Source: a virus. From it: a stretch of 64,000 bases of DNA. The position numbers were made by a program, and so were the translations under genes. The stretch lies in IMG/VR virus record IMGVR_UViG_3300044467_000006, positions 21,150 to 85,149 of that record; one strand, given 5' to 3'. A model generated the notes under the pieces. It saw only the letters and a list, made by a program, of their open reading frames with translations, was not told the origin of the DNA and did no database searches. This document shows positions 1 to 64,000 of this stretch, piece by piece (the stretch's first letter is position 1; every line of letters begins with the position of its first letter).

Positions 1-1298
1 ATGGAAGCCGCCTTGTACGATACCGTAATGGAATCGCTATTGATTGAAAGGGTGCATGAGTAGCCGTCGTAACCGACACGCAGGCCAATCTCGCCTCCGA
101 CTACGAACTCTTCAGCAATACCATCGTTCTTGCGTTCCGTCTTGACGCTGATCTTGCGCTCGGTAGCGGAAGTGACAACCACAGGGGCTCCAGTAACCGA
201 TAGCCAAGTGACGTTGGAGTTGACTCCGAGGGTACGAAGCATCTTGCGAGCATCGGTGTCTCCAGCGAGAGGCGACAGGGTGGCGAACTCGAAAGTCTTG
301 CCCTTGCCCGGAGTGACGGTGCCGTCCCAAGTGAACGAAGTGTATCCGTACACAATGGCATCTGTGGCAGGCGGATTGGCAACCGCAACCGCAGGCGTAA
401 TTGCGATAGGAGCCACAACCGCTCCAGCAACGTGGCCAGTTGTGGTAGAAAGGTCTGCAAGCTTAGTAGCAGTAAGATTTACACCAGAGATAGCTGTGAC
501 GAGCCACCAGCCGGTGTTCTGCTTGGCTGCGCCCTCGAATTGAGAGTTGTTGGGAATGAGGAGGGTGTCTCCTGCTGATACGCTGGCCCAGTTGATGCTT
601 AGGGTGAACGTACCAATGTTACCGTTGACGGCAATGGCCAGTGTAGGAGAAGTAATGCCGATTGCGTTGCGGTCGCCGCCAGATGCCGAAGCAAGGTCCG
701 TTCCGCCACCGACAATGGCCGAAGCAAAAGCGACAGGAGTGCTGTCTGCGGGAATGGTCACATCAACAGCAATGTTACCGTCAACGACAACAGAGAAGTC
801 AATCGCTGCGGGCTGGCCGATGTAGCTGAAGCGGTCAGTCCAAGGCAGGACTTCCGCTACGTCATCGGTGATCGTGTAGAAGATCAGGTTGCCTAGCGAC
901 CCCGAAGACTTGGCAACAAGTGAAGTGTAAGCGCTGAAGTTGTCTTCGTGAGTCAAAACGGAGGCCGACGCCGCGCCAGTGTTAGTCTTCACGATGATTG
1001 CTCGCGAGAAAGTGTTGGTGATGTCGGGGTCTACTGCTGCGCCAGCCGCTGCGCGGAAAGCGTCAACGATTGGGCCAGACTTGTACTTAGAGACAACACT
1101 GGAGATGTCGTCCGAGGCGAACTGGTTGTCCTCAAGCTCGGTTTCCTCAGAGAAAGAGGGGCCACTCTCGGCCTCGCCCATCAGAACGATAACGCCCGTA
1201 GTAGCAAGGCCACCATTGTTTGGAGCGACGGTGATTGATGGATAGCTGCCGGGGATGATCAATGAGCCCCCGATAGGATCGACATATTCCTGAGCCAT
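1..1298 (-). CDS. Contractile tail sheath protein (C-terminal part runs off the window start)
   Basis: Missing from the ORF track because it has no stop in the window. Hand translation from ATG 1298 gives MAQEYVDPIGGSLIIPGSYPSITVAPNNGGLATTGVIVLMGEAESGP, the PGxY...GEAxxGP N-terminus of myovirus sheaths. I read only the first ~110 codons by hand. Confidence 0.8.
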   Translation of the reverse strand, partial: MAQEYVDPIGGSLIIPGSYPSITVAPNNGGLATTGVIVLMGEAESGPSFSEETELEDNQFASDDISSVVSKYKSGPIVDAFRAAAGAAVDPDITNTFSRAIIVKTNTGAASASVLTHEDNFSAYTSLVAKSSGSLGNLIFYTITDDVAEVLPWTDRFSYIGQPAAIDFSVVVDGNIAVDVTIPADSTPVAFASAIVGGGTDLASASGGDRNAIGITSPTLAIAVNGNIGTFTLSINWASVSAGDTLLIPNNSQFEGAAKQNTGWWLVTAISGVNLTATKLADLSTTTGHVAGAVVAPIAITPAVAVANPPATDAIVYGYTSFTWDGTVTPGKGKTFEFATLSPLAGDTDARKMLRTLGVNSNVTWLSVTGAPVVVTSATERKISVKTERKNDGIAEEFVVGGEIGLRVGYDGYSCTLSINSDSITVSYKAAS

Positions 1299-1300
1299 AA

Positions 1301-1771
1301 TTATTGTACTCCCTGACTGTGAAGATTGTGCTTCTCCACATAGCTTGCTGCCGCACGAAGGCGGATTGGGTCGTCCCTAAATCTTCCAAGTCCTTGATTG
1401 CAAGAATCACATAGCAAGCCGCGAACCAAGCCGCTTTCGTGATCGTGATCGACCTTCCAAGTGCCGCGACCAGAAGGAGTAGCAGAGCGACAAATCGCGC
1501 AGGCTCCCTCCTGCTCTGCAACTCTCTTTTCAAATTCACCGGGAACCAGTCCGTAAGTCCTGACTCGTTTACGATCCTTGTATCTCTCTGCGTTCTCTTG
1601 GTAATTAATACGCTTAAGTTCTTTCGCGCGGTCCTTGTGCGTCGCAACCCACTCTTTGTGATATGCATTGCTGCACTTAATGCAATACGAGCGCTTGCCG
1701 TCCTTAGTTCCTCCAGCTTTGTGGAAGTTCTCCAGCGGAAGTGCTAACTTGCATTTCGAGCACGTTTTCAT
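1301..1771 (-). CDS. Recombination endonuclease VII-family (HNH-like) homing endonuclease
   Basis: N-terminal CxxC Zn finger; C-terminal CAIC...VDHDHESGLVRGLLCDSCNQGLG motif. Confidence 0.85.
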   Translation of the reverse strand: MKTCSKCKLALPLENFHKAGGTKDGKRSYCIKCSNAYHKEWVATHKDRAKELKRINYQENAERYKDRKRVRTYGLVPGEFEKRVAEQEGACAICRSATPSGRGTWKVDHDHESGLVRGLLCDSCNQGLGRFRDDPIRLRAAASYVEKHNLHSQGVQ

Positions 1772-1810
1772 AGACGCTTTCAAGATTAAGTCTTGTTCTA
1801 CAGGGGATAT

Positions 1811-4087
1811 TTACTTGAGCTTGCCCGGAGTTGGAATTTTTGGCCCAACCGTCGCGCCGCTAGAGAACTTGCTAGGTGGCATGAAATCGCTGTAATCACT
1901 TGTGGGCTTTGGGATCGCCTTTGGTGCTGCCTCTACGGCTGGGGCTGGTGCGGATTCGTGCCCGGCTCGAATGGATGCCGCCTGAACGTTTCCGGCATCC
2001 ATCCTTGACTGAGGCATGGCTGCCTTGCCCATCGTCCCGGCCTTACGGGGAAGCTTGGGCTTGGACATGGGAGGCTTGCCGGGGGTTGGGTTGCCACCGG
2101 GCGGCTTAGCCATTGGAGGGCCCGCCTTAGCCATTTCTGACGCTCCTAGAGGGCTTCCGGCTGCTGCCCCGGCAGAACTAGGGGCCTCGGGAGCCAAAGC
2201 GCCCTTGCCGAGAGCCTTGCCCTTGGTAATTTCGCCACCAGAGCCTTCGTCTAGTTTGCCCTTGACTTCCTTGCTCGGCTCGGCCGGACCGGGGGTCTCA
2301 GCGCCTACGTTCTTGATTCTAGGGCCACCCTTCGCGGCACTGTCCGTCGAAGTAGGACGGGCATTAGCGTTCTTAAGGTCGATGAAATCTTCTGACTTCT
2401 TGGCATCGCGCTTACGCTCTTCCGCAATAGAAAGAACGTGGTCAGGCCCTTCGGAATTTGGACCCTTCTTTGGATCGCGGAACGGGATTTGAGACAGTTC
2501 TGCTCCTTCGCGAGCATGGACGCCAGCAATGCGGTCACTGTCGTCAGACTTCAGTGTAGGCTGGCCCTTACGCTTAGCAGCAATCGCGGCAGCGGTATCT
2601 ACGACCTTGGCCGCTGCATTCTTGTCACCCTTAGCTTCGGCGTACTTGATGTCGTGGAGATTCTGGCGACGGACCGAAGTCTTTGATGGGTAGGTAGAAG
2701 CAGTGACATTCTTCCCCATCCACTCGTCAGACTTGTTAAGCTCGGTCGTCCACTCGCCATCCTCAAACGACTTCTGGAGATCCATCATGCATTGGCAGCC
2801 TTCACCTTCAAGGCCACAGAGGATACAGGCTTCAGACTTGCCCATCTTGTTGCACTTACACATTTCAGACTTACATTCCTTGCAAAGACCCTTCATCTCA
2901 TCCTTGCGGTAGGAAGAACCATAGCCCGGCAAACGCGCCTGCCTAAATGACTTGGCGGGCTGAGTGGGTACGGCCTTGGGGGCAGAAACCGCAGCTTGCT
3001 CGGCGGTAGAAACGTTACGCTGTGGCTGGGCCAAACCACGGTCTGGGGAAACAGGACCAGCATGACCGGGGAGAGCGGCCTTGGCAACAGGAGGAGCAAA
3101 AGCCTCTTGCTGCTCTTGAGCTTGCGCGTTAGGATTGGTATGAACAGGAGCCGTGCCGGGTCCGAAAGAATCGGGGTATTCAAACTTAGGGGCAGTTGCA
3201 TTGTGTTGGGGTGAGTCTACCGCCATCTGGCTCGCAGCCTGCGGACTGGCACGAGAGGCCCAGTCCTTTGCAGCAGCCATGGCGAGTTGATGGGCAGCTT
3301 GGGGATCGTTCGGGGTCTGCTTAAGTGCTACGTTTTGTAGATAGCTCTGGTAAACACGCTTCATGGCAACCGCCATATCCATTGCGTGGCTCTTCTTCAG
3401 TTCCTCGACCCACATCGACTCGGGAGAATCTACCATCAGGACGGTGTGGCTCTTTTTGAAGTCCCCGACAACCGCATCGACATTGCCGTTGACTTCGCGA
3501 CTAGCCAGATCCTCCAGCGACTTCGAAAATGCGGTAATCTGGCCTTGAAGGGTATGAGCTAGCTTGCGCTTGAATTCGGCAACGCTTACTTCGCTCTTCT
3601 GGGTGTCGTTATGGCTCATATCCGCTTCCTTTTTGGGAACATCTAGCAACTTGGTTGAATCAAAATTGAGTCTGACATGTCCAACCCCCGAGACTCGCGT
3701 TGTAAGACCTTCTTTGGGAGCCGATGGATGAACTTCCATCCCGGTTGATGGATGGTAGCGCCCGGCATTTTTCCCGTTAACGTAAATAAGTTCGTGCTGC
3801 CCATTCTCAGAGAAAATGACACTCTCTTGGCCCATTTTTCTGCCAAGTTCCATGACATGATCACGGGGAGCATTGTAAACGACGAACACGGGGCTCTTCG
3901 AAGAGCCACCTCCGTAATTGCCGTCTGTTTGCTCGTGTTGAAAGCCCGCTTGAGCCAATAGCTGTTCGAGCCCCTTGTGGCCACCGCCAACCTCTGGATG
4001 GAATCGGGGTTTCTCACCGCTGAGAATAGCGAATGGTTGCCCAGACTGGATGGGGTGTGCAGGAGGTTGCGGGTTTTGTTCTGGCAT
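1811..4087 (-). CDS. Putative internal head protein: DUF3293-like N-terminal domain plus long Ala/Pro/Lys-rich region with many K/[SA] motifs
   Basis: FAILSG...LGRKMGQESVIF resembles DUF3293; about 12 hydrophobic-x-K-[SAG] motifs; small Cys cluster. Confidence 0.5.
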   Translation of the reverse strand: MPEQNPQPPAHPIQSGQPFAILSGEKPRFHPEVGGGHKGLEQLLAQAGFQHEQTDGNYGGGSSKSPVFVVYNAPRDHVMELGRKMGQESVIFSENGQHELIYVNGKNAGRYHPSTGMEVHPSAPKEGLTTRVSGVGHVRLNFDSTKLLDVPKKEADMSHNDTQKSEVSVAEFKRKLAHTLQGQITAFSKSLEDLASREVNGNVDAVVGDFKKSHTVLMVDSPESMWVEELKKSHAMDMAVAMKRVYQSYLQNVALKQTPNDPQAAHQLAMAAAKDWASRASPQAASQMAVDSPQHNATAPKFEYPDSFGPGTAPVHTNPNAQAQEQQEAFAPPVAKAALPGHAGPVSPDRGLAQPQRNVSTAEQAAVSAPKAVPTQPAKSFRQARLPGYGSSYRKDEMKGLCKECKSEMCKCNKMGKSEACILCGLEGEGCQCMMDLQKSFEDGEWTTELNKSDEWMGKNVTASTYPSKTSVRRQNLHDIKYAEAKGDKNAAAKVVDTAAAIAAKRKGQPTLKSDDSDRIAGVHAREGAELSQIPFRDPKKGPNSEGPDHVLSIAEERKRDAKKSEDFIDLKNANARPTSTDSAAKGGPRIKNVGAETPGPAEPSKEVKGKLDEGSGGEITKGKALGKGALAPEAPSSAGAAAGSPLGASEMAKAGPPMAKPPGGNPTPGKPPMSKPKLPRKAGTMGKAAMPQSRMDAGNVQAASIRAGHESAPAPAVEAAPKAIPKPTSDYSDFMPPSKFSSGATVGPKIPTPGKLK

Positions 4088-4200
4088 ACCTTAGCCTCCA
4101 ATGACAAAGCCGCCCGTGGTGAGTAGCTCACCAGAGGCGGCACCGAGGTCGTGGCTGTCAATCGACAGGATTTGGGCAACATACATGACCGGCTTAAAGA

Positions 4201-5214
4201 TTATGTCTCGCCCGGCCCATTTATGTCTGGGTACGCAGCAGGAATTACGCCGCGATTGGTATACCTTGGTTCTTCATTGGCTATGGTCTCGGCGTCAACC
4301 TCTGTGTTGATACCGATATAGGGCTTAACAAAGAACTTAGGCCAATACTGGTGGACATATCCGTTCAAAGTGATCATGCGGCTAAAGACAGGCTGAGAAA
4401 CAACAAAAGAAGTGTTGATCTTCACGTCGCCGGATGAGATGGTCGTGCGGGTAAGCCCTCGCGCTTCCAAGAGAACTTCCTTGTATCGGAGAAGAATGAA
4501 GAGAACGATTGAGTGTAGGTAAGTTAGGAAGGCTGGTTCGCCCAAAGCGTGACAACCAATCTCGAAAGACTCTCTAAACTCAACAGATTCAACCGACACC
4601 TGCCTTTTCTGGGGTGCGCTGACAACATACATCCCAGAGAAATTGGAGTTAGCGTTAGGCTCAATGACAATCGTGTAGGGGTCTAATACGTCCAGAATTT
4701 CATGGCTCTTGCCCTTTTTGTCCTTGATTAGCTGGCCCGGGAAAACCTCCAAATCAAAGGTGCTCTTCATGGTCATGCAGCCGGTTGACGCCACATAATT
4801 GAGCGGAGTGAAGGGTCCTCCATAGACAATTACAGATTCGTCCTTGTCCATCTCGACAGTCTGATAGTGAACGTCGCCTAGGGTTTGGGCGTCTTCATTG
4901 GACGACGTGACCGCAATCGTAATACAAGGCACCTTGCTCTCGTCAATGCGAGTATTCATAAATACCGGGATGTCGGTATTCAAGAACCAGTCCTTGGCGA
5001 TCTTGACTTGCTCTTCGCCATAGATTTTGTAGGTCAAGTCATCTTTGGGAAGCGAAGCGAACACGTAATCTAGGAGCGCCGGGTTTTCTCGAATGTCAGC
5101 CAGCCCCGCAATAACGGCCGTCCTCACAACGATGTCGCTCTGGAAAATGCCCAGAGCGGTCCGCTGATCTTCAGGAAGTAGTTGGATTGGAGTGGTTAGA
5201 TATTGGCGCGTCAT
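4201..5214 (-). CDS. Virion structural protein (neck/tail-completion region)
   Basis: 337 aa, upstream of the sheath, preceded by CAATCTT; assignment by position only. Confidence 0.45.
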   Translation of the reverse strand: MTRQYLTTPIQLLPEDQRTALGIFQSDIVVRTAVIAGLADIRENPALLDYVFASLPKDDLTYKIYGEEQVKIAKDWFLNTDIPVFMNTRIDESKVPCITIAVTSSNEDAQTLGDVHYQTVEMDKDESVIVYGGPFTPLNYVASTGCMTMKSTFDLEVFPGQLIKDKKGKSHEILDVLDPYTIVIEPNANSNFSGMYVVSAPQKRQVSVESVEFRESFEIGCHALGEPAFLTYLHSIVLFILLRYKEVLLEARGLTRTTISSGDVKINTSFVVSQPVFSRMITLNGYVHQYWPKFFVKPYIGINTEVDAETIANEEPRYTNRGVIPAAYPDINGPGET

Positions 5215-5229
5215 AAAAGTAAGATTGTG

Positions 5230-6048
5230 TTACCGATGGCCTGTAGAGGCTTGCTGGATAAGGGCGAGAATTTCCGGCTTGATTGTCTGGTCCCATTCGC
5301 GCTCGGCCCAAGTATAGGCTTCGTCCATGAGTTTTTTCGCTGGAACGCCCGGATGAACCCACTTCCCAGATCCTTTCTGCGAGGAAGAAACCACTCGGAA
5401 GGTCATAGCCGTCTTCTGGATCATTGGACTGGCCCCGCCAATCTGGCGCTGCATGACTCTCATACCCTGAAGGAAAGGGGTGCCGGTCTGCCCTTGCCTG
5501 ACTTGGCCGATAGCTCCCCAACCCTGATAGGTGCCTTCCGATGTCTTGATGGGCTTGTCCATCACGTCGAGCTTGTGCAGTGCTCCGACTTTGGGTCGGC
5601 CATCGATCTCTTTCTCAATCTGCTTCATGTTGATGTTGGCGCGCTTGAGAGCATTCATAGCCGCAAGCCGGATTGGAAGGGCGTTAGGCGCAGTATTAGC
5701 GGCCCCCTTGATAGGGAAAGGGATGACCTTGTAACGGGTGCCCTTCTTGGATGTCATGGCATTCTTGAGAAGGTCGTCGATCATCTCGTGTCGAGGCATT
5801 CCTTCTTCAATCCACATCGCCTTCTTATCTAGGGTGACGGTCCATGCTCCACCTCCAGCGGCTTCATAGCTAAGAGCATTCAGGTATTCCTGTCGAGAAG
5901 TGCGAAGCTTGGACTGGGCGATCTCCACAACCTTTGAGTACGTCATGGCAGCAAGGTCTTCGGCTGACTGCGAAAGCATTGCATCTGCAATAGCCTTCAC
6001 CCGCTCGTGCATAGCGGAGATATCGCCAAGGTTGAGGTTGAGGATCAT
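5230..6048 (-). CDS. Virion structural protein (head-tail/neck region)
   Basis: 272 aa; YLNALS...WIEEG...VIPF...TFRVVS...WVHPG pattern resembles conserved large-myovirus neck proteins; synteny. Confidence 0.45.
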   Translation of the reverse strand: MILNLNLGDISAMHERVKAIADAMLSQSAEDLAAMTYSKVVEIAQSKLRTSRQEYLNALSYEAAGGGAWTVTLDKKAMWIEEGMPRHEMIDDLLKNAMTSKKGTRYKVIPFPIKGAANTAPNALPIRLAAMNALKRANINMKQIEKEIDGRPKVGALHKLDVMDKPIKTSEGTYQGWGAIGQVRQGQTGTPFLQGMRVMQRQIGGASPMIQKTAMTFRVVSSSQKGSGKWVHPGVPAKKLMDEAYTWAEREWDQTIKPEILALIQQASTGHR

Positions 6049-9000
6049 TAGTGCTTACCCGATGGGTTCTGACCTCCACCGGGGTTCGGACCCGGCTGGG
6101 GGTCACTTGCCTTGCCGTCCTTGGCGTCACGGCCAGAGACTCCGTTGATGTGGCCTGCGCCAGACATGGCTTCTGCGTGGTTGTCTGGAAGAACACGACC
6201 AGAGTACGAACGGCGATAGACGGTCTTTCCTTCTACTTTGCCGCTATTGGAAATGTGAGCCGCTTGCCCGGGGTCTTGGTGGAACTCGCGAAAGGGCATG
6301 ACTGTATTCTGGCCCTCTACGTGGATAGCGATGCCACCGTGGGGCTTAGCGGGAGTGTTATGCTTGGCTTGCTCTTCGGGAGTAGGCAGCTCCTCCTTGT
6401 CGAGATCCGTACCTTGCGGATACGGCCGATCCATGCGAGGCTCTACCTTTGTCCCGGCAGCCTTGGCGATTGCTCGGGGGCCGCGAAGTAAGGAGCTTTT
6501 CTTGATACTGAAGTCAGTGTTCTGCACCTTCACTTGATTGTCGATACCCGTACGTTTTGTCTCGCGGCGACCGCCTACGATTTCGTAAGCCTTCCCCAAC
6601 TCATCTTCCTTCTTGCGGACCTGATCGGCCCAGACAGCATTGCCCTTAAGGCTCTTAGACTTCTGAGTAGGCAGAGAACCGTATTGGGTAGGCTGATAAT
6701 TCATCTTCTCAGGACCAGCGCCGTATGTATTCCTCATGTGAACAGGCAAGGGCTCATCTGGATCCTGATCGGATAGCGGAGCTTTGCTCTCGGGAGTCCA
6801 AATATGGACGGGCGTTCCTACAGGATACTTCTGGCGAGCGAACTCGTGGAACGCATCGTGAAGAACTTGGTGAACTGGATGCCCCAATACTGTGCGGAAC
6901 TTCTTTTCATTCTCAGAGCCGAAGTCGTGCTGAATCTCATCGATATGGAGGCCCTTGTCGTCGCCCGTATAACGAATCCATCCAAGGCCAGAAACGGGCT
7001 CGCCGGGGTGGTCAGAGTTGTGGCCCTCATTCATAGTGACACCCTGCTTGAGCATCGCTTCTGTCGCCGCCGTAGGTAAAGAAACTCGCAAAACCTTGGA
7101 TGCGTCCTTGCTATGTTGCTGACCGCCATCCCATTTACCTTCAGTCAAATAGACAGGTATGCCGGGCAGGGAATCGATATGGCTTTGTAGCTCCTTAGAA
7201 CTGAAGTTGCCGTTGGGCAGTCTTCCGATCTTGCCAAGCGCTTGCGCTGCGCCACCTAACTCAGCGGGCTTCACTTCACCACCCTTGGCCTCAATGGAAT
7301 CGCGGATCTTGCGAATCTTGTGAAGACCGGGTTTGATGATAGTGGGCTTCACCCCATTCGCCGCGTGAACCGAATCTGGATCTCGGGCGAATGGCTCAAT
7401 CGCGGTAGGCGCATAGCCCAGCCGCGCGGCGACGAAGTGTTTTTTGCGTAGTTCGTAAAGCTCCTTAGCTTTTTCAAAAGGCACCTTTGGGCTTTGGATC
7501 AACTCTTTGAGCTGCATCACCGCGCGAGCGTGCTTCTCTTTGGTCGCTGACGAAGCCGTCACTTTGGGCGGTGCGCGGACAACTTTTTCATAGGCAGCCA
7601 CGAACTTGTCCATGTACTCTTGGGGGACTTTCGGGTGATTAAGGAGTTGAGTTTTTTGCCCTTCAGAGAGTCCCTTACTGGACAACTGCTTAAGAAGGTG
7701 AGGCAGTGGGGCTTGGGGGCTAATAAGCAATTGGGGCTTCCTATGGCCGGGAACCCTTTTGTTATCGAGAAGGCTGCCAATTTGAGTTTCATTGAGATCG
7801 ACGCGCCGAGCTACACGATCTAAAACATCAGGGCTCTTGTCCTGTATGAGCTTGTCTAGTGCCGCAGGAGACAAACGGGCCTCGTGCCCCGCCAATTTAC
7901 GACGGACGTGGGATTCGGGGTGGTTGGAAAGGAACGATTCCATTTCTGGCGTTAGCGGTTTGCGTTCTCGGGCTTCTAGCAAAGCAGGTAGGGCGTCCGA
8001 AGTGTCTATATCTTCGTCTTTGTTGTCAACGAAGTTGGTCAAAAACTTTTGCTCCAAAGGGCCATCCATCTTGGGATGGTTTGCAAAATCTTTGAGAATC
8101 CAGGCCAATTGGCCTTCGTTGTACAGCGCTCTTTGATGTAGCTTCACATAGTCGAGCATCTCGCTGAGCTTCTCGGGTGAAGTTTCGTCGTTGACAGCCG
8201 CCGCGCGAATTCTGCGGATGTCCGTAGCGCTCTTAAACAACGCCTCCTCAAAGAATTGCTCGCTCTTCTTGACCGCTTCCTGCTCTTCTTGTGGAGCTTC
8301 CTGACTGCCTCCACTAAAGGTCTTAGCCATCAGAATCATGGCTTGGATAGCACCGACGACAGCTTGGTAAGCTTCGGGAGCCTGAGACTGTAGCTGCTCT
8401 AGAACTGGAGCTTGGGCCTTGACCGCCTGTAGAATCTGGGAGATTTTTTGCTTTAGTTCGTCACCAGAAGAGCCACCCTGCGCAGCGGCATTAGCCTGAC
8501 CTTCTGCACGAGCCACCTCGGCTTCGCCTTGAGAAGCCATCTGGTGAAACTGTCGCTCAACGGGAGACAGTCCGTCGGCCATGTTGGTGGAAGATGGAGG
8601 AGGCGGCATTTCAGACGAGCCACCCGAGATGGGCTGTTGGGGAGTAAAGGGGCTTGCGCCTGACGTGTCATTGCGAAGGTTCTGGTGCTTGATAGCGTGT
8701 ACGCCACGGGGCTGTACAGAATGCGTAGGCGTATTGGACTTGTTAAGGCTCTTGAGCTTGTCGGGATCGGGACTAGGAGTCTTGCCAACGTGAGAGTCGC
8801 TCTGGGACTCTTCATCACCACCAACCATCTGCTCAATCTCTGGAGCGTAGAACAGAATTCGGGAGCCGCCGCGCTTCTTGCCAGCGTCCAATGCTTTCTT
8901 GGCTTCGCGGAGATCCAAGCCGACACCGATTGTGATGGTGTCGTTCCATGCCTCTTGGAGTTCCTCGTGGAGTTTGCCTAGTTCTGCAAGGCGTTCGCCA

Positions 9001-9206
9001 GCGACAGAGGCGTAGATTTCGTCCCCGTGGAACAAAAGTACCCGGCCTCCTCGCTCTTCAAGCCATGACCGCAATAGCTTATCGCCACGCTCGATGTCTT
9101 GTGACATCTGAGCGATCTTCTCTGGCTTGTTGTTGCGGATGGCCCGATCTACGGCAGGGCTGATGTTGTCCGCGTCGATGAGTAGGAAAATTTCTTGTGA
9201 AGACAT
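6048..9206 (-). CDS. Multidomain putative head cargo protein: N-terminal mCpol (minimal CRISPR polymerase) domain, helical repeats, GWIR/EIQHD domain
   Basis: Start ATG 9206 overlaps the HNH stop (TAATG). LIDADNI...GGRVLLFHGDEI...TITIGVG.DLREAKKAL.AGK..G fits mCpol; later GLGWIRY...IDEIQHD. Confidence 0.7.
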   Translation of the reverse strand: MSSQEIFLLIDADNISPAVDRAIRNNKPEKIAQMSQDIERGDKLLRSWLEERGGRVLLFHGDEIYASVAGERLAELGKLHEELQEAWNDTITIGVGLDLREAKKALDAGKKRGGSRILFYAPEIEQMVGGDEESQSDSHVGKTPSPDPDKLKSLNKSNTPTHSVQPRGVHAIKHQNLRNDTSGASPFTPQQPISGGSSEMPPPPSSTNMADGLSPVERQFHQMASQGEAEVARAEGQANAAAQGGSSGDELKQKISQILQAVKAQAPVLEQLQSQAPEAYQAVVGAIQAMILMAKTFSGGSQEAPQEEQEAVKKSEQFFEEALFKSATDIRRIRAAAVNDETSPEKLSEMLDYVKLHQRALYNEGQLAWILKDFANHPKMDGPLEQKFLTNFVDNKDEDIDTSDALPALLEARERKPLTPEMESFLSNHPESHVRRKLAGHEARLSPAALDKLIQDKSPDVLDRVARRVDLNETQIGSLLDNKRVPGHRKPQLLISPQAPLPHLLKQLSSKGLSEGQKTQLLNHPKVPQEYMDKFVAAYEKVVRAPPKVTASSATKEKHARAVMQLKELIQSPKVPFEKAKELYELRKKHFVAARLGYAPTAIEPFARDPDSVHAANGVKPTIIKPGLHKIRKIRDSIEAKGGEVKPAELGGAAQALGKIGRLPNGNFSSKELQSHIDSLPGIPVYLTEGKWDGGQQHSKDASKVLRVSLPTAATEAMLKQGVTMNEGHNSDHPGEPVSGLGWIRYTGDDKGLHIDEIQHDFGSENEKKFRTVLGHPVHQVLHDAFHEFARQKYPVGTPVHIWTPESKAPLSDQDPDEPLPVHMRNTYGAGPEKMNYQPTQYGSLPTQKSKSLKGNAVWADQVRKKEDELGKAYEIVGGRRETKRTGIDNQVKVQNTDFSIKKSSLLRGPRAIAKAAGTKVEPRMDRPYPQGTDLDKEELPTPEEQAKHNTPAKPHGGIAIHVEGQNTVMPFREFHQDPGQAAHISNSGKVEGKTVYRRSYSGRVLPDNHAEAMSGAGHINGVSGRDAKDGKASDPQPGPNPGGGQNPSGKH

Positions 9207-9631
9207 TAGGAGATCCTCTTGTTGTGTTTCCGCGAGTTGCAGGACTTGCAAGCAGGGCGCAAGTTAGCTGGCCAATTGGTGCCACCTTTAGATAGAGGGA
9301 TAACGTGGTCGATGGTAGTCCCCTCAATTTTGCAGTCCGCAAGCTTAAGCCAGCACTTCCCACCCCACATTGCCTTGCGAGACTCCCACTGCGACAAGCT
9401 GCATTGCCCTTTAGCATTTCGCTTGCGGGCGCGTCGGCAGCTTTCTGCGAGAGCGTGGACTTGTTTCCCGTGAGTGGTTTCTCTGTAGGCTTTCTGGTAG
9501 ACGGAAACCTTGTCCTTGTTGGAATCCCTGTATTTTTGGGCTGCTTTGTTTTCTGCGTCAGGGAATTTGGCCAGATAAGCAGCCCTGTACCTGCGACTCT
9601 GCTCTGGAGTAGATTTACCTTGACTTGCCAT
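9206..9631 (-). CDS. HNH homing endonuclease
   Basis: TIDHVIPLSKGGTNWPANLRPACKSCNSRK is a canonical HNH motif. Confidence 0.9.
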   Translation of the reverse strand: MASQGKSTPEQSRRYRAAYLAKFPDAENKAAQKYRDSNKDKVSVYQKAYRETTHGKQVHALAESCRRARKRNAKGQCSLSQWESRKAMWGGKCWLKLADCKIEGTTIDHVIPLSKGGTNWPANLRPACKSCNSRKHNKRIS

Positions 9632-9646
9632 ACACGATCTCCTATC

Positions 9647-9692
9647 CTAAGATTGGGTCTAAGAATGTCCTTAGCCCCGAAGGCAATCTTAC
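9647..9692. promoter_or_regulatory. Divergent pair of CAATCTT motifs (candidate late promoters)
   Basis: CCCAATCTTAGG on minus faces ORF 9631; GGCAATCTTAC on plus faces ORF 9702. Confidence 0.55.
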
Positions 9693-9701
9693 TCATACCA
9701 C

Positions 9702-10577
9702 ATGAAACGCTTAACCATCCAAGACTGCGATACTCTTGCTCTGACCCACGGGGGGCGCTGTCTGTCTATTGCCTATCAAGGTACTGGCCTTCCGCTGTGG
9801 TGGGAATGCGGTAAGCACCATCAATGGACTAGTAGGCCAAACGATATCAAGAGAGGTACTTGGTGTCCAAACTGTGCTGGCAACAAGCCACTGTCTATTG
9901 AAGACCTACGCGCAATGGCTAGTCTCAAAAACGGCAAGTGTTTAGATTCTAAATGTCTGGGAGCTTCCAAAAAACACCACTGGGAATGTAACAGGGGCCA
10001 TCGGTGGACGGCTAAGCCCAACTACATTCAACAAGGCAATTGGTGCCCAGACTGTGGCGGATCCAAACGACTGTCCATAGGGTTGCTACACAATACAGCC
10101 GACCAGAACAACGGGAAGTGCCTATCTGAAACCTACACAAATTCACATGCAAAATACGAATGGCAATGTCGCTTTGGACACCAATGGAAATCTAAAGCAT
10201 ACACCGTCATTAATGGACACTGGTGCCCGTTTTGCATTAATAGGATCTCCAAGCCAGAAATCCAGTTTCGCAATGCCATTCAGCAAGTTTACGCGGAATG
10301 CGTTGGCAACGTTCGCGGGATACTAGAAAACAAGAAAATGGAGTTAGACATCTACTTACCCGGTTTACGCAAAGCTATCGAATTTGATGGAGATTATTGG
10401 CATTCACGGCCAGAATCGCAGAAGCGCGACTTACACAAAGACGAACAATGCCGCAAGGCCAACGTGAGCCTACTCAGAATAAAAAGTTCGGAATTTAAAG
10501 CCGACCCACAGGCTACGATTGCGCGCGCAATATCGTGGCTAGCCTCAGAGGAGGCCCCAAATGTCTCTATCGCCTAA
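9702..10577 (+). CDS. Zinc-ribbon-repeat protein with C-terminal PD-(D/E)xK (Vsr/DUF559-like) endonuclease; probable homing endonuclease
   Basis: Three WxCxxxHxW...WCPxC repeats followed by ELDIYLP..KAIEFDGDYWH. Confidence 0.8.
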   Translation: MKRLTIQDCDTLALTHGGRCLSIAYQGTGLPLWWECGKHHQWTSRPNDIKRGTWCPNCAGNKPLSIEDLRAMASLKNGKCLDSKCLGASKKHHWECNRGHRWTAKPNYIQQGNWCPDCGGSKRLSIGLLHNTADQNNGKCLSETYTNSHAKYEWQCRFGHQWKSKAYTVINGHWCPFCINRISKPEIQFRNAIQQVYAECVGNVRGILENKKMELDIYLPGLRKAIEFDGDYWHSRPESQKRDLHKDEQCRKANVSLLRIKSSEFKADPQATIARAISWLASEEAPNVSIA

Positions 10578-11541
10578 AGACCTTACGCAGTTGCTTCTCA
10601 AACACGTTCCTTACAAAGATTCATGGACCAAAGAAGCATACGGGCCACAAAATACGCGCACCATCAAGGGGGCCATCAACCGCGCCCTCTACTGCGTTAC
10701 CCCGACCGATGCCGTTGTTGACCATTTCAATCGCGAAAAGTACGACATCCTCCTAACCCACCACCCCTTCGTTAAAGGCGTCCCCCAGTGGATTGCCCAC
10801 ACCGCCCTTGATTGCACAACCGGAGGGCTGAATGACCAGTGGAGAGACGCCCTCGGGGTCAAGAACGCACAGCACTTTGACGGCAACCTTGGCTGGCACG
10901 GGGAGATTGAACCTACCAGCCTTAAAGACCTGATTGCCAAGTGTAACGCCTTTACTGGAATTCCCATGATTGGGGAACATCACGGACACGAACACACCAT
11001 CAACCGAGTCGTCATCTGCACCGGCTTGGGCGGCATGGTAGAACGTCAAGCGCACGCTACTGGGGCCGACTGCTACATCCTCGGGGAAGCCAGCACGCAT
11101 CACTCCCAGAGCCCCTTCAAGGCCCGTATCGAAGTTGGCCACACCATCTCCGAACACGGGACTGGACTCAACTTCTTCCGTAAAATTCTGGCCCCACATG
11201 GGGTTCAAGTGGACGGCAGCAACCTTGACCATGACAAGTATTCAGGCGAAGTCTACAACCGCCCTGTTTACAACTGGGAGTTTGCCGAGGACAGCAGCGA
11301 CGAAGACGACGGCAAGTGGGATTACTATGCAGGCCAGTCAGGCAAGGTTAAGCCCGGGGCAGCCTACGGAGCTATTCCCAAGCCCTACGCTGGGCCTCGC
11401 AAGGAAGTCAACTGGAATCCCGGCGATAAGGCTCCTAGCTGGAAAGAACACTTTGCCCAAGACTGGGGCGACGAGGAGAAGGTCGAAGGAGCAGAGCCCG
11501 GCCTCAAGCCCGGCCAAGATCCCTATCCTAAAGGTGGGTAG
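10561..11541 (+). CDS. NIF3-like dinuclear metal-centre protein with acidic/low-complexity C-terminal tail
   Basis: LTHHP, AHTALD, GLND, CTGLGG, YILGE and GHTISE motifs of NIF3/YbgI; SD GAGGAGG. Confidence 0.8.
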   Translation: MSLSPKDLTQLLLKHVPYKDSWTKEAYGPQNTRTIKGAINRALYCVTPTDAVVDHFNREKYDILLTHHPFVKGVPQWIAHTALDCTTGGLNDQWRDALGVKNAQHFDGNLGWHGEIEPTSLKDLIAKCNAFTGIPMIGEHHGHEHTINRVVICTGLGGMVERQAHATGADCYILGEASTHHSQSPFKARIEVGHTISEHGTGLNFFRKILAPHGVQVDGSNLDHDKYSGEVYNRPVYNWEFAEDSSDEDDGKWDYYAGQSGKVKPGAAYGAIPKPYAGPRKEVNWNPGDKAPSWKEHFAQDWGDEEKVEGAEPGLKPGQDPYPKGG

Positions 11542-11570
11542 TTGACAAGGCCCGTGGGATCGCCTAGTAT
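11542..11570 (+). promoter_or_regulatory. sigma70-type promoter, leaderless geometry
   Basis: TTGACA-17-TAGTAT; ATG 6 nt downstream of the -10. Confidence 0.7.
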
Positions 11571-11576
11571 GCGTCC

Positions 11577-11813
11577 ATGGGTAAGCCCTTCCTGTCTCTC
11601 GAAAAGATCCTCAAGAAGACCCACTACTTTAGTGACGGGGTGTCGTATGCCTATCTCACTCCAGTAGAAATTCTCTATGTCGCGGATGTTCTCGGATTCA
11701 AGCCAGTGGCCAGTAGCGCTTCTTGGATTGAACACGCCAGAGAGCAGAAGCGCGAAGGGGACTGTTGCCCGACCCACTACTACTTCTACGTGCCGAAGAA
11801 GGAGGCTCCGTGA
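11577..11813 (+). CDS. Hypothetical protein
   Basis: 78 aa directly after the promoter; stop overlaps the next start. Confidence 0.6.
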   Translation: MGKPFLSLEKILKKTHYFSDGVSYAYLTPVEILYVADVLGFKPVASSASWIEHAREQKREGDCCPTHYYFYVPKKEAP

Positions 11814-12391
11814 GTTGGGCACCTAAAACCGCTAGAGTCATCTTCACTTTCGATTGCAACCGTCGTTGCGTTGGCTGCTGCAATGAGTCCATGAGCCTAA
11901 TGTCTGAGGCTCGGGTCATTTGCAGCACAAACGACCTTGTTGGGTATGACGAAGTTGTCATCACGGGAGGAGAGCCTCTGCTCTATCCAGACGCCCTCAT
12001 TGACTTCATCAAGAACGTCAGGTCCGCCAATCCCAAAGCGAAGATTTACCTCTACACCGCCACGATGCCCCCGCACAAGCCCTTCTTTGTCCCTCTCTTG
12101 ATGTCTCTGCTGAACGGGATTCACTACACAATCCACGCAGAAGCAACCCAGACAGACATTGACGATTTCCATCACTTCCAAGCCTACGCCAAGCTTTATT
12201 CGTCCGCCTTGTCTTTCCGGCTATACATAGACAACCGCTGTACAATTCCGGCATTCATTCAGCCCAATGTGTGGGTTAGGGCCGAAATCAAGGGGTGGAT
12301 TGACAACGGGAATTGTCCGCTGCCCATGCACGAGCATCTGCTTATCTGGGGGCCGAAGGTGGAAAAGAAGCTTGACATCGTTTATCGGTAG
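11810..12391 (+). CDS. Radical SAM protein
   Basis: GTG start after AAGGAGG; CNRRCVGC (CxxxCxxC) and ITGGEPLL. Confidence 0.85.
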   Translation: MSWAPKTARVIFTFDCNRRCVGCCNESMSLMSEARVICSTNDLVGYDEVVITGGEPLLYPDALIDFIKNVRSANPKAKIYLYTATMPPHKPFFVPLLMSLLNGIHYTIHAEATQTDIDDFHHFQAYAKLYSSALSFRLYIDNRCTIPAFIQPNVWVRAEIKGWIDNGNCPLPMHEHLLIWGPKVEKKLDIVYR

Positions 12392-12400
12392 GAGTAATCT
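12372..12400 (+). promoter_or_regulatory. sigma70-type promoter, leaderless geometry
   Basis: TTGACA-17-TAATCT; ATG 6 nt downstream. Confidence 0.55.
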
Positions 12401-12406
12401 ACCTGC

Positions 12407-12580
12407 ATGCGGACCTACCACTGGAAGCACATTCCGACCGGGAACGAAGGCACGGGGGAGTTTTCCGAGGAGCTTATCCCTTCCTTCTATGCTAATGCGC
12501 GGCTGCGCACGCAGGCCCTCGAACTCATCAACCAGTGGAATCGCGTCGGTCGTGGAGCTTGGCTCTACTGGATGGACTAA
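12407..12580 (+). CDS. Small hypothetical protein (57 aa)
   Basis: MRTYHWKHIPTG...WLYWMD; TAATG coupling to the next gene. Confidence 0.55.
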   Translation: MRTYHWKHIPTGNEGTGEFSEELIPSFYANARLRTQALELINQWNRVGRGAWLYWMD

Positions 12581-12885
12581 TGACTAACTACAAGAACGGA
12601 TACGCAAACGGGATCTCCTGCCAGACCGCACTATCACGCCCCTTCTTGCTTGACCTTGAGGAGCGGTCCATTCGCCTCAAGGCATTTGCGAGAGAGTACA
12701 TCTTGACTCTCAAGGGCAACTATCTCTTTGGAGAGCGCTTTAACGACCCCTCCAACATCGTCGCAAGAAGTGCCTCTCATTGCCTCCAGAGCCACGACAG
12801 CGACACTCGGGACAACTTCGTGATCGCAGCCTTCATTGACGCCGCCGACGCAGACTGGTACTACACCCACGAGAAGGAGTATTGA
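12580..12885 (+). CDS. Hypothetical protein
   Basis: Translationally coupled ORF in the plus-strand operon. Confidence 0.6.
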   Translation: MTNYKNGYANGISCQTALSRPFLLDLEERSIRLKAFAREYILTLKGNYLFGERFNDPSNIVARSASHCLQSHDSDTRDNFVIAAFIDAADADWYYTHEKEY

Positions 12886-13130
12886 TGTACTTCACCGACG
12901 AAGACTACGCTACAATGCTCCGATTCGAAGTCGCGCGAAGCGTTGCCGATCGCGCCGGTCAACAGATCGAGAAGCGATTTAGGTCCCGGCTGGAAAAACT
13001 GCTTGATGAAGGAGAGTTGGCTGAAGCCCGAGAACTCGTTAGAGCCCTTCCTAGCGACTGTGTTGAAGTTGTTTTCATGATGGATACGCTACGCCAAGCG
13101 GAACTCGGCAAGTGGAAGAAGAAGGGATAG
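12885..13130 (+). CDS. Hypothetical protein
   Basis: TGATG coupling; SD AAGGAG. Confidence 0.6.
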   Translation: MYFTDEDYATMLRFEVARSVADRAGQQIEKRFRSRLEKLLDEGELAEARELVRALPSDCVEVVFMMDTLRQAELGKWKKKG

Positions 13131-13131
13131 T

Positions 13132-13491
13132 ATGCCCACCTACAAAATCAAGGTCGAGTACGAGACTGGCGACTCTTTTGGACGCCAAGACACCAGCACC
13201 ATTCTCGAAATGGAGTGGAAGACTTTGGCTTTCGCCAAGGTCGCTCTGGCTCGGATCCGAGAGCACTACGACTGGTACTCCTACCAGAACTGCTACCGAC
13301 GCTTTGGTAGGGATAAGGGCCCGGCAGAGCCCGAGTGGCACAAGGGGCTGGACTGTTCCGAGAGCCTAATTCTCGTACTCGACAACGGGAACGAAGTGAA
13401 GTTCTGGCCTCCTTGGTGCGGCTACTTCGAACGGCTGTACGGAGCCAGCATCATTCTTCCCGAGGAGGAGGGAATGTCGTTTAGCGTTTAG
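13132..13491 (+). CDS. Hypothetical protein
   Basis: 119 aa; SD GGGA; operon position. Confidence 0.6.
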   Translation: MPTYKIKVEYETGDSFGRQDTSTILEMEWKTLAFAKVALARIREHYDWYSYQNCYRRFGRDKGPAEPEWHKGLDCSESLILVLDNGNEVKFWPPWCGYFERLYGASIILPEEEGMSFSV

Positions 13492-13492
13492 C

Positions 13493-13520
13493 TTGACATT
13501 TACCTAGGAAAGCGTAAGAT
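13493..13520 (+). promoter_or_regulatory. sigma70-type promoter, leaderless geometry
   Basis: TTGACA-16-TAAGAT; ligase ATG 6 nt downstream, no SD. Confidence 0.6.
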
Positions 13521-13526
13521 ACTCAC

Positions 13527-14720
13527 ATGGCAAAGAAGACCGACAAGCTCCCAACCCTCTACTCCCAGAACGCCGACGGCTCCATCAACGAGTGGACGAT
13601 CTACGTCGAGAAGTGTGAACGCCCCATTGGTATTGAGGTGCCCGTCATCGTCACTGACCATGGGCGGGTGGGTGGGGCTATCCAGCAGACCCGCGATGTC
13701 GTCACGGCTGGCAAGAACGAAGGCAAGCAGAACGCAACCACTCCTTGGGAGCAGGCTGTCAAGGAAGCCAAGTCGAAGTGGACGAAGAAGAAGAAGAGCG
13801 GCTACGTCGAAAAGCAGTCTGACGCCAAGGCTGGCAAGGTAGATGCCATCATCGAGGGTGGCGTGCTGCCGATGCTCGCCCAGAAGTGGCGCGACCATGC
13901 CAAGAAGATGCCCTTCCCGGCCAAGGGCCAGCCGAAGCTCGATGGTATTCGGTGCGAAGCCATCGTGAAGAATGGCAAGTGTACGCTCTGGACGCGCACA
14001 CGGAAGCCGATCAACAGCGTTCCGCACGTCATCAAGGCAATCGAAGCCTGCTGTGCGGAGCTTGACATCAAGAACTTCTCCTTCGACGGCGAGCTTTACA
14101 ACCACGACCTAAAGGCGGATTTCGAGAAGATCGTTTCGCTGATTCGCAACGACAAGCCGTGTGAGGACAGCGAGCTTGCGCAGTACCACATTTACGACTG
14201 CATCAGCAACGAGCACTTCGAAGCCCGTTCCAAGAAGCTGGAGAGCATCGTGATTAATGGCCCCGCCCTTCGATTTGTCGAGACTGTTGACCTGAACAGC
14301 GCCGAGGAGGTCGAGGAGTATCAGGGTAAGTGCCTTGAGGACGGCTATGAGGGCTGTATGGTCCGCGCCTCTGGTGCGACCAAGGAGAATCCTACGGGTG
14401 GCTACGAGGTTGATCGCCGGTCCTACGGGCTCCTCAAGGTCAAGCAGTTCGAGGATAACGAGTTCGAGATCGTTGGTGCCGAGGAAGGCCGAGGTTCGAT
14501 GGCTGGCAAGGCAGTCTTTGTCTGTAAGGTGAATCCCAAGCTGCCCGCTAGCGACGACAATACGTTCCGTGCTAAGATGCGCGGCAAGCTGGAGAGTCTG
14601 CGCCAGTACCTCAATAATCCAAAGATCGTCGGCCTGAAGCTCACCGTGCGCCATCAGGCATACACCAAGTACGGCAAGCCCCGGATTCCGGTCGGTATCG
14701 CCGTGCGTGACTACGAGTAA
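13527..14720 (+). CDS. lig: ATP-dependent DNA ligase
   Basis: Motif I QPKLDGIRC; FDGELY, YHIYD, EGCMVR, LLKVK; OB-fold C-terminus. Confidence 0.93.
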   Translation: MAKKTDKLPTLYSQNADGSINEWTIYVEKCERPIGIEVPVIVTDHGRVGGAIQQTRDVVTAGKNEGKQNATTPWEQAVKEAKSKWTKKKKSGYVEKQSDAKAGKVDAIIEGGVLPMLAQKWRDHAKKMPFPAKGQPKLDGIRCEAIVKNGKCTLWTRTRKPINSVPHVIKAIEACCAELDIKNFSFDGELYNHDLKADFEKIVSLIRNDKPCEDSELAQYHIYDCISNEHFEARSKKLESIVINGPALRFVETVDLNSAEEVEEYQGKCLEDGYEGCMVRASGATKENPTGGYEVDRRSYGLLKVKQFEDNEFEIVGAEEGRGSMAGKAVFVCKVNPKLPASDDNTFRAKMRGKLESLRQYLNNPKIVGLKLTVRHQAYTKYGKPRIPVGIAVRDYE

Positions 14721-14739
14721 CCCAACCCAAGGAGAAACC

Positions 14740-14868
14740 GTGTTCAAGGAAATTTGGAAGTTCAGCCCCACCTTCGTCGTCATCTGGGTCCTGTCGGCTC
14801 TGCTCGGCCTGACATTTGCTGGGGTTGTCATCTGGGCTATCGTTCGCGCAGTCCAGAAGTTTCTCTAG
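14740..14868 (+). CDS. Small single-TM membrane protein (42 aa)
   Basis: SD AAGGAG + GTG; FVVIWVLSALLGLTFAGVVIWAIV hydrophobic stretch. Confidence 0.55.
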   Translation: MFKEIWKFSPTFVVIWVLSALLGLTFAGVVIWAIVRAVQKFL

Positions 14869-14878
14869 GAGTGACTCG

Positions 14879-15073
14879 ATGAGTAAACTGCGCTGCGCTC
14901 GTGACACCATCATTGAATTCATCCACTGGGTGCGATGGGGCAAGATCACTGAAGAGGTTGTGGACGCGATTGCCAACGTCCCGTGCGAGATCCAGTACCG
15001 CGACAGGAACGGGACCATCATTGGCTACTGGGCCTATGGCTATTTTGACCCCAGTCTGCCCTACAAGGGATAG
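14879..15073 (+). CDS. Hypothetical protein
   Basis: SD AGGAG; 64 aa. Confidence 0.55.
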   Translation: MSKLRCARDTIIEFIHWVRWGKITEEVVDAIANVPCEIQYRDRNGTIIGYWAYGYFDPSLPYKG

Positions 15074-15074
15074 T

Positions 15075-15287
15075 ATGGACGCCAAAAAGTACGACGCTCT
15101 CTACGAACACGCTCGGACCTTCAAGTGTACCGAGTGTGGACACAAGCAGATCGTAGTGCCTGCGGTGGAGGTTATTCGTGGGCTGTCGAGCTTCTTCATC
15201 TTTGGCTCGGACGCCGATTTCTGTCAACGCTGCGATGGCCCTGTGGTAGACAAGGGAGAAACCTGTGGCAAAGAGAAAGAAGCGTAA
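15075..15287 (+). CDS. Small zinc-finger protein
   Basis: CTECGH and CQRC pairs. Confidence 0.55.
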   Translation: MDAKKYDALYEHARTFKCTECGHKQIVVPAVEVIRGLSSFFIFGSDADFCQRCDGPVVDKGETCGKEKEA

Positions 15288-15435
15288 GCCCTACAACGGA
15301 CGGGACATCCTCATCCTGAACAGCCGACGTGCGCCCGGGGTTCCTAACTCCCACAAGGTTGGCGTGGGTCGTCGTCAGGACAAGAAAAAGGAAGCGAGCA
15401 AGAAGGTTGCCCGCCTCCCGGTGAATGACGAGTAA
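15265..15435 (+). CDS. Small basic protein (56 aa)
   Basis: MAKRKKRKPYNGRD..., ends flush with the convergent gene. Confidence 0.35.
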   Translation: MAKRKKRKPYNGRDILILNSRRAPGVPNSHKVGVGRRQDKKKEASKKVARLPVNDE

Positions 15436-17388
15436 CTACTTCTTGCCGGGGATACGGCTCTTTGAAGCTCTACCAGATTCCTTACACGCTGAACAAGTTA
15501 CGCTATGATCGGTATCTCCAAACTCCAAAACGTGTTCGCCACGCCCCTTGCACTCTTTGCACGATCCTGAATCCTCATTCGGACTCTTCTCAGCCATCTT
15601 GATATCGAGCTTGGCGGGCTTGGGCATTCCGCTCGTGTCGGTAGTCTTGATCTTGGGGGCTTGGGCCGCATTGGCCTGAGTGATCGCCGCTAACGCACCG
15701 GGGGCCATCGGCTTAACCCCAGCCGTAGAAGGCGCAGTAGGGGCCGCGATCTTGCCAGCGGGAGCAGGAGCGCCACCTGACATGCCCGGCGTAGGAGCGC
15801 CCGGCAAAGCTTTGGCTAGCTCTTCCGCCTTCTTGAGCACACCGATAAGGTTCTTCCTAAGCTCTTCTAGAATTTCTTGCTTGGTCATATCTTCCGCCTT
15901 CTTAATGGTACCCTTGTAGGTTTCGGTACTCGGCCTCCATTCGGCATCCTTGCCGCCAGTCATACGAGGCTTCTTCTGAAACTTCGGATTGCTCTGCGTA
16001 GGAATCTCTCCGTACTGGCCGGGAATCATGCCGCGCTTCTCGGGGACAACACGGTATCCTTCGTGGAAGTGACGAGGCAGCGGGCGCTTGGTACTCATGC
16101 GGCCACGAGGGTCTGGGTCTGCGATGGTCTGGTAGCCCTTAGCTTCTGGCGTCCAGATATGGACAGGAGCACCAGCTAAGTCGCCCGGCCCACGAGCCCA
16201 TGAGTCAAAGCCTTCTTGTAAGACTTCGGCTGGGTGTTTATTACCAAATAGCACTTTGGCAATTACCTTGCGCTGATCTTCTGGAAACTGCTGCATGAAG
16301 TCGGCTAGGTAGCGCTCGCGGTGTTCAGGACGGCCCTCGCCACGGCCAATCGCCTTATCGACAGCCTCGGACAGCATAGCAGGCCAAGGGCGACCATAGT
16401 CGGTCTGCACTTCGTCTACCATGACTCCAGACTTGTCGCCAGTGTGACGAACCCAGCCAATAGTATCAGGACCAACCGGGTGTCCACTCTGAGTAGACAT
16501 CTCGTTCATCTGTCTGAAAGCGCCCATAACTCCAGCTTGCTCAAGCTGCTGCTTGTGCTGCGGAGTCAAGTCTAGACGTAGGACGTTAGATAGCTCGTTA
16601 GAGTGACGCTGAGTTGCTCCTGCGGCGTGATCGAACTTACCAGTGCTCCAGTTATACTGAGCAGCCGGTTGGGAGTCGATGAACTGCTGGATGCGCTCGC
16701 GAGTGAAATTACCGCCGTAATCACGACCAACACGCATCAACTGGGAGCGCATCTCCGGGGTTAGATCCTTCTCGTTAATAGACTTGATGCCTTGCTGGTC
16801 AAACCAGTCGCGAAGACCGCGAAGCTTGTTCGTGAGGAAGTTGACTTCCAATGGATGGTCGCTAGCCTTGACTAGCTGGAACACCGGAGTTTCGCTCTTG
16901 CCGAGCTTGCTACCAAAGAGATCGTACTCTGGGGCGTTTCTTTCCCAGACGGCCCATTCGTTCTCGGGAAGCGGCAAGGGCTCGCTCTTTCCTAGCAAGA
17001 AGGCGTCAGCCTTGTGCGCTTTGAACTTGGGAGCAGGCAGGCGTGAGGGGTCGCTCATTGCCGACTGAATCTCGTCTGGAATCTGATGGTCGTCCGCCCC
17101 AAAGCCAAGAGACTGGCGGTGGAGGTCATAGACCAACTTGTGTTTCTTGGCGGCTTCGTTAGAACCAGAGGCAGCGGCAGCCCGCATCATCCCGAGGTGA
17201 TAGGCAGCGCCCTGCACATGGTGCTTGCGCTTGTAGTCGTTGTAGGCTGCATCTTCGGCTTCGCCGCGAGGCTTACGATTGACAAACTCTAAAGTGCCAG
17301 CGCCCCGTTCTAATTCGGGGATGTCGTCGGCTGACAAAATGTAGCGGCGTTTAGGTCCATTGGACCACTCTGGAAGCTTAACGGCCAT
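15436..17388 (-). CDS. Putative head cargo protein with GWVR/EVQTD domain and Zn-finger tail
   Basis: TIGWVRH...VDEVQTD...HIWTPEAK is paralogous to 6048..9206; flanked by LGKSE twice and IKKAE/LKKAE. Confidence 0.6.
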   Translation of the reverse strand: MAVKLPEWSNGPKRRYILSADDIPELERGAGTLEFVNRKPRGEAEDAAYNDYKRKHHVQGAAYHLGMMRAAAASGSNEAAKKHKLVYDLHRQSLGFGADDHQIPDEIQSAMSDPSRLPAPKFKAHKADAFLLGKSEPLPLPENEWAVWERNAPEYDLFGSKLGKSETPVFQLVKASDHPLEVNFLTNKLRGLRDWFDQQGIKSINEKDLTPEMRSQLMRVGRDYGGNFTRERIQQFIDSQPAAQYNWSTGKFDHAAGATQRHSNELSNVLRLDLTPQHKQQLEQAGVMGAFRQMNEMSTQSGHPVGPDTIGWVRHTGDKSGVMVDEVQTDYGRPWPAMLSEAVDKAIGRGEGRPEHRERYLADFMQQFPEDQRKVIAKVLFGNKHPAEVLQEGFDSWARGPGDLAGAPVHIWTPEAKGYQTIADPDPRGRMSTKRPLPRHFHEGYRVVPEKRGMIPGQYGEIPTQSNPKFQKKPRMTGGKDAEWRPSTETYKGTIKKAEDMTKQEILEELRKNLIGVLKKAEELAKALPGAPTPGMSGGAPAPAGKIAAPTAPSTAGVKPMAPGALAAITQANAAQAPKIKTTDTSGMPKPAKLDIKMAEKSPNEDSGSCKECKGRGEHVLEFGDTDHSVTCSACKESGRASKSRIPGKK

Positions 17389-18235
17389 GGCGTGAGACTC
17401 CTAGCGTATCTAATACTGTGGCAACGGCATCGTCGTCCATTGCTTTGCCGAACGTAATGACGTAATGTTCAGCGTCGTGCTTTGCTAGGTCTACAAACCG
17501 AGCGGTCTCTTTTAAACACATACAGCCAACAAACTTCTCGTTCTTGACGAGAGCTAGGCCACACTCTTTGCATTTTGAATCAATCGACTTGGCAGTAATC
17601 TGGAAACTCTTTTTGGCAGTTACCTTCAACTTCGGGATAGTAGCCTTGGGGGGCTTTGCTTCTTTGGGTGGTCCCTTGGGTTGTTTGCCTACGGGACCTG
17701 GCTGTCCAATCTGTTTAGTTGGAGGCGCGGCTACCTTTGGAGGGGCGGGAACTCCCGAGCGCGTAGGTGCTCCCGGTGCGCCAGAACCAGCCCCCTTGCC
17801 CTGCGCGATCTTCTTAATAAGATCGTCTGCGCTTGCTACATACTTAGCCTTAGCCAAAACATCGATACTCTTCCCTAGCTTAACCAAGTCCGTATCCTTG
17901 ATGTTTGTGTCTTCGAATTCTGCGTCCAATGCCAGCGCTACAGAAGCAGCAAGATGGAAGACGCTGGCGTTCTGAAACGGGAATACCCCACTGCCAATAG
18001 CAATGGAGCCGGTGTAGGTTGAGTCTATGTTCTTTGCAAAGTCGAGATAGGAATCCTCTACGCCGGGGAGTTCGCCTTCGTAGTCACCCCGCGCTGCAAC
18101 GCCTAACCACGCCATGATGGCGCGGGGCACAATAGCAGACTCCAGATTTTCGATCCTGTCAGCAGCCTTTTTAAGCGAGCACGCACCGTCGTCGCCAAGT
18201 ACCGCTTTAAGGAAGGCATACTTTCTATCATCCAT
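17378..18235 (-). CDS. Putative virion protein with Pro/Lys-rich linker and Cys motif
   Basis: Preceded by CAATCTT; LGKS motif; CKEC...CMC. Confidence 0.45.
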   Translation of the reverse strand: MDDRKYAFLKAVLGDDGACSLKKAADRIENLESAIVPRAIMAWLGVAARGDYEGELPGVEDSYLDFAKNIDSTYTGSIAIGSGVFPFQNASVFHLAASVALALDAEFEDTNIKDTDLVKLGKSIDVLAKAKYVASADDLIKKIAQGKGAGSGAPGAPTRSGVPAPPKVAAPPTKQIGQPGPVGKQPKGPPKEAKPPKATIPKLKVTAKKSFQITAKSIDSKCKECGLALVKNEKFVGCMCLKETARFVDLAKHDAEHYVITFGKAMDDDAVATVLDTLGVSRHGR

Positions 18236-18262
18236 AGGAGGTTCCTTACCCTAAGATTGCCT

Positions 18263-19087
18263 CTACCTCGGCCCAAACGAACCATCTCGGGGCGCAGCTA
18301 CCTGCCTAGTGCTCTGGCGTGCATCCTTGCTCCTTTGCTCGTCCTCATAGAAATATTCGCGCTGAATCAGGACAGACATTGGAGCCCTAGCGACATTGGG
18401 ACCGTTCCTGAGAACGCGGATTTCGTGCAACAGCCTATCGATGTACCAAAAGGGAATGTAGCGATAGCGGATGGAGCACACCTCGCCCTTGCGAGTTTCT
18501 GGGTCCATTCCGGGCTGATTGGTACCCAACCACTTAAGTTGTCCGCTGACTAGTGTGAAGTGTTCGTTCTGGGCATACTGCTTGCCGTGCGAATCCATAA
18601 GGTGCTCGACCATGACAGCCCGATACTTAAGGCGATCCATGCCGCCAATGTTGTGTTCAAATAGGTGGCTGGCGACGACGGTGCCGACGTTCTGTTTCAA
18701 GAAAAGCCGGTCCGCAATCGCTACGGCAACTTCCTTGTTAGGATCGCTGTCGTAGAATCTCGGAAGCGTAAGTTGTGCCGAGGCTCCCGTCACAAGCCCC
18801 ATGTCTAAAGCTTGAATGGACTTGGAGTTGCCGGTGAACGCAGCCGTGATGTCGCCTGCGTGCATGTAGACGTTACCATTAGAGCAACCGACAGAGCAGT
18901 CATGGACTCGGCGGGAATCATAGGGATCGTCCTTGCCGATAGGGCAAGGCATCGCTCTCCAGTGTTCGAACTGGATGCCTTGCCCATCTACCAAGCCATC
19001 AAGGTAGGGAGTATCCATATGCACGGCATCTCTTACCGGCATCTGGATTTGAATGTATGAATCTGCGATGGCTTTTCTGGTATCCAC
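18263..19087 (-). CDS. Head-completion/neck protein
   Basis: FEHWRAMPCP...CSVGCSNG motif typical of Herelleviridae-like neck proteins. Confidence 0.6.
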   Translation of the reverse strand: MDTRKAIADSYIQIQMPVRDAVHMDTPYLDGLVDGQGIQFEHWRAMPCPIGKDDPYDSRRVHDCSVGCSNGNVYMHAGDITAAFTGNSKSIQALDMGLVTGASAQLTLPRFYDSDPNKEVAVAIADRLFLKQNVGTVVASHLFEHNIGGMDRLKYRAVMVEHLMDSHGKQYAQNEHFTLVSGQLKWLGTNQPGMDPETRKGEVCSIRYRYIPFWYIDRLLHEIRVLRNGPNVARAPMSVLIQREYFYEDEQRSKDARQSTRQVAAPRDGSFGPR

Positions 19088-19444
19088 TTAGACCTTCATT
19101 CCTGCCCTTACAACGCACTGGAACAGGTAGTCCTTGAAGCGCTGGGTAATAGGTAGCTGACTGTACGGCACCATACAAGGGTGTTCTTTCTTGCCAGCGT
19201 CCTTAACCTCACCATACTTCCAACCGTCGGCTAGCTTGTGAGCCATCCAGCCAGCATGAGACTGGTCTGGAGTCATATCTGGATTGTCAAGGACTGACTC
19301 TACACCCATCTGGGCGCTTTCCCGTTGCCACGTCGGAGCTTCCTCCCAAGACGCCTGAGATTCATCTCCAATGAAGCCACAATAGGCCCTGTTTGCCTCG
19401 TGGGCGAGTTTTGCCAAATACTCTACTTGCTCCTGCCTACTCAT
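19088..19444 (-). CDS. Phage RyR-domain protein
   Basis: AHEANRAYC...SHAGWMAHKLADGWKYGEVKD..KKEHPCMVPY..LP..QRFKD. Confidence 0.85.
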   Translation of the reverse strand: MSRQEQVEYLAKLAHEANRAYCGFIGDESQASWEEAPTWQRESAQMGVESVLDNPDMTPDQSHAGWMAHKLADGWKYGEVKDAGKKEHPCMVPYSQLPITQRFKDYLFQCVVRAGMKV

Positions 19445-19760
19445 TGTCCCGCTCCTTCTGACGCGCCCTGAGAGCGTCCGTGATCGCTACGTACTTAGGA
19501 AGTAGATACATGTAATCCTCTAAGTCCACATGGTCCGACTTGGACAAGCCGTCCCAAACGATGTTTGGCTGTTTGTTTTCTGAAATGTGACGAGCAATCG
19601 CGCGGTGAGGGCCAGTGCCAATGACTTCAAAACCTGCGCCCTTGCCTAGAATGTTCATGTAGAGCCCGCCGGTCGTTAGAATCTCATGGACCGGGTTACT
19701 GCCTACGTGACCGATCTGTTTCTTGTATTTGATATGGATTGGTTCAATCTTAAGTGACAT
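19437..19760 (-). CDS. Hypothetical virion-module protein
   Basis: 107 aa; LSKSD motif. Confidence 0.5.
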   Translation of the reverse strand: MSLKIEPIHIKYKKQIGHVGSNPVHEILTTGGLYMNILGKGAGFEVIGTGPHRAIARHISENKQPNIVWDGLSKSDHVDLEDYMYLLPKYVAITDALRARQKERDNE

Positions 19761-19770
19761 ATTTGCCTTC

Positions 19771-21543
19771 CTATGCTGCTCCAGCCCACAAACGATTTAA
19801 AACCATCCACTTGGCTCCCGGCATAGCCCTGATCTTGGCGATGCGTTCGAGTGCTGCGGATGGATCAACGTGATAGTCACTAAGAATCTCAGCGACGTGA
19901 TGCTCGTTGACGTGCTCTACCCATTGGTCGAAAATCTGTGCGCCACGATCTCCGAGACTGGGCATGTAACGAAGACGATCGTGAGGGCTCATCTTGGTAA
20001 ATTTCTGGCCAGTCCATGCGCGAAGGTAGAACGGAATGAAGCTGTTTTCGTCACCAGACGGATCGAAGCCAGAGCCCGCTAGAGCGCTACCGTGGTCGAT
20101 AAGGCGAACGATCTTGTTATCAGGATCGGCCATGAGATTCTGGCTGTGGCGGTCTGGATTGCCTAGCACGTAATCGATGAAAGACCACTTAAATAAGGTG
20201 CTGTTCTGGCGGTACGGTTCCATGATACGGGTCGGTAGGTTAGGATCTTCCTTCTTCTTCTGACCTAGGTTGTGGAAGTTAATAGGTAGAAGCTCCATTG
20301 CGGCTGTCTGGTGGTTGTTTACCAAAACGAGGTCGGCTCTTGGGAATGAATCGCCAATGCCAATGTAATCAGCAACATGCCAAAAAGCAGCTTCGCGCTC
20401 AGACTGAGAAGCATCAATCTGGCTAACTCCACTTGCGGGACTATTCTTGCCAGAACCCGGCTTGAGGAGGTAGATTTTCTTGGTCTGTGGGTCCTTGGCG
20501 AGCATAGTCCCCTTGGAGTGCTTGCCATTGAGCTTGACAGGGTTGATGAAACCGCCGTTGGCTGCACGCTGAATCGCGTTAGCAACTTCTGTAGCCTCAG
20601 ACCGGGCTGGTGTGATCTTGTAGGACTCTACGTTAAGCGAGCTTTCATCCTTAAGGAGATTCGAATCCTTCAAGAAGGTGTCGAGGCGGAAGAGGTTGTC
20701 GGCGTCTGGAGCAATGTGGTACGCGGCCAATACCGCTTCAGGAATCGTATCCACTTCTTCCAGCAAGTTGCGGGCAGCAGAGATCGAAATGCCGTTTGCC
20801 TTACTCATGGACAACATACGACACGCAGCGTCGATATGACGATGTAGATTAGCGGCGTATCCCAGTTGCTCCATAGCGGCTTCCTCATACCCCTCAAGGT
20901 CCATCCAACCATCAAGATTGGGCTCTTGCTTGGCCAAATAGCGAGAAGGGACTAGGGTGGGTTCGCTGCGAGCTAGCTTAGTGGGTCGAGGAGCGGGCTG
21001 AGCTTCTTCTGGATCTAGACCGTGAGAGTAGGACTTGTAGGCAAAGTCGAATGAGCCCGGTGAATCGTCGTTGTTGTCACGCCAACTAAAGGGCGACCTG
21101 TAAGCTCTCCCTGTCTGCTCGGCCTCATAAGCTAAGTTGTATTGGGCAGCGAGCTTCTCATGTAGGTGGTGAGCTAGTGTGGAGTGCTTCCCTCCCTTGA
21201 CCCTAGTAAGGCCCATCTTGTTGCGAGCATGGGCATAGAGGGCAGTGTACATCGCCGCTCCAATTCCCTTCTCGCGGTGTTCTGGCTTGACAGAGCTAGC
21301 GCCAATACGGATGTAGGGAGCAAATGGGACCGCGAGTAGCTTACCAACAACTTCATTGGGATCGGTAACACTGACGGAAACAGTCGGAGTCCCGCTTTCG
21401 CCAACATCTTCAGCAATCGTGAGTTTATGGTCAGCCTTGAGATGTTCTGGCAGAAGATGGCTGTAGTCGTGGCTCTCCCTCGCCTCGTCGTACTTGCCGG
21501 GAGGAATGTCCTTGATAGCCGCCTTGGATAGATACGTTCTCAT
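19771..21543 (-). CDS. GNAT acetyltransferase fused to a PI3K/PI4K/HipA-like kinase
   Basis: GNAT motif A VKPEHREKGIGAAMY; kinase YLLKP...SEREAA...NPDRHSQN...LIDHG. Confidence 0.8.
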   Translation of the reverse strand: MRTYLSKAAIKDIPPGKYDEARESHDYSHLLPEHLKADHKLTIAEDVGESGTPTVSVSVTDPNEVVGKLLAVPFAPYIRIGASSVKPEHREKGIGAAMYTALYAHARNKMGLTRVKGGKHSTLAHHLHEKLAAQYNLAYEAEQTGRAYRSPFSWRDNNDDSPGSFDFAYKSYSHGLDPEEAQPAPRPTKLARSEPTLVPSRYLAKQEPNLDGWMDLEGYEEAAMEQLGYAANLHRHIDAACRMLSMSKANGISISAARNLLEEVDTIPEAVLAAYHIAPDADNLFRLDTFLKDSNLLKDESSLNVESYKITPARSEATEVANAIQRAANGGFINPVKLNGKHSKGTMLAKDPQTKKIYLLKPGSGKNSPASGVSQIDASQSEREAAFWHVADYIGIGDSFPRADLVLVNNHQTAAMELLPINFHNLGQKKKEDPNLPTRIMEPYRQNSTLFKWSFIDYVLGNPDRHSQNLMADPDNKIVRLIDHGSALAGSGFDPSGDENSFIPFYLRAWTGQKFTKMSPHDRLRYMPSLGDRGAQIFDQWVEHVNEHHVAEILSDYHVDPSAALERIAKIRAMPGAKWMVLNRLWAGAA

Positions 21544-21755
21544 TAGCCCCTCAGAAATGGATGCGGCGTTGGATCTACTACTTCGACCCCGTGAAATTGT
21601 TGATGGTCAAGCGTCCAAAGGATGCTCTCTAGATCGCCCTCGTTGCCTTCAACAGCCCAAGGATATTCCTTCTCAAGCTCGCGCTCTAAAGTCTTGGCGT
21701 CACCCTCAAAAGTTTGGTGGCTTCCGTGGAGTAAGTCGTGAATCGTTACTTTCAT
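21543..21755 (-). CDS. Small kinase-associated protein (paralog of 24995..25279)
   Basis: Shared pattern [FI]EG[DE]A..[LV]E..L..E[YF]...GDL[ED]SIL..L. Confidence 0.6.
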   Translation of the reverse strand: MKVTIHDLLHGSHQTFEGDAKTLERELEKEYPWAVEGNEGDLESILWTLDHQQFHGVEVVDPTPHPFLRG

Positions 21756-21759
21756 TGGG

Positions 21760-22905
21760 TTACCTATTCCAAACGTGTAGCGGCACTTGATAGTCTTGCA
21801 TTACACCGTGCTGTTCATACCACTCTGGGCGAGAACTAATGTCGTCTAGCTTCTTGACTCGCTCTGAAAAGTTATTCCAAACGTGCTCCTTCATGCGCGG
21901 CTCTTTAAGGCCAGAGAGCCTACTGGCCATGGTTGCAACAACTTGATCGCGCACTCTAGGCCACCAGCCGGTTACAGCCGGGATGAGATCAGGCGAGTGG
22001 AATGGCGGATAACCGTGTAGCCGCGCAGCTTGCCCCAGCTTCTCAAAAGCTCTGGAGTGGAAGTAACCCGTGAGATTATCAAATTGTTTACCCCATGCAT
22101 TTCCTTCGTCGCGCTTCTCCTGCGGTACAGTCTCTAAATCGCCAAAGACATTATGAGCCTTCGCCGGGACTCCTTTGTGGGAAGCATGGTATTGGAAGCT
22201 TCGTCCGTGGTCGATAGACATCAGCTTGGATTTGCGCGGGATGCCGTACTCATCTACAGAGCCCTTCGGGAAGACAAGGAGGTTGGCAGTGTGCCTGTCG
22301 AGGTTGTTCGACAGGAAGTCCATGATGCCCATCTTGAAAGCGTCGGCGTGCATACGCTCGTCATACTCATTAGGGTCCATGTTCTGAACCCAATCAGCAT
22401 GGGGTGCCATGTGGACTACTAGGCCGGGATGCTTGTCAAAGCCCGGCCCCATGTCGTGCTCTGAAACATGAACGGCTTGGTGAAGGTGCCCTACATCAGC
22501 AGCATGCCAGAGAGACTGGCTGGTCATCTCTGCCCACCCCTGAATCGGATGAGTTTGCCAGAACGATGCCTTCTCGGGTACCGCTTCGTGGTATGGCTTC
22601 ACCATGAACATGTCGCCATTCGGAAGGCTGTCTGCCCTCGGCACTTTGTACATGACCTTGGGAGTTTGCCCATGCAGAGTAGTTGGACCGGCGCGCATCA
22701 ACGGAGTAGCGCCAGAGAGAGCCTCTCGGTAAACAGCGACAGCGGGATTGTGAGTGCGAGGATGAGCGTCGAGATCGAAGGTGTGGTCAACCGCGTCCAT
22801 CCCATGAGGAGAGGTCTCTTGGCGAACCATATCGAAGTCGCCAGAGGCAATAGACTTAGCTAGAATGCCTAGTCCTAGTCGCTTTTGGAATTGTCCTAGC
22901 CCCAT
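21760..22905 (-). CDS. PI3K/HipA-like kinase
   Basis: FMVKPYHE, WAEM, NLDRHTAN, SIDHG; N-terminal LAKS. Confidence 0.75.
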   Translation of the reverse strand: MGLGQFQKRLGLGILAKSIASGDFDMVRQETSPHGMDAVDHTFDLDAHPRTHNPAVAVYREALSGATPLMRAGPTTLHGQTPKVMYKVPRADSLPNGDMFMVKPYHEAVPEKASFWQTHPIQGWAEMTSQSLWHAADVGHLHQAVHVSEHDMGPGFDKHPGLVVHMAPHADWVQNMDPNEYDERMHADAFKMGIMDFLSNNLDRHTANLLVFPKGSVDEYGIPRKSKLMSIDHGRSFQYHASHKGVPAKAHNVFGDLETVPQEKRDEGNAWGKQFDNLTGYFHSRAFEKLGQAARLHGYPPFHSPDLIPAVTGWWPRVRDQVVATMASRLSGLKEPRMKEHVWNNFSERVKKLDDISSRPEWYEQHGVMQDYQVPLHVWNR

Positions 22906-24965
22906 TACTCCATCCCTCCAACCGGCACTGGCAAAATCATGTGTTCGTAAGAGCCCCTCTGTTTGAGTCCCTCAATGAGTCGCTTCTCGAAAGGTGTTTG
23001 CTCTTGAGGATCTCTAGACTGCACATGTTTAAGTACGATTTCGGTGGGGACAAGGGGATTGGCAGCAATCGAGAAAGCTGCGAGGCTAGGCGTATATCTA
23101 TCTGTGCTTGTAGAGAGTCTCTTGAGTAAGGTATCTGCAACCGAAGGAGCAAGCTCGCTTCTGGTAGCTAGGTTAATAACAACGTGCGGCCAGCGAGTAT
23201 TACCCGCCCCAGCCCCCGATTCTGCGAAGTCTGCATTTTCAGCAATCGCTTGCTGAATCGCAACCGGCATGGTGCCAGAGCGATTGACCAAGCCCTCCGC
23301 TCCTTCAGCAAAGTTCGAGAGGCGAATGAGTTGGCGATTGGACAAGTGGGGGTTGAACCTAGCCATCTCGCCTAGCAGTTCGCGGTGCTGGGCCGGTGTG
23401 ACACCCGGTAGATTCTGCTCGCCTTGATGGATGTCCAACAGAGCACCCATGGTCGTATCGTTGATGCGACCTCCACACAGCAGGGAGTGGTATGCGCTCT
23501 TGGCCATCGGCTCGTCAGTATCGTCCTTGAAGTAAGAAGCCAGAGCGCGAAGGTATCGCTCCGAGTTCTGGGAGTTGTTAAATGCGGTAGGAATCTGCGT
23601 AGCGGCCTTCTTGGCTGAGCCTATTTGCAAATCCGACAATCCGAAGCAACGAGCAATAGTCTTCGACGGCATCCAAGTAGCGTGCGTATCCAGCCCCTCG
23701 ATCAGCGCACGATGCAAGGCCATCGAAGGGATCTTCGCACTCTTGGCAATAGAGGGGAGCAGCGTGCCTGCGTGTCCAGCTTGGAGAGAGTAGTCAACCA
23801 ATTGAGACAGCACCTTCTCTGTTGCGCTAGGATGCGCAGCGACCGTAGACACAGCCTTTGTGAGAAACTGGGGGTGGTAGCCTTCTAGGTGCGGGAAGCT
23901 CGCCATGGCATTCCCTAGGTCTTCTTCATTTAGGTTGGGGTTGCTAAGTGCATCGGCCCATTTGGTATTGGACGGACCCAGCAATGAATGGTAAGTTTGA
24001 AGGGCCACCTCACGAGGAATGAGCCTATCGGCAATCACTGAATTCTTATCCAATCCCTGTGCAAGAGCGGCTTGTAGAGAAAGAGGGCCGAGCTTACCGA
24101 GCCCACTCAAGGTGATAGCGTGTTCCTTGGTCAGACGCCCCTCCGCAATGCCACGAGCAATGTCGTCGTCCCTAGACAGGTCTGCGTTATGAATGGCGAT
24201 TTCGCCCGGGAAAGCACTTTGGAAAATGCTGGGGGTAACGTCGATATCCCGGGCTTGGTAGCGAGAAGCGGAATTGGAGAATAGCCATTCGTTCTCGTGT
24301 CCATGATTCCCTTGCGTTCCGCGAGGAGCCGCAGGAAAGCCGTACCATAGATCCTTAAGAGGCATCCAGACATGATGCTGATAGCCTCCAAAGCCCGTGT
24401 CTTCTACGTCTCCAAAGGATGACAAGGCCATCTCGCCCTTCATCTGGTTACTCCAAAGCCCCCGGGTCATAGCAACGTGGGGCTCGCTATTGATTTTGCG
24501 GACATTCAGCCCAATATCACGAAGAATAGCGCCATGGAGTTCATCCCGGTGGGCTAAGGCTTCGGATACGAGGTTGGAGTTGATGGACAGCCAGTGATTG
24601 AGGTGGCGGGCAGTCACTTGACAATGCTGCTCCCGGGCCGAGCCAGCACCCTGCTCCCTGAAAAACTCCTCGTCCATGGCCGCGCCAGAGCCCGCAGAAT
24701 CGTAGTGCTCTAGGTTGTTGACCCGATGGGCGATATACTTGAAAAGAAGGGCTGGAGGGGCATGCGGGGCGTGTTTATAGCCCCTTGCTAGGTCGTGGAC
24801 GGAAGTTTCCCCAGTCTGGATCTTGGACACCAACTGCTTGAGGACAGGGCTGTCCGCTCGCTTCCCGCTAAGAACGTCGGCGTGAGGCTCTGCTTGCCCA
24901 GCAAAGTCAGAAAGATAACTGGAAGTTTGCTGGCTAATACGGTCAGCCGTCTGCTTGGAATCCAT
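22905..24965 (-). CDS. R-S-E type ADP-ribosyltransferase domain plus helical repeats
   Basis: AMTRG (R), LSSF (S) and HENEWL (ExE) in ART order; preceded by CAATCTT. Confidence 0.6.
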   Translation of the reverse strand: MDSKQTADRISQQTSSYLSDFAGQAEPHADVLSGKRADSPVLKQLVSKIQTGETSVHDLARGYKHAPHAPPALLFKYIAHRVNNLEHYDSAGSGAAMDEEFFREQGAGSAREQHCQVTARHLNHWLSINSNLVSEALAHRDELHGAILRDIGLNVRKINSEPHVAMTRGLWSNQMKGEMALSSFGDVEDTGFGGYQHHVWMPLKDLWYGFPAAPRGTQGNHGHENEWLFSNSASRYQARDIDVTPSIFQSAFPGEIAIHNADLSRDDDIARGIAEGRLTKEHAITLSGLGKLGPLSLQAALAQGLDKNSVIADRLIPREVALQTYHSLLGPSNTKWADALSNPNLNEEDLGNAMASFPHLEGYHPQFLTKAVSTVAAHPSATEKVLSQLVDYSLQAGHAGTLLPSIAKSAKIPSMALHRALIEGLDTHATWMPSKTIARCFGLSDLQIGSAKKAATQIPTAFNNSQNSERYLRALASYFKDDTDEPMAKSAYHSLLCGGRINDTTMGALLDIHQGEQNLPGVTPAQHRELLGEMARFNPHLSNRQLIRLSNFAEGAEGLVNRSGTMPVAIQQAIAENADFAESGAGAGNTRWPHVVINLATRSELAPSVADTLLKRLSTSTDRYTPSLAAFSIAANPLVPTEIVLKHVQSRDPQEQTPFEKRLIEGLKQRGSYEHMILPVPVGGME

Positions 24966-24994
24966 TGAAGTCCCTCTTGCCTAAGATTGTGGCC

Positions 24995-25279
24995 CTATGG
25001 CTTCTTCCAGAAGTGAGTAACTTCAAGCTCCCCTCCACGGGGGTCAGAGGAGGAGATCGTTTCCTTATGAACGCGAGGTACAGCCGTAAAACCCTTGACA
25101 ACTACCTCTAAGCCATAAACCCGGGACAGTTCGTCTAGAATAGAGTCTAAGTCGCCAGAGGGAACGTGAAAGAATAGTGGCTTAAATTCGAGGCGAAGCT
25201 TGTTCTCGACTTCGGCGGCCTCTCCTTCAATCTTCGTGACTTCGCCTTCTCGAAAGTAGTTGATGACCGTGATTTCCAT
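24995..25279 (-). CDS. Small kinase-associated protein (paralog of 21543..21755)
   Basis: IEGEAAEVENKLRLEF...GDLDSILDEL. Confidence 0.6.
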   Translation of the reverse strand: MEITVINYFREGEVTKIEGEAAEVENKLRLEFKPLFFHVPSGDLDSILDELSRVYGLEVVVKGFTAVPRVHKETISSSDPRGGELEVTHFWKKP

Positions 25280-25280
25280 A

Positions 25281-26399
25281 CTACTCCTCCAAGGTCCGCA
25301 TAGGGACCGAAGCTCTCGACCATTGAGCTTTGTGTGAGCCGTTTTGGATGTTGTCGTTCATGCCTTCGACGTACGCCTTACACCCCAATGAATCCGAATC
25401 TGACATGACCCGGTCCAGAACCGCCGCTCTATCAGCGAAGGACTTAATCAAGTGGCAAGCCAAAGGAGCGTGCTTGATCCCGGCAACATGAGTATGAAAC
25501 TCTCGGCTGATAGCGGGCTTGTTGTCTACCCACCACTTGGCCACTGTCGGCATTGACTCTCCAAGACAATTTTGGAGCCTGAAGAGCTTGTATCCCGGAG
25601 CTTGGACGTAATCAAAAAGGTGGTCTACGCCATTGTCTCGCTCGGCAAAACGGTTGGGCGACATGTACTGCATCGAACGACCGTTGTCGATAGCGAGCAG
25701 CCCCTGCGCCACCGCTGGAGTGCCCGGGATGTTAGCAGGAGCAAGATTAACCATGAGGTTTCTGCCGCTACGGTCTTGGTGGTTCAGTAGGAAGTCCAGA
25801 GTAGCAAGTTTAAGCGCGTTGGTTTTGACATACGACGGCATTTGTACAACGCCATGATGGGAATGCCAACTCCAAGGCTCCGTTTTTGCTCCATCGAGCA
25901 ACTCGGGGTCCATAGAACAAGACGGGTAGTGATCCTCATGTAATTCTACTGCCAGCAACGGAAGCCCCTTGTCGTTGGGATACTGGAAAGTGTGGACATT
26001 CATGGCATTCGGTCCCAGTCCGCTCTTGTGAAGGATGCCGTGCCAAGCCATTTCAGCCCAACCAGATAGCGGCAGTTTCCCTTGATGCCAACCACGTAGA
26101 TACTCATAGTAGGGTTTAACCATGAAGAGCGAACTAGGCATAACGCGGCCTTCCTCGTCCCTAGCCCCGCCCACCCGGAAATGCTGTTTTTCTGTTGCGC
26201 CACTACCATACATGTCACTTAACGACTTTAGGACGTTGTGAGTAGGGTTGCTGAGAAACTTAGATCGGAACAAGGTCATAGAATCTTGTGCCGACGGGTC
26301 AACGAATTGAGGAGAAGCGTGGAAGTCGGGATCCACCAAAAGCCTGCCGCCCTCGTGATCGCTAGCGTCCAACAGCTTCATTAGCCCTGCATTTGGCAT
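25281..26399 (-). CDS. PI3K/HipA-like kinase (variant catalytic loop)
   Basis: FMVKPYYE, WAEM, HQDRSGRN, AIDNG; clear paralog of 21760..22905. Confidence 0.72.
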   Translation of the reverse strand: MPNAGLMKLLDASDHEGGRLLVDPDFHASPQFVDPSAQDSMTLFRSKFLSNPTHNVLKSLSDMYGSGATEKQHFRVGGARDEEGRVMPSSLFMVKPYYEYLRGWHQGKLPLSGWAEMAWHGILHKSGLGPNAMNVHTFQYPNDKGLPLLAVELHEDHYPSCSMDPELLDGAKTEPWSWHSHHGVVQMPSYVKTNALKLATLDFLLNHQDRSGRNLMVNLAPANIPGTPAVAQGLLAIDNGRSMQYMSPNRFAERDNGVDHLFDYVQAPGYKLFRLQNCLGESMPTVAKWWVDNKPAISREFHTHVAGIKHAPLACHLIKSFADRAAVLDRVMSDSDSLGCKAYVEGMNDNIQNGSHKAQWSRASVPMRTLEE

Positions 26400-26400
26400 G

Positions 26401-29400
26401 TTAGCTCCGATTTACAGCAACGTCGTATCCGCCCCACTTGCCGTCGATGGGCGCGTTCGGGGCAGACTCCCATGCCGCTTCAGTTGGATATTTGGCCGAT
26501 GGATAGTTGGGAGTTGCTTCGTAGTTAAGGTTGTGCTTGACTGCCAATTTGTTCCACAAGCCATGAGCCAGCGAGGAATGAATCAACCCTCGTAGGTGCG
26601 TAGCTCCCCAATGCTTGGTGGCACTTGCCATTAGGCTCTCGTACATGGGAGTCCCCAGCCCCTTGCCGGTGTGTTCGTCGTTGATGTTGGCAAGGTCGAT
26701 CTGGGCATACTTACGAGTCTCGTTGTTCCTGATAACTGGAGTATCATCCACGAACAACGACGCTCCACCGACGATGCGATCCCGATGGTAGACGTTTGCG
26801 ATAGTTGAAGGACCGAACGTTCCGTTGCTCGCGTGTAAGGTCATCCTGTATCCAGCGTTGCGGTGCTCTGGCGTCAAGTAGTGGGTTGCGTCGTAAATGC
26901 GTTCGCCACCCTGAACTCTAGGATTTTCAAGTGGGGGTAGCGTCGCAATCGACTTGGCTAGCTCTTCGTAGGTCGGCAGTTCTTCAAACTTGCGGACAAT
27001 AGAGGTGTGGACCTGCTTGCCCACCAAATCTCCGCCGTAACCGCCGCTGTCGTTTTCTTCGGCATGCGGATCGGTTCCAGAGAAATACCTGTCATCATCC
27101 ATGTCATAGCCCATCTTAGCCGGAATCGCGGTATACGTAGTCGGCAGCCAGCCCGGGGGTTCGGCGGGATCGAGATCGCGGAGTTTGGCAGCCGCATCGT
27201 GCCCGGTGATTCGCACTTTGATGTTCGGGCCATGCTGCTGACGAAGGTGCTCGTGGAATGCCTCTAGAATAGCCTCGTGAGGGTCTACGTTTTTGCCGAA
27301 AGCAATCTCGTTAATCTTGTCAAGATGATCCGACGGCATATTGGAGAGAGTCTCTAAACTGCTCGCCTTCCAGAAGTAAAACATCTGTGGAGGATTCACC
27401 CTTCCGTTCGTGATTTTTGCCTGTTCAAGCGCATGCTTGTAGTTGGCGGTAGCACCATGCCAAGAGAGGCCGGCCTTGTCCTGCGGACGGAAGTCTGACT
27501 GAATCTCAGAAATAAAGACCTTCCCATTACTATCTACAGGACGATAACGGACCCACCCGAGAGTGTGGTTGTCGAGAGGGTGGATGTCCTTCTTACCGCG
27601 AATAAGCTTCTTGAAGGTTGCCCAGACGCCAGATGCCTTCATCTGCTTGACGTGCTCGTCGGTTAGGTTGACTTGGAAGACGCTGTCTGCATCGCGCCTA
27701 ACATGCTGCTGAGCCCCACCGTATTTTGCAGACCCGACATTGAACTCCTTGACAGGCAAGGAATCGATATACTTCTGGACACTTTCGGTCGAAACGAAAT
27801 CGGACTTCTTCTTGACCGGGCCTGTCGGACGATTCTTTGGAGGAATCTTTGCGATCTCCTCGGGGGTCATATCCCTCATTTCGCGGGCACGGTCATAATT
27901 GAGTTGCTTGGGAAGCTCGTTAACGTGAGCCCTCCCTCCACCGGCAGTATCAATAAGGTCGCGGACCTTACGCCAAATGGCACTGCCGAATCGAACGACA
28001 ACGTGAGGAGACTTCGCTCGATAATGCGCGTTAGGGGACGACTCCTTCATAAGTTCCCCGATGGCCTTACCTAAAGAAACAGCGGTGTGTTCGGTTAGCC
28101 ACTGAGGATCGAGCCCGTAATATTGCAAGAGTTGATCTTGCTGAGCCATCTTACTATGAAGGTCTTTAACCCATGCCTCTGGAGCATGCGGAGATTCTGC
28201 CAGATAATTGTAGAATGCGTGAGCTTTCTGTTGCGCGGTATTCCTTGCTCCTTGCCAGTGCTCGTCTTCTCCCCAGTTACCTTCTGGCATAACAGCGCGG
28301 GCCTTTTCGATCATCTTGTTGACCGTGCTCTCGGGAAGATTGGAACCTCTCAGCAGTTCTCTATAAAAGACACTGTCGAACGGCCCGCGATCAATAGCGT
28401 CATCTCTCCAAGCTGGGTTTGCCTTGGGGTTGTTTAAGAAGCTTAAGGTCTCTAATTCGGAATCATTGCCAGCAGCAAGGTGCTTGTTCCAAATAGTCTC
28501 CAACACATTCTCGGGGATATGTTTGCTTGTAACAGCCTCGGCGGTGGCTTGTGTGACAGGCGATACTTCAAAATGCCCATCGTTTAGCATCTTATTCCAA
28601 TGTTCGGGCGCCAATTTGCTACCGTAGGATTGCAGGAGGTGACGTAATGCCTCGTCGTGCTGGCCTTTGCTCCAAGGGACATTGCCTTGAGAAGCAACTT
28701 GGTAAATTGTATACCCATTGTCATCGTATTGGTAATGACCTTCATTGTCTAAAGCTGGATTTCGGTTGAACACTATCGGCTTCATATCCAAAATGGCCGA
28801 AGCATGCTCCGAAGTAAAGTTAGGGTGCTCCATCAAAGGAAAGACGGAAGCAACCTGCTTTGCAGTAGACATCAAGTGACTAATGTGGGCAGGTGTCAAA
28901 GCCGGGGAACGGGCTAGATTGTTCTGGACGCCTGCCTTGAATTGGGGAAGGCTCTCTTCGCCCCAGTCGCTATCTCGGCGGAATCCTTCTGGATTGCCGG
29001 ATGGCGAGGCGGATGTGAACTCGGGGCGGGAAAGAACGTAATCAATCCATTCCGGCTTGGCGTCAGAGCGATTGAGAATGCTATCAATGATTGAGTGACG
29101 CTTGGAATTTCCCAAGAGCTTGACCGCATTTCCGTGATCAACACTCCGAACGAACTCCACGATCGCGCCAACGTCCGGGTCTTGCGGCGGTCGTTGTAAA
29201 AGGTAATCAGTCAGTCGGTCGTCTACGCTCTTATCCTTTAGCCCAAGGGCATCTCTCCAATAAAATGGATCGCTTTCCGTTCTGTCATTGTATCGGTCTA
29301 TGTTTCCCCACGGAAAGCGCGGATGGTTCAACCCGAAGACCGCGTTTGCTTGGTGCTCGGGCAGGGCGTAATTCACACACTGAGCGTGCTTGTCTAGCAA

Positions 29401-32004
29401 TGCATGGAAAGCCTGTGTAGTCACCTTACCCTTAAGAATGTCGAACAAGCTTAGGTTGAGAAAAGGGTAGGCAAAAGGATTAGATGTATGCACAGCGTGG
29501 GGGCTGTCATATTCGTTACGCAAAATACCGTTTTCGTCCAATCTCCAATAACTATACTGATTGCGCTCGCGCGGAGTAAACGCAGACGCCAGTGCGTCCT
29601 GATGGGCCTCCGCAAAAATTTTCTGACGCTCATCTACGTTCCCCATCGCGTTGCTTAGCGCAAAATCTGCAATGCTGGGGGTGAGCTTATTAGCATCCGC
29701 TAGAGATTGAAGGAACTCTTGACTAGGAGAATCTAAGTAGAACTGCATTGCTAGATCGTCATCAAAAAATCTAGAGTTGACGATGTCGTCGTGGCTAAGA
29801 TCATCTCGAAGATCCTTCGCAAGACCCAACCAATGTTCTTTGGTAATGAGAGGGTGATTGAATAGGGTCTTGGACAGTTCGCGGCGGACGAAGGGGTGCT
29901 TGGTGGTCTTGCCTGCCGCCACATGCTCTAGAAGGGCTGTAAACTTGGCAGCCGGGAAGCCCGGAGCGTGAGCCAGCATGGCCAGATACAAGCCCTTCTT
30001 GATATTGCCCCTGAAGGCAGCAGCCGGAACTCCCCCTTCGATCATCTTCTTTACATCACCCAACACCCCTTGTAGTTCTCTGGTGAGATAGCGAGAAGAG
30101 GCGGTGTGCTCGGAAGAGAATTTTTCTAGAGAACCTACTAGATCCTTGGCGTAAGCCAAAACATTGAGTTTTGCTTTGTCAGACAAAGGAACTTCTGGAG
30201 TTACTTTGCTCAGGGCTATCTTTAAAAAACCAGAACGCAAGCTCCCTCTTTCACGAGATTTAAGATAGAAATCGGCGTCCTCAAGCATCGACGGAGCGAT
30301 CTCGTCTGGACGCTCTGTAAACCAACTCATCTTAAGCGAAGGCAGTCTCTGAAGAATATCCTTGCGGGCTGAGCCAACGGCAGTGTCAGCGAAGGAGGAG
30401 TGGGCTTGAATAGCTTGAGAGAGATTGTCGATCCCGTTGGTGAACCACTGCGTATTTGCCCAAGCGGGCAATGCATCGGGACCTACTCTCGCAATAGAAC
30501 TTAAAACTCCCTCGCGCTCCGGGAAAAACATGGGGTCCTCACGCCCCGCTTCATCAGTGAAGGCGGCGTCGAGGATTCCGGGCGTCATCTTAGGATGATT
30601 TAAGATACCGGCATATTGGTGACGGAGGGGTTGCCGGGGGTTGGCTATCAACGCGCGGAGATGTTTGCCCCCGAATCCGGGCAAGTCCATGATGTCCGAA
30701 ATGTAGCTCCAACCCGCTCCGTAAGGAAGCGTTCGAATTGCATCCATGACAGGATCGGTGCCCTCTTCCTCCTCCTTCGCTAGTGGAATACCGATTTCTC
30801 CATCAAGTCTGGCGAATTCGTGAAGCTTAAGAGCATAGCTCGACATAGCGTCATCGAAACTGCCGGGATGCCTAGCGCTAGGATTGGGAGACCTTGGCCG
30901 TGGCTCTTGTGCCCAACTCAAGCCGTACTTGTCGGCAATGCTCTTGTGGACAGCGTCAGCGGATAGGCTATGGTTCCCGCCAGTAAGTAGTTGGGCGTCA
31001 TGGTTGTTCTTACCGTGCGCGATAAGAGCTTCGTAGGCAGCCTGCCCCAGAGCTTGCCCTCTGTGAGCCTTATCTGTACGGGCAAAATTGATGTCGATTG
31101 AACGGTCGTGCTCGTTGAAGAGAGCTTCGACCTTGCTAAGAAACTTGTGTGAAGTCCCGTCGGGCTTGTGCTGATGCACCCAAGCCGCCATGAGGGAAGG
31201 AGTCTCATCGTAACGACGGTGAGTGGTACGCACTTCAAGTTGATAGCCAGCTTCGCGCTGCTCGGGAGTCAAGAGGTGGCCGTAGTCGAAGAAGCGGACG
31301 TGATTCCGCTCTGCACTCTGAGTCTGCGGACCCACAGGGATAGTTTCTAGTCCTTCGCTCTTGCCAAGGCGATACGTATATGGACCGTAGCGGTCATCTA
31401 TAGATTCGGGCTCTTGCTGTTCAGTTCCCCATGACTCTGGCGAATACTGCTTGCCTCCAAAGCCGCCCATTTCGGCAGCATCGGGCTCCACCAAACTCTG
31501 ATTTTCGAGCAGGTTGGGCATTGCTTCGTAACTGAGGTTGTGCTTGTCGGCTAGGTATTGGTGAGCTTTGTGCGCATAAGTAGAATGAGCGCCCCCAACA
31601 ACGTGGGTTGCTCCAAGAGCATTCCTAGCGTGAGACATGACCGCTTCGTAGAGCTTGCGCCCGAAGTACAAACGCTTGCCGTTGTGCTCGCGCGGGGCAC
31701 CTCGGACTTCTGATTGAGCAATACGTAGAAACTTACGCCCGTCCTTCTCGGCGGGAAATACATCGCTCTCAACATAACCCAGACGCTCGCCCCCTTGGTC
31801 ATACAAAGATGCGATAAGCCATCCAGCCTTGTCTTCAGGCTTTTCGCCAATAGTTGGCTGCCAGCGGACGTTGATATAGGCCCCCGGGACAGCTTCGTGA
31901 TGAATGGGGTCCAAAATGTGGGTGTAGTCATGGATACCCTTCCCCCTTTGCGGAGCTTCGGGTCCAACTGGGATATTGGCGAGCGTTTTATGAAGTGGGA
32001 ACAT
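26401..32004 (-). CDS. 1867-aa polyvalent protein: GNAT, GNAT, helical repeats, GWVR/EIQSD domain, GNAT
   Basis: Three GNAT repeats (YFGRKLYEA; HRGQALGQAAYEA; HTGKGLGTPMYES), each followed by G..HS..A...LA.K..L.[YW]; LGWVRY...ISEIQSD. Confidence 0.75.
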   Translation of the reverse strand: MFPLHKTLANIPVGPEAPQRGKGIHDYTHILDPIHHEAVPGAYINVRWQPTIGEKPEDKAGWLIASLYDQGGERLGYVESDVFPAEKDGRKFLRIAQSEVRGAPREHNGKRLYFGRKLYEAVMSHARNALGATHVVGGAHSTYAHKAHQYLADKHNLSYEAMPNLLENQSLVEPDAAEMGGFGGKQYSPESWGTEQQEPESIDDRYGPYTYRLGKSEGLETIPVGPQTQSAERNHVRFFDYGHLLTPEQREAGYQLEVRTTHRRYDETPSLMAAWVHQHKPDGTSHKFLSKVEALFNEHDRSIDINFARTDKAHRGQALGQAAYEALIAHGKNNHDAQLLTGGNHSLSADAVHKSIADKYGLSWAQEPRPRSPNPSARHPGSFDDAMSSYALKLHEFARLDGEIGIPLAKEEEEGTDPVMDAIRTLPYGAGWSYISDIMDLPGFGGKHLRALIANPRQPLRHQYAGILNHPKMTPGILDAAFTDEAGREDPMFFPEREGVLSSIARVGPDALPAWANTQWFTNGIDNLSQAIQAHSSFADTAVGSARKDILQRLPSLKMSWFTERPDEIAPSMLEDADFYLKSRERGSLRSGFLKIALSKVTPEVPLSDKAKLNVLAYAKDLVGSLEKFSSEHTASSRYLTRELQGVLGDVKKMIEGGVPAAAFRGNIKKGLYLAMLAHAPGFPAAKFTALLEHVAAGKTTKHPFVRRELSKTLFNHPLITKEHWLGLAKDLRDDLSHDDIVNSRFFDDDLAMQFYLDSPSQEFLQSLADANKLTPSIADFALSNAMGNVDERQKIFAEAHQDALASAFTPRERNQYSYWRLDENGILRNEYDSPHAVHTSNPFAYPFLNLSLFDILKGKVTTQAFHALLDKHAQCVNYALPEHQANAVFGLNHPRFPWGNIDRYNDRTESDPFYWRDALGLKDKSVDDRLTDYLLQRPPQDPDVGAIVEFVRSVDHGNAVKLLGNSKRHSIIDSILNRSDAKPEWIDYVLSRPEFTSASPSGNPEGFRRDSDWGEESLPQFKAGVQNNLARSPALTPAHISHLMSTAKQVASVFPLMEHPNFTSEHASAILDMKPIVFNRNPALDNEGHYQYDDNGYTIYQVASQGNVPWSKGQHDEALRHLLQSYGSKLAPEHWNKMLNDGHFEVSPVTQATAEAVTSKHIPENVLETIWNKHLAAGNDSELETLSFLNNPKANPAWRDDAIDRGPFDSVFYRELLRGSNLPESTVNKMIEKARAVMPEGNWGEDEHWQGARNTAQQKAHAFYNYLAESPHAPEAWVKDLHSKMAQQDQLLQYYGLDPQWLTEHTAVSLGKAIGELMKESSPNAHYRAKSPHVVVRFGSAIWRKVRDLIDTAGGGRAHVNELPKQLNYDRAREMRDMTPEEIAKIPPKNRPTGPVKKKSDFVSTESVQKYIDSLPVKEFNVGSAKYGGAQQHVRRDADSVFQVNLTDEHVKQMKASGVWATFKKLIRGKKDIHPLDNHTLGWVRYRPVDSNGKVFISEIQSDFRPQDKAGLSWHGATANYKHALEQAKITNGRVNPPQMFYFWKASSLETLSNMPSDHLDKINEIAFGKNVDPHEAILEAFHEHLRQQHGPNIKVRITGHDAAAKLRDLDPAEPPGWLPTTYTAIPAKMGYDMDDDRYFSGTDPHAEENDSGGYGGDLVGKQVHTSIVRKFEELPTYEELAKSIATLPPLENPRVQGGERIYDATHYLTPEHRNAGYRMTLHASNGTFGPSTIANVYHRDRIVGGASLFVDDTPVIRNNETRKYAQIDLANINDEHTGKGLGTPMYESLMASATKHWGATHLRGLIHSSLAHGLWNKLAVKHNLNYEATPNYPSAKYPTEAAWESAPNAPIDGKWGGYDVAVNRS

Positions 32005-33146
32005 TACATCACCCCGGTAAATAATTTCGTTCCGTAGGCCGACCTTACCTTGTTCACGAGAATGTCCTTCTGCTCCTTCAACATCGTAATGCGAGTGTCG
32101 TAGATTTGCGGACCCGGGGTGCTGATGCTCTGACTGATGCCGTCCATGCCGACGCTATGGCTAGAGTTACGAGCGTTGGTGGTAGCCAGCAAACCAAGTA
32201 CATCAATTGCAGCCGTCATGCCGACTAGCTCATTAATGAGAGTAGGAAGCCTGCCATCGGGGAAGCCGCACATGTAGTCACATTGCCAGTAGGCGGGGAT
32301 CCAAGGATTCTGGCCGAGAATCGACAAGAATGCGGAGCCGCCAGCGTTGCCACCCCAACCACTATTGGTAGGAGCCATGAAGCCGCTCGACATAAACGCG
32401 ATAGTCATGGGTACAATGTTGATTTGGCCCGTAGTGATATAAGCAGTTTCGATCCAGTCTGGAGGAACGATGTAAAGATCGGAGCCGTTAGATGCCGTCA
32501 CTGCAAACTTAAGAAGAGAGATAACCGGCTTGTCTGGCAGCATTAGGTAGCCAAGAGAAGCGTACGCCTGCCGATCAAAGGGGAACTTCTTGCGAAAGGT
32601 CTTGGGCATGATGTTGATATGAGTCTCGGCCTCTACGACAGCAACGGCTCGCTTGATGGAGTCTTCTAGGATGGCGTCGGTAAAAACTTGACGCTTCCCC
32701 GTCATAGGGTCAATAGCGTAAGACATTAGCGGAATACCGAAAAGGTGACGCATCTTGAGCAAGGAGGGGTCGATAAGAGGCTCTAGAATGCCCCACGAGT
32801 CAGCCGTGGCTCCGATAGGGTAGACCGCACCAAGCCCGCCTTTTTCACGGAAGTTGTTTTCGGTGAAGTTAGAGGTAGCCGCCAGAGAGGTAGCTTGGAA
32901 GGCGGCAGGAGTAGACTCTTCTGCGGTGTTGTCAATGGCTACAATTACATACCAGTTACCGGCGATACCGCTACTATCAACATAAAAAAACTTGCCAGCC
33001 GCAGAATCAAAAACTAAAGGGTTAGCTAGGTTGTGAATGATAGTAGCCAAGGGAGAAAAGGGGCCGCTCTCAGCTGAAGCTCTCTCGATGCGATACGCAT
33101 AGATGTCGGTGTCGCTACTTGGAAGCCACGAAATTTTGTTACCCAT
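32004..33146 (-). CDS. Head-tail adaptor/connector with N-terminal FN3-like domain
   Basis: HLFGIPL...SIKRAVAVVEAETHINI...PVISL pattern of large-myovirus adaptors; CAATCTT upstream. Confidence 0.6.
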   Translation of the reverse strand: MGNKISWLPSSDTDIYAYRIERASAESGPFSPLATIIHNLANPLVFDSAAGKFFYVDSSGIAGNWYVIVAIDNTAEESTPAAFQATSLAATSNFTENNFREKGGLGAVYPIGATADSWGILEPLIDPSLLKMRHLFGIPLMSYAIDPMTGKRQVFTDAILEDSIKRAVAVVEAETHINIMPKTFRKKFPFDRQAYASLGYLMLPDKPVISLLKFAVTASNGSDLYIVPPDWIETAYITTGQINIVPMTIAFMSSGFMAPTNSGWGGNAGGSAFLSILGQNPWIPAYWQCDYMCGFPDGRLPTLINELVGMTAAIDVLGLLATTNARNSSHSVGMDGISQSISTPGPQIYDTRITMLKEQKDILVNKVRSAYGTKLFTGVM

Positions 33147-33155
33147 GGAAGCCCC

Positions 33156-33752
33156 TTATGGCAATGGTTCTGCCTCTCCTAAGATTGGGGCTGGAGGGAC
33201 GAAGTCCATTAGAGTATCTGTACCTATCACAAATCCATCCGCTACTCTAAAAAATTGGAACTCGGACGAATCAACCGGGACTGCTGCGATTGAAGCGTAC
33301 AAGCTTTCGACGCTGCTTAGGTCTGGATATTCCGAAAGCAGAGTATAGGTGTTCGCGTTCTGGTTAACGACCCAAGAATTGGTAGTGAAATTCCAAAACA
33401 AACCGGTTGCTCCTAGGACCCGAACGGACAAGGCCGCACTTCCAAGTCCCTTGGTGTATCGCAAAGAGTAAAAAGTCCTCTTCCCCACAACCTCTTCCCC
33501 GACAACCTCTCCATCAGAAGAGCGTACGAATTCAATAACCACTGAAGAAAGCGGAGGACTCACGACAACGCCGTAGTTAGATTCTAGGACATCAACATCG
33601 AGCCGCTCAGATAAAAAGGACTGACAGGCTTCGGTTTCCGAGACGCTCCAACCGAGACTTCCCCAATTCCAATAGCGCCCTTGGCCATCGCGGGCACGAG
33701 CGTACAAGCCGGAATCTCCCATTCCTCTACTGTAACGAATCACTAAGAACAT
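33156..33752 (-). CDS. Hypothetical virion-module protein with two internal ~95-aa repeats
   Basis: RY[ST][RK]G[ML]G...G.[YF]WN[WF]....W.V...[FL]LSE..D....ES.Y occurs twice. Confidence 0.6.
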   Translation of the reverse strand: MFLVIRYSRGMGDSGLYARARDGQGRYWNWGSLGWSVSETEACQSFLSERLDVDVLESNYGVVVSPPLSSVVIEFVRSSDGEVVGEEVVGKRTFYSLRYTKGLGSAALSVRVLGATGLFWNFTTNSWVVNQNANTYTLLSEYPDLSSVESLYASIAAVPVDSSEFQFFRVADGFVIGTDTLMDFVPPAPILGEAEPLP

Positions 33753-33783
33753 GCGCCAACCCTCGGATCGCTGCTTTCAATCA

Positions 33784-34260
33784 TTACGGTAGCTCCATGT
33801 AATCCAATAGGGCTTCGGGCGAAGTAACTTCAACCTCAAGTTTCTCTGGATGCGGCGGATACTTACACTTCTTGAGGATGCGGGCCCCGGCTTCAGAACA
33901 AATCAGAGCGGTAGCATTGGAGAGTGGAGCGTGAAGTTTGAGGCGCAGAACTTTGAGCACATTGACGGGGATCTGATAGAGCAACCCAAGGTAGCCATAG
34001 GGACGCCCCACCCAACTCTTAAGGTCGCCTTCCGCTTCGTCTAGGCTCGCCTTAAGGTGCGGGCAGTGGGTTAGCGTCAGTTTGCGATCCCACTTCGCCC
34101 AAGGTGTCTTAGTAAAGCCAGACCACCATGCTTCATAAACATAGGTCACGCCATCCTCGTCGTTTATAATCACGACATGGCTTACTCGACCATTAGTGAA
34201 CCAACGGATGAGCTTGGAAATAGGCCCAGTGTCTCTCGTAAATCCAATGCGAACGTTCAT
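33784..34260 (-). CDS. Permuted papain-like (NlpC/P60, YiiX/YaeF-type) amidase
   Basis: His (SHVVI) precedes Cys (LICSE); GRPYGY. Confidence 0.75.
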   Translation of the reverse strand: MNVRIGFTRDTGPISKLIRWFTNGRVSHVVIINDEDGVTYVYEAWWSGFTKTPWAKWDRKLTLTHCPHLKASLDEAEGDLKSWVGRPYGYLGLLYQIPVNVLKVLRLKLHAPLSNATALICSEAGARILKKCKYPPHPEKLEVEVTSPEALLDYMELP

Positions 34261-34268
34261 GGCCTCTC

Positions 34269-34718
34269 CTATGTTGAGAAGAAATCAGAAGGACTTGGTC
34301 CCATCGAGCCGGTCATTTCGGACGTAGGCATGACGCGGAGAGCACTCTGGACGATGCCACGCTTGACAGTACCTTCGGTCAGTTCCAGTCGGACATTACG
34401 AGTGCCTCTAATGGCATCGGTCGCAAGAACGGTGAACTTCCAAAGGGAACGATCGTCCGCGAAGGGCTGAGAGCATTGCTTTGTCACAACCTTGGAGTTG
34501 TCAAAGGAGTTGTCGAGGTAAACCTTGAGGGATGCTCCAGAAGCCGGAATGTATCTTCGCCCGGGCGGCTTGTAGCCAGCGTGCGGAGGATTCACAGCAA
34601 TGTCACGGAGTTGAAGATATACGTCAACCTGATCGCCTTCCGACATGAAGAACACAGGGTTCTCCTGAAAGGCGTTCACGCTAGCTACGTCAGTAAGGAA
34701 GGAACAGGACAAAATCAT
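34269..34718 (-). CDS. Hypothetical virion-module protein
   Basis: 149 aa, beta-rich; CAATCTT and SD upstream. Confidence 0.55.
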   Translation of the reverse strand: MILSCSFLTDVASVNAFQENPVFFMSEGDQVDVYLQLRDIAVNPPHAGYKPPGRRYIPASGASLKVYLDNSFDNSKVVTKQCSQPFADDRSLWKFTVLATDAIRGTRNVRLELTEGTVKRGIVQSALRVMPTSEMTGSMGPSPSDFFST

Positions 34719-34744
34719 GGCAGTCTCCTCCCCTAAGATTGGTA

Positions 34745-35293
34745 CTACAACGAAGCCAGCCTAGCCCAGCGCTGAATGCGCTTCTCATAGTCCTTGCGGA
34801 ACTCTGGATTGGCGTTGTAATATAGACTATAAGCGTTCTTGTCCTTGGGCCGAAGCTCGATGTAGTGATGAATGATGCGAGCCGAGATATCGAGATTGTA
34901 GCCAACATCGTACTGGAGTCGCTTGGTGTCTAGCTTCCAAGCCTTGACCCAGATAGAGCTAATCTGCCCGAGCCCGTAGTCGCAGTTGCCTTCAAAGCCA
35001 TGACAGACCTTCAGGTTGAGCCTGAAGGAGCTTTCCTGACGAATCAGGGCAGCGAAGATTACCGGGTGAATTCCGTGCTCCTTAGCCTTACCTTCGATTG
35101 TCCGGGCAAGATAGAGTGCATCTGAATCCGAGAGAGCCGGGTTGGTCTTCTTGATAAAATGGGTGATCTTTGGGGCTTCCTCTACGATTGGGGTCAGTAG
35201 TGGACCACGGTAATCCTCAACACCACCGATGCTCCAAACAGGAGTAGCCAGAGCCACCATCGCAATGGCCACGTACTTCAATAGTTTGTTCAT
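34745..35293 (-). CDS. Lytic transglycosylase (SLT domain) with N-terminal signal/TM
   Basis: ALIRQESSF (catalytic Glu) and DYGLGQI; true start MNKLLKYVAIAMVALA at 35293. Confidence 0.85.
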   Translation of the reverse strand: MNKLLKYVAIAMVALATPVWSIGGVEDYRGPLLTPIVEEAPKITHFIKKTNPALSDSDALYLARTIEGKAKEHGIHPVIFAALIRQESSFRLNLKVCHGFEGNCDYGLGQISSIWVKAWKLDTKRLQYDVGYNLDISARIIHHYIELRPKDKNAYSLYYNANPEFRKDYEKRIQRWARLASL

Positions 35294-35727
35294 TATGAGT
35301 TCTCCGTGTCGTACAAGGTAACGGTCAAAGGACCGCCAATGCCAGCGTGAGTAGGCGGGGTGTAAAACAGGTCGATGCCTGAAATTTCCACGTAGTCTAC
35401 CACAAGATCGCTCGGCCTGAGATAAAAATCTCCCCGCGGCACGGCGAACACTGGTGTACCTAGTTGCAGATCGAGCCTCTCTGGGGTCGCGTAATCGAAT
35501 CCGATGAGGGCGACGACCTGTCCATTCGTGACGAACAAGGTTGCAGCGCCGACCTGAACTTCTCCCTCGTACACAGGGACAACCTGACGCTCCAAGGTCA
35601 CGTAATCTGCAACGCCATGGCGTACCCAACTAGCGGCATTGAAATCGAAGAGAACGGCCGAAGCTCGGACAAGCTTGGTCTCTTCTTGAGCTATCACTCG
35701 GAACCCATCGTTTAGTTTTGTCGTCAC
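35293..35727 (-). CDS. Hypothetical protein
   Basis: GTG after AGGAG; coupled to the SLT gene. Confidence 0.55.
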   Translation of the reverse strand: MTTKLNDGFRVIAQEETKLVRASAVLFDFNAASWVRHGVADYVTLERQVVPVYEGEVQVGAATLFVTNGQVVALIGFDYATPERLDLQLGTPVFAVPRGDFYLRPSDLVVDYVEISGIDLFYTPPTHAGIGGPLTVTLYDTENS

Positions 35728-35772
35728 GGTGTCTCCTGATAGGTGATAGCACTACGATTTTACGTCAGCCTC

Positions 35773-35988
35773 TTAAATCCTCTCAGAACGAGAATCGCTG
35801 GAATCCCGGCTAGCTAGCTCCCAGTCCTTGTCGGCCCCCTTGTCGGCCTTGGAGAGCTTCTCACCTAAAAGATCGCCTATAAGGGCATCTACGCACTCTG
35901 GGATGCCATCCTCTGTCTCTTTAGCGATGTACTTAAGGGCGGTTCGGGGGTTTTTAAACTGCTTTGCTGATTCGCAGATATTGCACAT
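35773..35988 (-). CDS. Small hypothetical protein (CxxC)
   Basis: SD AGGAG; 71 aa. Confidence 0.5.
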   Translation of the reverse strand: MCNICESAKQFKNPRTALKYIAKETEDGIPECVDALIGDLLGEKLSKADKGADKDWELASRDSSDSRSERI

Positions 35989-35995
35989 AGGGCTC

Positions 35996-36178
35996 CTAGG
36001 AAAGAACCAAGTCCCAGTGTGGATTGAAGGTCGGGAGAATATGGTTGGACTTGCAAAACGCCTTGGTGAACTTCTTGTAGTCCTCGTCGGACAATTCTGG
36101 AACTACCAAAGCCCGAAACATCTCTGGCTTGGTGTGCTTGTCTGCGTCTTCGATTAGGAGGTCTAGGTCATCTTTCAT
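35996..36178 (-). CDS. Small hypothetical protein
   Basis: SD GGAG; CAATCTT upstream. Confidence 0.5.
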   Translation of the reverse strand: MKDDLDLLIEDADKHTKPEMFRALVVPELSDEDYKKFTKAFCKSNHILPTFNPHWDLVLS

Positions 36179-36194
36179 TGTAGCTCCATGTAGG

Positions 36195-36815
36195 TTAAGA
36201 TTGGGGCGCGGCATACTGCCCGAAAAGGGCGGAACATTCGACGGCTAGGATCTCGCCAATCATCTTGGCCAGAACCCTCATCTTGGGGTGAGCAGCAGGA
36301 GAGGTGCGAAGCTTGAGGAAGTGTAGCCACTCGCGGAAGTTAGTGGTCATCACAAACTCCGTCTTGGTACCAAGAGGTAGGTAATCTCGGGCTTGCTGCG
36401 GCGTCATTTTGAGCTTGATAGCCCGGTTGTAGAGCGCTTCGCAAATCTTGTAGGCACGGATCGAGAAACGAAGCTGCTCCTCTGTCAGATCCAGCGGGTG
36501 GATGAACTGGATATCCCCGCCACCATGCTTCTCCTTGGTGTAGTTGACGTAGCGAGTGGATTCTTGAGAGTACGAAGCTATCCGATGTCTGACAACTTCG
36601 TTCCCGATAGCTCGGTCTGTGATAACGCGGAAAGACGCGGACGCATGCTCAATGACCGAAGCGTGACCTTGATTGATAGCGATGCGCTTTACAAACTCGC
36701 CAGAGTCCTCGGTGGTGGGGTCGCTCTTATAGCAAGTGCGGGCGGCTCGCTCAATCAGATACAGAGGGTCTGGCGTGATCCATTCAAGCTCCACCCTCTG
36801 TTGAATCGCTTTCAT
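36195..36815 (-). CDS. thyX: FAD-dependent thymidylate synthase ThyX
   Basis: GHASVIEHA, RHRIASYSQESTRY, ARDYLP, NFREW..F..LR. Confidence 0.93.
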   Translation of the reverse strand: MKAIQQRVELEWITPDPLYLIERAARTCYKSDPTTEDSGEFVKRIAINQGHASVIEHASASFRVITDRAIGNEVVRHRIASYSQESTRYVNYTKEKHGGGDIQFIHPLDLTEEQLRFSIRAYKICEALYNRAIKLKMTPQQARDYLPLGTKTEFVMTTNFREWLHFLKLRTSPAAHPKMRVLAKMIGEILAVECSALFGQYAAPQS

Positions 36816-36850
36816 GCTGTCTCCTTCTCCAGATATAGCGCAGCAGACGC

Positions 36851-36886
36851 ACAAAAGGAAAGGGCCAGTCTACAACGACTGGCCCT
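36851..36886 (-). terminator. Intrinsic terminator downstream of the major capsid gene
   Basis: Perfect 10-bp stem AGGGCCAGTC/GACTGGCCCT, 6-nt loop, TTCCTTTTG tail on minus. Confidence 0.8.
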
Positions 36887-36916
36887 AACCCATTGAAGGG
36901 ACTCGACTAATTGGAA

Positions 36917-38341
36917 TTAGCCCTTGACGTTATCCACGAGCACATTTTTTCTGGGCTGGGGAACCGTGAGTGTGAGAAAGCGGAAGTGCGCCTCCGGGAT
37001 CGAGAGGTCGGTCACAGCTAGCTTGAGGCGGCTGTAAGGCGATAGCTCACGAACTTCCATCGTGTCTCCTTGGATGAGGTAGCCAGTCACGAAGCCCGGG
37101 ATCTTGGCCCCGGTGTCATCGAACTGAACCACGTTCGCGCTACGATTGACGCGGCCAATCCACTTGGTCGTGGTCCCGCCAACTTCCGAGCGGTACACGT
37201 TGAAGTAGAGCGGTAGTGCGCCACCGCCAGTGGTGATGTCGAAGGTGATACGGTCACCAGCGACAGACGCCACGGTTAGAACTGCGGACGCAACGCTTTC
37301 CCCAAGCTCGTTACACGCGGTAACGATGTAGTTGTAGTTACCCGTGAGCAGCGCGCCAGTTGCAGGGCTTGCGCTGTTACCAAGGGTAGGAGCACCGGGA
37401 ACGCCGGGGCGGGAAGCCTGCGGACGAGTCTTGCCAGAGAGGAAGCGGGACGCTTCAAGCTGGACGGTACCACCAGAAACCCACTGACGACGGAGGTCCG
37501 CGCCAGAGGCATCTTGCGGTGAACCGGCAAGGATGATGCGTTCCTTTTCGAACGCTAGCTTGTTGTATGCAGCGAGCGACCTCGGGTCGAGGATGAGTCG
37601 ATCCGCGTTACCCATGTTCATCGCAGAGCGAACAGCCGCGTCTTCGATGTTGGCTTGGGTTAGGACGCCCGTACCGTGCGAGCCGTAGCCCGGAACGGTG
37701 GTGAGGGAAGCGATGCCGCCACCCTGAATGACAACGGTTTCGTCGGAGCCGTACTCGCCAAACATGAGATCCTTGGCGTTACGCTGCGCATCCGACTGAC
37801 GAACCTGCTCGCCAAGTCCGAGGACGTTGGGAAGCGGGGCGATAGTACCCGGGTTGCCGTCGAACACGCCGATGTTGCTGAAGCCTTCCTTACCACGGAA
37901 GAGGTCGAACTCAACGTCAGCCGAAATCTTCTTGGCTGCCGAAGACGCAGCACGCTCAGAGGCGTCCTTGCCGTCAACGGTGTTGACCATGTTGGCCACT
38001 AGCGTCACGCGACGAACGTGTGAGTAGTAGCACATGGGAACCACGACACGGACGTAGTCGTCCGTGAATTCCTGACCAACAGCGCCTTCGATAACAGCCG
38101 TCCCGCCGAAGCCGCCGTAGCTAAGCTGACGATCAAACTGAACGAGGGTGCTCTTCGCGGGGCTCACCTTAAGCATCTTCTGAAGCTTAATGTGTGAGTC
38201 ATCGAAGGTGACATTGTTCATAACCGGGGAGAGATCCTCGGTCTGTAGAGCGCTGCCTTGGACGAGTGAACCGGGGGCCGCATCATATCCGCCCGCCTCA
38301 AGTGCCTTAACTAGCGACTGTAGTTGTTCCAGTGCGTTCAT
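36917..38341 (-). CDS. Major capsid protein (Herelleviridae-like)
   Basis: LVKALEAGG...GSALQTEDLS N-terminus; FDRQLSYG; C-terminal FN3-like insertion; downstream of protease/scaffold; strong terminator. Confidence 0.88.
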   Translation of the reverse strand: MNALEQLQSLVKALEAGGYDAAPGSLVQGSALQTEDLSPVMNNVTFDDSHIKLQKMLKVSPAKSTLVQFDRQLSYGGFGGTAVIEGAVGQEFTDDYVRVVVPMCYYSHVRRVTLVANMVNTVDGKDASERAASSAAKKISADVEFDLFRGKEGFSNIGVFDGNPGTIAPLPNVLGLGEQVRQSDAQRNAKDLMFGEYGSDETVVIQGGGIASLTTVPGYGSHGTGVLTQANIEDAAVRSAMNMGNADRLILDPRSLAAYNKLAFEKERIILAGSPQDASGADLRRQWVSGGTVQLEASRFLSGKTRPQASRPGVPGAPTLGNSASPATGALLTGNYNYIVTACNELGESVASAVLTVASVAGDRITFDITTGGGALPLYFNVYRSEVGGTTTKWIGRVNRSANVVQFDDTGAKIPGFVTGYLIQGDTMEVRELSPYSRLKLAVTDLSIPEAHFRFLTLTVPQPRKNVLVDNVKG

Positions 38342-38351
38342 TGTATTCTCC

Positions 38352-39233
38352 TTACTTGAGAAGGTGCTCGATGGCGGCGAGATTAACTCGGCCCTCATAG
38401 AACCCCGTGACTAGGTCGCGGTCCGACTTCTTGAAATCTGCGCTTCGCGTAAGCTCACTGAGCTTGGCGGTGATTTCTGCGGGACTGACCGGCTTCTTCG
38501 GTGCTTCTTCCGACTTAGCGACGTAAGAAGTACCAGTGATTGCTTTCTGCATCGGCTTGTTGACGACAGTGGTAACGATCTTGGTTAGTGCCTCGATCTG
38601 TGCGTGTAGGTCAGCGATTTCTGACTTGCTGAATTCCCCGCCGTTACCAGCCTGAGAAACTCCGATGTTCTTGCCTTCGCCCATTGCCATCGGGGGAGCC
38701 CCAGCAGGCGACGGACTTGCACCGGGAGGGGGAGGAGCACCCGCGCCTGCGCCCGGAGGGGCAACAGGAGCCGACGGACCAGCACCCTGCCCACCACCCA
38801 TGACTTGCATGAGTGCAGCCTTCGCTGCTAGGTAGTGAGCCTTGAGTTCCTCTGGAGGAAGCTGAGCATACTCTTGCTCAAGCGCGGCCGGATCAACTGG
38901 CCCGCCTTCGCCCCCACCTTCTTGACCGGGAGCGCCACCCTCCATACCGGGAGGAGGAGCTTCGCCACCAGCCCCCGGAGGTGCGCCACCTTCAGCGCCC
39001 ATCGGAGGTGCGCCACCGCCCGCAGACGGAGGACCGCCCGCACTAGGAGATCCACCCGCAGACGGGGAGCCTCCAGCGGCAGATGCAGAGCCCATACCGG
39101 GGGACGGAGAACCGTCTTCCTCGCGGGCCTTTGCTAGCCTGTTTTGCGCGTCAGCCAGAATTTCGTTGAGTTCACCGTCGAGTTCACCGAGGATGTTGTC
39201 AAGTTCCTGACTTGATACCTTGAGATTTGCCAT
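38352..39233 (-). CDS. Scaffold-like prohead protein (acidic, Gly/Pro-rich)
   Basis: Directly upstream of MCP; low complexity; LAKA, FSKSE, VAKSE, FKKSD motifs. Confidence 0.6.
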   Translation of the reverse strand: MANLKVSSQELDNILGELDGELNEILADAQNRLAKAREEDGSPSPGMGSASAAGGSPSAGGSPSAGGPPSAGGGAPPMGAEGGAPPGAGGEAPPPGMEGGAPGQEGGGEGGPVDPAALEQEYAQLPPEELKAHYLAAKAALMQVMGGGQGAGPSAPVAPPGAGAGAPPPPGASPSPAGAPPMAMGEGKNIGVSQAGNGGEFSKSEIADLHAQIEALTKIVTTVVNKPMQKAITGTSYVAKSEEAPKKPVSPAEITAKLSELTRSADFKKSDRDLVTGFYEGRVNLAAIEHLLK

Positions 39234-39257
39234 TGTTGGCTCCTTATCCCCAAGGGA

Positions 39258-39740
39258 TTAGACGCGACCCTGAATCGGGTAGTAGAGGTTGGAATTGAAC
39301 GTACCAACTAGAGTGCCCTGCGCTGCGATGTTAGCTGCGGTAGGAGCATTGCCGTTAGCGATCTGCCAGAGTTCGACAGTTCCGCCTCTACGGACGAGTT
39401 CGCCAACAACCTGCATGATGAGAGCAGGAGCGACGTAGTAGCTGAGCGGTGCCGCGCCAAGCTCATAGGTGAGCTTGAAGACAGTACCAGTGTAGACCGG
39501 CTGATCGACGCTGCCGAAACCCGGAAGAGCCTTCCAGCCCGGCTCGGTCGAGGTAACGGTGCCGCGCTGGGCCTGAACCGCGATCTGGACGCCAGCATTG
39601 GTGGTAGTGCAGTTACCGACGCTGATGAGTGGAGCAGCAAACGCGCTCTCCGACTGATCAACTACGGCAGTAAGCCCCGTGCGGAGTGCAAGGACTTCTG
39701 CCGCCGATTCTGCGGTTGCTGATTGCTTAAAATTTCCCAT
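39258..39740 (-). CDS. Putative capsid decoration/structural protein
   Basis: 160 aa, Ala/Gly/Thr-rich; strong SD AAAGGAG; first gene of the capsid operon. Confidence 0.45.
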   Translation of the reverse strand: MGNFKQSATAESAAEVLALRTGLTAVVDQSESAFAAPLISVGNCTTTNAGVQIAVQAQRGTVTSTEPGWKALPGFGSVDQPVYTGTVFKLTYELGAAPLSYYVAPALIMQVVGELVRRGGTVELWQIANGNAPTAANIAAQGTLVGTFNSNLYYPIQGRV

Positions 39741-39839
39741 GATTGAATCTCCTTTGTTTGTGAGTAGGCGAGTCCCTTAACTCACACTTAAGTTTGTGCT
39801 GGGGCTTCCGCAAAAAGTGCGAACACAATCTTGCTAAAC

Positions 39840-40160
39840 ATGAACAGATACAAGTGCTTGTCTTGTGGCCACGAAAAACGCAGAACGGAATTCTACGAAA
39901 AACGTAGCAATAGCGCCAAGTTAAGACCTGTATCTTCAGATTGCCGTATTTGTCGCAGCACCAATCGTTCGGTTCAAATGGGCGCGACAATAGATGGAAA
40001 CTGCCAGCGCTGTGGAACGCCAGCGATCCTGTCAAGCAATAAGCAGTGCAAAAGATGCCTCAAACAACAGGGGCTAAAGCAGTGCCGCTCCTGTCGAGAG
40101 GTCAAAATCGTAGAGTTGTGGTTTTACGAGAAGAAGGCTCTCTGTAAGGACTGCCTCTAG
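39840..40160 (+). CDS. Cys-rich zinc-finger protein inserted in reverse orientation
   Basis: Multiple CxxC pairs resembling homing-endonuclease N-terminal fingers; plus-strand CAATCTT 7 nt upstream of ATG. Confidence 0.55.
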   Translation: MNRYKCLSCGHEKRRTEFYEKRSNSAKLRPVSSDCRICRSTNRSVQMGATIDGNCQRCGTPAILSSNKQCKRCLKQQGLKQCRSCREVKIVELWFYEKKALCKDCL

Positions 40161-40879
40161 ATGAGATCGAACTCGTTGTCTAGAGGAATCGCGCCTTCAT
40201 GGCCGGGTAAAAGGCTATGGACATGAGTCTTTGCCTGTCCCGGGGCATATCGCATGGCGTTCTTGGTCTTCTTGGCGTGCTCGCGCACAGCTTCGTCCGC
40301 CTTATCAGCAGTATGGGCGATCCCGATTTTGAGACTGTGGTTGAACCGTCCCGCAATGGGAACTAGCTGTCCCAACCGCTTGGTAATCTCGCGGGTGTAG
40401 TGAGCGGCCCGGGCGTGATCCTTGGAAATGTCGCCAGTCTTAGGAATCAGAGTGTGGAATTCATCCCCGCCCAGACGGTAAATCTTGGCGGTGCCCTTCC
40501 CCAGTACAGCGTCAGCCGCTTCGCGATGAACATTGGCGTAGTTTCTGATAGCAAGATCGCCCTGATCATAGCCCGCGTTGTCGTTCATAGCCTTGTGATC
40601 GTTGCCGTCGGACCGAACGTGGATGTACTTAGTGTGAAAATCTGGAGCTTCAGACTCGTCAGTGTACGCAGCGTGATTGCCCACAACTCCATTCGTGAGC
40701 TTGTCGAGATACATGCGCTGGCGAATTACGTCAAAATACTTCTTGTCTTCTTCGGAGCCAGTTTCCGACTTACCCCGGAAATGGGCCATAGCCTCGCGAA
40801 GCGCAGGATCGGTCTTGGCAAGCTCTTCAAAATGAGCCGACATAGCTAGGAGCTTTTGTGCGACGTTGAAGACTTCCAC
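40157..40879 (-). CDS. GGDEF-domain (diguanylate cyclase-like) protein
   Basis: YLDKLT; SDGNDHKAMNDNAGYDQGD; intact YRLGGDEF; N-terminal LAKT motif. Confidence 0.85.
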   Translation of the reverse strand: MEVFNVAQKLLAMSAHFEELAKTDPALREAMAHFRGKSETGSEEDKKYFDVIRQRMYLDKLTNGVVGNHAAYTDESEAPDFHTKYIHVRSDGNDHKAMNDNAGYDQGDLAIRNYANVHREAADAVLGKGTAKIYRLGGDEFHTLIPKTGDISKDHARAAHYTREITKRLGQLVPIAGRFNHSLKIGIAHTADKADEAVREHAKKTKNAMRYAPGQAKTHVHSLLPGHEGAIPLDNEFDLI

Positions 40880-40880
40880 G

Positions 40881-41453
40881 CTACACCTTCTTCCTGTAGC
40901 GAAGCTTGCCCAAGCCAGTCTCTAGAGTGTACATGATGCGCTCGGTCTCTCTGGTCGAGAGCTTGGTGCCGTTCATAAACACTTCCTGCCCGTGAACCTC
41001 AAGAATCTGAGGCTCCTTCATTCCAACCCTCATGTAGTCAAAGACCGCAGGAGGAGTTTGCATACTGAAGCGAGGAGAGTTGGGGTCCACGATCTGGGGA
41101 GCTTCTGCGCTTGCGGGTTGCTCGACAACATCAGGCGGGCTGCCGGGTTGCGGACCGGAAGGATCGGGATTTTCTTTCCCTTGAGGGATTAGTCCTATGT
41201 GATGCCCTTCTTTGACCTCAGACTCGGAAACCACTTGAGTATATGGAGAGCGAGCCAAGGAATCAAGTTGCTGTAGACTGTGCCCAACAGGACCATTGGA
41301 CAACATCTTGAGCATGCCGTTATGATCCTCAAGGACTCGGAGCTTCCCATCTTCGATCATGAAGCGGCCCAAAAGAAGTCGCTGGTTGCCCTTCTCGTTA
41401 GGATAGACCCCATATACATCGAAGATTCCGTTAGCATTTTGGAAGTCAACCAT
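40881..41453 (-). CDS. Hypothetical head-module protein
   Basis: 190 aa between the protease and GGDEF genes, tightly coupled. Confidence 0.55.
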   Translation of the reverse strand: MVDFQNANGIFDVYGVYPNEKGNQRLLLGRFMIEDGKLRVLEDHNGMLKMLSNGPVGHSLQQLDSLARSPYTQVVSESEVKEGHHIGLIPQGKENPDPSGPQPGSPPDVVEQPASAEAPQIVDPNSPRFSMQTPPAVFDYMRVGMKEPQILEVHGQEVFMNGTKLSTRETERIMYTLETGLGKLRYRKKV

Positions 41454-41455
41454 AG

Positions 41456-44400
41456 TTATCCCTTAATGTATTTGCCCATATGCTTGTGGATATGTGGCTC
41501 CATGTAGTCCAAGATGCGCTTCTGGAAATCTTGGTCTGTTTCTCCATCGCCTCGCTCTGGGCCATGCCACTGTCGAGACAATGCATCTAAACTATAGCCT
41601 AAGCTGTTTAAATACCCCGCCGGGTCTGCACCTTTGGAGATTCCGCGGGCCAACCTATTGGCCCCTTCGTCCCTATTGCGATGAGCCTCTCGCCTCTCCG
41701 AATTTCCTCGGCGGCGAATTGAGTTATTGAATTCAGTAACGGCTTCATCAAAAGTCATATCGGCGTGATGAGCAAATTTCTTGATGATGTTCTCGGCTTC
41801 TCCCGGGCCACGATTCGACATGAGAAGCTCGTAAGGAACGGGCGCTTCGCCTTTTCTTGAAGCCGACTCATGGTCCTTACTTACTGCAAGGCTAGCGAGG
41901 TCGTAGTCCTGCTCAGCTTCGGGCAAATTTTGGATACGAGCCTTTACCTCTTTAACCCGTTCTGCGTGACGAGCAAGGACAGAGAAATCCTTGTATGCCC
42001 TCTCTCGAATCTGAGGGGCATGCATTCCTGTCCATCCCGAATTTGCAAACCCCAGATAAGACGTGATTTCGTCCACCGATGCGTCTGGCTCTACAGACGC
42101 ATAGTGTTGGAGATTCTCTAGCCGCTGCCGTGCCGCCCGAGCTACGGAAACAGGAACATCGTGATCTTGGATCTCTTTAGTAAACTTGTCCTTGTCGATG
42201 CCCATCAGCCATTTTCTGGCATCGGGATGCAAGCGGTTGTCATTGTGTCCGGCGGCTTTTGCCGCTTCCTGTGCAGGAACCATATAATCGCTTCGATCGT
42301 CGCCTACACCACGAGAAGGGAAAGAGTCGCCATGGTCAATGAGGTAGATGTTATCTCCTTTAGCCCCACCGAACATGAAATTGTTTAAGTGGCGGTCGCG
42401 AGCACCAAGCATCTGATCTGCGAGAGCCAATTTGTGAAGCTTGCCGTTCTGAATATTCTTTACGAAAGCGCTATTTTGCTCCTCGTCCCCATCGCGCTGG
42501 TGAGCGGCGTTGGGAATAGCCTCATGAACGGACCACCAATCATTGGGCCTTGGCTCTTCGTTGGTCTTCAGGTTGGGGTTTTGGAAGATTGAAGTAGGAG
42601 CTACGTGCTCGCCCAAGCCAAGATGATGCATCATATTGTGAAACATGATCTCGTTAAGCGCACTGGATCTGCCATCTCGCTGAGTGGAAAGAGTCTTGAT
42701 GAAAGCTTGCTTGCCATTAGGTAGCTTGACCCATCGGCCTTCGGAGATACCCGACTTAAAATGTTCTGGCGAAAACTGGGCTGCGGCATTGTGATCAAAG
42801 CCGTGGACCATCTGTCTCTGGTAATCATTGATGATTAGATTTGAAGGCACGTGACGATCGGCATCCACAACGCCCGGTGGCATGTCGAGGAACTCTGGCT
42901 CCGAGTGAACTTCAGCGGAACCGTCAATGCCCCAGCGCTCCATGTGCTCTGGAGAGAAAGATCCAAGATGTTCATGAGGAACCATCAGCCATTCACCGAC
43001 AGGTGCGTCGGGGTGGGCTGGAGCCGTGCCAACGATAGCCATTTTGCGACCACCTTCAGCCCGGGTACCATCCTTGTTGAAATAGATAGTGGCAGAACCC
43101 GGCTTGATCTTTTGGTCCTTGTGAATGATGGTCGGCTGTGAGGTCGGGGGCCATTCCTCTTCGGGCTGAGCCGGGAGAGTGCCCTTTAGAAGATTGGAGC
43201 CTGACTTGAAAAGACGACGTGCTTCAACCTCGAACGCTTCCATCTTGCGAATAGAAGTTTCGTCATAGCTGCGGGTTCTGTCGTTGGTCATCAGCGCGGG
43301 GGCACCCCAAGTGTAAAAGAAGAAACTGGCCGGTCCTTCGCCAAAATCCTTCTCAACACGCTTGGTCGCCTTGGCAATGCGAACCGTAAGCGGCTCGCCG
43401 TACTGGTCCTGAGATTTCTGCATGTTCCACATTTTAGACGGATCGGTTAGGTCGTGGGGGATGCCTTCCTCGTCCATGATTTGGCCAACCGACTTAAAGA
43501 ATGGGTCGTGGGCCGTCCCCATGTTGAAGTTGTCAGTATCTCGACCAAGCAAAGCTTCATAGTGCGGATACGCAAGCCATTGAAGCCAGAACGCGGGACC
43601 AACCGCTTGCATCTCGCGGCCCTTGAAATGATCAGGCCACATTTCGTGAACCTTCTGGACAGCAGGAGCCTTCTGGAAGAAATGATGGTCGATACCGCGC
43701 AAAAGAGTTTCGCCACGGACAGGGGTAAGGGCGTTGAAAACCTGTTTAGCTTGCTCTGAGTTTTTATCGGAGATGTTAAAGAGAGCGCGAAGTTGGTGAC
43801 GGTCGGGAATAATCATATTACCCTGCCCCATCATCAAACCCATGTATCGAGCGAGCTTAGGCCCAAAACCATACATGAAGGAGTCGGCTCCCTCGCTTTG
43901 CTTCTTCTGCATGATATAGTCAACGAACGCTCGGCCGTCGTCCTTGACTTCCCGCTGTAGAGCGACCATGAAGGGGTGAAATCTGTGGTAATTCAGGAGC
44001 GGTCTGCCTTGCGGCCGATCCGCTAGAACAGCGCCAGACGTGGCGGGGTCGTAACCCGCTCGGCGCTTGGTGCGGGATGCGTCATACTCGATTCCGCCCT
44101 TCTCTTGGGTACGACCAACATAGAAGTCGCGGAAAAATTCAGGAGGGGTAGTCTTGTTGAGCCAGCGGTGAAAGTGCTCTGCGTCCTCTGGTTTGATACC
44201 TTCGGGCTTGCTAAAGACATCGCCGTGCTTCGCTCGGAAATCCATATAGTGCCCATAGTAAAGCTCCTGCATAGGCACGCTGGTATTTGGGGACATTGCA
44301 GCAAAGATGGCGGCATGGGCAATAACGCTAGACGGTAGCTGGCCCTGCGAAGCCATCTTGTTGAGCACCAGCCACGAGGACATGGCGCGCTGCCAAGGTT

Positions 44401-45730
44401 TATGAACGTAGTTGACAATCTTCTCCCTGCGCTCTGGGTCGAGCATGGGAGAAAGAGAGGGACTGTCTGCATTTAAAACGTTGAGAAAGTGCTCGTCTTG
44501 TCCGTAATCATACAGCTTGAGCGGCGTTGTTGGAGTGCTCAACTTCTGACTTAGCAGTTCTCCCCTAGCAGTTAAGCTTCTAGAAGCCTTTGTCTTGGGA
44601 GGAACTTCCAGTGGATTGGCCGCTTCAGGACGAGGGTGATACATCTTGGGTTCTTGGGGCTGGGCTTCGGGAGCCGTAGTCTCTGGAGGAGCAGAAGCCA
44701 TAGAAGCAAGAGCTTGCTCTGCTCCGCGCTTCTCGGCTTTCTGGACTGCTCCCCAGACGCCCATGGCCTTTTCAACCCAGTCGCCAACCTGACGGGTACG
44801 GATGTCCCCTACTAAATCAGTGAAATGGTCTAGAAAGCTCTCGTTGATTTCGGGTAGCTGAAACTTGAAGAACTTAAGCATGTCGGACTTGGAGTAGCCG
44901 TGCTCAACAGGGCTGTAGTCTCGAACGGCAGCCCTAAGCTGGTTCTTGAACTTCTCCTTGTCCTTCATGCCCATGATATCTTCTCGGGCAAGCGCCGCGC
45001 CACCCGTGAGAGTAGAAGGAGCGGCATCGCTAGCTCCACCGGTCATGGTCTTGTTAAGTGAGGGATCTCGGGCCTCAACTTCAACATAACGAAGATCCAT
45101 TGCGTGGCTACCAAGTTTCTGGTGTCCCGGGCGCTCACTCTTGACGGTGTCCTCTTCTAGTAGGCGAGCTAACAGACTCCTCTCGGCTTGCTTCTCGGTA
45201 ATGGGCTTTGGAGCATTGGGGTCCGACACGAGGCCCGAGATCGCTGCTTTGTTGGCTGGCTTAAGGGTTATAGCCACAGCCCTACAGATGGTTTTAACTA
45301 GCTTTTGCCCTTCTTTTTTAAGTGTTGAGCCTTCCACGCTGTAGCGGGCAAGAATAGGCTCATTGTGAGTTACAGAGTCCCTGATGATAGCGGCAATTGC
45401 CTTAGCGCCCGCATGCCCAGAACCATCAAATAGGCGAGCTTTGATATACACGAAAGGTAGATTGGTTGCCTTCCAGTAGGCTTCTTGGCGCTTGTCGTCA
45501 CAATCCTCTTTGCTAAAAATCTTCTTGGCAAAAATGATTTTGCCCACAGTGTCATTGCCTGATGCACCAGAGGAATCCGATCCTCGATGTTCCCAATTAA
45601 GGGTGCCCACTCCAGAGGTGAAGTCGCTAATGTCCGCTCCGTTGATGTCAAGGATTTCGCCGCTGCTATCAATAGCACTAGAGCAAGCAATCCCGTCGAT
45701 AATCATACTGTTAGTGGAAGTCGCGGCCAT
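41456..45730 (-). CDS. Prohead protease (HK97/S78-like) fused to an HhH-glycosylase-like domain and a PI3K/HipA-like kinase
   Basis: IDGIACSSAIDSSGE...LNWEH...YSVEG...PAN protease; LNKTMTGG...TGGAALARE capsid-like motif; AMSPNT...GFGPKLA...PDRH; FIKTL...DRHLNN...IDHG. Confidence 0.8.
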   Translation of the reverse strand: MAATSTNSMIIDGIACSSAIDSSGEILDINGADISDFTSGVGTLNWEHRGSDSSGASGNDTVGKIIFAKKIFSKEDCDDKRQEAYWKATNLPFVYIKARLFDGSGHAGAKAIAAIIRDSVTHNEPILARYSVEGSTLKKEGQKLVKTICRAVAITLKPANKAAISGLVSDPNAPKPITEKQAERSLLARLLEEDTVKSERPGHQKLGSHAMDLRYVEVEARDPSLNKTMTGGASDAAPSTLTGGAALAREDIMGMKDKEKFKNQLRAAVRDYSPVEHGYSKSDMLKFFKFQLPEINESFLDHFTDLVGDIRTRQVGDWVEKAMGVWGAVQKAEKRGAEQALASMASAPPETTAPEAQPQEPKMYHPRPEAANPLEVPPKTKASRSLTARGELLSQKLSTPTTPLKLYDYGQDEHFLNVLNADSPSLSPMLDPERREKIVNYVHKPWQRAMSSWLVLNKMASQGQLPSSVIAHAAIFAAMSPNTSVPMQELYYGHYMDFRAKHGDVFSKPEGIKPEDAEHFHRWLNKTTPPEFFRDFYVGRTQEKGGIEYDASRTKRRAGYDPATSGAVLADRPQGRPLLNYHRFHPFMVALQREVKDDGRAFVDYIMQKKQSEGADSFMYGFGPKLARYMGLMMGQGNMIIPDRHQLRALFNISDKNSEQAKQVFNALTPVRGETLLRGIDHHFFQKAPAVQKVHEMWPDHFKGREMQAVGPAFWLQWLAYPHYEALLGRDTDNFNMGTAHDPFFKSVGQIMDEEGIPHDLTDPSKMWNMQKSQDQYGEPLTVRIAKATKRVEKDFGEGPASFFFYTWGAPALMTNDRTRSYDETSIRKMEAFEVEARRLFKSGSNLLKGTLPAQPEEEWPPTSQPTIIHKDQKIKPGSATIYFNKDGTRAEGGRKMAIVGTAPAHPDAPVGEWLMVPHEHLGSFSPEHMERWGIDGSAEVHSEPEFLDMPPGVVDADRHVPSNLIINDYQRQMVHGFDHNAAAQFSPEHFKSGISEGRWVKLPNGKQAFIKTLSTQRDGRSSALNEIMFHNMMHHLGLGEHVAPTSIFQNPNLKTNEEPRPNDWWSVHEAIPNAAHQRDGDEEQNSAFVKNIQNGKLHKLALADQMLGARDRHLNNFMFGGAKGDNIYLIDHGDSFPSRGVGDDRSDYMVPAQEAAKAAGHNDNRLHPDARKWLMGIDKDKFTKEIQDHDVPVSVARAARQRLENLQHYASVEPDASVDEITSYLGFANSGWTGMHAPQIRERAYKDFSVLARHAERVKEVKARIQNLPEAEQDYDLASLAVSKDHESASRKGEAPVPYELLMSNRGPGEAENIIKKFAHHADMTFDEAVTEFNNSIRRRGNSERREAHRNRDEGANRLARGISKGADPAGYLNSLGYSLDALSRQWHGPERGDGETDQDFQKRILDYMEPHIHKHMGKYIKG

Positions 45731-45840
45731 TACGTTTTCTCTTTCCGACGTACCCCAACTCTTCTGTCTGTGGGTCTACTAGTCCATAAACTAGACACTT
45801 CGATAAACTCATGCCCTAAAGATTGCCTCTGGGGTATGGC

Positions 45841-45869
45841 TTGACAGTCTAGGAAGACGACCCTATACT
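45841..45869 (+). promoter_or_regulatory. sigma70-type promoter, leaderless geometry; back-to-back with the late motif for the protease
   Basis: TTGACA-17-TATACT; ATG 6 nt downstream. Confidence 0.78.
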
Positions 45870-45875
45870 ACATAG

Positions 45876-46019
45876 ATGGAAATTCACCTGTTCTGTCATG
45901 GCGAGTGGCAGTTGTTCCTGATGTCGATCCCCGTTGTTGGGTTCGCTGTCGCCAAGCTTCGCGCTTGGGTTAAGGCCCGATGCGCCTGCGGAGGATCGCA
46001 CGACCAAAAGCATGCGTAA
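45876..46019 (+). CDS. Small membrane-associated protein (47 aa)
   Basis: MEIHLFCHGEWQLFLMSIPVVGFAVAKLRAWV...; directly after the promoter. Confidence 0.5.
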   Translation: MEIHLFCHGEWQLFLMSIPVVGFAVAKLRAWVKARCACGGSHDQKHA

Positions 46020-46254
46020 CCTGTCGGAAAGAGAGCGTAGAGCCGCCATTAACCTCGCTAGGGTTTGCCTTAGCGACATGGAGGGCACTTTTCAGGCGTC
46101 CACTCTGGACGACGACGGGCTGCGGATCCGCTTTAAGGCCAAGGGTAGACCCTATTCGGTCCTAATTCACATCGAACCGACTGACGAGGAAGCCGTAGCT
46201 CTGGGTAGCCCCGTAGACGAGCCCTTGGAGTCCTACCCCAAGGATGGCTCCTAG
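46012..46254 (+). CDS. Hypothetical protein
   Basis: Overlaps the previous stop; 80 aa. Confidence 0.4.
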   Translation: MRNLSERERRAAINLARVCLSDMEGTFQASTLDDDGLRIRFKAKGRPYSVLIHIEPTDEEAVALGSPVDEPLESYPKDGS

Positions 46255-46446
46255 GACACAGAAAAGCGAGCCTACGCCGAACGCCCCGAGGCCCATACCA
46301 AAGCCCGCCATAAGGTGTTCTCCGAAGCCCAGACCGCCCGCCAAGAGCAACCCGGCGTACCCGCCATAGGCCATCGCAGGAAGAATACCGACCAACAGGA
46401 ACACAATCGACCCAACTAGAGTACCCACTAGAGCAAAGTTCTTCAT
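46162..46446 (-). CDS. Gly-rich multi-TM membrane protein
   Basis: SD AGGAGG; LVGSIVFLLVGILPAMAYGGYAGLLLAG hydrophobic segments. Confidence 0.6.
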   Translation of the reverse strand: MKNFALVGTLVGSIVFLLVGILPAMAYGGYAGLLLAGGLGFGEHLMAGFGMGLGAFGVGSLFCVLGAILGVGLQGLVYGATQSYGFLVSRFDVN

Positions 46447-46547
46447 ACTTCCTCCTAAGTAGAAGGTTGAGTTCCTAAGTATCCTGTTTTTGTAGGGATT
46501 TCCAGAATCGTACAGCGGAAGTGTCTGTTTTCTCCGAAAAAACGAGC

Positions 46548-46576
46548 TTGTAAGCATCTGAAGGCCATGCTATATT
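46548..46576 (+). promoter_or_regulatory. sigma70-type promoter, leaderless geometry
   Basis: TTGTAA-17-TATATT; ATG 5 nt downstream. Confidence 0.6.
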
Positions 46577-46581
46577 GAGTC

Positions 46582-46830
46582 ATGGATAATTGCATCGATG
46601 GAACGGGACATCCGCCAGAGGTTCATGGCGTGATCACGATGGTTTGGGCTGGGTGTTCCCCGGGAACCACCTCTTTTTGGTTTGTTTCGGGGTTCATTGG
46701 GAGAGGATGCGTTGCCGCTCTTCCAATCAAAGCGGTCGAGTTGTTCATCGGCAAGAAGGCCACCCTTTATCTGCTTCCTAATGGTATCGTTACAGCGATT
46801 TCAGGAATTTCAACCAAGGAGACCCGATGA
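46582..46830 (+). CDS. Hypothetical protein
   Basis: 82 aa after the promoter. Confidence 0.5.
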
Positions 46831-47105
46831 CGCGACAGGAACGAGAGAGCATGGAGGACATGGCCAACCGGCTGGACGAGATGAGCGGTGGCGACGACGA
46901 CGACGCAGCGGTGACGCACGCTCGCGCGCTGCTCGCGGCGCTCCCCGAGGAGGACGCGCCCGGCGCACGGCGCGCGGCGGCGCTGGAAGAGGCTGCGGCC
47001 CTGTGTGAGCGCGTCAGGTGCCGCCAGTGGACACCCGAGGAGTGCGCGAGGCAGATCCGCGACCTAATCCCACGCGCCCCCGCGGAGAAGGGAGACGGCA
47101 AGTGA
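46827..47105 (+). CDS. Hypothetical protein (high-GC island)
   Basis: ATGA overlap; SD AAGGAG. Confidence 0.55.
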
Positions 47106-47428
47106 GCGCGACGAGGGGTGTGTGCGGGTACTTCCACGCTGTCGGCAGCGTATGCATGAAGTGTGGCTGGTTCGATGAGTCGAAGGCAGGTGCCGAGATC
47201 GCCCGCCTCCGCGCGCGGCTGGCCGAGGTCGAGGGGGCGGCGCGGGACCTCGTGTACGCAGAAGACGCCCTGATAGCGGCGAAGGGCGCCTCCGTGCCGG
47301 ACCGCGAGACATCCGCCCGGTCCCTGCGCGCCGATGACGCTGCCTGCGCCGCCTATGTCCGTCTCCGCGCGGTCCTCTCCCGTACCCACGACGGAGGCGG
47401 CGAACCCGCCAAGGAGAAGACCCGATGA
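47102..47428 (+). CDS. Hypothetical protein (high-GC island; CxxC plus coiled coil)
   Basis: GTGA overlap; [13 protein letters not shown]. Confidence 0.55.
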
Positions 47429-47583
47429 CGCGAGCGAAGAAGATCGAGGAGGCGGCGAGGGCGCACATCGAGAAGATGCGCTTCGTCGATTGTGGCCTGA
47501 CGACGTGCGAAATGACGGCCTGCGCCATCGCCCGCCTCGACCGCGTGACGGGCGCGAAGGTGGTGGAGGGGGACAAGGGATGA
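47425..47583 (+). CDS. Small hypothetical protein (high-GC island)
   Basis: ATGA overlaps at both ends; SD AAGGAG. Confidence 0.5.
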   Translation: MTRAKKIEEAARAHIEKMRFVDCGLTTCEMTACAIARLDRVTGAKVVEGDKG

Positions 47584-48671
47584 TCCCTTCAATTCAAGAC
47601 CTCATTCAAGTTCACAAGGAGAGTATGCCGTGGCTGGAAAAGTCCGTCATTCTGGCGGTCCGATCGGGCTCGCACGCCTACGGGACCAGTCTCCCGACCT
47701 CCGATCTCGACTTCAAGGGCGTTGCTATTCCTCCGAAGCCCTACTTTTACGGCTTCGTCAAGAAGTTTGAACAAGCAGAGCAGCGGCAGCCCTACGACTC
47801 TGTAATCTACGACATTAGAAAGTTCTGCAATCTCGCCGCAGATTGCAATCCCTCCATCATGGAAGTTCTCTTTGTGGACGAGAGCGACGTTGTTTCTCAA
47901 ATGCAAGGAGGAATGATCCTTCGAGACTGCGCCCACGCATTCCTAAGCAAAAAAGCCAAGCACACCTTCAGTGGATACGCCATGAGTCAACTCAAGCGCA
48001 TCCAGAGGCATTATGCTTGGCTCACTAATCCTCCCAAGCACGAGCCCAGTCGCAAGGAGTTCGGGCTCATCAACCGCACCACCATCCCGGCTGACCAGCG
48101 GGCTGCCGCCATGGCCATCATCAAGTCCAAGATGGACTCGTGGAACCCCGACCTCTCGGAAATGGATCCGGCTGCGCGTATTGCTACAATGGAGTGGTTT
48201 GAGAAGACCTTGCTGGATGTTGCGCAAGGCGATCCGTTCATGTCGGCCGCGCGGGGCGTTGGCCTCTCGGATGAAGTCATCTACATCATTCAGCAGGAGC
48301 GCAGCTACAACAACGCCCAGAACGAATGGAAGCAGTACCAGACTTGGAAGGCATCCCGCAATCCTGCTCGCGCAGAGCTTGAGGCGAAGTGGGGCTACGA
48401 CACCAAGCACGGAATGCACCTTGTTAGGTTGCTCCGTATGGGCTACGAGATTCTGACTGAGGGAAAGGTTTTTGTTAAGCGGCCTGACGCCAAGGAGCTA
48501 CTTTCCATTCGTCACGGAGCGTGGACCTACGCTCAAATGGTTGAATATGCTGAGCAAATGGACGCTAAGATGGCGGTTGCGGAGCAAGCTAGTTCTCTGC
48601 CTAGGGCTCCCGACAGAGATTTTCTGGACGCTCTCTGCATGAAGGTTATCGAACGGACAACCAATGGATGA
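47580..48671 (+). CDS. Pol-beta superfamily nucleotidyltransferase (RlaP/YcgL-like)
   Basis: RSGSHAYGTSLPTSDLDFKG; CNPSIME; YDTKHGMHLVRLL. Confidence 0.85.
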   Translation: MIPSIQDLIQVHKESMPWLEKSVILAVRSGSHAYGTSLPTSDLDFKGVAIPPKPYFYGFVKKFEQAEQRQPYDSVIYDIRKFCNLAADCNPSIMEVLFVDESDVVSQMQGGMILRDCAHAFLSKKAKHTFSGYAMSQLKRIQRHYAWLTNPPKHEPSRKEFGLINRTTIPADQRAAAMAIIKSKMDSWNPDLSEMDPAARIATMEWFEKTLLDVAQGDPFMSAARGVGLSDEVIYIIQQERSYNNAQNEWKQYQTWKASRNPARAELEAKWGYDTKHGMHLVRLLRMGYEILTEGKVFVKRPDAKELLSIRHGAWTYAQMVEYAEQMDAKMAVAEQASSLPRAPDRDFLDALCMKVIERTTNG

Positions 48672-48777
48672 CCACTCCCGCTAAAGCAGCGGCGGAAATA
48701 AGAACTCCTGCTGCCGCCAGCACGCACGGGCTAAAATCAAAGTGGGCGTGCTGGTGATGGTAAGCTTTCAAGAACAT
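48646..48777 (-). CDS. Putative small late single-TM protein (43 aa)
   Basis: MFLKAYHHQHAHFDFSPCVLAAAGVLISAAALAGVVIHWLSVR; CAATCTT 14 nt upstream; G-rich SD. Confidence 0.35.
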   Translation of the reverse strand: MFLKAYHHQHAHFDFSPCVLAAAGVLISAAALAGVVIHWLSVR

Positions 48778-48802
48778 ACACACCCCCATGTAAGATTGAG
48801 TC

Positions 48803-50737
48803 TTACCCCCTCTGCTCATCAAGAGCTAGGTACCCGCGCTTGACGAACTTGATCTGCCCACCAGTCGTAAACCCGTAACCCGGCAGAAGAGTGACTAGGG
48901 TGCAGCGGCACTGCCCAGTCACAATCCCATTTGCACAGACAGTGTTGGTCATTGGCTCCGTCAAACAATATGTTTGATGTCTTCCAATGGGGGCTATCTC
49001 AATCACCCTTGCGGTTCGCCAAGCTCCATGCAATTTCTTACCAGCGTGCACCTGAAGATAAGAAACGGCCCTAGCTTGCTTGGTAGCTACTCCAAGCCCG
49101 ATTTCTCTCAAAAATTTCTTCACAGCGTCAACGCCGCCAATACAAAGCCGCCAACAGGGTTTACGCTCGGCAATAAAAGAATCTCCATTGTGGTATTCGA
49201 TCTCCTTAGCCCCGCCCTCCCCGTGTTTGAAGATTCTAGCAACGATCCCCATATTGGCCAAGAGCACTTGAATTTCTTGCAAAAACTCGCGATCGTTTTG
49301 CACCAAGACAATGGACGGGCTAATTTCAGAATGGCCGTCTGCTGCATATAACCCACGCAAAAATGAGCTAACGGTAGATTTACTCGCTCCCCAGATTTTA
49401 GAAGGGACCCTCTTGGGCTTCTTATCAAGCCCGTATACCTCTCGAAACCGCCTCCCAAGGTATGCACTGCTAAAGGTCGCTCGTTCAACGCCGTATTTCT
49501 CGTCTGGAGGCTTAACCACCATCTCGGGAAGCATTCGAGAAGAAAGCGATGACGCCTTTCTTTTAAGGAGAAAGCCGTACTCGATATCATTGCCAAAGAA
49601 ATTCCATTGAGCCACATTGCCGCATAGAGATCCGTCTCCGAGCAAATTTCCCATTAGCTCCGCTTCATCCTCGAAAGAGTCGGCTCCAAAAGCTCCCTCA
49701 CCAGAAAGTAACGGAATTTTATCACCAATCTTCAAAGCATCGGCGCGTACTTTGGCTCCTCCAACTCCATTATCTACCCAGAATTCGTGCCCCACCGATA
49801 CCTCTAGTGTATGGCCTGAATCTAATGACACCCGAAGGCACTCTTGTATTCCTGTGTCGTATACGGGAGTAGCATCAAACATTTCTGTGCCGCTAGAGTG
49901 GCGATGGTACCAAACATCTCCGGGAATTCTATTTCCAAATTGATTGTTGCCTACTCGCCTGTTTTTGATTCGGTTGTCTACGGGAACTTTAACGGCGCCC
50001 CCCTGCTTATACAAATCTTCAACTGTCAAGAGTCCACGATCTGTAAAGAGGCGAGTAGTACCCACAAAACAATGAGGGTGAAGCCCCCCAATACTTGGAG
50101 AGTCGCTGCCCTTCCTGTGGTATCCGTGCGCAATTTCGCTAAGCTTCCAAAGCCTAGGAGTTACTCCATCATCCATGAGGTGGAGCCGCTTGCACTCATC
50201 GCAAAGGTATTCATCTCGGACCACGACGAAGTAGACGACAGGATCTTCAACCCCAGCGTTGAGGTTGACCCCGATGACGCCATCTAGCACCGACACGTTC
50301 TTTGCGTGAGCTATCTCGGTGTCTACAATGGTGTGGATGTTGTTGGTCACGTCAGACCAAACGGTCGCCAGTTTGGCGTTCACCAAGTCCCTAAAGTCCG
50401 ACCCCGACATGCCGCCAGTGTGCTTGGCTTGTGCAATGGCTCCGTTGATTTCGTGGATAACTCGGGCCTTAGTACGCTCGCGGGACGCTTCAATGTAAGC
50501 AGAAGCCACACGAATCAGAGAGTCAAGGATTTCTAGGTCTGGCTTGACAGTCTCTTCGATGGAACCGGCTTCAAAGATGCCCGGCAGAGACAGCGTGCGA
50601 TCAAAGGTGATGTAGATTTTCTTACCCTGAATAGACTGCGGCCCCAGCAAGCGAACACTCGCGTTGTTAAACATGGTATCGATTGCGTCGGCCACAGCTT
50701 GCGCTGCGCCTCTACCGAGTCGCGTCAGATTAGGCAT
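48803..50737 (-). CDS. MuF-like head morphogenesis protein containing an intein
   Basis: After intein removal, CDEC...GLHPH/CRCTL gives the MuF HPxCRC motif; adjacent to the portal. Confidence 0.8.
   Translation of the reverse strand: MPNLTRLGRGAAQAVADAIDTMFNNASVRLLGPQSIQGKKIYITFDRTLSLPGIFEAGSIEETVKPDLEILDSLIRVASAYIEASRERTKARVIHEINGAIAQAKHTGGMSGSDFRDLVNAKLATVWSDVTNNIHTIVDTEIAHAKNVSVLDGVIGVNLNAGVEDPVVYFVVVRDEYLCDECKRLHLMDDGVTPRLWKLSEIAHGYHRKGSDSPSIGGLHPHCFVGTTRLFTDRGLLTVEDLYKQGGAVKVPVDNRIKNRRVGNNQFGNRIPGDVWYHRHSSGTEMFDATPVYDTGIQECLRVSLDSGHTLEVSVGHEFWVDNGVGGAKVRADALKIGDKIPLLSGEGAFGADSFEDEAELMGNLLGDGSLCGNVAQWNFFGNDIEYGFLLKRKASSLSSRMLPEMVVKPPDEKYGVERATFSSAYLGRRFREVYGLDKKPKRVPSKIWGASKSTVSSFLRGLYAADGHSEISPSIVLVQNDREFLQEIQVLLANMGIVARIFKHGEGGAKEIEYHNGDSFIAERKPCWRLCIGGVDAVKKFLREIGLGVATKQARAVSYLQVHAGKKLHGAWRTARVIEIAPIGRHQTYCLTEPMTNTVCANGIVTGQCRCTLVTLLPGYGFTTGGQIKFVKRGYLALDEQRG
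48911..50071 (-). mobile_element. LAGLIDADG intein (387 aa) with atypical C-terminal Gly-Gln
   Basis: Begins CFVGTTRLFTDRG; LMGNLLGDG and FLRGLYAADG blocks; ends NGIVTGQ followed by +1 Cys. Confidence 0.85.
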
Positions 50738-50738
50738 A

Positions 50739-52802
50739 TTAAGCCTTCTTCTTGGGTGAGTGTTGCTCTGCTATATCAAGGATTGCGGAAATGGTCTTCT
50801 TTGCGTCCTGTTCCCATCCATCCATGATGTGGGAGACGGTCTTCTTCTGCTGTGCGAGGAGTCTGCGCTTGGAGGGAGGTAGCTGGGCTTCGGACTTACC
50901 GAGGGTACCGAGCAACTGGTCTACACTCCTCGTTAGGTCGCCACCACCCTCTTGGTCAGGAGGAGCTTCGCCTTCCTTGGGGGTAGCTTCCTGCCCGCCC
51001 CCGCCTTCTCCTCCCCCTTCGGGCTGCGGGCCTTCGCCTCCACCCTCTGGAGGCGGACCGCCCTGCTGAGCTTGTTGCTGTTGGGCTTGGGCCTGCATTT
51101 GCATTTGCTGTTGTTGCATTTGCATTTGTTGCATCTGGAACCAGAAAGGGTCTCGCATGTAAGCCATGGCCGGATTCTGAGTAGCTCCCTTAACTCCAAA
51201 GAACTTCTCTTGGATCTGGCCAACGGTTAGATACTTGTCAAGAATGGCTTGGAACTGTGGGTTAAGCGGGAACTCGCCACCAAACTCCTTGCCGATAGGA
51301 TCCTTTTCGACTTTCGCCAGAACCTCGTCGTAGTTCATGTGCAAAGGAGCGTCCGTAGAAATGCGGACCGCTTCCTTCTCAGCGGAATCGGCGTCTAGGC
51401 CAACGAGCTTAATGACGCAAAGCTTGGCTAGCTCCTCGTCCATGACGGGGAATACAGCGGTGTTAAGGAAGTCTTCAAACTGGGCAAGTAGAGGGCGAAT
51501 GCCAGTATCTCTGTGGGCCTCTAGCTGATATTCCTTGTTGGACTCGGCAAGCGACTGGTTGTTGGTGCCTCGTGAAAGGTGAGCATAACCCGGGAGTTCT
51601 TCAGGAGACATCTGGAACGCCGACAAGATGACTCGGGCGTTCATGTCGCTTAGATACTGGAATTCCATATCTCGCGACGTGGTTTCGATCTGCTGGAACT
51701 GGACGTTGTCTTTGGAGCCAACGCTAAACACAGGCATGCGCCACGAGTTGTTGACGTTGTTGATGTTCGCTTGAAACTGCTGGCGAATTTTGTTAACCTG
51801 TGGCTCGGTCAGATCCTCGGATTGAATGACCAACATTCCCTTAGCCGCTCGACCGCTCTGGAAGAAGAGCTTGTTGTGGGTGGTAATGTTGATGTGGGTG
51901 GTGACTGCTGCGATGACCGTATCCAGCGGAGTAAGAGGGTAGCCTTGAAGCTCAACGTCGGTAACAGGGAAGACGTTGTGGACGTAAAGCTCCTCGCCCG
52001 TAAACACCTGAACGGGCTTGCCATCGATAACCTGCACCCACGGATATTCCTCTTCCTCAAGCTGTTTTTCTTCCAGCTTGCGGTTCAGCATCTGTTCCAT
52101 GAGGCGCTTGGCTTGAATGCGGACGGCCTCGGCAGAAGTCTTGTAAGGAGCAGCGCGGTAGATGGTACCCGCGTCAACAGGACGGAAGGAATGGAACTCC
52201 TCTTCGCCACTGTCGTTGAAACCGTAGAGGAATTCCGTCGCAAACCTACCAACGACAAGAGCGTTGCGCACTTGCATAGATAGGAATCGAGAAAGGGTCA
52301 TCCGTTCTTCGACGGCATAGCCCTTAGATGTACCACAAACCAGAAGCCGTTGCTCAAACTTGTTAGCTCTCTTGCCTAACTCTTCCTTTTCTTTCTCGTC
52401 TGCTCGCTCGATAATTTCGGGTTTGATGTCAACCTTGAAACCCAGAGAAAAACGATCTGGCTGTGGACGGCCGAACGCGCTAATGTGGTTAGAGCGGGCA
52501 CCAATGATGGAAGCAACGAGGTCGTCCTGAATTGAAACGCGCTTGAGAAGAAAGTCAGGAATGAGGCGAACCTTCTGACGGAAGATTGCCGCATACTCGT
52601 TGTTCATCGTCGGATCGCGCTCGAACGCTAAGCGCTGAATCCGGTCTTCTCCTTCTCCAAGGGCAGCCATCATGCTCTTAACCAACGAGGTTGCCCCGGG
52701 CTGATCGTCTTGCTCTTGCTTAAGAAGCTCAGAGACAGGCGTACTGTTGGGGTCAGCCAAGAAGAGTTTAATTTCCTTGGTGACTGCGGATTTCTTAGCC
52801 AT
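50739..52802 (-). CDS. Portal protein
   Basis: SPO1/Herelleviridae-like: FRPVDAGTIY, GYPLTPL, NKLFFQSGRAAKGML; long Gln/Gly-rich C-terminal tail. Confidence 0.85.
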   Translation of the reverse strand: MAKKSAVTKEIKLFLADPNSTPVSELLKQEQDDQPGATSLVKSMMAALGEGEDRIQRLAFERDPTMNNEYAAIFRQKVRLIPDFLLKRVSIQDDLVASIIGARSNHISAFGRPQPDRFSLGFKVDIKPEIIERADEKEKEELGKRANKFEQRLLVCGTSKGYAVEERMTLSRFLSMQVRNALVVGRFATEFLYGFNDSGEEEFHSFRPVDAGTIYRAAPYKTSAEAVRIQAKRLMEQMLNRKLEEKQLEEEEYPWVQVIDGKPVQVFTGEELYVHNVFPVTDVELQGYPLTPLDTVIAAVTTHINITTHNKLFFQSGRAAKGMLVIQSEDLTEPQVNKIRQQFQANINNVNNSWRMPVFSVGSKDNVQFQQIETTSRDMEFQYLSDMNARVILSAFQMSPEELPGYAHLSRGTNNQSLAESNKEYQLEAHRDTGIRPLLAQFEDFLNTAVFPVMDEELAKLCVIKLVGLDADSAEKEAVRISTDAPLHMNYDEVLAKVEKDPIGKEFGGEFPLNPQFQAILDKYLTVGQIQEKFFGVKGATQNPAMAYMRDPFWFQMQQMQMQQQQMQMQAQAQQQQAQQGGPPPEGGGEGPQPEGGGEGGGGQEATPKEGEAPPDQEGGGDLTRSVDQLLGTLGKSEAQLPPSKRRLLAQQKKTVSHIMDGWEQDAKKTISAILDIAEQHSPKKKA

Positions 52803-52810
52803 GAGATTCC

Positions 52811-53803
52811 TTACTCGGCACTGAAGATGTTAAGAGACATGTCGTACTGGGTTTCGTTCTCAACTTGAAGTTTCCAGACGTACCCAGTCTGTTCCAACCA
52901 CCCCATTCGATCGGGATCGGCTGGCGACCAAGGAGCAACGTTGCGGCGTACGATCTCTCCATTGATACGCACGCGGGCCAGTTGATCTACTTCCACTCGC
53001 AAAAAGCGCTTACAAATATTAAAAGCAAGGATCGTTTCAGAACCGGCGGTAATATCAACCAAGAAGGAAGCCTGATCGGGTAGAGGAACGGTCGAGATGA
53101 TGTCAATCCACTTCGACGTAAACGCAGAAACCTCATGTACTCCTTTAGCCGCATTAGAGAACGGGGCGCCTAGCCATACTTTACTGCCAAGGTGGAGATT
53201 TTCGGTGTAAGAGATCAGGTTGCCTGCGGAACTACACGTCACGTTTTCGGTCAGCCCTTGGAAACTCTCCCCATCGGGGCGAGCAAGGATGATTACGTTG
53301 CCGGTGCTGTTGCTTAGGACTGTCCAGCGGCCCGCATTGGCAGCAGAAAACGCGGCGTCGATGTCGTCTAGTGCGGAATAGATGTAAACAATGCTTCCTT
53401 CAGCGCAAGCTGCCAAGCTAGCTCCAGCCGTGGTGTCTGTTAAGGTAAGGGTCTGGTTTGCGTTAACGACGGCGGACAAAGCGATGCCCGCAAAAGACAC
53501 GGCATTGTCGTAAGCAAACTGGGGGTCCGTTCCTGCTGTGTGCTGAATTCGATAAGTGCTTCCCTCTAAGAAACGGATAGAGAGTTCGGTGTCTGCCTGA
53601 GAGCCAAGGGCCACGGTTCCATCAAACGCAGTGATGTTGGTTCCAGCAGCGACAACATACTGTTCAGCCTTCGGAGAAAAAACCTCCACACCGTTAAGAT
53701 TTCTAGTCCAATCGAAAAACTTAAGTCTTGGGTTGTTGGTAAGGGTAGGATCCCCATGTGCAACAATGGAGGTATTGATGTTGAGAATGGCGGGTCTGGT
53801 CAT
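52811..53803 (-). CDS. Hypothetical structural protein
   Basis: 330 aa, beta-rich, between terminase and portal; CAATCTT upstream. Confidence 0.55.
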   Translation of the reverse strand: MTRPAILNINTSIVAHGDPTLTNNPRLKFFDWTRNLNGVEVFSPKAEQYVVAAGTNITAFDGTVALGSQADTELSIRFLEGSTYRIQHTAGTDPQFAYDNAVSFAGIALSAVVNANQTLTLTDTTAGASLAACAEGSIVYIYSALDDIDAAFSAANAGRWTVLSNSTGNVIILARPDGESFQGLTENVTCSSAGNLISYTENLHLGSKVWLGAPFSNAAKGVHEVSAFTSKWIDIISTVPLPDQASFLVDITAGSETILAFNICKRFLRVEVDQLARVRINGEIVRRNVAPWSPADPDRMGWLEQTGYVWKLQVENETQYDMSLNIFSAE

Positions 53804-53833
53804 GGGTATTCCTCTCGCTCAAAGATTGCCTCT

Positions 53834-56800
53834 CTAGAAGGACCAAGAGAAGCCGCCAGCCCTTCCGGCCTTATCAGAAGGATCCCCCTCCTCTTCCTCG
53901 TAGACAATACCTGTGCGCTCAGAAATGATCTGGCGAAGCCACGTTTCGGGCATGTACTGCTTTTGACCATTAAAGGCTCCCGGAGATGGCTGGGTGGCAA
54001 TTAGATTAGCTTCCCCAATCGTCACCTTGGTCTTGGGAGAGAAGGTGTTGAGCACGATGTACCTGAAGGCGTCAACTTCGTCGTCGTCCTCGTCGTCAGG
54101 AATGTTGGTTAGACGGCCTGCGGCATCAGAAGTCCAGTGATAGTTGGTGACTCGGGTAGCCAGAAGCTCGCAGCCTTCATCGGCCTTTAGGAAAAAGATT
54201 CTAGCCTCATCTGGGCGACCCATGGAGGGCATCAAAAGCCAGCGGATCAGAGAGATGCCGTCAACTACGGACCCCTTCCCCTTATTCCACTCCTTGATGC
54301 GTAAGTTGGCTTCTTTCTTAAGGGTTTTGTTGTCCCCGGGGTTCTCGGTATCTGCCCAAACCTCTGGATCGATGGGCTTGACCCTCTCCTTGCACAGTTC
54401 AATCTTCTGGGGAAGCTCTAGTTCTGCCTGTGAAATCACGTCTAGAATGAACAGACGATGTCCAAGGATAGCCCCGACAACCACTACGAAGTTGTGGGTA
54501 AACCCGTGGTCGATACCAGCTACGAATCTGGCTCCCCGCTCCTTGAACATCTCAATGGCGGCGGCTTTGTCCAAGGCGACCTTTGGCTTCTCGCCAAAGA
54601 CAAGTTCGTACATCTGGTCGGGATCCTTCATGTGAACTTCCCGGTCGAAGTTGGGGAAGATCAGCCCTTCGGACGAAGGCTTGCGGCAGAGCAACTGGGC
54701 CTTGGCCTTATCCAAGGACACCTTACGGAAGGTGTTTTGGGTGTGTTCAACGGGCTTGGGGAATCCACGGCACCCAACGCCGTTGTTCCCTTCGCACTTC
54801 GTACACTTCGGAATGTCTGCGAGCCGCCCCTTACAGACGGCAAACAGACGGCAATTGGCGATACATCCAGCGTAACCTTCTGCTACGTTGTACCTTTCCT
54901 TCTCAGTTGTATCTAAGAGTTTATAGTCGTCGTAAGTGATCGCCTTCAGTGTATCGTCTGAGTAGGCAATGGGCACCTTTGGGAGTTCAGGCTGGTGCCT
55001 AGTAGCTGGACAATTGTGAGTAACGTCGATGAGGTTCCAGTGGCGAACAAGGAGGCCAGTGTCGGCTGCGCGATCGAGTTCTTTTTGAACGAGCCCCCAG
55101 CTATACTTGCGAGTAGAGGTGTAGAGGGTGATCGGCATCAGCCCATTGATAGGGGCCGGGATCATCTTGGCCTCTTCGTAGGCGTCTGGGTTCTCGACAA
55201 CATCAACCTCATCTACGACCATTACAGGAACGTGCTCGGAGTTGTGAAGCAAGAATGCTGAATTGGCGATAAAGTTGCGCTTTTGCTCCTCGGTCTTGAG
55301 ATGGAGATCGATGAGATACCTCGGCCCTAAAAATTCCAACTTGGAGATTTTGCCCCCAAAGCGACTTTCAAATTTCTTAAGGGAAACTCTCTGTGTTCGG
55401 CTGAGAGAGCCTCTCGGGTGCTTGGTACAACCACTAAATCCGTGGCGGTTTGTCTTACTTACGGTATCGCCACAAACGATACACTTAGTATCCATCCATG
55501 CCGACGGCACCGGAAATTTGTATTTCAGTCCCGGCGAAATGTAAGGATCTAGCATGGCAGAAAGCCGCCGAGAAGAATCCAAGGTTAGAGAGACGATTGG
55601 GTATTGATTAACCCCGTTGCTTACCTTATCCACGTAAGCATCAAGCTTCCAAGTGTCTTTGAGCCAATCTACGATTAGCTGATTTTCCTCTAGAGTGAAA
55701 GAGCAAGTAGCTAAGGAGAGGTGTTTGTCTTTTCTGGATCCCACCAATTCCGGCGAACCAGAGCCATCGTCCATAAACCAAAAAGCCAGAGCTTCCAAGT
55801 CTACCAACTCCAAAACCTCTGAAGTAATCGCTTTCCGCCCGGTCTTGTATAGAAGGTCGTAGAAGGGGATTAGCTTTAAGGACGTTTTGCTGAAAAGCTT
55901 GATTTGATTGCGGCGATCTGGAACTATGCTATGGGGAATTCCCATTGCACTCAAGACGGTCGCCTTGCGCTTTAGATAATGTTCCTGCTTCTTGCAGTGA
56001 TTGACCGCAAAGCGAGGAGCCTTCCCGTACTTCGCCTTCTTCTTATTTCTTGGCCACGTTAAACTCGAATCACCCAACAAAGTGCCAAGCAGAGCCGACG
56101 AGTTGGAAGAGCACGGCAAATCCAAAACAACAGCATCAGATTCGTCTTCCCGAGGAGAAGCCCCTACCGAAAGGCAAGAATCTCCAAGACGAAGAGCCCG
56201 AGCCCTAACCCATCCAGCCCGAGTAAACACCGCATGGTCTTCAGATAGCACCACACTCCCCCCACCCTCTAAAGACACCCTCATTGCATTCTTAAGAGTG
56301 AAGGCGGCAAAGTCAACTTCCGTTTCCGTATACTCTCCAGTCGCCAAGTCCATGGAGACAAGGCGGTCGCCCGGCGTTACAAGAGCGGCAGCCTTCTTTC
56401 CAGACACGGTATCGATCATCGTTTCTGGATCAATACAGTTGGCACCCTGAATGGTACAGATAATGATCTGAACGTAGTTCTTGATTTCGCGGTACTGGAG
56501 TTGAGCGTCTGCAAGCAGAGCTTCAAACTCGCCTTTAGTTAGATTCTCTCCGCTCTCCTCATTGAAGTAGCGGGTAATCTCGACCGTGCGCTCGTTCTTG
56601 GACGTGATGTAGTCTCGGATGAACGGACGGGAAACGTGCTTCTTGAAATACTGCTGACTCTTCTTGGCCTGCGGTTCGATTGCGGCCATGTGGGCAACAG
56701 AGCGCTCTAGTAAGATGAGGCAGAGGACTTCAAAGATGGCGGCGGAAAAGGTTTTGAAGGAGTCTCGGGCGGCGTATGCCATGACCTGAGAGTAGCCCGG

Positions 56801-57001
56801 CTTATTTAGGCGCGCGGCTTCATAAAGCTCCCAAACCAATTCCATGGGACTAGAGTTAGAATCAGGATCCACCCGAATGATGGGAAGGTCGATGCCTAGA
56901 TAGACCTTAATCCACCGATGGAGGTCTTCTAGGGTTTCGGGCTGCACAAAGAGCGCGGCTCTGAGTTCTGCTGGAGTGGGCTTACCTTGGTCGTCTGGCA
57001 T
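53834..57001 (-). CDS. Terminase large subunit containing an intein
   Basis: Walker A-like ARDSFKT; Walker B VVDEVD; nuclease AGIDHG and DAFRY; upstream of the portal. Confidence 0.85.
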   Translation of the reverse strand: MPDDQGKPTPAELRAALFVQPETLEDLHRWIKVYLGIDLPIIRVDPDSNSSPMELVWELYEAARLNKPGYSQVMAYAARDSFKTFSAAIFEVLCLILLERSVAHMAAIEPQAKKSQQYFKKHVSRPFIRDYITSKNERTVEITRYFNEESGENLTKGEFEALLADAQLQYREIKNYVQIIICTIQGANCIDPETMIDTVSGKKAAALVTPGDRLVSMDLATGEYTETEVDFAAFTLKNAMRVSLEGGGSVVLSEDHAVFTRAGWVRARALRLGDSCLSVGASPREDESDAVVLDLPCSSNSSALLGTLLGDSSLTWPRNKKKAKYGKAPRFAVNHCKKQEHYLKRKATVLSAMGIPHSIVPDRRNQIKLFSKTSLKLIPFYDLLYKTGRKAITSEVLELVDLEALAFWFMDDGSGSPELVGSRKDKHLSLATCSFTLEENQLIVDWLKDTWKLDAYVDKVSNGVNQYPIVSLTLDSSRRLSAMLDPYISPGLKYKFPVPSAWMDTKCIVCGDTVSKTNRHGFSGCTKHPRGSLSRTQRVSLKKFESRFGGKISKLEFLGPRYLIDLHLKTEEQKRNFIANSAFLLHNSEHVPVMVVDEVDVVENPDAYEEAKMIPAPINGLMPITLYTSTRKYSWGLVQKELDRAADTGLLVRHWNLIDVTHNCPATRHQPELPKVPIAYSDDTLKAITYDDYKLLDTTEKERYNVAEGYAGCIANCRLFAVCKGRLADIPKCTKCEGNNGVGCRGFPKPVEHTQNTFRKVSLDKAKAQLLCRKPSSEGLIFPNFDREVHMKDPDQMYELVFGEKPKVALDKAAAIEMFKERGARFVAGIDHGFTHNFVVVVGAILGHRLFILDVISQAELELPQKIELCKERVKPIDPEVWADTENPGDNKTLKKEANLRIKEWNKGKGSVVDGISLIRWLLMPSMGRPDEARIFFLKADEGCELLATRVTNYHWTSDAAGRLTNIPDDEDDDEVDAFRYIVLNTFSPKTKVTIGEANLIATQPSPGAFNGQKQYMPETWLRQIISERTGIVYEEEEGDPSDKAGRAGGFSWSF
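55241..56437 (-). mobile_element. LAGLIDADG intein (399 aa) in TerL
   Basis: Begins CIDPETMIDT; LLGTLLGDSS and AFWFMDDGS blocks; ends LLHN followed by +1 Ser. Confidence 0.9.
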
Positions 57002-57480
57002 TACTCCCCCTTGTCCTTAAGGAAAGCTCTAGCTAGCTCCTCGAATGCCTCTACTCCGTACTCGTTTATAGCATTGTTAATGTGCAAACAAACTAACCGA
57101 ACATTGTCCTTGGTGTATCCTTTTTGTGAATCAATCCTATCTATAGACGGAGCCAATCGGTTAAAGCGGGCTCCCGAAGATGGAGGGAGCAGCGACAACT
57201 CCAGTCCGCTCAGGAAACATCTGCCCTTTTGCTTCTCCCACAAAAAGAAGAGCCATTCGTAATCCAAATCAAACAGCATCTTCCATTTTTTAGCCCTAGC
57301 CTTTACATCTGACAAAAGACGCCGAAGTCTGCCCTCCACAGTCACGTAGCGGGCTCTCTTGTTCTGAGCGTCCATTATTCGGAGCCTGTCGCGATGGATC
57401 TCGCGATAAGCCCGCCCAGCTAGCAGTAATTTCTCCTTGTTCTTTTGCCAATACTTCTGGTTGTATTCGCTACTGCTCAT
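57001..57480 (-). CDS. HNH-like homing endonuclease
   Basis: QKGRCFLSG...PSIDRIDSQKGYTKDNVRLVC..IN. Confidence 0.8.
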   Translation of the reverse strand: MSSSEYNQKYWQKNKEKLLLAGRAYREIHRDRLRIMDAQNKRARYVTVEGRLRRLLSDVKARAKKWKMLFDLDYEWLFFLWEKQKGRCFLSGLELSLLPPSSGARFNRLAPSIDRIDSQKGYTKDNVRLVCLHINNAINEYGVEAFEELARAFLKDKGE

Positions 57481-58051
57481 CTGCCGCCCTCAATATAGCC
57501 GCCGCGGCCTTGGGAGTGAGCTTCCCGCTAAATTCAATCACCCTCTTGGTTTCGCCCGTCACTTCCACCTTGTTGCTTTGCCCCGTAAGACGCAAGAGAA
57601 GATCTACCGCATCCCGGTACTGCTTGAGGCTGTCCACCTTGAGAGCACCCAGTTCTCGCTCGTCGCCGGTCTGGATATACTTCTTGAGCTTGTCGCCAAA
57701 CATCTTGTTGGCAGAGGAGAGAAGGTCCGTCGTGAACAGTACAGACTCCATCTGTACTTGCTCGACCCGTTCCCGCACGCCTTCAAACAAGGAATTCAGG
57801 TGAGCTTGACGGCGCTGATCCCACAGACCGTCAACGCGGGCTCGGACAATCATACCCAACTGTAAGTTTGGATTGAGTTTGACGATCTCTTCGCAGGAAG
57901 AACCGTTGAGGTACAGTTCGTATAGCTGGATTTGGACTTTGGGCGCAAGAGGAGGATCTCCTTTGGCGAGGTAGAGCTTGTAAGCTCTGCGCTCCTCTGG
58001 AGAAAGTAGGGCTGTGGGTTCTTCAGGCTGGATTACAATTGCCTCACTCAT
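57470..58051 (-). CDS. Putative terminase small subunit (HTH)
   Basis: HTH-like LYELYLNGSSCEEIVK, helical body, position upstream of TerL. Confidence 0.4.
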   Translation of the reverse strand: MSEAIVIQPEEPTALLSPEERRAYKLYLAKGDPPLAPKVQIQLYELYLNGSSCEEIVKLNPNLQLGMIVRARVDGLWDQRRQAHLNSLFEGVRERVEQVQMESVLFTTDLLSSANKMFGDKLKKYIQTGDERELGALKVDSLKQYRDAVDLLLRLTGQSNKVEVTGETKRVIEFSGKLTPKAAAAILRAADEQ

Positions 58052-58394
58052 AGCTTCTTACGGTTCGTCCCTTGCGGAAAATTACCTTTCCGCGTTCACG
58101 CACGCGGACAACCCAGTCATCTCCTAGGAGCCAACGGGTCCACTTGTCTAGGGCTTCGAATCGCTCCTTGAGGTCGGTTGGCTTCTTCCCCTTTGTTTGA
58201 AGGATGTCGAAGTCAATCTCCTTAGTCTCAAGATTAACACGCTCTTCGGTCTTTTTGGCGTGAGTGAAGAGGGTCAGCGGCCACATTTTTAATTGCAGGA
58301 CTTGAGCTTCATGCAAGACCCCCATACGCTTGGTGAGGTCTTTGAGCATGAGAAGTTGCGACTCTTGGTCCGGGCTTGCGATATTAGGGTTCAT
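58044..58394 (-). CDS. Hypothetical protein
   Basis: 116 aa in the operon. Confidence 0.55.
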   Translation of the reverse strand: MNPNIASPDQESQLLMLKDLTKRMGVLHEAQVLQLKMWPLTLFTHAKKTEERVNLETKEIDFDILQTKGKKPTDLKERFEALDKWTRWLLGDDWVVRVRERGKVIFRKGRTVRSYE

Positions 58395-58536
58395 TCCGTT
58401 TCTCAAAATCTACACAGGAACAGGCAGCAAAGTAGAAAGACTTAGCGACCTTGTCGGCCCCAATCCGCTCTAGTCTTCTAGCCCACTTGCGAAACCAAGT
58501 CTCATAAGACCGGGCTTCCTCTACCGTCATGGTCAT
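58384..58536 (-). CDS. Small hypothetical protein (50 aa)
   Basis: MTMTVEEARSYETWFRKWARR...; fills the gap, coupled to the nuclease stop. Confidence 0.45.
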   Translation of the reverse strand: MTMTVEEARSYETWFRKWARRLERIGADKVAKSFYFAACSCVDFEKRNEP

Positions 58537-59564
58537 CTTTTCTGGAAGCATGATGTGCCGTACACCCTCTCTAGTGCCAGAGTAATTAGCTTATCTGGAG
58601 TCGTGCCCTTCTTACCCGCAAAGGAGCCGACGAACTTCTTGAATGCAACGTCGATGCCGTCTGACTCGCGGACGTGGGCAACCTTGCCGGTAGAGATAAT
58701 CGCGCTGATGCGGACCCTCTTATATACCTTTCGAATCTCGGCTTCGTGTTCCTTAACGAACGCGGCCGAGCCCTCAATTTGAATACGATATAAGTCCTTA
58801 CACAAATCCCCGCGCAGCAAACCAAGCCCGAACTTTGAATTCTCTTCCGTAAGCGTAGCGGACCAGATGCGACGACACCACTTGCTGGTATCGACCATCT
58901 CCTTCTCGGGCTTGCTACGGTCAAGGATCCACATGTGTCGGTCGATGTTGGCATCGCTTAGAGTACGCCAACGAGGAGCCCCGATGTAGGTCACCTTGCC
59001 CAAGGTCTGGGGAGTATGAATGTGCCCCGAGATCGTAGGAACCTCCATCTTGGATGCATCGGCTCCATGGGGAGCAAAGAATCCGTTGTCGTACTTGGCA
59101 CCGTTAAACTCTTGGTGGCAGTAGATAAACTCTGCGTCGGGGAAGAGATCAACTGCCTTGTGGAACTCTTCGGCGCTTGCGTAATACGGGAGGAAGAGAG
59201 TCTTCTCGTCGTCCACGTAAGTCGGACCGTCAATCACCCAACCATCCCACACGTACGAGAGAAGGGCGTGAGGAGTCTGGTGTCCGTTGCCGGGCATGTC
59301 GTGATTGCCCACCAGCATGATGATGTTGGGCTTCTCGTGATCCTCTCGCGGAGGAAGGAGCCTTTGGAGCCCTGAGAGCTTGTCCTTGTAGAAGCCCGTG
59401 ACTCCAACGTTGGTGATGGCAAAGTTGTGATGCATGTCCCCTAGGAACACCACTCGGTCAATGGACTTGTGCTGGACAACATCGTAGATACCTTCAAACA
59501 AGGCAGCTACGTCGTCAAGCTCATCCATCACCGCATGTAGATCGCCAACGATAAGCTCGCGCAT
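58533..59564 (-). CDS. Mre11/SbcD-like metallophosphoesterase nuclease
   Basis: GDLH, GDMHH, GNHD, CHQE and SGHIH motifs; TAATG-coupled start. Confidence 0.85.
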   Translation of the reverse strand: MRELIVGDLHAVMDELDDVAALFEGIYDVVQHKSIDRVVFLGDMHHNFAITNVGVTGFYKDKLSGLQRLLPPREDHEKPNIIMLVGNHDMPGNGHQTPHALLSYVWDGWVIDGPTYVDDEKTLFLPYYASAEEFHKAVDLFPDAEFIYCHQEFNGAKYDNGFFAPHGADASKMEVPTISGHIHTPQTLGKVTYIGAPRWRTLSDANIDRHMWILDRSKPEKEMVDTSKWCRRIWSATLTEENSKFGLGLLRGDLCKDLYRIQIEGSAAFVKEHEAEIRKVYKRVRISAIISTGKVAHVRESDGIDVAFKKFVGSFAGKKGTTPDKLITLALERVYGTSCFQKR

Positions 59565-60055
59565 TAGCGGACGCCCCCCGCAGGAGGCTGAGTGTTCAAC
59601 GAAACAGGAGGCTGAGTGTTCAACGAAAACCAAGGAGTTTGGCCACCAATCGGATAGCTCCAAGCCGTCCTAGCCGTCCTAGCCACAATCTTGACTTCGG
59701 CCACCGGGATGAGGATGAATTCCTGCGTCCCGATTGAGTAGATCGTCTGGGCATCTCGGGTGGCGCACAGGTCGCCGCGCACATACACCGTCGAGCCGGT
59801 CGGGATCTTGTCGGTACCGTACAGGACAGTTAGTGGAGTAAGCTCCACCTTCTGACTGACTACAGCGAAGCCATGCTTTTCCTTCTTCTCGACGTTGTTC
59901 GTCCTGAACTTCTCAACGCCGATGAAGCCGTTGAGGGCTTCACTGGTAGCCGAGTAAATTGTTCCAGTTACGTTGTAGGACTTCTGGCCCAGAATCTGTC
60001 CATCGATAGAGGGCGCGCAATTACAACAGCCAGCAGTATTTCCGCAGTTACACAT
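59564..60055 (-). CDS. Hypothetical protein (possible GroES-like fold)
   Basis: SD GAGGAG; weak resemblance TVLYG...GSTVYV...EFILIPVAEV. Confidence 0.45.
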   Translation of the reverse strand: MCNCGNTAGCCNCAPSIDGQILGQKSYNVTGTIYSATSEALNGFIGVEKFRTNNVEKKEKHGFAVVSQKVELTPLTVLYGTDKIPTGSTVYVRGDLCATRDAQTIYSIGTQEFILIPVAEVKIVARTARTAWSYPIGGQTPWFSLNTQPPVSLNTQPPAGGVR

Positions 60056-61151
60056 TGTTGTTCTCCTCACTAGGTATAGCAGAACCATCAGTGGGGATCG
60101 GCAGTTCGATTCCCTTCATCCTTAACAGCTTCCTCTCGATCCACGTCAACCATTGGGAGGCTTGGTGGAACACGTGCTTGAGTTGAGCATTCTCTACTTG
60201 ATAGTCGGGCTGACAACTTACATCGTCGGCGTATCGGCCAACCGCACTTGATGGACGGCTCTCGTTCTCTGTCTCGGGAGGTGTAGCATCCGCAGAAACG
60301 TGCGAGGCTGCCGCGAGCAGGTTGCTAATTTCAGAGGTGTTGGTCATCTGAGACTTCTCGACCTCTTTGTTGACCTCATCGACCAAATGGTCAAAGTCAA
60401 TCATGTCGAGGCCGCGAACGGGTTGACGGCTGATGGTCTTGTTGGCTCGATAAATCTTGCGCTTATCCTGTGGGTAGAAATGGATCAGAGTCTCGCTGTA
60501 GTTCTCGATGAAGTTACCCACGATGCGACCAATAGCTACCGAGCGGAAGACCTTGGAGTACGGTAGAACAAACTTGTCTACAGCCGACATCAAGCCCTCG
60601 CACGAAATCTGCACCAAATCCATGTAAGATAGGTGACTACGAGGGGTACGGGACCAGAAGATTCGAGCGCGAGAAATTGCGAGAGGCATGTTCATCTCTA
60701 CAATCTCGGTACGCAGCCGAACGATCTCGTCTGCTAGCTTACAAATTTGCCCACCCACCCTATTTCCGCGCCAGTTGCGAGAGGCCATAACATAGCGGAT
60801 GAACTGATAATTAACAGCAAAAGGATAGAGAGCTTTCTCTCTACGCGAACGTAGAGCTTGGGCGATGCGCTCGATAAAAACCTCTTGGCGTTCGCGAAAG
60901 TAAGGACGAGCAGCGAGAATGTTTCCTTTCTCGTCCATGATGGTGGTAATGAACGAGCGGTAAACTCCCGGCCCCCAAGGGTGCTGGATGAGGGTCTTGC
61001 GGAACTTCTTTTCGAGGCCGACCAGCGTTTCCACTTGTTGCTTTTGACGCTCAACGATAGTGATCTCTTCGACGCCGCCGTACTTCTCGATGGCGCGCTC
61101 TAGAGAGCTTGCAAACTGCTTGAAGTGTTGGTCGGAATGGCCTTTACTCAT
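60048..61151 (-). CDS. sigma70-family RNA polymerase sigma factor
   Basis: Region 2: IVEMNMPLAISRAR...DLVQISCEGLMSAVDKF...FRSVA. Confidence 0.8.
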   Translation of the reverse strand: MSKGHSDQHFKQFASSLERAIEKYGGVEEITIVERQKQQVETLVGLEKKFRKTLIQHPWGPGVYRSFITTIMDEKGNILAARPYFRERQEVFIERIAQALRSRREKALYPFAVNYQFIRYVMASRNWRGNRVGGQICKLADEIVRLRTEIVEMNMPLAISRARIFWSRTPRSHLSYMDLVQISCEGLMSAVDKFVLPYSKVFRSVAIGRIVGNFIENYSETLIHFYPQDKRKIYRANKTISRQPVRGLDMIDFDHLVDEVNKEVEKSQMTNTSEISNLLAAASHVSADATPPETENESRPSSAVGRYADDVSCQPDYQVENAQLKHVFHQASQWLTWIERKLLRMKGIELPIPTDGSAIPSEENNNV

Positions 61152-61380
61152 TCTTCCTTCTTGTCTTCCCCGAGAAGATCGATCAGGATCGCGTTTTTGC
61201 GAGGAATGAATCCTTGCTCTTTGATTTGCTCTGCCATCTCCATCCACGCCTTTGCGTAGTAACAGAGGCCGCAGCGCTTAGAGCCATCTAGCAGAGTGTA
61301 GTTAATGTCGTGCCCGCAGGAATTCGGTTCGGTCATGGCTTTTGAACTACTGGCTGCATCGGAATGGCCTTTACTCATTC
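61132..61380. repeat. 22-bp direct repeat TCGGAATGGCCTTTACTCATTC (61132-61153 and 61359-61380)
   Basis: Both copies encode MSKGHSD at gene starts. Confidence 0.9.
61148..61378 (-). CDS. Small hypothetical protein sharing its first 7 codons with the sigma gene
   Basis: MSKGHSDAASS...CGH...CGLC. Confidence 0.5.
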   Translation of the reverse strand: MSKGHSDAASSSKAMTEPNSCGHDINYTLLDGSKRCGLCYYAKAWMEMAEQIKEQGFIPRKNAILIDLLGEDKKEE

Positions 61381-61718
61381 CCCCTCCTAGACTGACCGGG
61401 GCCAGCAACCCCCGTAGGAAGCGGGCGAGGTGTACTGCGGAGCGTGGGAGAAGTGGGCTGCATCGGAAGGTCGTTGATCATGAAATGAAACTTCACTCCC
61501 GGGAAACGATGGTCTTCAAGTTCGATCTTCTTCCAAGGGGAATAGAAGTGAAACTTGCTAAAGTGGGACTCTACGTCGTGCAGCGAAGCTAGATGGCCCA
61601 TACACACCGGGCAACTAAGGGGTTTGAGATACATCCCGTTCTGGGTATAGCCTACGTAATGTGCATCGTTCATGTCGTCGCTCTTTTCATCGTCGAAGGT
61701 TCCATTACACATCAGCAA
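61371..61718 (-). CDS. Small Zn-finger hypothetical protein
   Basis: CPVC...H..SHF; start uncertain. Confidence 0.45.
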   Translation of the reverse strand: MLMCNGTFDDEKSDDMNDAHYVGYTQNGMYLKPLSCPVCMGHLASLHDVESHFSKFHFYSPWKKIELEDHRFPGVKFHFMINDLPMQPTSPTLRSTPRPLPTGVAGPGQSRRGNE

Positions 61719-63169
61719 ATCTCAACATCCGGGTAGATAGATTCATAAATCTCAAGCCGCTCTAGGGCGTGACGGTGAACAAGCTCTATGTTCGCTACAT
61801 CAAAGTCGATGATGGTGCAGTCTGTCTTACCCGGCACAAGCCGAGTACCACGACCTACCGCTTGCCGAACTTGCACTTCCGACTTTCCACCCATGAGGTA
61901 AATAAGGGTTCGTGCGGGCTTAATGTTGGTCCCGAGCCCAATCGCGCTTGTACCAACCAAGATTGGAAACTTGCCGTCGTTGAATTCCTTAACCAGCTTG
62001 CCGTTGTCTGTCGTATGGTGTTCTTCTGGAACATCTCCCTCGTTGTCCGAGTTTAGAGGTCCATGAGCGAACTTGGTTTCGTGGCGCAGATATGGAGTCA
62101 AGAATCTGAACTGCTTAACCTCATCGATGAGGATGAGAACTTGGTGGCCGAGCTTGGAGACAGCGAGGTTGGCAATCCCGGCAGCTTTAGCCAGTACGGT
62201 TGGGTTGTAGAGAAGATGCTTCTGGGTCATCTTCATCGGGTCTGAAGATTCGTAAGGATCGCTACTGGTCGTCTGAATAATTCGGAACTGCGGCTTGGCG
62301 AGGTATCCTTGCTCTACCCCATCTACAACAGTCATCCGCTTGAGGATTGGTCCTGTGATTCCCTTGAGGAGTAGACCCGATCCATCGCCTCTAAGTTGAG
62401 TACCCGAGAGGAAGAAGCGGTAAGGAGCGTTTGCTAGAAGCCCGGTACAGACTTGGTAGAGGGTGGCGGCAGGACATAGGTGAGATTCGTCTGCGATGAA
62501 GACGTTTGTATCTGCGAAAGCAGACCAATCACCCGACCCTCTTTCGATTCGAGCAAGGCTGGCGTGAATAGCGACCGTGATAAGCTTCTCGCTATCCTTC
62601 TTGCCGCCATAGAATCGTCCCACATATTTCTTCCCAAGATAAGCAACAAAGTCGTCATAGAGTTGGTCCGCAATCGAGGTTGTGGGGGCCATCACAACCG
62701 TCTTTAAACCGAGCCGCTTGGCGATATGGAGGATTATGAAGCTCTTACCGAGTCCGGTAGCCATCTCGGCTGCTGCGTGCCTAGAATCGAGGAATAGGGC
62801 CACTGTGTCTTGTTGGTACTGGCGAAGCTCTGGAGGTACTTTCGCCCACGGGATAGTCTTCGCAGGAGGGTAGATTAGGTTGTTTTCGACTTCCAGTCTC
62901 AAAACTTGTGCCACATCTTGGGTTAGCCCTGAAAGGGTATAGTAACCAAGGTCGTCCTTATACAACAAACAAGGACGCTTAAGAGCCTGTAGTTCTTCAA
63001 GCTTTTCAGCATGCTTTTCAGCATCAAACCACGCAGCCTTTTTGAGCCTACGAATCTGATACTCGACAGATTTGTCGGTATACGTCAAGTATTCCTTGAC
63101 AAATTGCTCGGGATGAGCATCATCAGGGATTCTTACTTGAGTAGGCGAGTCCAGCACAAGCTTGCTCAT
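61712..63169 (-). CDS. SF2 DNA helicase (UvsW-like)
   Basis: LRQYQ, ATGLGKS, IADESH, LSGT, QAVGRGTR. Confidence 0.88.
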   Translation of the reverse strand: MSKLVLDSPTQVRIPDDAHPEQFVKEYLTYTDKSVEYQIRRLKKAAWFDAEKHAEKLEELQALKRPCLLYKDDLGYYTLSGLTQDVAQVLRLEVENNLIYPPAKTIPWAKVPPELRQYQQDTVALFLDSRHAAAEMATGLGKSFIILHIAKRLGLKTVVMAPTTSIADQLYDDFVAYLGKKYVGRFYGGKKDSEKLITVAIHASLARIERGSGDWSAFADTNVFIADESHLCPAATLYQVCTGLLANAPYRFFLSGTQLRGDGSGLLLKGITGPILKRMTVVDGVEQGYLAKPQFRIIQTTSSDPYESSDPMKMTQKHLLYNPTVLAKAAGIANLAVSKLGHQVLILIDEVKQFRFLTPYLRHETKFAHGPLNSDNEGDVPEEHHTTDNGKLVKEFNDGKFPILVGTSAIGLGTNIKPARTLIYLMGGKSEVQVRQAVGRGTRLVPGKTDCTIIDFDVANIELVHRHALERLEIYESIYPDVEIC

Positions 63170-63780
63170 TACTTAGCCACCTGTTCATAAATCCTGCGGA
63201 TAACTTTGTTCACTCGGAAATCAATCGGGCCAGTCAAGACTTGAGGAGGATTTGAATCGAGAAGGTGGCGAAGAGGAACGTCGGTTCCGTTCGAATCAAG
63301 GATTTTGTGAATCTTGTCGTCGATTGCTTTACTTTCAGCGGGGTTGTGAATACGTAGCACATCCTGTGAAGACATGGAGTTGACAGGGGTGGCAAGAAAG
63401 AGCGCTTGTTCTTGGTACCAAGGAAACACAACATCCTTCCAGCGCCGAGAGGAGTACATGTTTTTGCGAGCCTCTTCAGACATGTAGAGCAAGGCGTTGA
63501 GAGCAATCGAATCGCAGATGACTATTCCTGACTTGCCAGCAGCACTCTCCATGACGATTTCCATCTCGAACTGAGTCTCGAAAATGCTTAGCTGGTCCTC
63601 GTCGGTCAGTGCAATCTTCTGTCCATCCATGATTTCGTAGAGTCTCTCAGCGATGTAGTACCTCGCGTGTTCAGCGATGAACTCTACGTTGGGTTGTCCA
63701 GACTCTTTGAGTTCAGCAAAGACCTTAGCTGCAATCGTAGTCTTGCCAGAGCGAGGTGAACCGATGAAGCCTATGAACAT
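63169..63780 (-). CDS. P-loop NTPase/nucleotide kinase (NadR/AAA_28-like)
   Basis: GSPRSGKTT; EFIAEHAR; VICDS. Confidence 0.75.
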   Translation of the reverse strand: MFIGFIGSPRSGKTTIAAKVFAELKESGQPNVEFIAEHARYYIAERLYEIMDGQKIALTDEDQLSIFETQFEMEIVMESAAGKSGIVICDSIALNALLYMSEEARKNMYSSRRWKDVVFPWYQEQALFLATPVNSMSSQDVLRIHNPAESKAIDDKIHKILDSNGTDVPLRHLLDSNPPQVLTGPIDFRVNKVIRRIYEQVAK

Positions 63781-63892
63781 GATGTCTCCTACACAGAGAT
63801 AGCATAAGACAAGGCAAATCGTAGATGTACGACAATGTAAGCGTCACCAACAAAGAACTTATCTGATCTTCAGTATTACTACATACTTGATC

Positions 63893-64000
63893 GCCTATTG
63901 GGATCGGTGAATGACCAGCACTAGCAGTGAAGTCTTTTGGGTTCCCTTACTCGTCCCTCGCGAAGCCCCTCGCGAGATGCCTATTGGGATCGGTGAATGA
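63893..64000. repeat. At least two copies of GCCTATTGGGATCGGTGAATGA, 86-nt period, truncated by the window end
   Basis: Exact 22-nt match at 63893-63914 and 63979-64000 in non-coding DNA. Confidence 0.8.

Follow-up and report, generated by a model that had tools for sequence, protein, structure and literature searches.

A lysine-ending motif of capsid, scaffold and prohead protease recurs in giant enzyme proteins of an uncultivated Mx1-like myophage

The head proteins of an uncultivated myophage share a short signature, Leu/Met/Ile-x-Lys followed by Ser/Ala/Thr and often by Glu/Asp, which is very probably the recognition site of a prohead serine protease with a predicted assemblin fold. The presence of this motif on the capsid, scaffold and protease, and again at the joints of multi-enzyme proteins, suggests that enzymes are loaded as chains and cut in the capsid. 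On balance, and with moderate confidence, a scheme of protease-cut head polyproteins is the best explanation of the whole.

The DNA analysed (the window) comprises 64,000 nt, positions 21,150–85,149 of IMGVR_UViG_3300044467_000006, within a source contig of 94 kb. It is the late/structural region of an Mx1-like phage, a relative of Myxococcus phage Mx1, the publication on which is a genome announcement. By gene order and motif the head module resembles the SPO1 (Herelleviridae) type, and about 140 related loci were available for comparison. The head module also holds inteins and inserted metabolic genes. The span 1811–52802 includes clearly unrelated ThyX and RlaP-like nucleotidyltransferase genes and, on the plus strand, a cassette of a restriction-endonuclease-like (MTES_1575)/zinc-finger protein, NIF3, radical SAM and DNA ligase. 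An earlier note on this DNA had read the span as about 30 kb of enzyme precursors, which is an overstatement, since neck/tail, nucleotide-metabolism and mobile genes lie in it. Pfam profile searches of the window proteins revealed neither a metallopeptidase nor a MuF domain. The features discussed are collected in Table 1, and proteins are designated by the first coordinate of their genes where no other name is used.

Table 1. Coordinates of the head-module and enzyme features in the window.
Feature	Position	Strand	Basis or remark
758-aa Cys-rich protein	1811..4087	-	9 sites vs 3.3 expected
1067-aa protein, mCpol + GWIR	6048..9251	-	Pfam mCpol E 8e-11
650-aa protein with GWIR domain	15436..17388	-	7 sites vs 2.3 expected
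285-aa protein, function not assigned	17378..18235	-	5 sites vs 2.0 expected
GNAT + kinase-like protein, 590 aa	19771..21543	-	Pfam; alignment
PI3/PI4-kinase-like protein, 381 aa	21760..22905	-	Pfam match below gathering score
686-aa protein, "ART" of the earlier note	22905..24965	-	Placed in set by position alone
372-aa paralogue of the 21760 kinase-like protein	25281..26399	-	
Multi-enzyme protein, 1867 aa	26401..32004	-	Pfam GNAT; paralogy comparison
Major capsid protein (MCP)	36917..38341	-	PHROG major head protein; 56% identity to Mx1 MCP
Scaffolding protein, 293 aa, P/G/A-rich	38352..39233	-	Sites K35, K203, K230, K240, K269
GGDEF nucleotide cyclase, 240 aa	40157..40879	-	Pfam GGDEF E 1e-9
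190-aa protein	40881..41453	-	Separate gene here; part of protease polyprotein in 12 relatives
Prohead-protease polyprotein, 1424 aa	41456..45730	-	Orthologue of Mx1 "putative prohead protease"
PI3/PI4-kinase-like segment of its passenger region, residues 1086–1140	42311..42475	-	Pfam PF00454
Predicted self-cleavage site LNK227/T and MCP N-arm copy, residues 228–251	44978..45052	-	
Protease domain, residues 1–175	45206..45730	-	Invariant H48, H106, S131, E133
Portal protein, 687 aa	50739..52802	-	Pfam Phage_portal and PHROG portal families

Matches to [LIVMF]xK[SAT] were counted against an expectation from whole-protein shuffles. All strings quoted in the earlier note are found in the proteins named, and its 12 proteins contain 60 matches versus 28.7 expected (z about 6), compared with 33 versus 33.1 in the remaining 38 ORFs. 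When the genes were regrouped by category, independently of the note's choice of proteins, the excess remained with the core head proteins (21 versus 12.3) and with eight large enzyme proteins of the MCP-to-sheath interval (42 versus 19.8, z 5). The head-versus-other count that the note had proposed thus gives an excess in head and enzyme proteins and none elsewhere: small structural ORFs have 13 matches (10.6 expected), non-head ORFs 17 (17.7), and 44 ORFs from the remainder of the contig 25 (27.8). Shuffling the eight large proteins in 20-residue blocks, which keeps local composition, leaves the excess intact (42 versus 20.9, p<0.001), and no enrichment was found for control motifs that were reversed, shifted by one in spacing, carried R or E for K, or had G, N or Q at P1'. 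The excess resides mostly in the scaffold and the 41456, 1811, 6048, 15436 and 17378 proteins, while the GNAT-kinase, kinase, 22905 and 1867-aa proteins are individually near expectation. The recurrence described earlier is therefore real as an enrichment, but with observed counts about twice those expected, roughly half of the listed occurrences must be background; in the 1811 protein, credited with about 12 motifs, strict matches number nine.

The motif is best conserved in the canonical head proteins. The MCP is listed as ORF 36917-38398, in which LVK/ALEAGG occupies residues 29–37, and its true start is most likely Met20 (nt 38341), at whose equivalent the closest relatives begin. The predicted propeptide then comprises 12 residues and ends in LVK/A (K codon 38306–38308). 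The pattern M-x(9-12)-L-x-K/[AT]-[LMI]-E-[AV]-G is common to 81 distinct MCP relatives, and in related loci the propeptide ends in L-x-K/[AT]-L-E-A-G. The scaffold contains five matches versus 0.76 expected; all five lysines are 92–99% conserved in 88 distinct homologues of about 33% identity, where they are among the best-conserved columns. Across the scaffold family h-x-K-[SAT]-[ED] occurs 551 times (31 expected), and across the portal family 27 times (6 expected). The candidate portal sites, LVK42/S (codon 52677–52679) and LGK636/SE (codon 50895–50897), are kept in 50 and 62% of relatives, respectively.

The 41456 protein consists of a protease domain, a predicted self-cleavage site followed by a capsid N-arm look-alike, and a passenger of about 1170 aa. 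Its sequence layout supports production of the protease as a long polyprotein. The N-terminal domain has no protease family match in Pfam or PHROG, and the four residues H48, H106, S131 and E133 are invariant across an alignment of 26 protease sequences. An AlphaFold2 model, with pLDDT mostly >90 over residues 10–180, folds like assemblin: in a Foldseek search of the PDB, herpesvirus assemblin proteases take the top 31 ranks and nearly all of the 50 matches listed, with probabilities up to 1.0 at TM scores of only 0.3–0.4. The string LNK/TMTGG is found at residue 225, and an HMM of the N-arm module that follows matches only the MCP and the 41456 protein on the 94-kb contig. The module is also present in 43 distinct protease orthologues and in the proteases of SPO1, P100 and ISP. 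HK97-type proteases are targeted by a C-terminal tail, a segment past the protease domain that probably holds the enzyme within the procapsid; the segment in the window, by comparison, is a recognisable capsid N-arm copy directly behind the predicted cleavage site. The polyprotein has 11 motif matches versus 4.4 expected, of which K227, K331, K772 and K842 are conserved in 98, 71, 75 and 88% of relatives; the seven further sites show conservation of 0–29%, one being not alignable. The kinase-like segment of the passenger matches PF00454 under the gathering score (E 1e-4 to 4e-5).

Fusions and separations of genes in relatives link this polyprotein to its neighbours. The GGDEF protein begins with a short peptide ending in LAK22/TD (codon 40814–40816); this L-x-K recurs in 90% of the 32 homologues compared, and P2' is E/D in 87%. 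In 14 relatives the GGDEF domain is fused to the C terminus of the protease polyprotein, 12 of them also with a 40881-like domain. In the one fusion inspected at its joints (locus L063), the 40881-like domain directly follows LCK1211/T and the GGDEF joint is LAK1387/T, both matching the gene starts in the window. Protease proteins of relatives also contain a kinase like that of 19771, the GWIR domain and, in locus L047, the 1811 N-domain (residues 21–154).

An unbiased residue scan of 100 scaffold homologues recovers the same signature, with K enriched 20x at P1, L/M about 30x at P3 and S 8.6x at P1'. The protease proteins show the same ranking more weakly (K 5.1x), as do ORFs located downstream of the MCP on its strand, in which K leads the 20 residues at P1 (2.9x) and M/L are top at P3. 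In these family-wide counts, which kinship among the loci inflates, loci with more matches than expected number 40 versus 14 downstream on the MCP strand and 15 versus 15 on the opposite strand. Many sites of the window are without conservation in coarse alignments of relatives. In the large proteins of relatives a site lies within -25..+8 of 23 of the 59 internal domain starts (permutation 10.8 +/- 2.9), a window picked after examples had been viewed. No common targeting peptide was found on proteins downstream of the MCP; short N-terminal sites are mildly over-represented there (5 of 27 versus 2.1 expected).

Among the large enzyme proteins, the 1867-aa protein contains GNAT units at about 7–215, 216–408 and 1685–1867 and a domain without family assignment, labelled GWIR, at about 1317–1633, about 900 aa being unassigned. 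Each GNAT unit directly follows an L-x-K (K6, K215, K1684) and the GWIR domain follows LGK1313/A, although the total of 8 matches versus 5.4 expected is alone not significant. The 19771 protein (2 matches versus 1.9) has LSK7/A ahead of its GNAT unit and a linker carrying LAR/SE and LAK203/QE. Thus h-x-K/[SA] precedes all four GNAT copies in the window and 6 of 7 matches in relatives, at varied positions and in different architectures. The L-x-K ahead of each unit could be inherited along with the duplicated domain. The N-terminal peptide of the 21760 protein ends in LAK17/S, and in a relative (L059) the same type of domain begins after VQK558/SE and LAK564/S within a 989-aa protein. The 25281 paralogue has 3 sites versus 0.9 expected, K58 being kept in 6 of 6 aligned relatives, and K23 of the 17378 protein is conserved in 88%. 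The 22905 protein contains 3 sites versus 1.55 expected; it has no Pfam match at E<=5, no PHROG match and no homologue in 142 related loci, leaving its designation as "ART" without profile support. The 6048 protein comprises an mCpol cyclase (22–135), a long linker region and a GWIR domain (644–863), and its nine sites (3.8 expected) lie after mCpol (K157, K171), in the middle (K310, K329, K340, K594) and after GWIR (K887, K918, K930).

The 15436 protein is built of a helical N-domain (1–116), a linker, a GWIR domain (168–465), a second linker and a zinc-finger-like C-terminal tail. In its AlphaFold2 model K134, K164 and K497 fall in linkers of pLDDT<50, K520 and K526 in an isolated helix, K174 at a domain edge and K345 within a fold; none of the four refined sites lies within either folded domain, three being in linkers and one in an isolated helix. 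The assertion that the motif often sits at domain boundaries thus holds for the L063 joints, the GNAT and GWIR starts and these refined sites, but not for all matches: protease K146, 15436 K345 and 26401 K354 are inside folded domains, the burial that the earlier note had named as contrary evidence.

These data are consistent with the following sequence of events. The prohead serine protease would recognise L/M/I-x-K/[SAT], often with E/D at P2', and within the prohead would strip the 12-residue capsid propeptide, cut the scaffold at its five conserved sites, trim the portal and cut itself at LNK227/T; the N-arm copy behind this site may dock it in the shell. The protease gene would have grown into a polyprotein with motif sites separating passenger domains, kinase-like here and a GGDEF cyclase, a 40881-like domain or GWIR in relatives, and these passengers probably enter the prohead as part of the chain and are freed inside it. 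There is about an even chance that the giant proteins of the MCP-to-sheath interval, whose GNATs, PI3K-like kinases, mCpol and GWIR bear the motif at their joints, are head-internal polyproteins cut into single enzymes. More tentatively, the pieces might be ejected together with the DNA to work in the host at an early stage, as T4 Alt, the internal proteins and the ejection proteins of phiKZ and SPN3US suggest by analogy.

It is also conceivable, though rather unlikely, that the motif is a protease site in the canonical set alone (capsid propeptide, scaffold, protease, perhaps portal, and protease-linked passengers), the large enzymes remaining unprocessed, for example as late cytoplasmic proteins, with an excess due to linker sequence habits or common ancestry of duplicated domains. 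Conservation is indeed highest in the core set, several downstream proteins are at the chance level, the pre-GNAT L-x-K belongs to a duplicated block and the downstream proteins lack a detected targeting signal. However, the eight-protein excess (z about 5) withstands local shuffles and same-composition control motifs, the downstream P1/P3/P1' profile agrees with that of the scaffold, GWIR, the kinase and the 1811 N-domain occur within protease polyproteins of relatives, and sites gather at domain starts and in predicted linkers. Packaging of the large proteins as intact polyvalent proteins, like the N4 virion RNA polymerase, with the motif serving for instance in protease or scaffold docking, is improbable. 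There are known cases of polyvalent proteins being packaged without cleavage (PMC5512222), and 42 SPN3US head proteins are uncut (PMC10052503), but the fission of genes precisely at motif sites, the position of sites in disordered linkers and their identity with the capsid and scaffold signature, whose established function in related phages is to be cleaved, argue for processing. Chance repetition of a loose four-residue pattern selected by eye would account for about 20 of the 42 matches that the large proteins contain, the pattern being degenerate. Every statistical control and the same signature in Herelleviridae speak against it, and it is effectively refuted by the column conservation in 88 scaffolds, the control motifs and the local-composition shuffles.

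The proposed scheme has its closest counterpart in SPO1-like Herelleviridae (SPO1, P100/A511, ISP/K), which share with the window the order portal, protease, scaffold, MCP, with MCP homology of 24–26%. The capsid protein of A511 sheds 23 residues ending in Lys. The earlier statement that the A511 and phage K capsids are cut at K/S agrees, in silico, with a conserved K/[SA] at the aligned N terminus (SPO1 LNK23/ALEAG, ISP VVK24/S; in P100 ALK24/S, beyond the strict P3 set). The proteases of SPO1, P100 and ISP also carry an MCP N-arm copy after a K/S site, and their scaffolds have 11, 3 and 7 h-x-K/S sites. The comparative evidence accordingly backs h-x-K/[SAT] as a protease cleavage signature of the lineage, common to SPO1-like phages. 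In contrast, Herelleviridae proteases are about 255–265 aa without passengers, compared with 1424 aa in the window and 174–1639 aa in its relatives, and the window has an MCP-to-sheath interval swollen by giant enzyme proteins, besides the inteins and inserted metabolic genes of its head module.

In T4 and in phiKZ/SPN3US, a single assemblin-fold prohead protease (gp21 and gp175/gp245, respectively) recognises one short motif in numerous head proteins and cuts there, as is proposed for the window. Their substrates include enzymes later injected (T4 Alt, IPI-III; SPN3US E proteins), and the protease cuts itself (PMC10052503, PMC5512222). Their motifs end in Glu (L/I-x-E, A-x-E) rather than Lys, and known cuts mostly strip N-terminal propeptides, whereas the predicted sites in the window lie between enzyme domains, so several enzymes would come from one chain. 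The protease of the window, as read from its sequence alone, differs also in being the first module of a multi-domain chain. Similar combinations of unrelated conflict-type domains (GNAT, kinase, nucleotidyltransferase/cyclase) in one polypeptide characterise the polyvalent proteins of phages and conjugative elements (Iyer, Burroughs, Anand, de Souza, Aravind 2017; PMC5512222), although mCpol has 0 occurrences in the main text of that paper. Like those of the window, their genes belong to the morphogenesis region of portal-terminase phages, and the proteins are predicted to be packaged and maybe processed (PMC5512222). Their proposed self-processing is by embedded metallopeptidase domains (PMC5512222), while in the window the head-maturation protease would act instead, at its own motif.

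The window is part of a single 94-kb contig whose genes lie mainly on the minus strand (see the table of features). The nearest named phage is Myxococcus phage Mx1, with 56% identity of the major capsid protein (MCP), and the first 41 kb of Mx1 are collinear with the whole region; the SPO1-like Herelleviridae are remoter MCP relatives. A megablast comparison of the head module with a phage collection gave no match. Two head-module genes, coding for the large terminase and for the protein adjoining the portal, are split by LAGLIDADG inteins, and their Mx1 orthologues (668 and 259 aa) carry no insertions. The RlaP-like nucleotidyltransferase, encoded on the opposite strand between the second of these genes and the protease gene, has no homologue among 142 related loci. 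The ThyX gene is located directly after the capsid gene, within the structural operon, and Mx1 likewise has a thymidylate synthase gene at this place.

Features of the window discussed in the text, in order of decreasing coordinate
Feature	Position	Remark
Large terminase	53834-57001	interrupted by a LAGLIDADG intein
Portal	50739-52802	
Conserved head-module protein adjoining the portal	48803-50737	intein-bearing
RlaP-like nucleotidyltransferase (Pol-beta superfamily)	47334-48671	plus strand
1424-aa protease protein	41456-45730	
Capsid N-arm copy in the protease protein	44978-45052	
190-aa protein	40881-41453	
GGDEF cyclase	40157-40879	
Scaffold-like protein	38352-39233	P/G/A-rich
Major capsid protein ORF	36917-38398	
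N-arm module in the MCP	38270-38308	
ThyX	36195-36854	
Transglycosylase-domain protein		after the MCP and ThyX, toward lower coordinates
Small virion proteins alternating with very large proteins, then endonuclease VII		between the transglycosylase gene and the sheath
GWIR domain, 1867-aa protein	about 27100-28060	
Protein 22905	22905-24965	
GWIR domain, 650-aa protein	15994-16888	
Opposite-strand cassette	9702-15287	plus strand; amid the structural genes; treble-clef zinc-finger/restriction-endonuclease-like protein (MTES_1575), NIF3, radical SAM protein, ATP-dependent DNA ligase
mCpol domain, 1067-aa protein	8847-9188	
GWIR domain, 1067-aa protein	6663-7320	
Cys-rich stretch, 758-aa protein	2730-2860	
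Tail sheath, start	3-1298	

The earlier note had proposed that a shared motif, [LIVMF]-x-K-[SAT], brackets the enzyme domains of effector polyproteins that are packaged, cut by the head protease and ejected. Every motif string quoted there is present in the sequence. In the twelve proteins named, the motif occurs 60 times against 28.7 expected from whole-protein shuffles, and the other 38 ORFs of the window contain 33 matches against 33.1 expected. Since these proteins had been picked by the presence of the motif, the ORFs were regrouped by gene class. The excess persists in the core head proteins (21 matches vs. 12.3 expected) and in the eight large enzyme proteins encoded between the MCP and the tail sheath (42 vs. 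19.8, z 5), while small structural ORFs contain 13 vs. 10.6 and non-head ORFs 17 vs. 17.7. Beyond the window, the contig has 44 ORFs, which contain 25 matches vs. 27.8 expected. Shuffling within blocks of 20 residues, which keeps the local composition, leaves the result for the large proteins unchanged (42 vs. 20.9, p<0.001), and control motifs built from the same residues, which reverse the pattern, displace it by one position or substitute R, E or G/N/Q, show no excess. The motif excess is thus real, specific and about twofold, which means that some half of the single matches must be background. The signal is carried by the scaffold (5 vs. 0.76) and by the 1424-aa protease protein, the 758-, 1067- and 650-aa proteins and protein 17378; taken one by one, the two kinases, the 590-aa GNAT-kinase, protein 22905 and the 1867-aa protein have counts close to the expected ones. 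A motif site is found within the first 30 residues in five of 27 late genes (2.1 expected), with no obvious common sequence by informal comparison, and a targeting peptide shared by the downstream proteins did not emerge.

A scan of viral contigs with the single MCP sequence retrieved no relatives, and a two-sequence MCP alignment retrieved 61 viral and 80 metagenome contigs (about 140 loci), many of them 150-170 kb long and originating from soils, sediments and fresh water. Their MCP identity is mostly 48-81%, with two fragments higher and one outlier at 26%. When all twenty residues were scanned at each position, the strongest preferences in the scaffolds were for K at P1, L/M at P3 and S at P1'. 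The same order of residues, with lower amplitude, was seen in the protease proteins and in the same-strand ORFs downstream of the MCP. Downstream on the MCP strand the observed number of motifs exceeds the expected one in 40 of 54 loci, and for the opposite strand the figure is 15 of 30; kinship of the loci inflates these raw counts, not their direction. Together with the enrichment, the matching residue preferences indicate in silico that the candidate substrates share the motif of the capsid protein.

In the capsid protein itself, 81 distinct N-termini of relatives follow the pattern M-x(9-12)-L-x-K/[AT]-[LMI]-E-[AV]-G. Among the closest relatives the protein begins with the methionine corresponding to residue 20 of the window MCP ORF, indicating that the true propeptide comprises 12 residues and ends with LVK. 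The five motif lysines of the window scaffold, a protein given no assignment by Pfam or PHROG, are conserved in 92-99% of 88 distinct homologues of about 33% identity. In a protein that is otherwise of low complexity, they rank, with the S/A and E/D that come after them, among the most conserved columns. Conservation is also high for K331, K772 and K842 of the protease protein (71-88%) and for K22 of the GGDEF cyclase (90%), and lower for K636 of the portal (62%). In the large proteins several motif sites are conserved in relatives, while many other instances in the window are not, although coarse alignments of such multi-domain proteins understate site conservation.

The candidate enzyme for these sites is encoded between the portal and the scaffold/MCP genes, and its Mx1 orthologue is annotated as "putative prohead protease." Residues 1-450 have no Pfam match at E<=5, PHROG assigns no protease family, and a sequence search of the PDB with the protease protein gave no match at E<=1. 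Among 26 sequences of 32-51% identity, H48, H106, S131, E133 and G134 are invariant, suggesting candidate catalytic His and Ser residues. An AF2 model of the protease domain, built from this 26-sequence alignment, has pLDDT >90 over 148 residues. In a Foldseek search of the PDB, herpesvirus assemblin proteases occupy the 31 top ranks and nearly all of the 50 matches listed, with E-values down to 7e-4, probabilities up to 1.0 and modest TM-scores of 0.3-0.4. Judged from the sequence and the model, residues 1-175 look as a divergent prohead protease should.

The protease protein also carries a copy of the capsid N-arm, the start of the mature capsid protein. The module h-x-K/[AST]-x-x-A-G...A-A-P-S-x-L-x-G-G-x-A-L is located at about residues 215-260 of 43 distinct protease orthologues, and the MCP and the protease are the only proteins of the whole contig to carry it. 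The Herelleviridae have a similar arrangement. The tblastn alignments of the MCP with 40 phage records begin at residues 20-26, and at the aligned position the capsid proteins of SPO1 (LNK23/ALEAG) and ISP (VVK24/SFQTG) carry the strict motif, and that of P100 has ALK24/SFTTG. The proteases of SPO1, P100 and ISP (about 260 aa) contain a copy of the MCP N-arm directly after a K/S site near residues 165-170, and their scaffolds contain 11, 3 and 7 h-x-K/S sites, respectively. The presence of the same three features in these phages suggests that the motif is an old property of the protease lineage. The capsid protein of phage A511 reportedly has its mature N-terminus after a lysine. A copy of the mature capsid N-terminus, 25-30 residues long and preceded by a K/[SA] site, is present in the proteases of Mx1-like phages, SPO1, P100 and ISP, and it may dock the protease in the procapsid. 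Our literature search found no paper describing such a copy in a protease, and yielded nothing usable on a published K/S cleavage rule, or on stated mature N-termini, in Herelleviridae.

In several relatives (L012, L023, L025, L097, L128, L131, L133, L141 and others) the protease gene is inverted and located upstream of the capsid gene, and the protease of this subgroup has a longer insert, extending to residue ~320-550, ahead of the N-arm copy. The N-arm module had been considered as a portable tag on opposite-strand proteins of some relatives; this was ruled out, as the proteins are protease orthologues in inverted orientation.

The protease orthologues vary in length between 174 and 1639 aa, some being as short as those of Herelleviridae. 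Fourteen relatives have the GGDEF cyclase joined to the C terminus of their protease protein, and 12 have a domain similar to the 190-aa protein joined as well. L063, the closest relative, has the sites LCK1211/T and LAK1387/T at its joints, in line with the beginnings of the two genes that are separate in the window. The same protease protein contains a GWIR domain between LVK261/S and IRK580/SE-LFK586/A, before the N-arm copy, and those of other relatives contain a kinase similar to that of the 590-aa protein and the N-terminal domain of the 758-aa protein. These fusions indicate that the domains of the large downstream proteins of the window are of the same kinds as those riding on the protease elsewhere.

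Motif sites also mark domain starts within the large proteins. Each of the four GNAT units of the window, three in the 1867-aa protein and one in the 590-aa protein, starts directly after L-x-K and has another L-x-K/R-x-E in the following linker. In relatives the GNAT unit is found at positions 132, 181, 281, 480, 897 and 1862 of different proteins, and in six of seven matches it is preceded by h-x-K/[SA], which is sometimes doubled. LGK/A or LGK/SE precedes GWIR in two of its three copies in the window. The kinase domain of another relative (L059) begins after VQK558/SE-LAK564/S, corresponding to LAK17/S of the window kinase. In 32 large proteins of relatives, a site lies within -25 to +8 residues of 23 of 59 internal domain starts, compared with 10.8 +/- 2.9 in permutations, the interval having been chosen after examples had been seen. 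The AlphaFold model of the 650-aa protein comprises two folded domains with low-confidence linkers between them. Three of its sites (K134, K164 and K497) are located in linkers, those at K520/K526 belong to an isolated helix, K174 is at the edge of a domain and K345 is inside the fold.

The GWIR domain (GW[IV]R...E[IV]Q.D), of about 250-300 aa, is shared by three large proteins of the window and by protease polyproteins of relatives. Its AF2 model is confident, yet Foldseek found no significant match in the PDB; weak rows (probability <=0.1), mostly of GNAT fold, were not counted as evidence. In the 758-aa protein, the three motif sites K417, K439 and K452 lie among the cysteines of a stretch of C-x-C and C-x-x-C pairs that may be a zinc-binding joint.

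Processing of many head proteins, including injected enzymes, by one protease at one motif is known in T4 and phiKZ/SPN3US (PMC10052503). The motif of SPN3US is A-x-E; it has 14 sites, spread over nine substrates, and almost all of them follow N-terminal propeptides (PMC10052503). Unlike in these phages, the Mx1-like motif ends in lysine and its sites are located between enzyme domains rather than after propeptides only. Mx1-like phages also differ from known systems in that a cargo chain begins with the maturation protease itself and in that genes fuse and split at the motif sites. Iyer et al. (PMC5512222) described multi-domain phage proteins, termed "polyvalent," that include GNAT, kinase and other conflict domains, and predicted them to be packaged, and perhaps to be self-processed by embedded metallopeptidases. 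The large proteins of the window similarly combine unrelated conflict-type domains in one chain (three GNAT with GWIR, GNAT with a kinase-like domain, mCpol with GWIR, protease with a kinase-like domain), and none contains an embedded metallopeptidase or a MuF domain (Pfam, E<=0.01).

Thus, the observation made in the earlier note is confirmed, while its interpretation is partly supported. Packaging of the large downstream proteins in the head is inferred, and their ejection into the host is only an analogy with known systems. Not everything between positions 1811 and 52802 can be assigned to head cargo as had been proposed, since the plus-strand cassette, ThyX and the RlaP-like gene do not belong to it; protein 22905, called "ART" in the note, has neither a profile match at E<=5 nor a homologue among the loci. 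The Mx1 paper is a genome announcement, and the literature yielded nothing usable on Mx1 virion proteomics.

It is conceivable, although we consider it rather doubtful, that the Mx1-like head-maturation protease serves a modular cargo system both as its anchor and as its processing enzyme. In such a system any enzyme domain flanked by L-x-K/[SA] could move among the protease polyprotein, other large proteins and stand-alone genes, the N-arm copy would be the docking element, and the virion would deliver a lineage-variable set of ready-made enzymes into the host before phage gene expression. The cargo would then comprise signalling-nucleotide cyclases (mCpol, GGDEF), PI3K/HipA-like kinases and acetyltransferases, and could serve, for example, to pre-empt nucleotide-signalling defences. 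The docking element would be ancient, because it is common to Herelleviridae.

If the cuts are real, the motif would provide a sequence rule for which proteins sit inside the capsid in a phage group widespread in soils and sediments (>100 related contigs), and the capsid protease would process enzyme cargo in the manner of a polyprotein. Two kinds of nucleotide cyclases, kinases and acetyltransferases would then be candidate pre-made effectors for tests against bacterial defence systems. Since Mx1 can be grown on Myxococcus xanthus and carries these sites in its MCP, protease and scaffold, the prediction is directly testable. The N-arm copy, common to well-studied phages of Staphylococcus, Listeria and Bacillus, likewise offers a testable idea for protease recruitment.

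At the N terminus of the 1067-aa late protein lies the mCpol (minimal CRISPR polymerase) domain (Pfam, E 8e-11). It is unusual for a phage to carry an mCpol, and the domain might bear on mCpol-based defence of the host.

Follow-up and report, generated by a model that had tools for sequence, protein, structure and literature searches.

An mCpol-family palm domain at the N-terminus of a modular late protein encoded by an uncultured Mx1-like phage

Results

Locus and gene organization

The locus lies in IMG/VR record IMGVR_UViG_3300044467_000006, a 94-kb sequence (57% complete) of a large, uncultured myovirus related to Myxococcus phage Mx1 (Mx1-like), from which we analyzed a window of 64,000 nucleotides (positions 21,150 to 85,149 of the record). 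The record is viral, as a preliminary description had it, and carries terminase, portal, MCP, sheath and tube genes. The gene under study runs on the minus strand from an ATG at 9206-9204, with AGAGGA 8 nt 5' of it, to a stop codon at 6048-6050, and an identical 1052-aa product is predicted by the gene caller in a public collection. The protein joins two unrelated enzyme-type domains, an mCpol domain and a GNAT-like fold, in a single polypeptide coded among virion genes. The features of the locus are given below in window coordinates, with their basis in brackets and an arrow marking the predicted cut in each K motif.

9206..9631, minus strand: HNH homing-type endonuclease gene, inserted directly upstream of the mCpol gene (Pfam HNH, E 2.3e-12)
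6048..9206, minus strand: whole mCpol gene (P0001), coding for a 1052-aa modular late protein (ORF and translation)
8832..9206, minus strand: mCpol palm domain, aa 1-125 (Pfam PF18182, AF2, Foldseek, homodimer prediction)
9168..9176, minus strand: D11-A12-D13, first metal-binding motif, family consensus DGD (phmmer alignment to 9nwn/9mnr)
9018..9029, minus strand: H60-G61-D62-E63, beta-hairpin motif equivalent to GGDE/GGDD (phmmer alignment and column counts)
8532..8831, minus strand: low-complexity linker, aa 126-225 (S/P/Q/G-rich composition; poorly conserved except for the K motif)
8736..8747, minus strand: L154-N-K-S157, an L-x-K↓[AS] motif and candidate maturation-protease site (conservation after the domain)
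8280..8531, minus strand: helical module of ~80 aa, aa 226-309 (…LKQKISQILQAVKAQAPVLEQLQSQAPEAYQAVVGAIQAMILMAK), then VKK↓SE (jackhmmer)
7287..8279, minus strand: lineage-specific alpha-helical region, aa 310-640 (common to relatives P0002 and P0003 only)
6597..7286, minus strand: GNAT-like fold domain, aa 641-870 (fold match at aa ~681-867; AF2 pLDDT 81.2)
6051..6596, minus strand: C-terminal module, aa 871-1052, with LGK↓A before it (conserved in relatives P0002-P0006)
5230..6048, minus strand: 272-aa HK97-gp10-like / Phage_tail_S-like neck protein, phrog_16819 (PHROG), its start overlapping the mCpol stop codon
3..5214, minus strand: remainder of the operon (synteny both with metagenomic loci and with Mx1, whose sheath is annotated)
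4201-5214, minus strand: gene for a 337-aa protein (synteny)
1811-4087, minus strand: gene for a 758-aa protein rich in K motifs (synteny)
1301-1783, minus strand: inserted endonuclease VII gene (Pfam)
3-1298, minus strand: tail sheath gene, continuing beyond the window (Mx1 synteny; weak Phage_sheath_1 match on the continuation)

A check against the DNA placed the codons of both active-site motifs, HGDE and DAD, at the positions listed. The mCpol gene leads a neck/tail operon and is not placed among the head (cargo) genes; it is followed in order by the genes for the HK97-gp10-like neck protein, the 337-aa protein, the 758-aa protein, the sheath and the tube. In the Atlas, the neck protein reaches a feature score of 0.97 with viral clusters and 0.91-0.92 with the HK97-gp10_like and Phage_tail_S clusters; the gp10 row gives a structure TM of 0.76. 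Upstream, the HNH stop codon overlaps the mCpol ATG (TAATG), and in L002, the closest relative, the HNH gene is missing from this site.

The N-terminal mCpol domain

The preliminary description had proposed a Cas10-palm-like mCpol domain at 8850-9206, a span that corresponds to aa 1-119, and this identification is borne out far above chance by Pfam, phmmer, AF2 and Foldseek. Pfam PF18182 (mCpol) matches residues 7-120 over the complete model (positions 1-114 of 114), with an E-value of 8e-11 when the whole protein is searched and of 2.7e-12 for aa 1-135, and scores of 42.8-47.5 bits (47.3 bits in the genome search) against a curated cut-off of 26.4. A phmmer search of PDB sequences returned two solved mCpol/OptS proteins as its sole matches, across the entire domain (E 3e-4 and 7e-4). 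The palm fold that a Foldseek-type comparison had been expected to reveal was found: the AF2 model of the domain has a mean pLDDT of 93.9, and its best six PDB matches are OptS/mCpol chains (9pd0/9mnr/9nwn; E 5e-8, TM by target 0.80-0.85), followed by GGDEF proteins, class III cyclases and Cas10. In the top superposition, on Panoptes OptS, TM is 0.85 and rmsd 1.8 Å over 118 columns. By AF2 and Foldseek the fold is a minimal palm, ferredoxin-like beta-alpha-beta-beta-alpha-beta, nearest to the solved mCpol structures, and aa 1-125 are almost certainly a genuine mCpol-family palm domain. As first described, the domain stands at the extreme N-terminus of its protein, which is a large, multi-domain late one. 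The strings originally quoted all occur in the translation: LIDADNI (aa 9-15), GGRVLLFHGDEI (aa 53-64) and TITIGVGLDLREAKKALDAGKKRGG (aa 90-114) in the domain, and LNKS (154-157), VKKSE (312-316) and LFKS (323-326) beyond it.

Family and conserved gene order

Proteins of this family form 727 clusters at 50% identity. Common to them are the mCpol domain, the helical module of ~80 aa and a conserved L-x-K↓A/S motif, together with enzyme inserts that vary and among relatives include ART-PolyVal, APH, PI3/4-kinase, GNAT and radical SAM domains. The 1052-aa protein has all four family traits, namely an N-terminal mCpol domain, L-x-K↓A/S, the helical module and a site upstream of the gp10-like neck gene. 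Sequence identities across relatives are only 27-40%. A tblastn search of 50,697 phage records with the mCpol protein matched Mx1 only, and a typical family member searched in the same way matched isolated phages via its insert domain alone, never via mCpol. When 20 kb of the window was compared with the phage records by megablast, no match appeared. The MCP of this phage, by comparison, has more than 1500 metagenomic homologues. PHROGs held no family covering the N-terminal domain of the 1052-aa protein; a weak tape-measure PHROG match (E 0.004) in the helical part was put down to helical composition.

Of 21 loci chosen by mCpol, 20 keep the operon order, and in 20 a neck homologue comes next after the mCpol gene. 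In the reverse test, which started from the neck gene, 16 of 17 loci have an mCpol gene upstream, directly adjacent in 14. Throughout the Mx1-like lineage the mCpol gene is core and fixed in position, and not an accessory gene. We found no description of a phage family combining mCpol with the helical module in the literature searched, whose coverage did not extend to the paper said to have first described mCpol (Burroughs et al. 2015).

Active site and predicted dimer

In the phmmer alignment D11 pairs with Asp6 and D62 with Asp57 of K. pneumoniae OptS (KpOptS), both named as active-site residues of that enzyme (PMC12657218), and D13 and E63 are also present. Among 156 aligned family members, the corresponding columns hold D11 in 119, D13 in 145, G61 in 153, D62 in 139 and E63 in 131. 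The preliminary description had read HGDE at the GGDD position and suspected altered activity or specificity; the motif is there, and the change is mild. Most relatives have GGDE, 5 of 149 share the pattern DDHGDE, and the histidine is judged harmless because solved OptS itself has AADG. Two further positions compare with OptS residues: S35 is the serine of the specificity position S30, kept in 106 of 156 relatives, and E39 occupies the adenine-contacting N34 position, where most relatives have D or E, so that substrate or product may differ.

The residues D13, [DE]62 and [DE]63 are retained together in 125 of 149 relatives (84%), which indicates selection on catalysis. A catalytic residue is lost in the other 24 (16%). 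These losses extend to the nearest sister clade (P0005, P0006 and P0008) and to the Mx1 copy, in which GAVG replaces GGDE and both acidic residues of the hairpin are gone. Catalysis is therefore dispensable in some lineages, in which the domain may also be structural, and the losses speak against an obligatory enzymatic role.

Prediction of an mCpol homodimer scored 0.43 against 0.01 for the best control, with an interface that includes residues 55-63, and thus the HGDE hairpin. This score barely reaches a mark attained by 20 of 30 proteins solved as one-chain pairs and by 1 of 23 whose structures are single chains, counts that are approximate because our own alignment was used, and solved OptS dimers remembered by the model may account for it. 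The predicted arrangement is a symmetric dimer with the active sites facing. Taken with the conserved residues, this prediction suggests that the domain is probably a catalytically active cyclase. The copy appears to be a working one, and the phage may therefore make immune-type nucleotides itself.

Two other genes of the phage relate to nucleotide signaling. One, at window 40157-40879, codes for a GGDEF protein. The other is called Acb5-like on the basis of 56% identity to a relative's product that has a precomputed Pfam Acb5 match (PF26761); Acb5 cleaves 3'3'-cGAMP (10.1101/2025.07.12.664507). Both are circumstantial support for a possible role against Panoptes or CBASS.

K motifs and downstream modules

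The region after the palm domain had been described as a disordered linker, in line with the S/P/Q/G-rich composition of aa 126-225. Its LNK↓S site belongs to a family-wide motif, D-K-[IL]-x-[DE]-E-Y-L-x-K↓[AS], located 14-20 residues past the mCpol domain, and L-x-K-[SA]-N-[ST]-P is invariant across the six closest homologues. A K motif within 32 aa after the domain is present in 112 of 149 relatives (75%) compared with 337 of 1903 background windows (18%). L-x-K-A also occurs at the N-terminus (aa 8-14) of 116 of 117 MCP homologues, compared with 1% of other MCP windows, and is depleted about tenfold over the remainder of the MCP; since these MCPs share at least 60% identity, such conservation does not count as independent evidence. 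Enrichment of the motif is seen in the 293-aa protein at the scaffold position (z 3.5), in the 758-aa protein (z 3.4) and in the protease polyprotein (z 3.3); the portal, MuF and neck proteins have it at or below expectation. The motif could be a binding motif and not a cleavage site. The earlier claim of a virion cargo protein with processing sites is plausible, with indirect support from the motif statistics and the MCP N-terminus. From the same statistics and the architecture, we would give even odds that the mCpol protein is packaged in the virion, and we infer that its domains are released by a protease.

The helical module was detected by jackhmmer in 143 of 154 relatives and is present as a single copy in this phage genome, with K-S-E as the consensus ~18 residues past it. 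It had no match in Pfam, and a profile search of PDB sequences gave noise only (E 0.005 for a designed protein, E 0.3 for the FAT domain of FAK). The lineage-specific helical region that follows (aa 310-640) has only a weak Pfam match to DUF2336 (E 0.16).

For the domain at aa 641-870, VIA-align gives 49 of its top 50 places to acyltransferase folds that are GNAT-like or of the GNAT superfamily, with Z from 9.2 to 6.8 over alignments of 97-138 residues, and the Foldseek matches are weak and every one GNAT. An initial guess of a PD-(D/E)xK nuclease, made from the string IDEIQHD, was dropped in view of these fold searches. Paralogues of the GNAT-like domain are found in a 650-aa and an 1867-aa protein of the same phage. 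The C-terminal module was detected in 33 of 154 relatives, and the family C-terminus, …RAGxVxSxDGHxxSSRNPxG, is also present in Mx1. The gene contains no A7 or comparable heptamer that would point to a -1 frameshift, and it codes for this module in frame.

Discussion

In regard to Panoptes, the system to which mCpol is best compared, our phage domain has the same ~120-aa minimal palm fold as the OptS/mCpol proteins of types I and II (KpOptS, PDB 9mnr and 9pd0; mCpol, 9nwn), with both catalytic aspartates aligned and a symmetric dimer predicted, at ~22% identity. It differs in being coded by a phage instead of a bacterium and in forming the N-terminal head of a late protein of 1052 aa rather than a free-standing protein. 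Panoptes systems are defined by OptS with OptE, or mCpol with CARF-TM, in an effector operon at a bacterial or archaeal host locus; at this locus neither the effector operon nor the cellular setting is found, and neck and tail genes adjoin mCpol in place of an S-2TM-beta, CARF, SAVED or HEPN effector.

We propose that this phage packages an active cyclase that is cut free, injected and alters host signaling, a reading to which, taken in full, we assign a probability of roughly 45%. Against it count the place of the gene, which leads the neck/tail operon and is not among the head genes, and the loss of catalytic residues in some lineages. Two mCpol domains would pair with their active sites facing and, like OptS, would need no trigger to make a cyclic di- or oligonucleotide from NTPs. 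The helical module would serve as the carrier or anchor that takes the 1052-aa protein into the assembling particle, a role that is a guess because the module has no recognizable relative. Prohead protease would then cut at L-x-K↓A/S, that is, at LNK↓S past the cyclase, at VKK↓SE past the helical module and at LGK↓A ahead of the C-terminal module, releasing the cyclase and the GNAT-like domain. These pieces would enter the next host along with the DNA, and the cyclase would shift cyclic-nucleotide signaling ahead of phage gene expression. It might, for example, keep up the inhibitory ligand of a Panoptes-type guard effector while the Acb5-like nuclease of the phage destroys CBASS signals. A specific role as an anti-guard decoy is nevertheless doubtful. 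Slightly more speculative still is its most detailed form, in which a capsid-loaded, constitutive mCpol is injected and its product mimics the "all is well" nucleotide of Panoptes, so that the Acb5-like nuclease could act without tripping the guard; this would add a third layer to the arms race, which would run from defense to anti-defense, guard and counterfeit guard signal. The preliminary description had likewise imagined an injected mCpol that resupplies, spoofs or jams an immune signal. What stands of it is a real phage mCpol with catalytic residues at the N-terminus of its protein, and a cargo function with processing sites that is plausible.

Alternatively, the cyclase may act late in the producer cell, unpackaged, with the remainder of the protein as an assembly factor or neck-associated part. 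It could then hold a guard effector or host pathway until lysis, or time assembly or lysis itself. This account is credible if somewhat unlikely: the active site is intact and the gene stands first in the neck/tail operon, with the gp10-like neck gene next in nearly all loci, but late expression suits early-firing defenses poorly, ART-PolyVal, kinase and GNAT inserts are typical of injected proteins (PMC5512222), and the flanking L-x-K↓A/S motifs resemble the N-terminal motif of the MCP. We consider it rather less probable that the palm is mainly structural, a dimerizing head of a neck- or capsid-associated protein in which residual catalysis is unimportant. The gene is core and syntenic in the manner of structural genes, a dimer interface is predicted, a catalytic residue is missing in 16% of relatives, and the Mx1 copy retains architecture and position without either acidic residue of its hairpin. 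A purely structural role, however, would not explain why 84% of relatives, including this one, keep three acidic residues and a G-rich hairpin at such low overall identity, and the frequent retention of the serine equivalent to OptS S30 also counts against it.

That the domain works on nucleic acid, as a nucleotidyltransferase or polymerase (by Thg1-like 3'-5' addition, or by tailing or priming at the end of the injected genome), is very unlikely. The mCpol, Cas10 and GGDEF domains do share the palm fold with Thg1 and polymerases (PMC12657218), and BFVD yields weak Foldseek rows to DNA polymerase palm domains, but OptS cyclases and then GGDEF are the closest by far, the domain is without fingers, thumb or nucleic-acid-binding extension, and a symmetric dimer with facing active sites, as predicted here, fits cyclization. 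Capture of a bacterial Panoptes or other defense cassette, as an accessory gene excluding competing phages, would account for a domain otherwise known from defense loci, yet we reject it as scarcely credible because there is no effector partner and the gene is core to the lineage. In addition, a search for Cap15_CD_rec or SAVED gave no match in the 94-kb record, which is 57% complete, or in the control genomes, and all 727 relatives at E<1e-3 are of phage type, whereas solved OptS reaches only E 3e-4 in the far smaller PDB set.

The proposal of a packaged and injected cyclase finds its closest parallel in the polyvalent proteins of phages and conjugative elements (Iyer et al. 2017; PMC5512222), which also combine several unrelated enzyme domains per polypeptide among virion genes and include the ART-PolyVal, kinase and GNAT types seen in mCpol family members. 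GGDEF and RelA/SpoT signal synthases are listed among their domains, with interference in host nucleotide signaling after injection proposed for them; the term mCpol has zero occurrences in that paper. The mCpol family differs from these proteins in that its constant parts (the mCpol head and the helical and C-terminal modules) are not MuF or portal fusions, and in that the predicted processing enzyme is a prohead protease cutting at L-x-K↓A/S, not a zincin-like peptidase. Similar logic of targeting, cleavage and ejection with DNA is proposed here as for the internal proteins and Alt of phage T4, to which we see no sequence relationship. Those T4 proteins are targeted to the capsid, cut by prohead protease at a short motif and injected, and they act ahead of the expression of phage genes. 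In T4 the cleavage motif is L/I-x-E↓ and a 10-residue N-terminal peptide does the targeting, whereas the putative carrier here is an internal helical module of ~80 aa.

The mCpol domain has so far been studied only as the guard signal synthase of bacterial Panoptes, and here it is a core gene of a large phage group, fused to a proposed carrier that also bears kinases, acetyltransferases and ADP-ribosyltransferases. If the domain is active, phages would not only degrade or sequester immune-type cyclic nucleotides but also make them, which raises the question of whether viruses can counterfeit or jam inhibitory (guard) signaling. The family offers a natural set of active and dead variants, as predicted from their residues, and L-x-K↓A/S is a candidate protease-site grammar for spotting capsid cargo in the Mx1-like lineage. 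Palm cyclases are also carried by phages as GGDEF proteins (Bacillus phage G Gp350, SP-15 and Bordetella phage CN1), which are the next-best viral fold matches to our domain; these are canonical PF00990 domains of ~160 aa, in place of the minimal mCpol, and do not head a neck-operon protein, and the same is true of the GGDEF protein of the present phage.

An mCpol domain at the head of a phage protein

The protein under study is encoded by a gene of 1052 codons, with the sequence AGAGGA lying 8 nt upstream of its start codon.

6048-9206, minus strand: target gene, ATG at 9206

Sequence, fold and catalytic residues all place its N-terminal domain in the mCpol family. A preliminary description had proposed this from the sequence alone, and the strings it quoted are all found in the translation, where the span it marked (8850-9206) corresponds to residues 1-119. 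The proposal is borne out by Pfam: residues 7-120 cover positions 1-114 of the 114 in PF18182, scoring 42.8 bits in the whole protein and 47.5 bits in residues 1-135, above the curated cut-off of 26.4 bits, and the Cas10 palm 2 and GGDEF-like families appear as weaker echoes. When the PDB was searched by sequence (phmmer), the sole matches were two solved mCpol/OptS proteins, OptS being the signal synthase of bacterial Panoptes, which align end to end with E-values of 3e-4 and 7e-4. The AlphaFold model of the domain, based on an alignment of 63 relatives, has a mean pLDDT of 93.9. In the Foldseek comparison that had been suggested as a check, its six top PDB matches are Panoptes OptS/mCpol chains (best match E 5e-8, TM 0.85 by target, rmsd 1.8 A, 118 columns), followed by GGDEF domains, class III cyclases, GTP cyclohydrolase III and Cas10.

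The active site looks intact from its sequence. D11 and D62 align in the phmmer alignment with Asp6 and Asp57 of OptS from K. pneumoniae, the active-site residues of that enzyme (PMC12657218). The earlier worry that HGDE in the target may alter activity or specificity carries little weight because OptS itself has hardly any trace of the GGDEF motif, with AADG at that place (PMC12657218). Across 156 aligned relatives, G61 is kept in 153, D62 in 139 and E63 in 131, with histidine at position 60 in nine; D13 together with an acidic residue (D or E) at both 62 and 63 is retained in 125 of 149 distinct relatives. The equivalent of the OptS specificity position S30 is S35, and the adenine-contacting N34 of OptS is replaced by E39 in the target and by D or E in most relatives, so the base preference of the phage domain may differ from that of OptS.

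Folding two copies of residues 1-135 gave a score of 0.43 (best control 0.01) and reached the support mark, which is passed by 20 of 30 structures of same-chain pairs and 1 of 23 single-chain structures, counts that hold only roughly here because a custom alignment was fed to the prediction. The predicted symmetric interface takes in residues 55-63, the HGDE hairpin, as a cyclase dimer requires, though this may partly be the model's memory, since OptS structures are already solved.

A modular family and a core gene

When residues 1-135 were used as query in an exhaustive HMMER search, 727 cluster representatives (50% identity) matched at E<1e-3, of which 250 reached E<1e-10. In nearly all of them the domain lies at the extreme N-terminus, and the proteins are 300-1300 aa long. 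Among 154 proteins, made up of the 150 best-scoring representatives and four close homologues, a helical module of about 80 aa (target residues 226-309) is present in 143 and has neither a Pfam nor a PDB relative that we could find, and a C-terminal module is recognisable in 33. Between or after these constant modules lie variable inserts: GNAT, APH, PI3/4-type kinases, ART-PolyVal, radical SAM and DUF5661. The target insert (residues ~681-867) has a GNAT acyltransferase-like fold in its AF2 model (pLDDT 81); 49 of its 50 best VIA-align matches (Z 9.2 to 6.8) belong to the GNAT superfamily or are acyltransferases of GNAT-like fold. The domain, with invariant motifs Q..ID..P, HP, GW.R and DE.Q.D, has two paralogues in the window:

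15436-17388, minus strand: 650-aa protein, GNAT-like paralogue
26401-32004, minus strand: 1867-aa giant protein, GNAT-like paralogue

Further copies lie beside NUDIX and canonical GNAT domains in giant proteins from other metagenomic sequences. PI3/4-kinase-like domains, too, are repeated, in at least four proteins.

The record is a single linear 94,360-bp IMG/VR virus record, whose completeness CheckV estimates at 57%, and the window holds a terminase, a portal, a MuF-position protein with an intein-type LAGLIDADG insert, the major capsid protein and a protein of the tail fibre. Two of the packaging and head genes carry intein-like insertions:

53834-57001, minus strand: terminase large subunit, 1055 aa, with a LAGLIDADG homing-endonuclease segment inside
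48803-50737, minus strand: 644-aa protein adjoining the portal, with a LAGLIDADG_3 domain and a weak intein-splicing match

From the target the operon runs through proteins of 272, 337 and 758 aa, an inserted endonuclease VII, the tail sheath and the tube, whose gene is just beyond the window edge. The start of the 272-aa gene overlaps the target stop codon; its product belongs to phrog_16819 and lies near HK97-gp10-like and Phage_tail_S neck proteins by atlas features and structure. Two endonuclease genes lie at the head of or within this operon:

9206-9631, minus strand: HNH endonuclease gene immediately before the target, with a stop codon that overlaps the target ATG
1301-1783, minus strand: endonuclease VII gene between the 758-aa gene and the sheath gene

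Neither stands at the corresponding place in the closest relative (L002), and they therefore look like mobile insertions in the late operon.

The same neighbourhood recurs in 21 loci chosen by their mCpol gene (one in Myxococcus phage Mx1, four in assemblies and 16 on IMG/VR contigs): 20 of them have a gp10-like gene downstream, 19 have the 337-aa homologue and 16 have the sheath. Conversely, of 17 IMG/VR loci selected solely for their gp10-like gene, 16 had a same-strand upstream mCpol gene, directly adjacent in 14. In the sole exception (L037:945-2171), no mCpol gene was found anywhere in the locus, and the ORF directly upstream of the gp10-like gene encodes an unrelated 409-aa protein with neither the mCpol domain nor the helical module. 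Because synteny is close to invariant in both directions, the mCpol gene is core to the lineage, not accessory. Mx1 is the sole isolated phage with a target homologue, and its gene order is the same up to the annotated sheath. A 20.8-kb contig from another sample (L032, IMGVR_UViG_3300044786_000009) carries a 99%-identical neck gene and a full mCpol gene, and the target phage has thus been sampled more than once.

A candidate processing motif

Some 14-20 residues past the mCpol domain, 112 of 149 relatives carry D-K-[IL]-x-[DE]-E-Y-L-x-K↓[AS]; the background for the loose post-domain motif is 337 of 1903 other 32-residue windows of the same proteins. The target form, KSLNK↓SNTP, is invariant across the six closest homologues though the flanking linker is poorly conserved. 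A K-S-E consensus (VKK↓SE in the target) follows the helical module, and LGK↓A stands just before the target C-terminal module. L-x-K-A also occurs at residues 8-14 in 116 of 117 major capsid protein homologues (MNALEQLQSLVK↓ALEAGGY), which resemble one another too closely to be independent observations; in other 30-residue windows of these proteins it reaches 1%, against about 10% expected from composition. Three further proteins of the target phage are enriched in the motif, which in its portal, MuF, neck and mature major capsid proteins is at or under expectation; they follow the capsid protein in this list:

36917-38398, minus strand: major capsid protein, MNALEQLQSLVK↓A at residues 10-13, numbered from 38341, the start given by public gene callers
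38352-39233: scaffold-position protein of 293 aa, motif z 3.5
41456-45730: protease-region polyprotein of 1424 aa, motif z 3.3
1811-4087: 758-aa protein, motif z 3.4

L-x-K↓A/S is thus a candidate prohead-protease recognition motif of the lineage. Its distribution fits a processed internal protein, which falls short of proof of virion cargo, and a literature search found no proteomic data for virions of the lineage. The target pattern matches that of polyvalent injected proteins, among whose domains GGDEF, not mCpol, is listed (PMC5512222). By this analogy the whole protein might work like a polyvalent or T4-Alt-type cargo protein, its packaging being putative; a caution is that the gene heads the neck/tail operon instead of lying among the head genes.

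Possible functions of the domain

Taken together, the mCpol cyclase is the head of a core, probably processed late protein in Mx1-like phages. The preliminary description was right in what it observed, and its interpretation is supported in part, namely in mCpol at the N-terminus of a large phage protein. Catalysis is another matter in some relatives. The Mx1 copy (L001:9004-10410, WNM70340.1) has GAVG for GGDE and S for D11, and its score does not reach the Pfam cut-off, but the helical module, the C-terminus (…SSRNPGGK) and the gene position are all retained; judging by its residues, the only family member from a cultured phage is catalytically dead. D11 and E63 are also lost in the nearest sister clade (P0005, P0006, P0008). 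Catalysis therefore appears dispensable in some lineages, and the domain probably has a structural or oligomerising role as well.

The target is not a Panoptes system, since it lacks an effector partner and is encoded by the phage instead of its host. Could its product instead keep a Panoptes-type guard quiet? The phage encodes a possible trigger for such a guard, outside the window:

C1:17044-17286 of the whole record (L022:1045-1287), plus strand: Acb5-like protein, 80 aa

This protein shares 56% identity (E 2e-32) with a protein from a relative, and that protein has a precomputed Pfam Acb5 match (PF26761). Acb5 enzymes cleave 3'3'-cGAMP and so defeat CBASS (10.1101/2025.07.12.664507), and Panoptes is triggered by such enzymes and by sponges (PMC12657218), which makes a guard-quieting product a coherent idea. 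We would consider it improbable, at roughly one chance in seven, and neither a Cap15-type receptor nor a SAVED domain was found in the 94,360-bp, 57%-complete record.

What is new here is an mCpol cyclase heading a core phage late protein, the domain itself being of a known family. Our literature search, whose reach did not extend to the original 2015 mCpol paper, found no description of a phage-encoded mCpol, and UniProt labels one family member only 'Uncharacterized protein'. A further cyclase gene sits between the protease-region polyprotein and capsid genes:

40157-40879, minus strand: GGDEF protein, 240 aa, canonical GGDEF, Pfam E 1.2e-9

With this gene besides mCpol, the phage has two different palm-type nucleotide cyclases.
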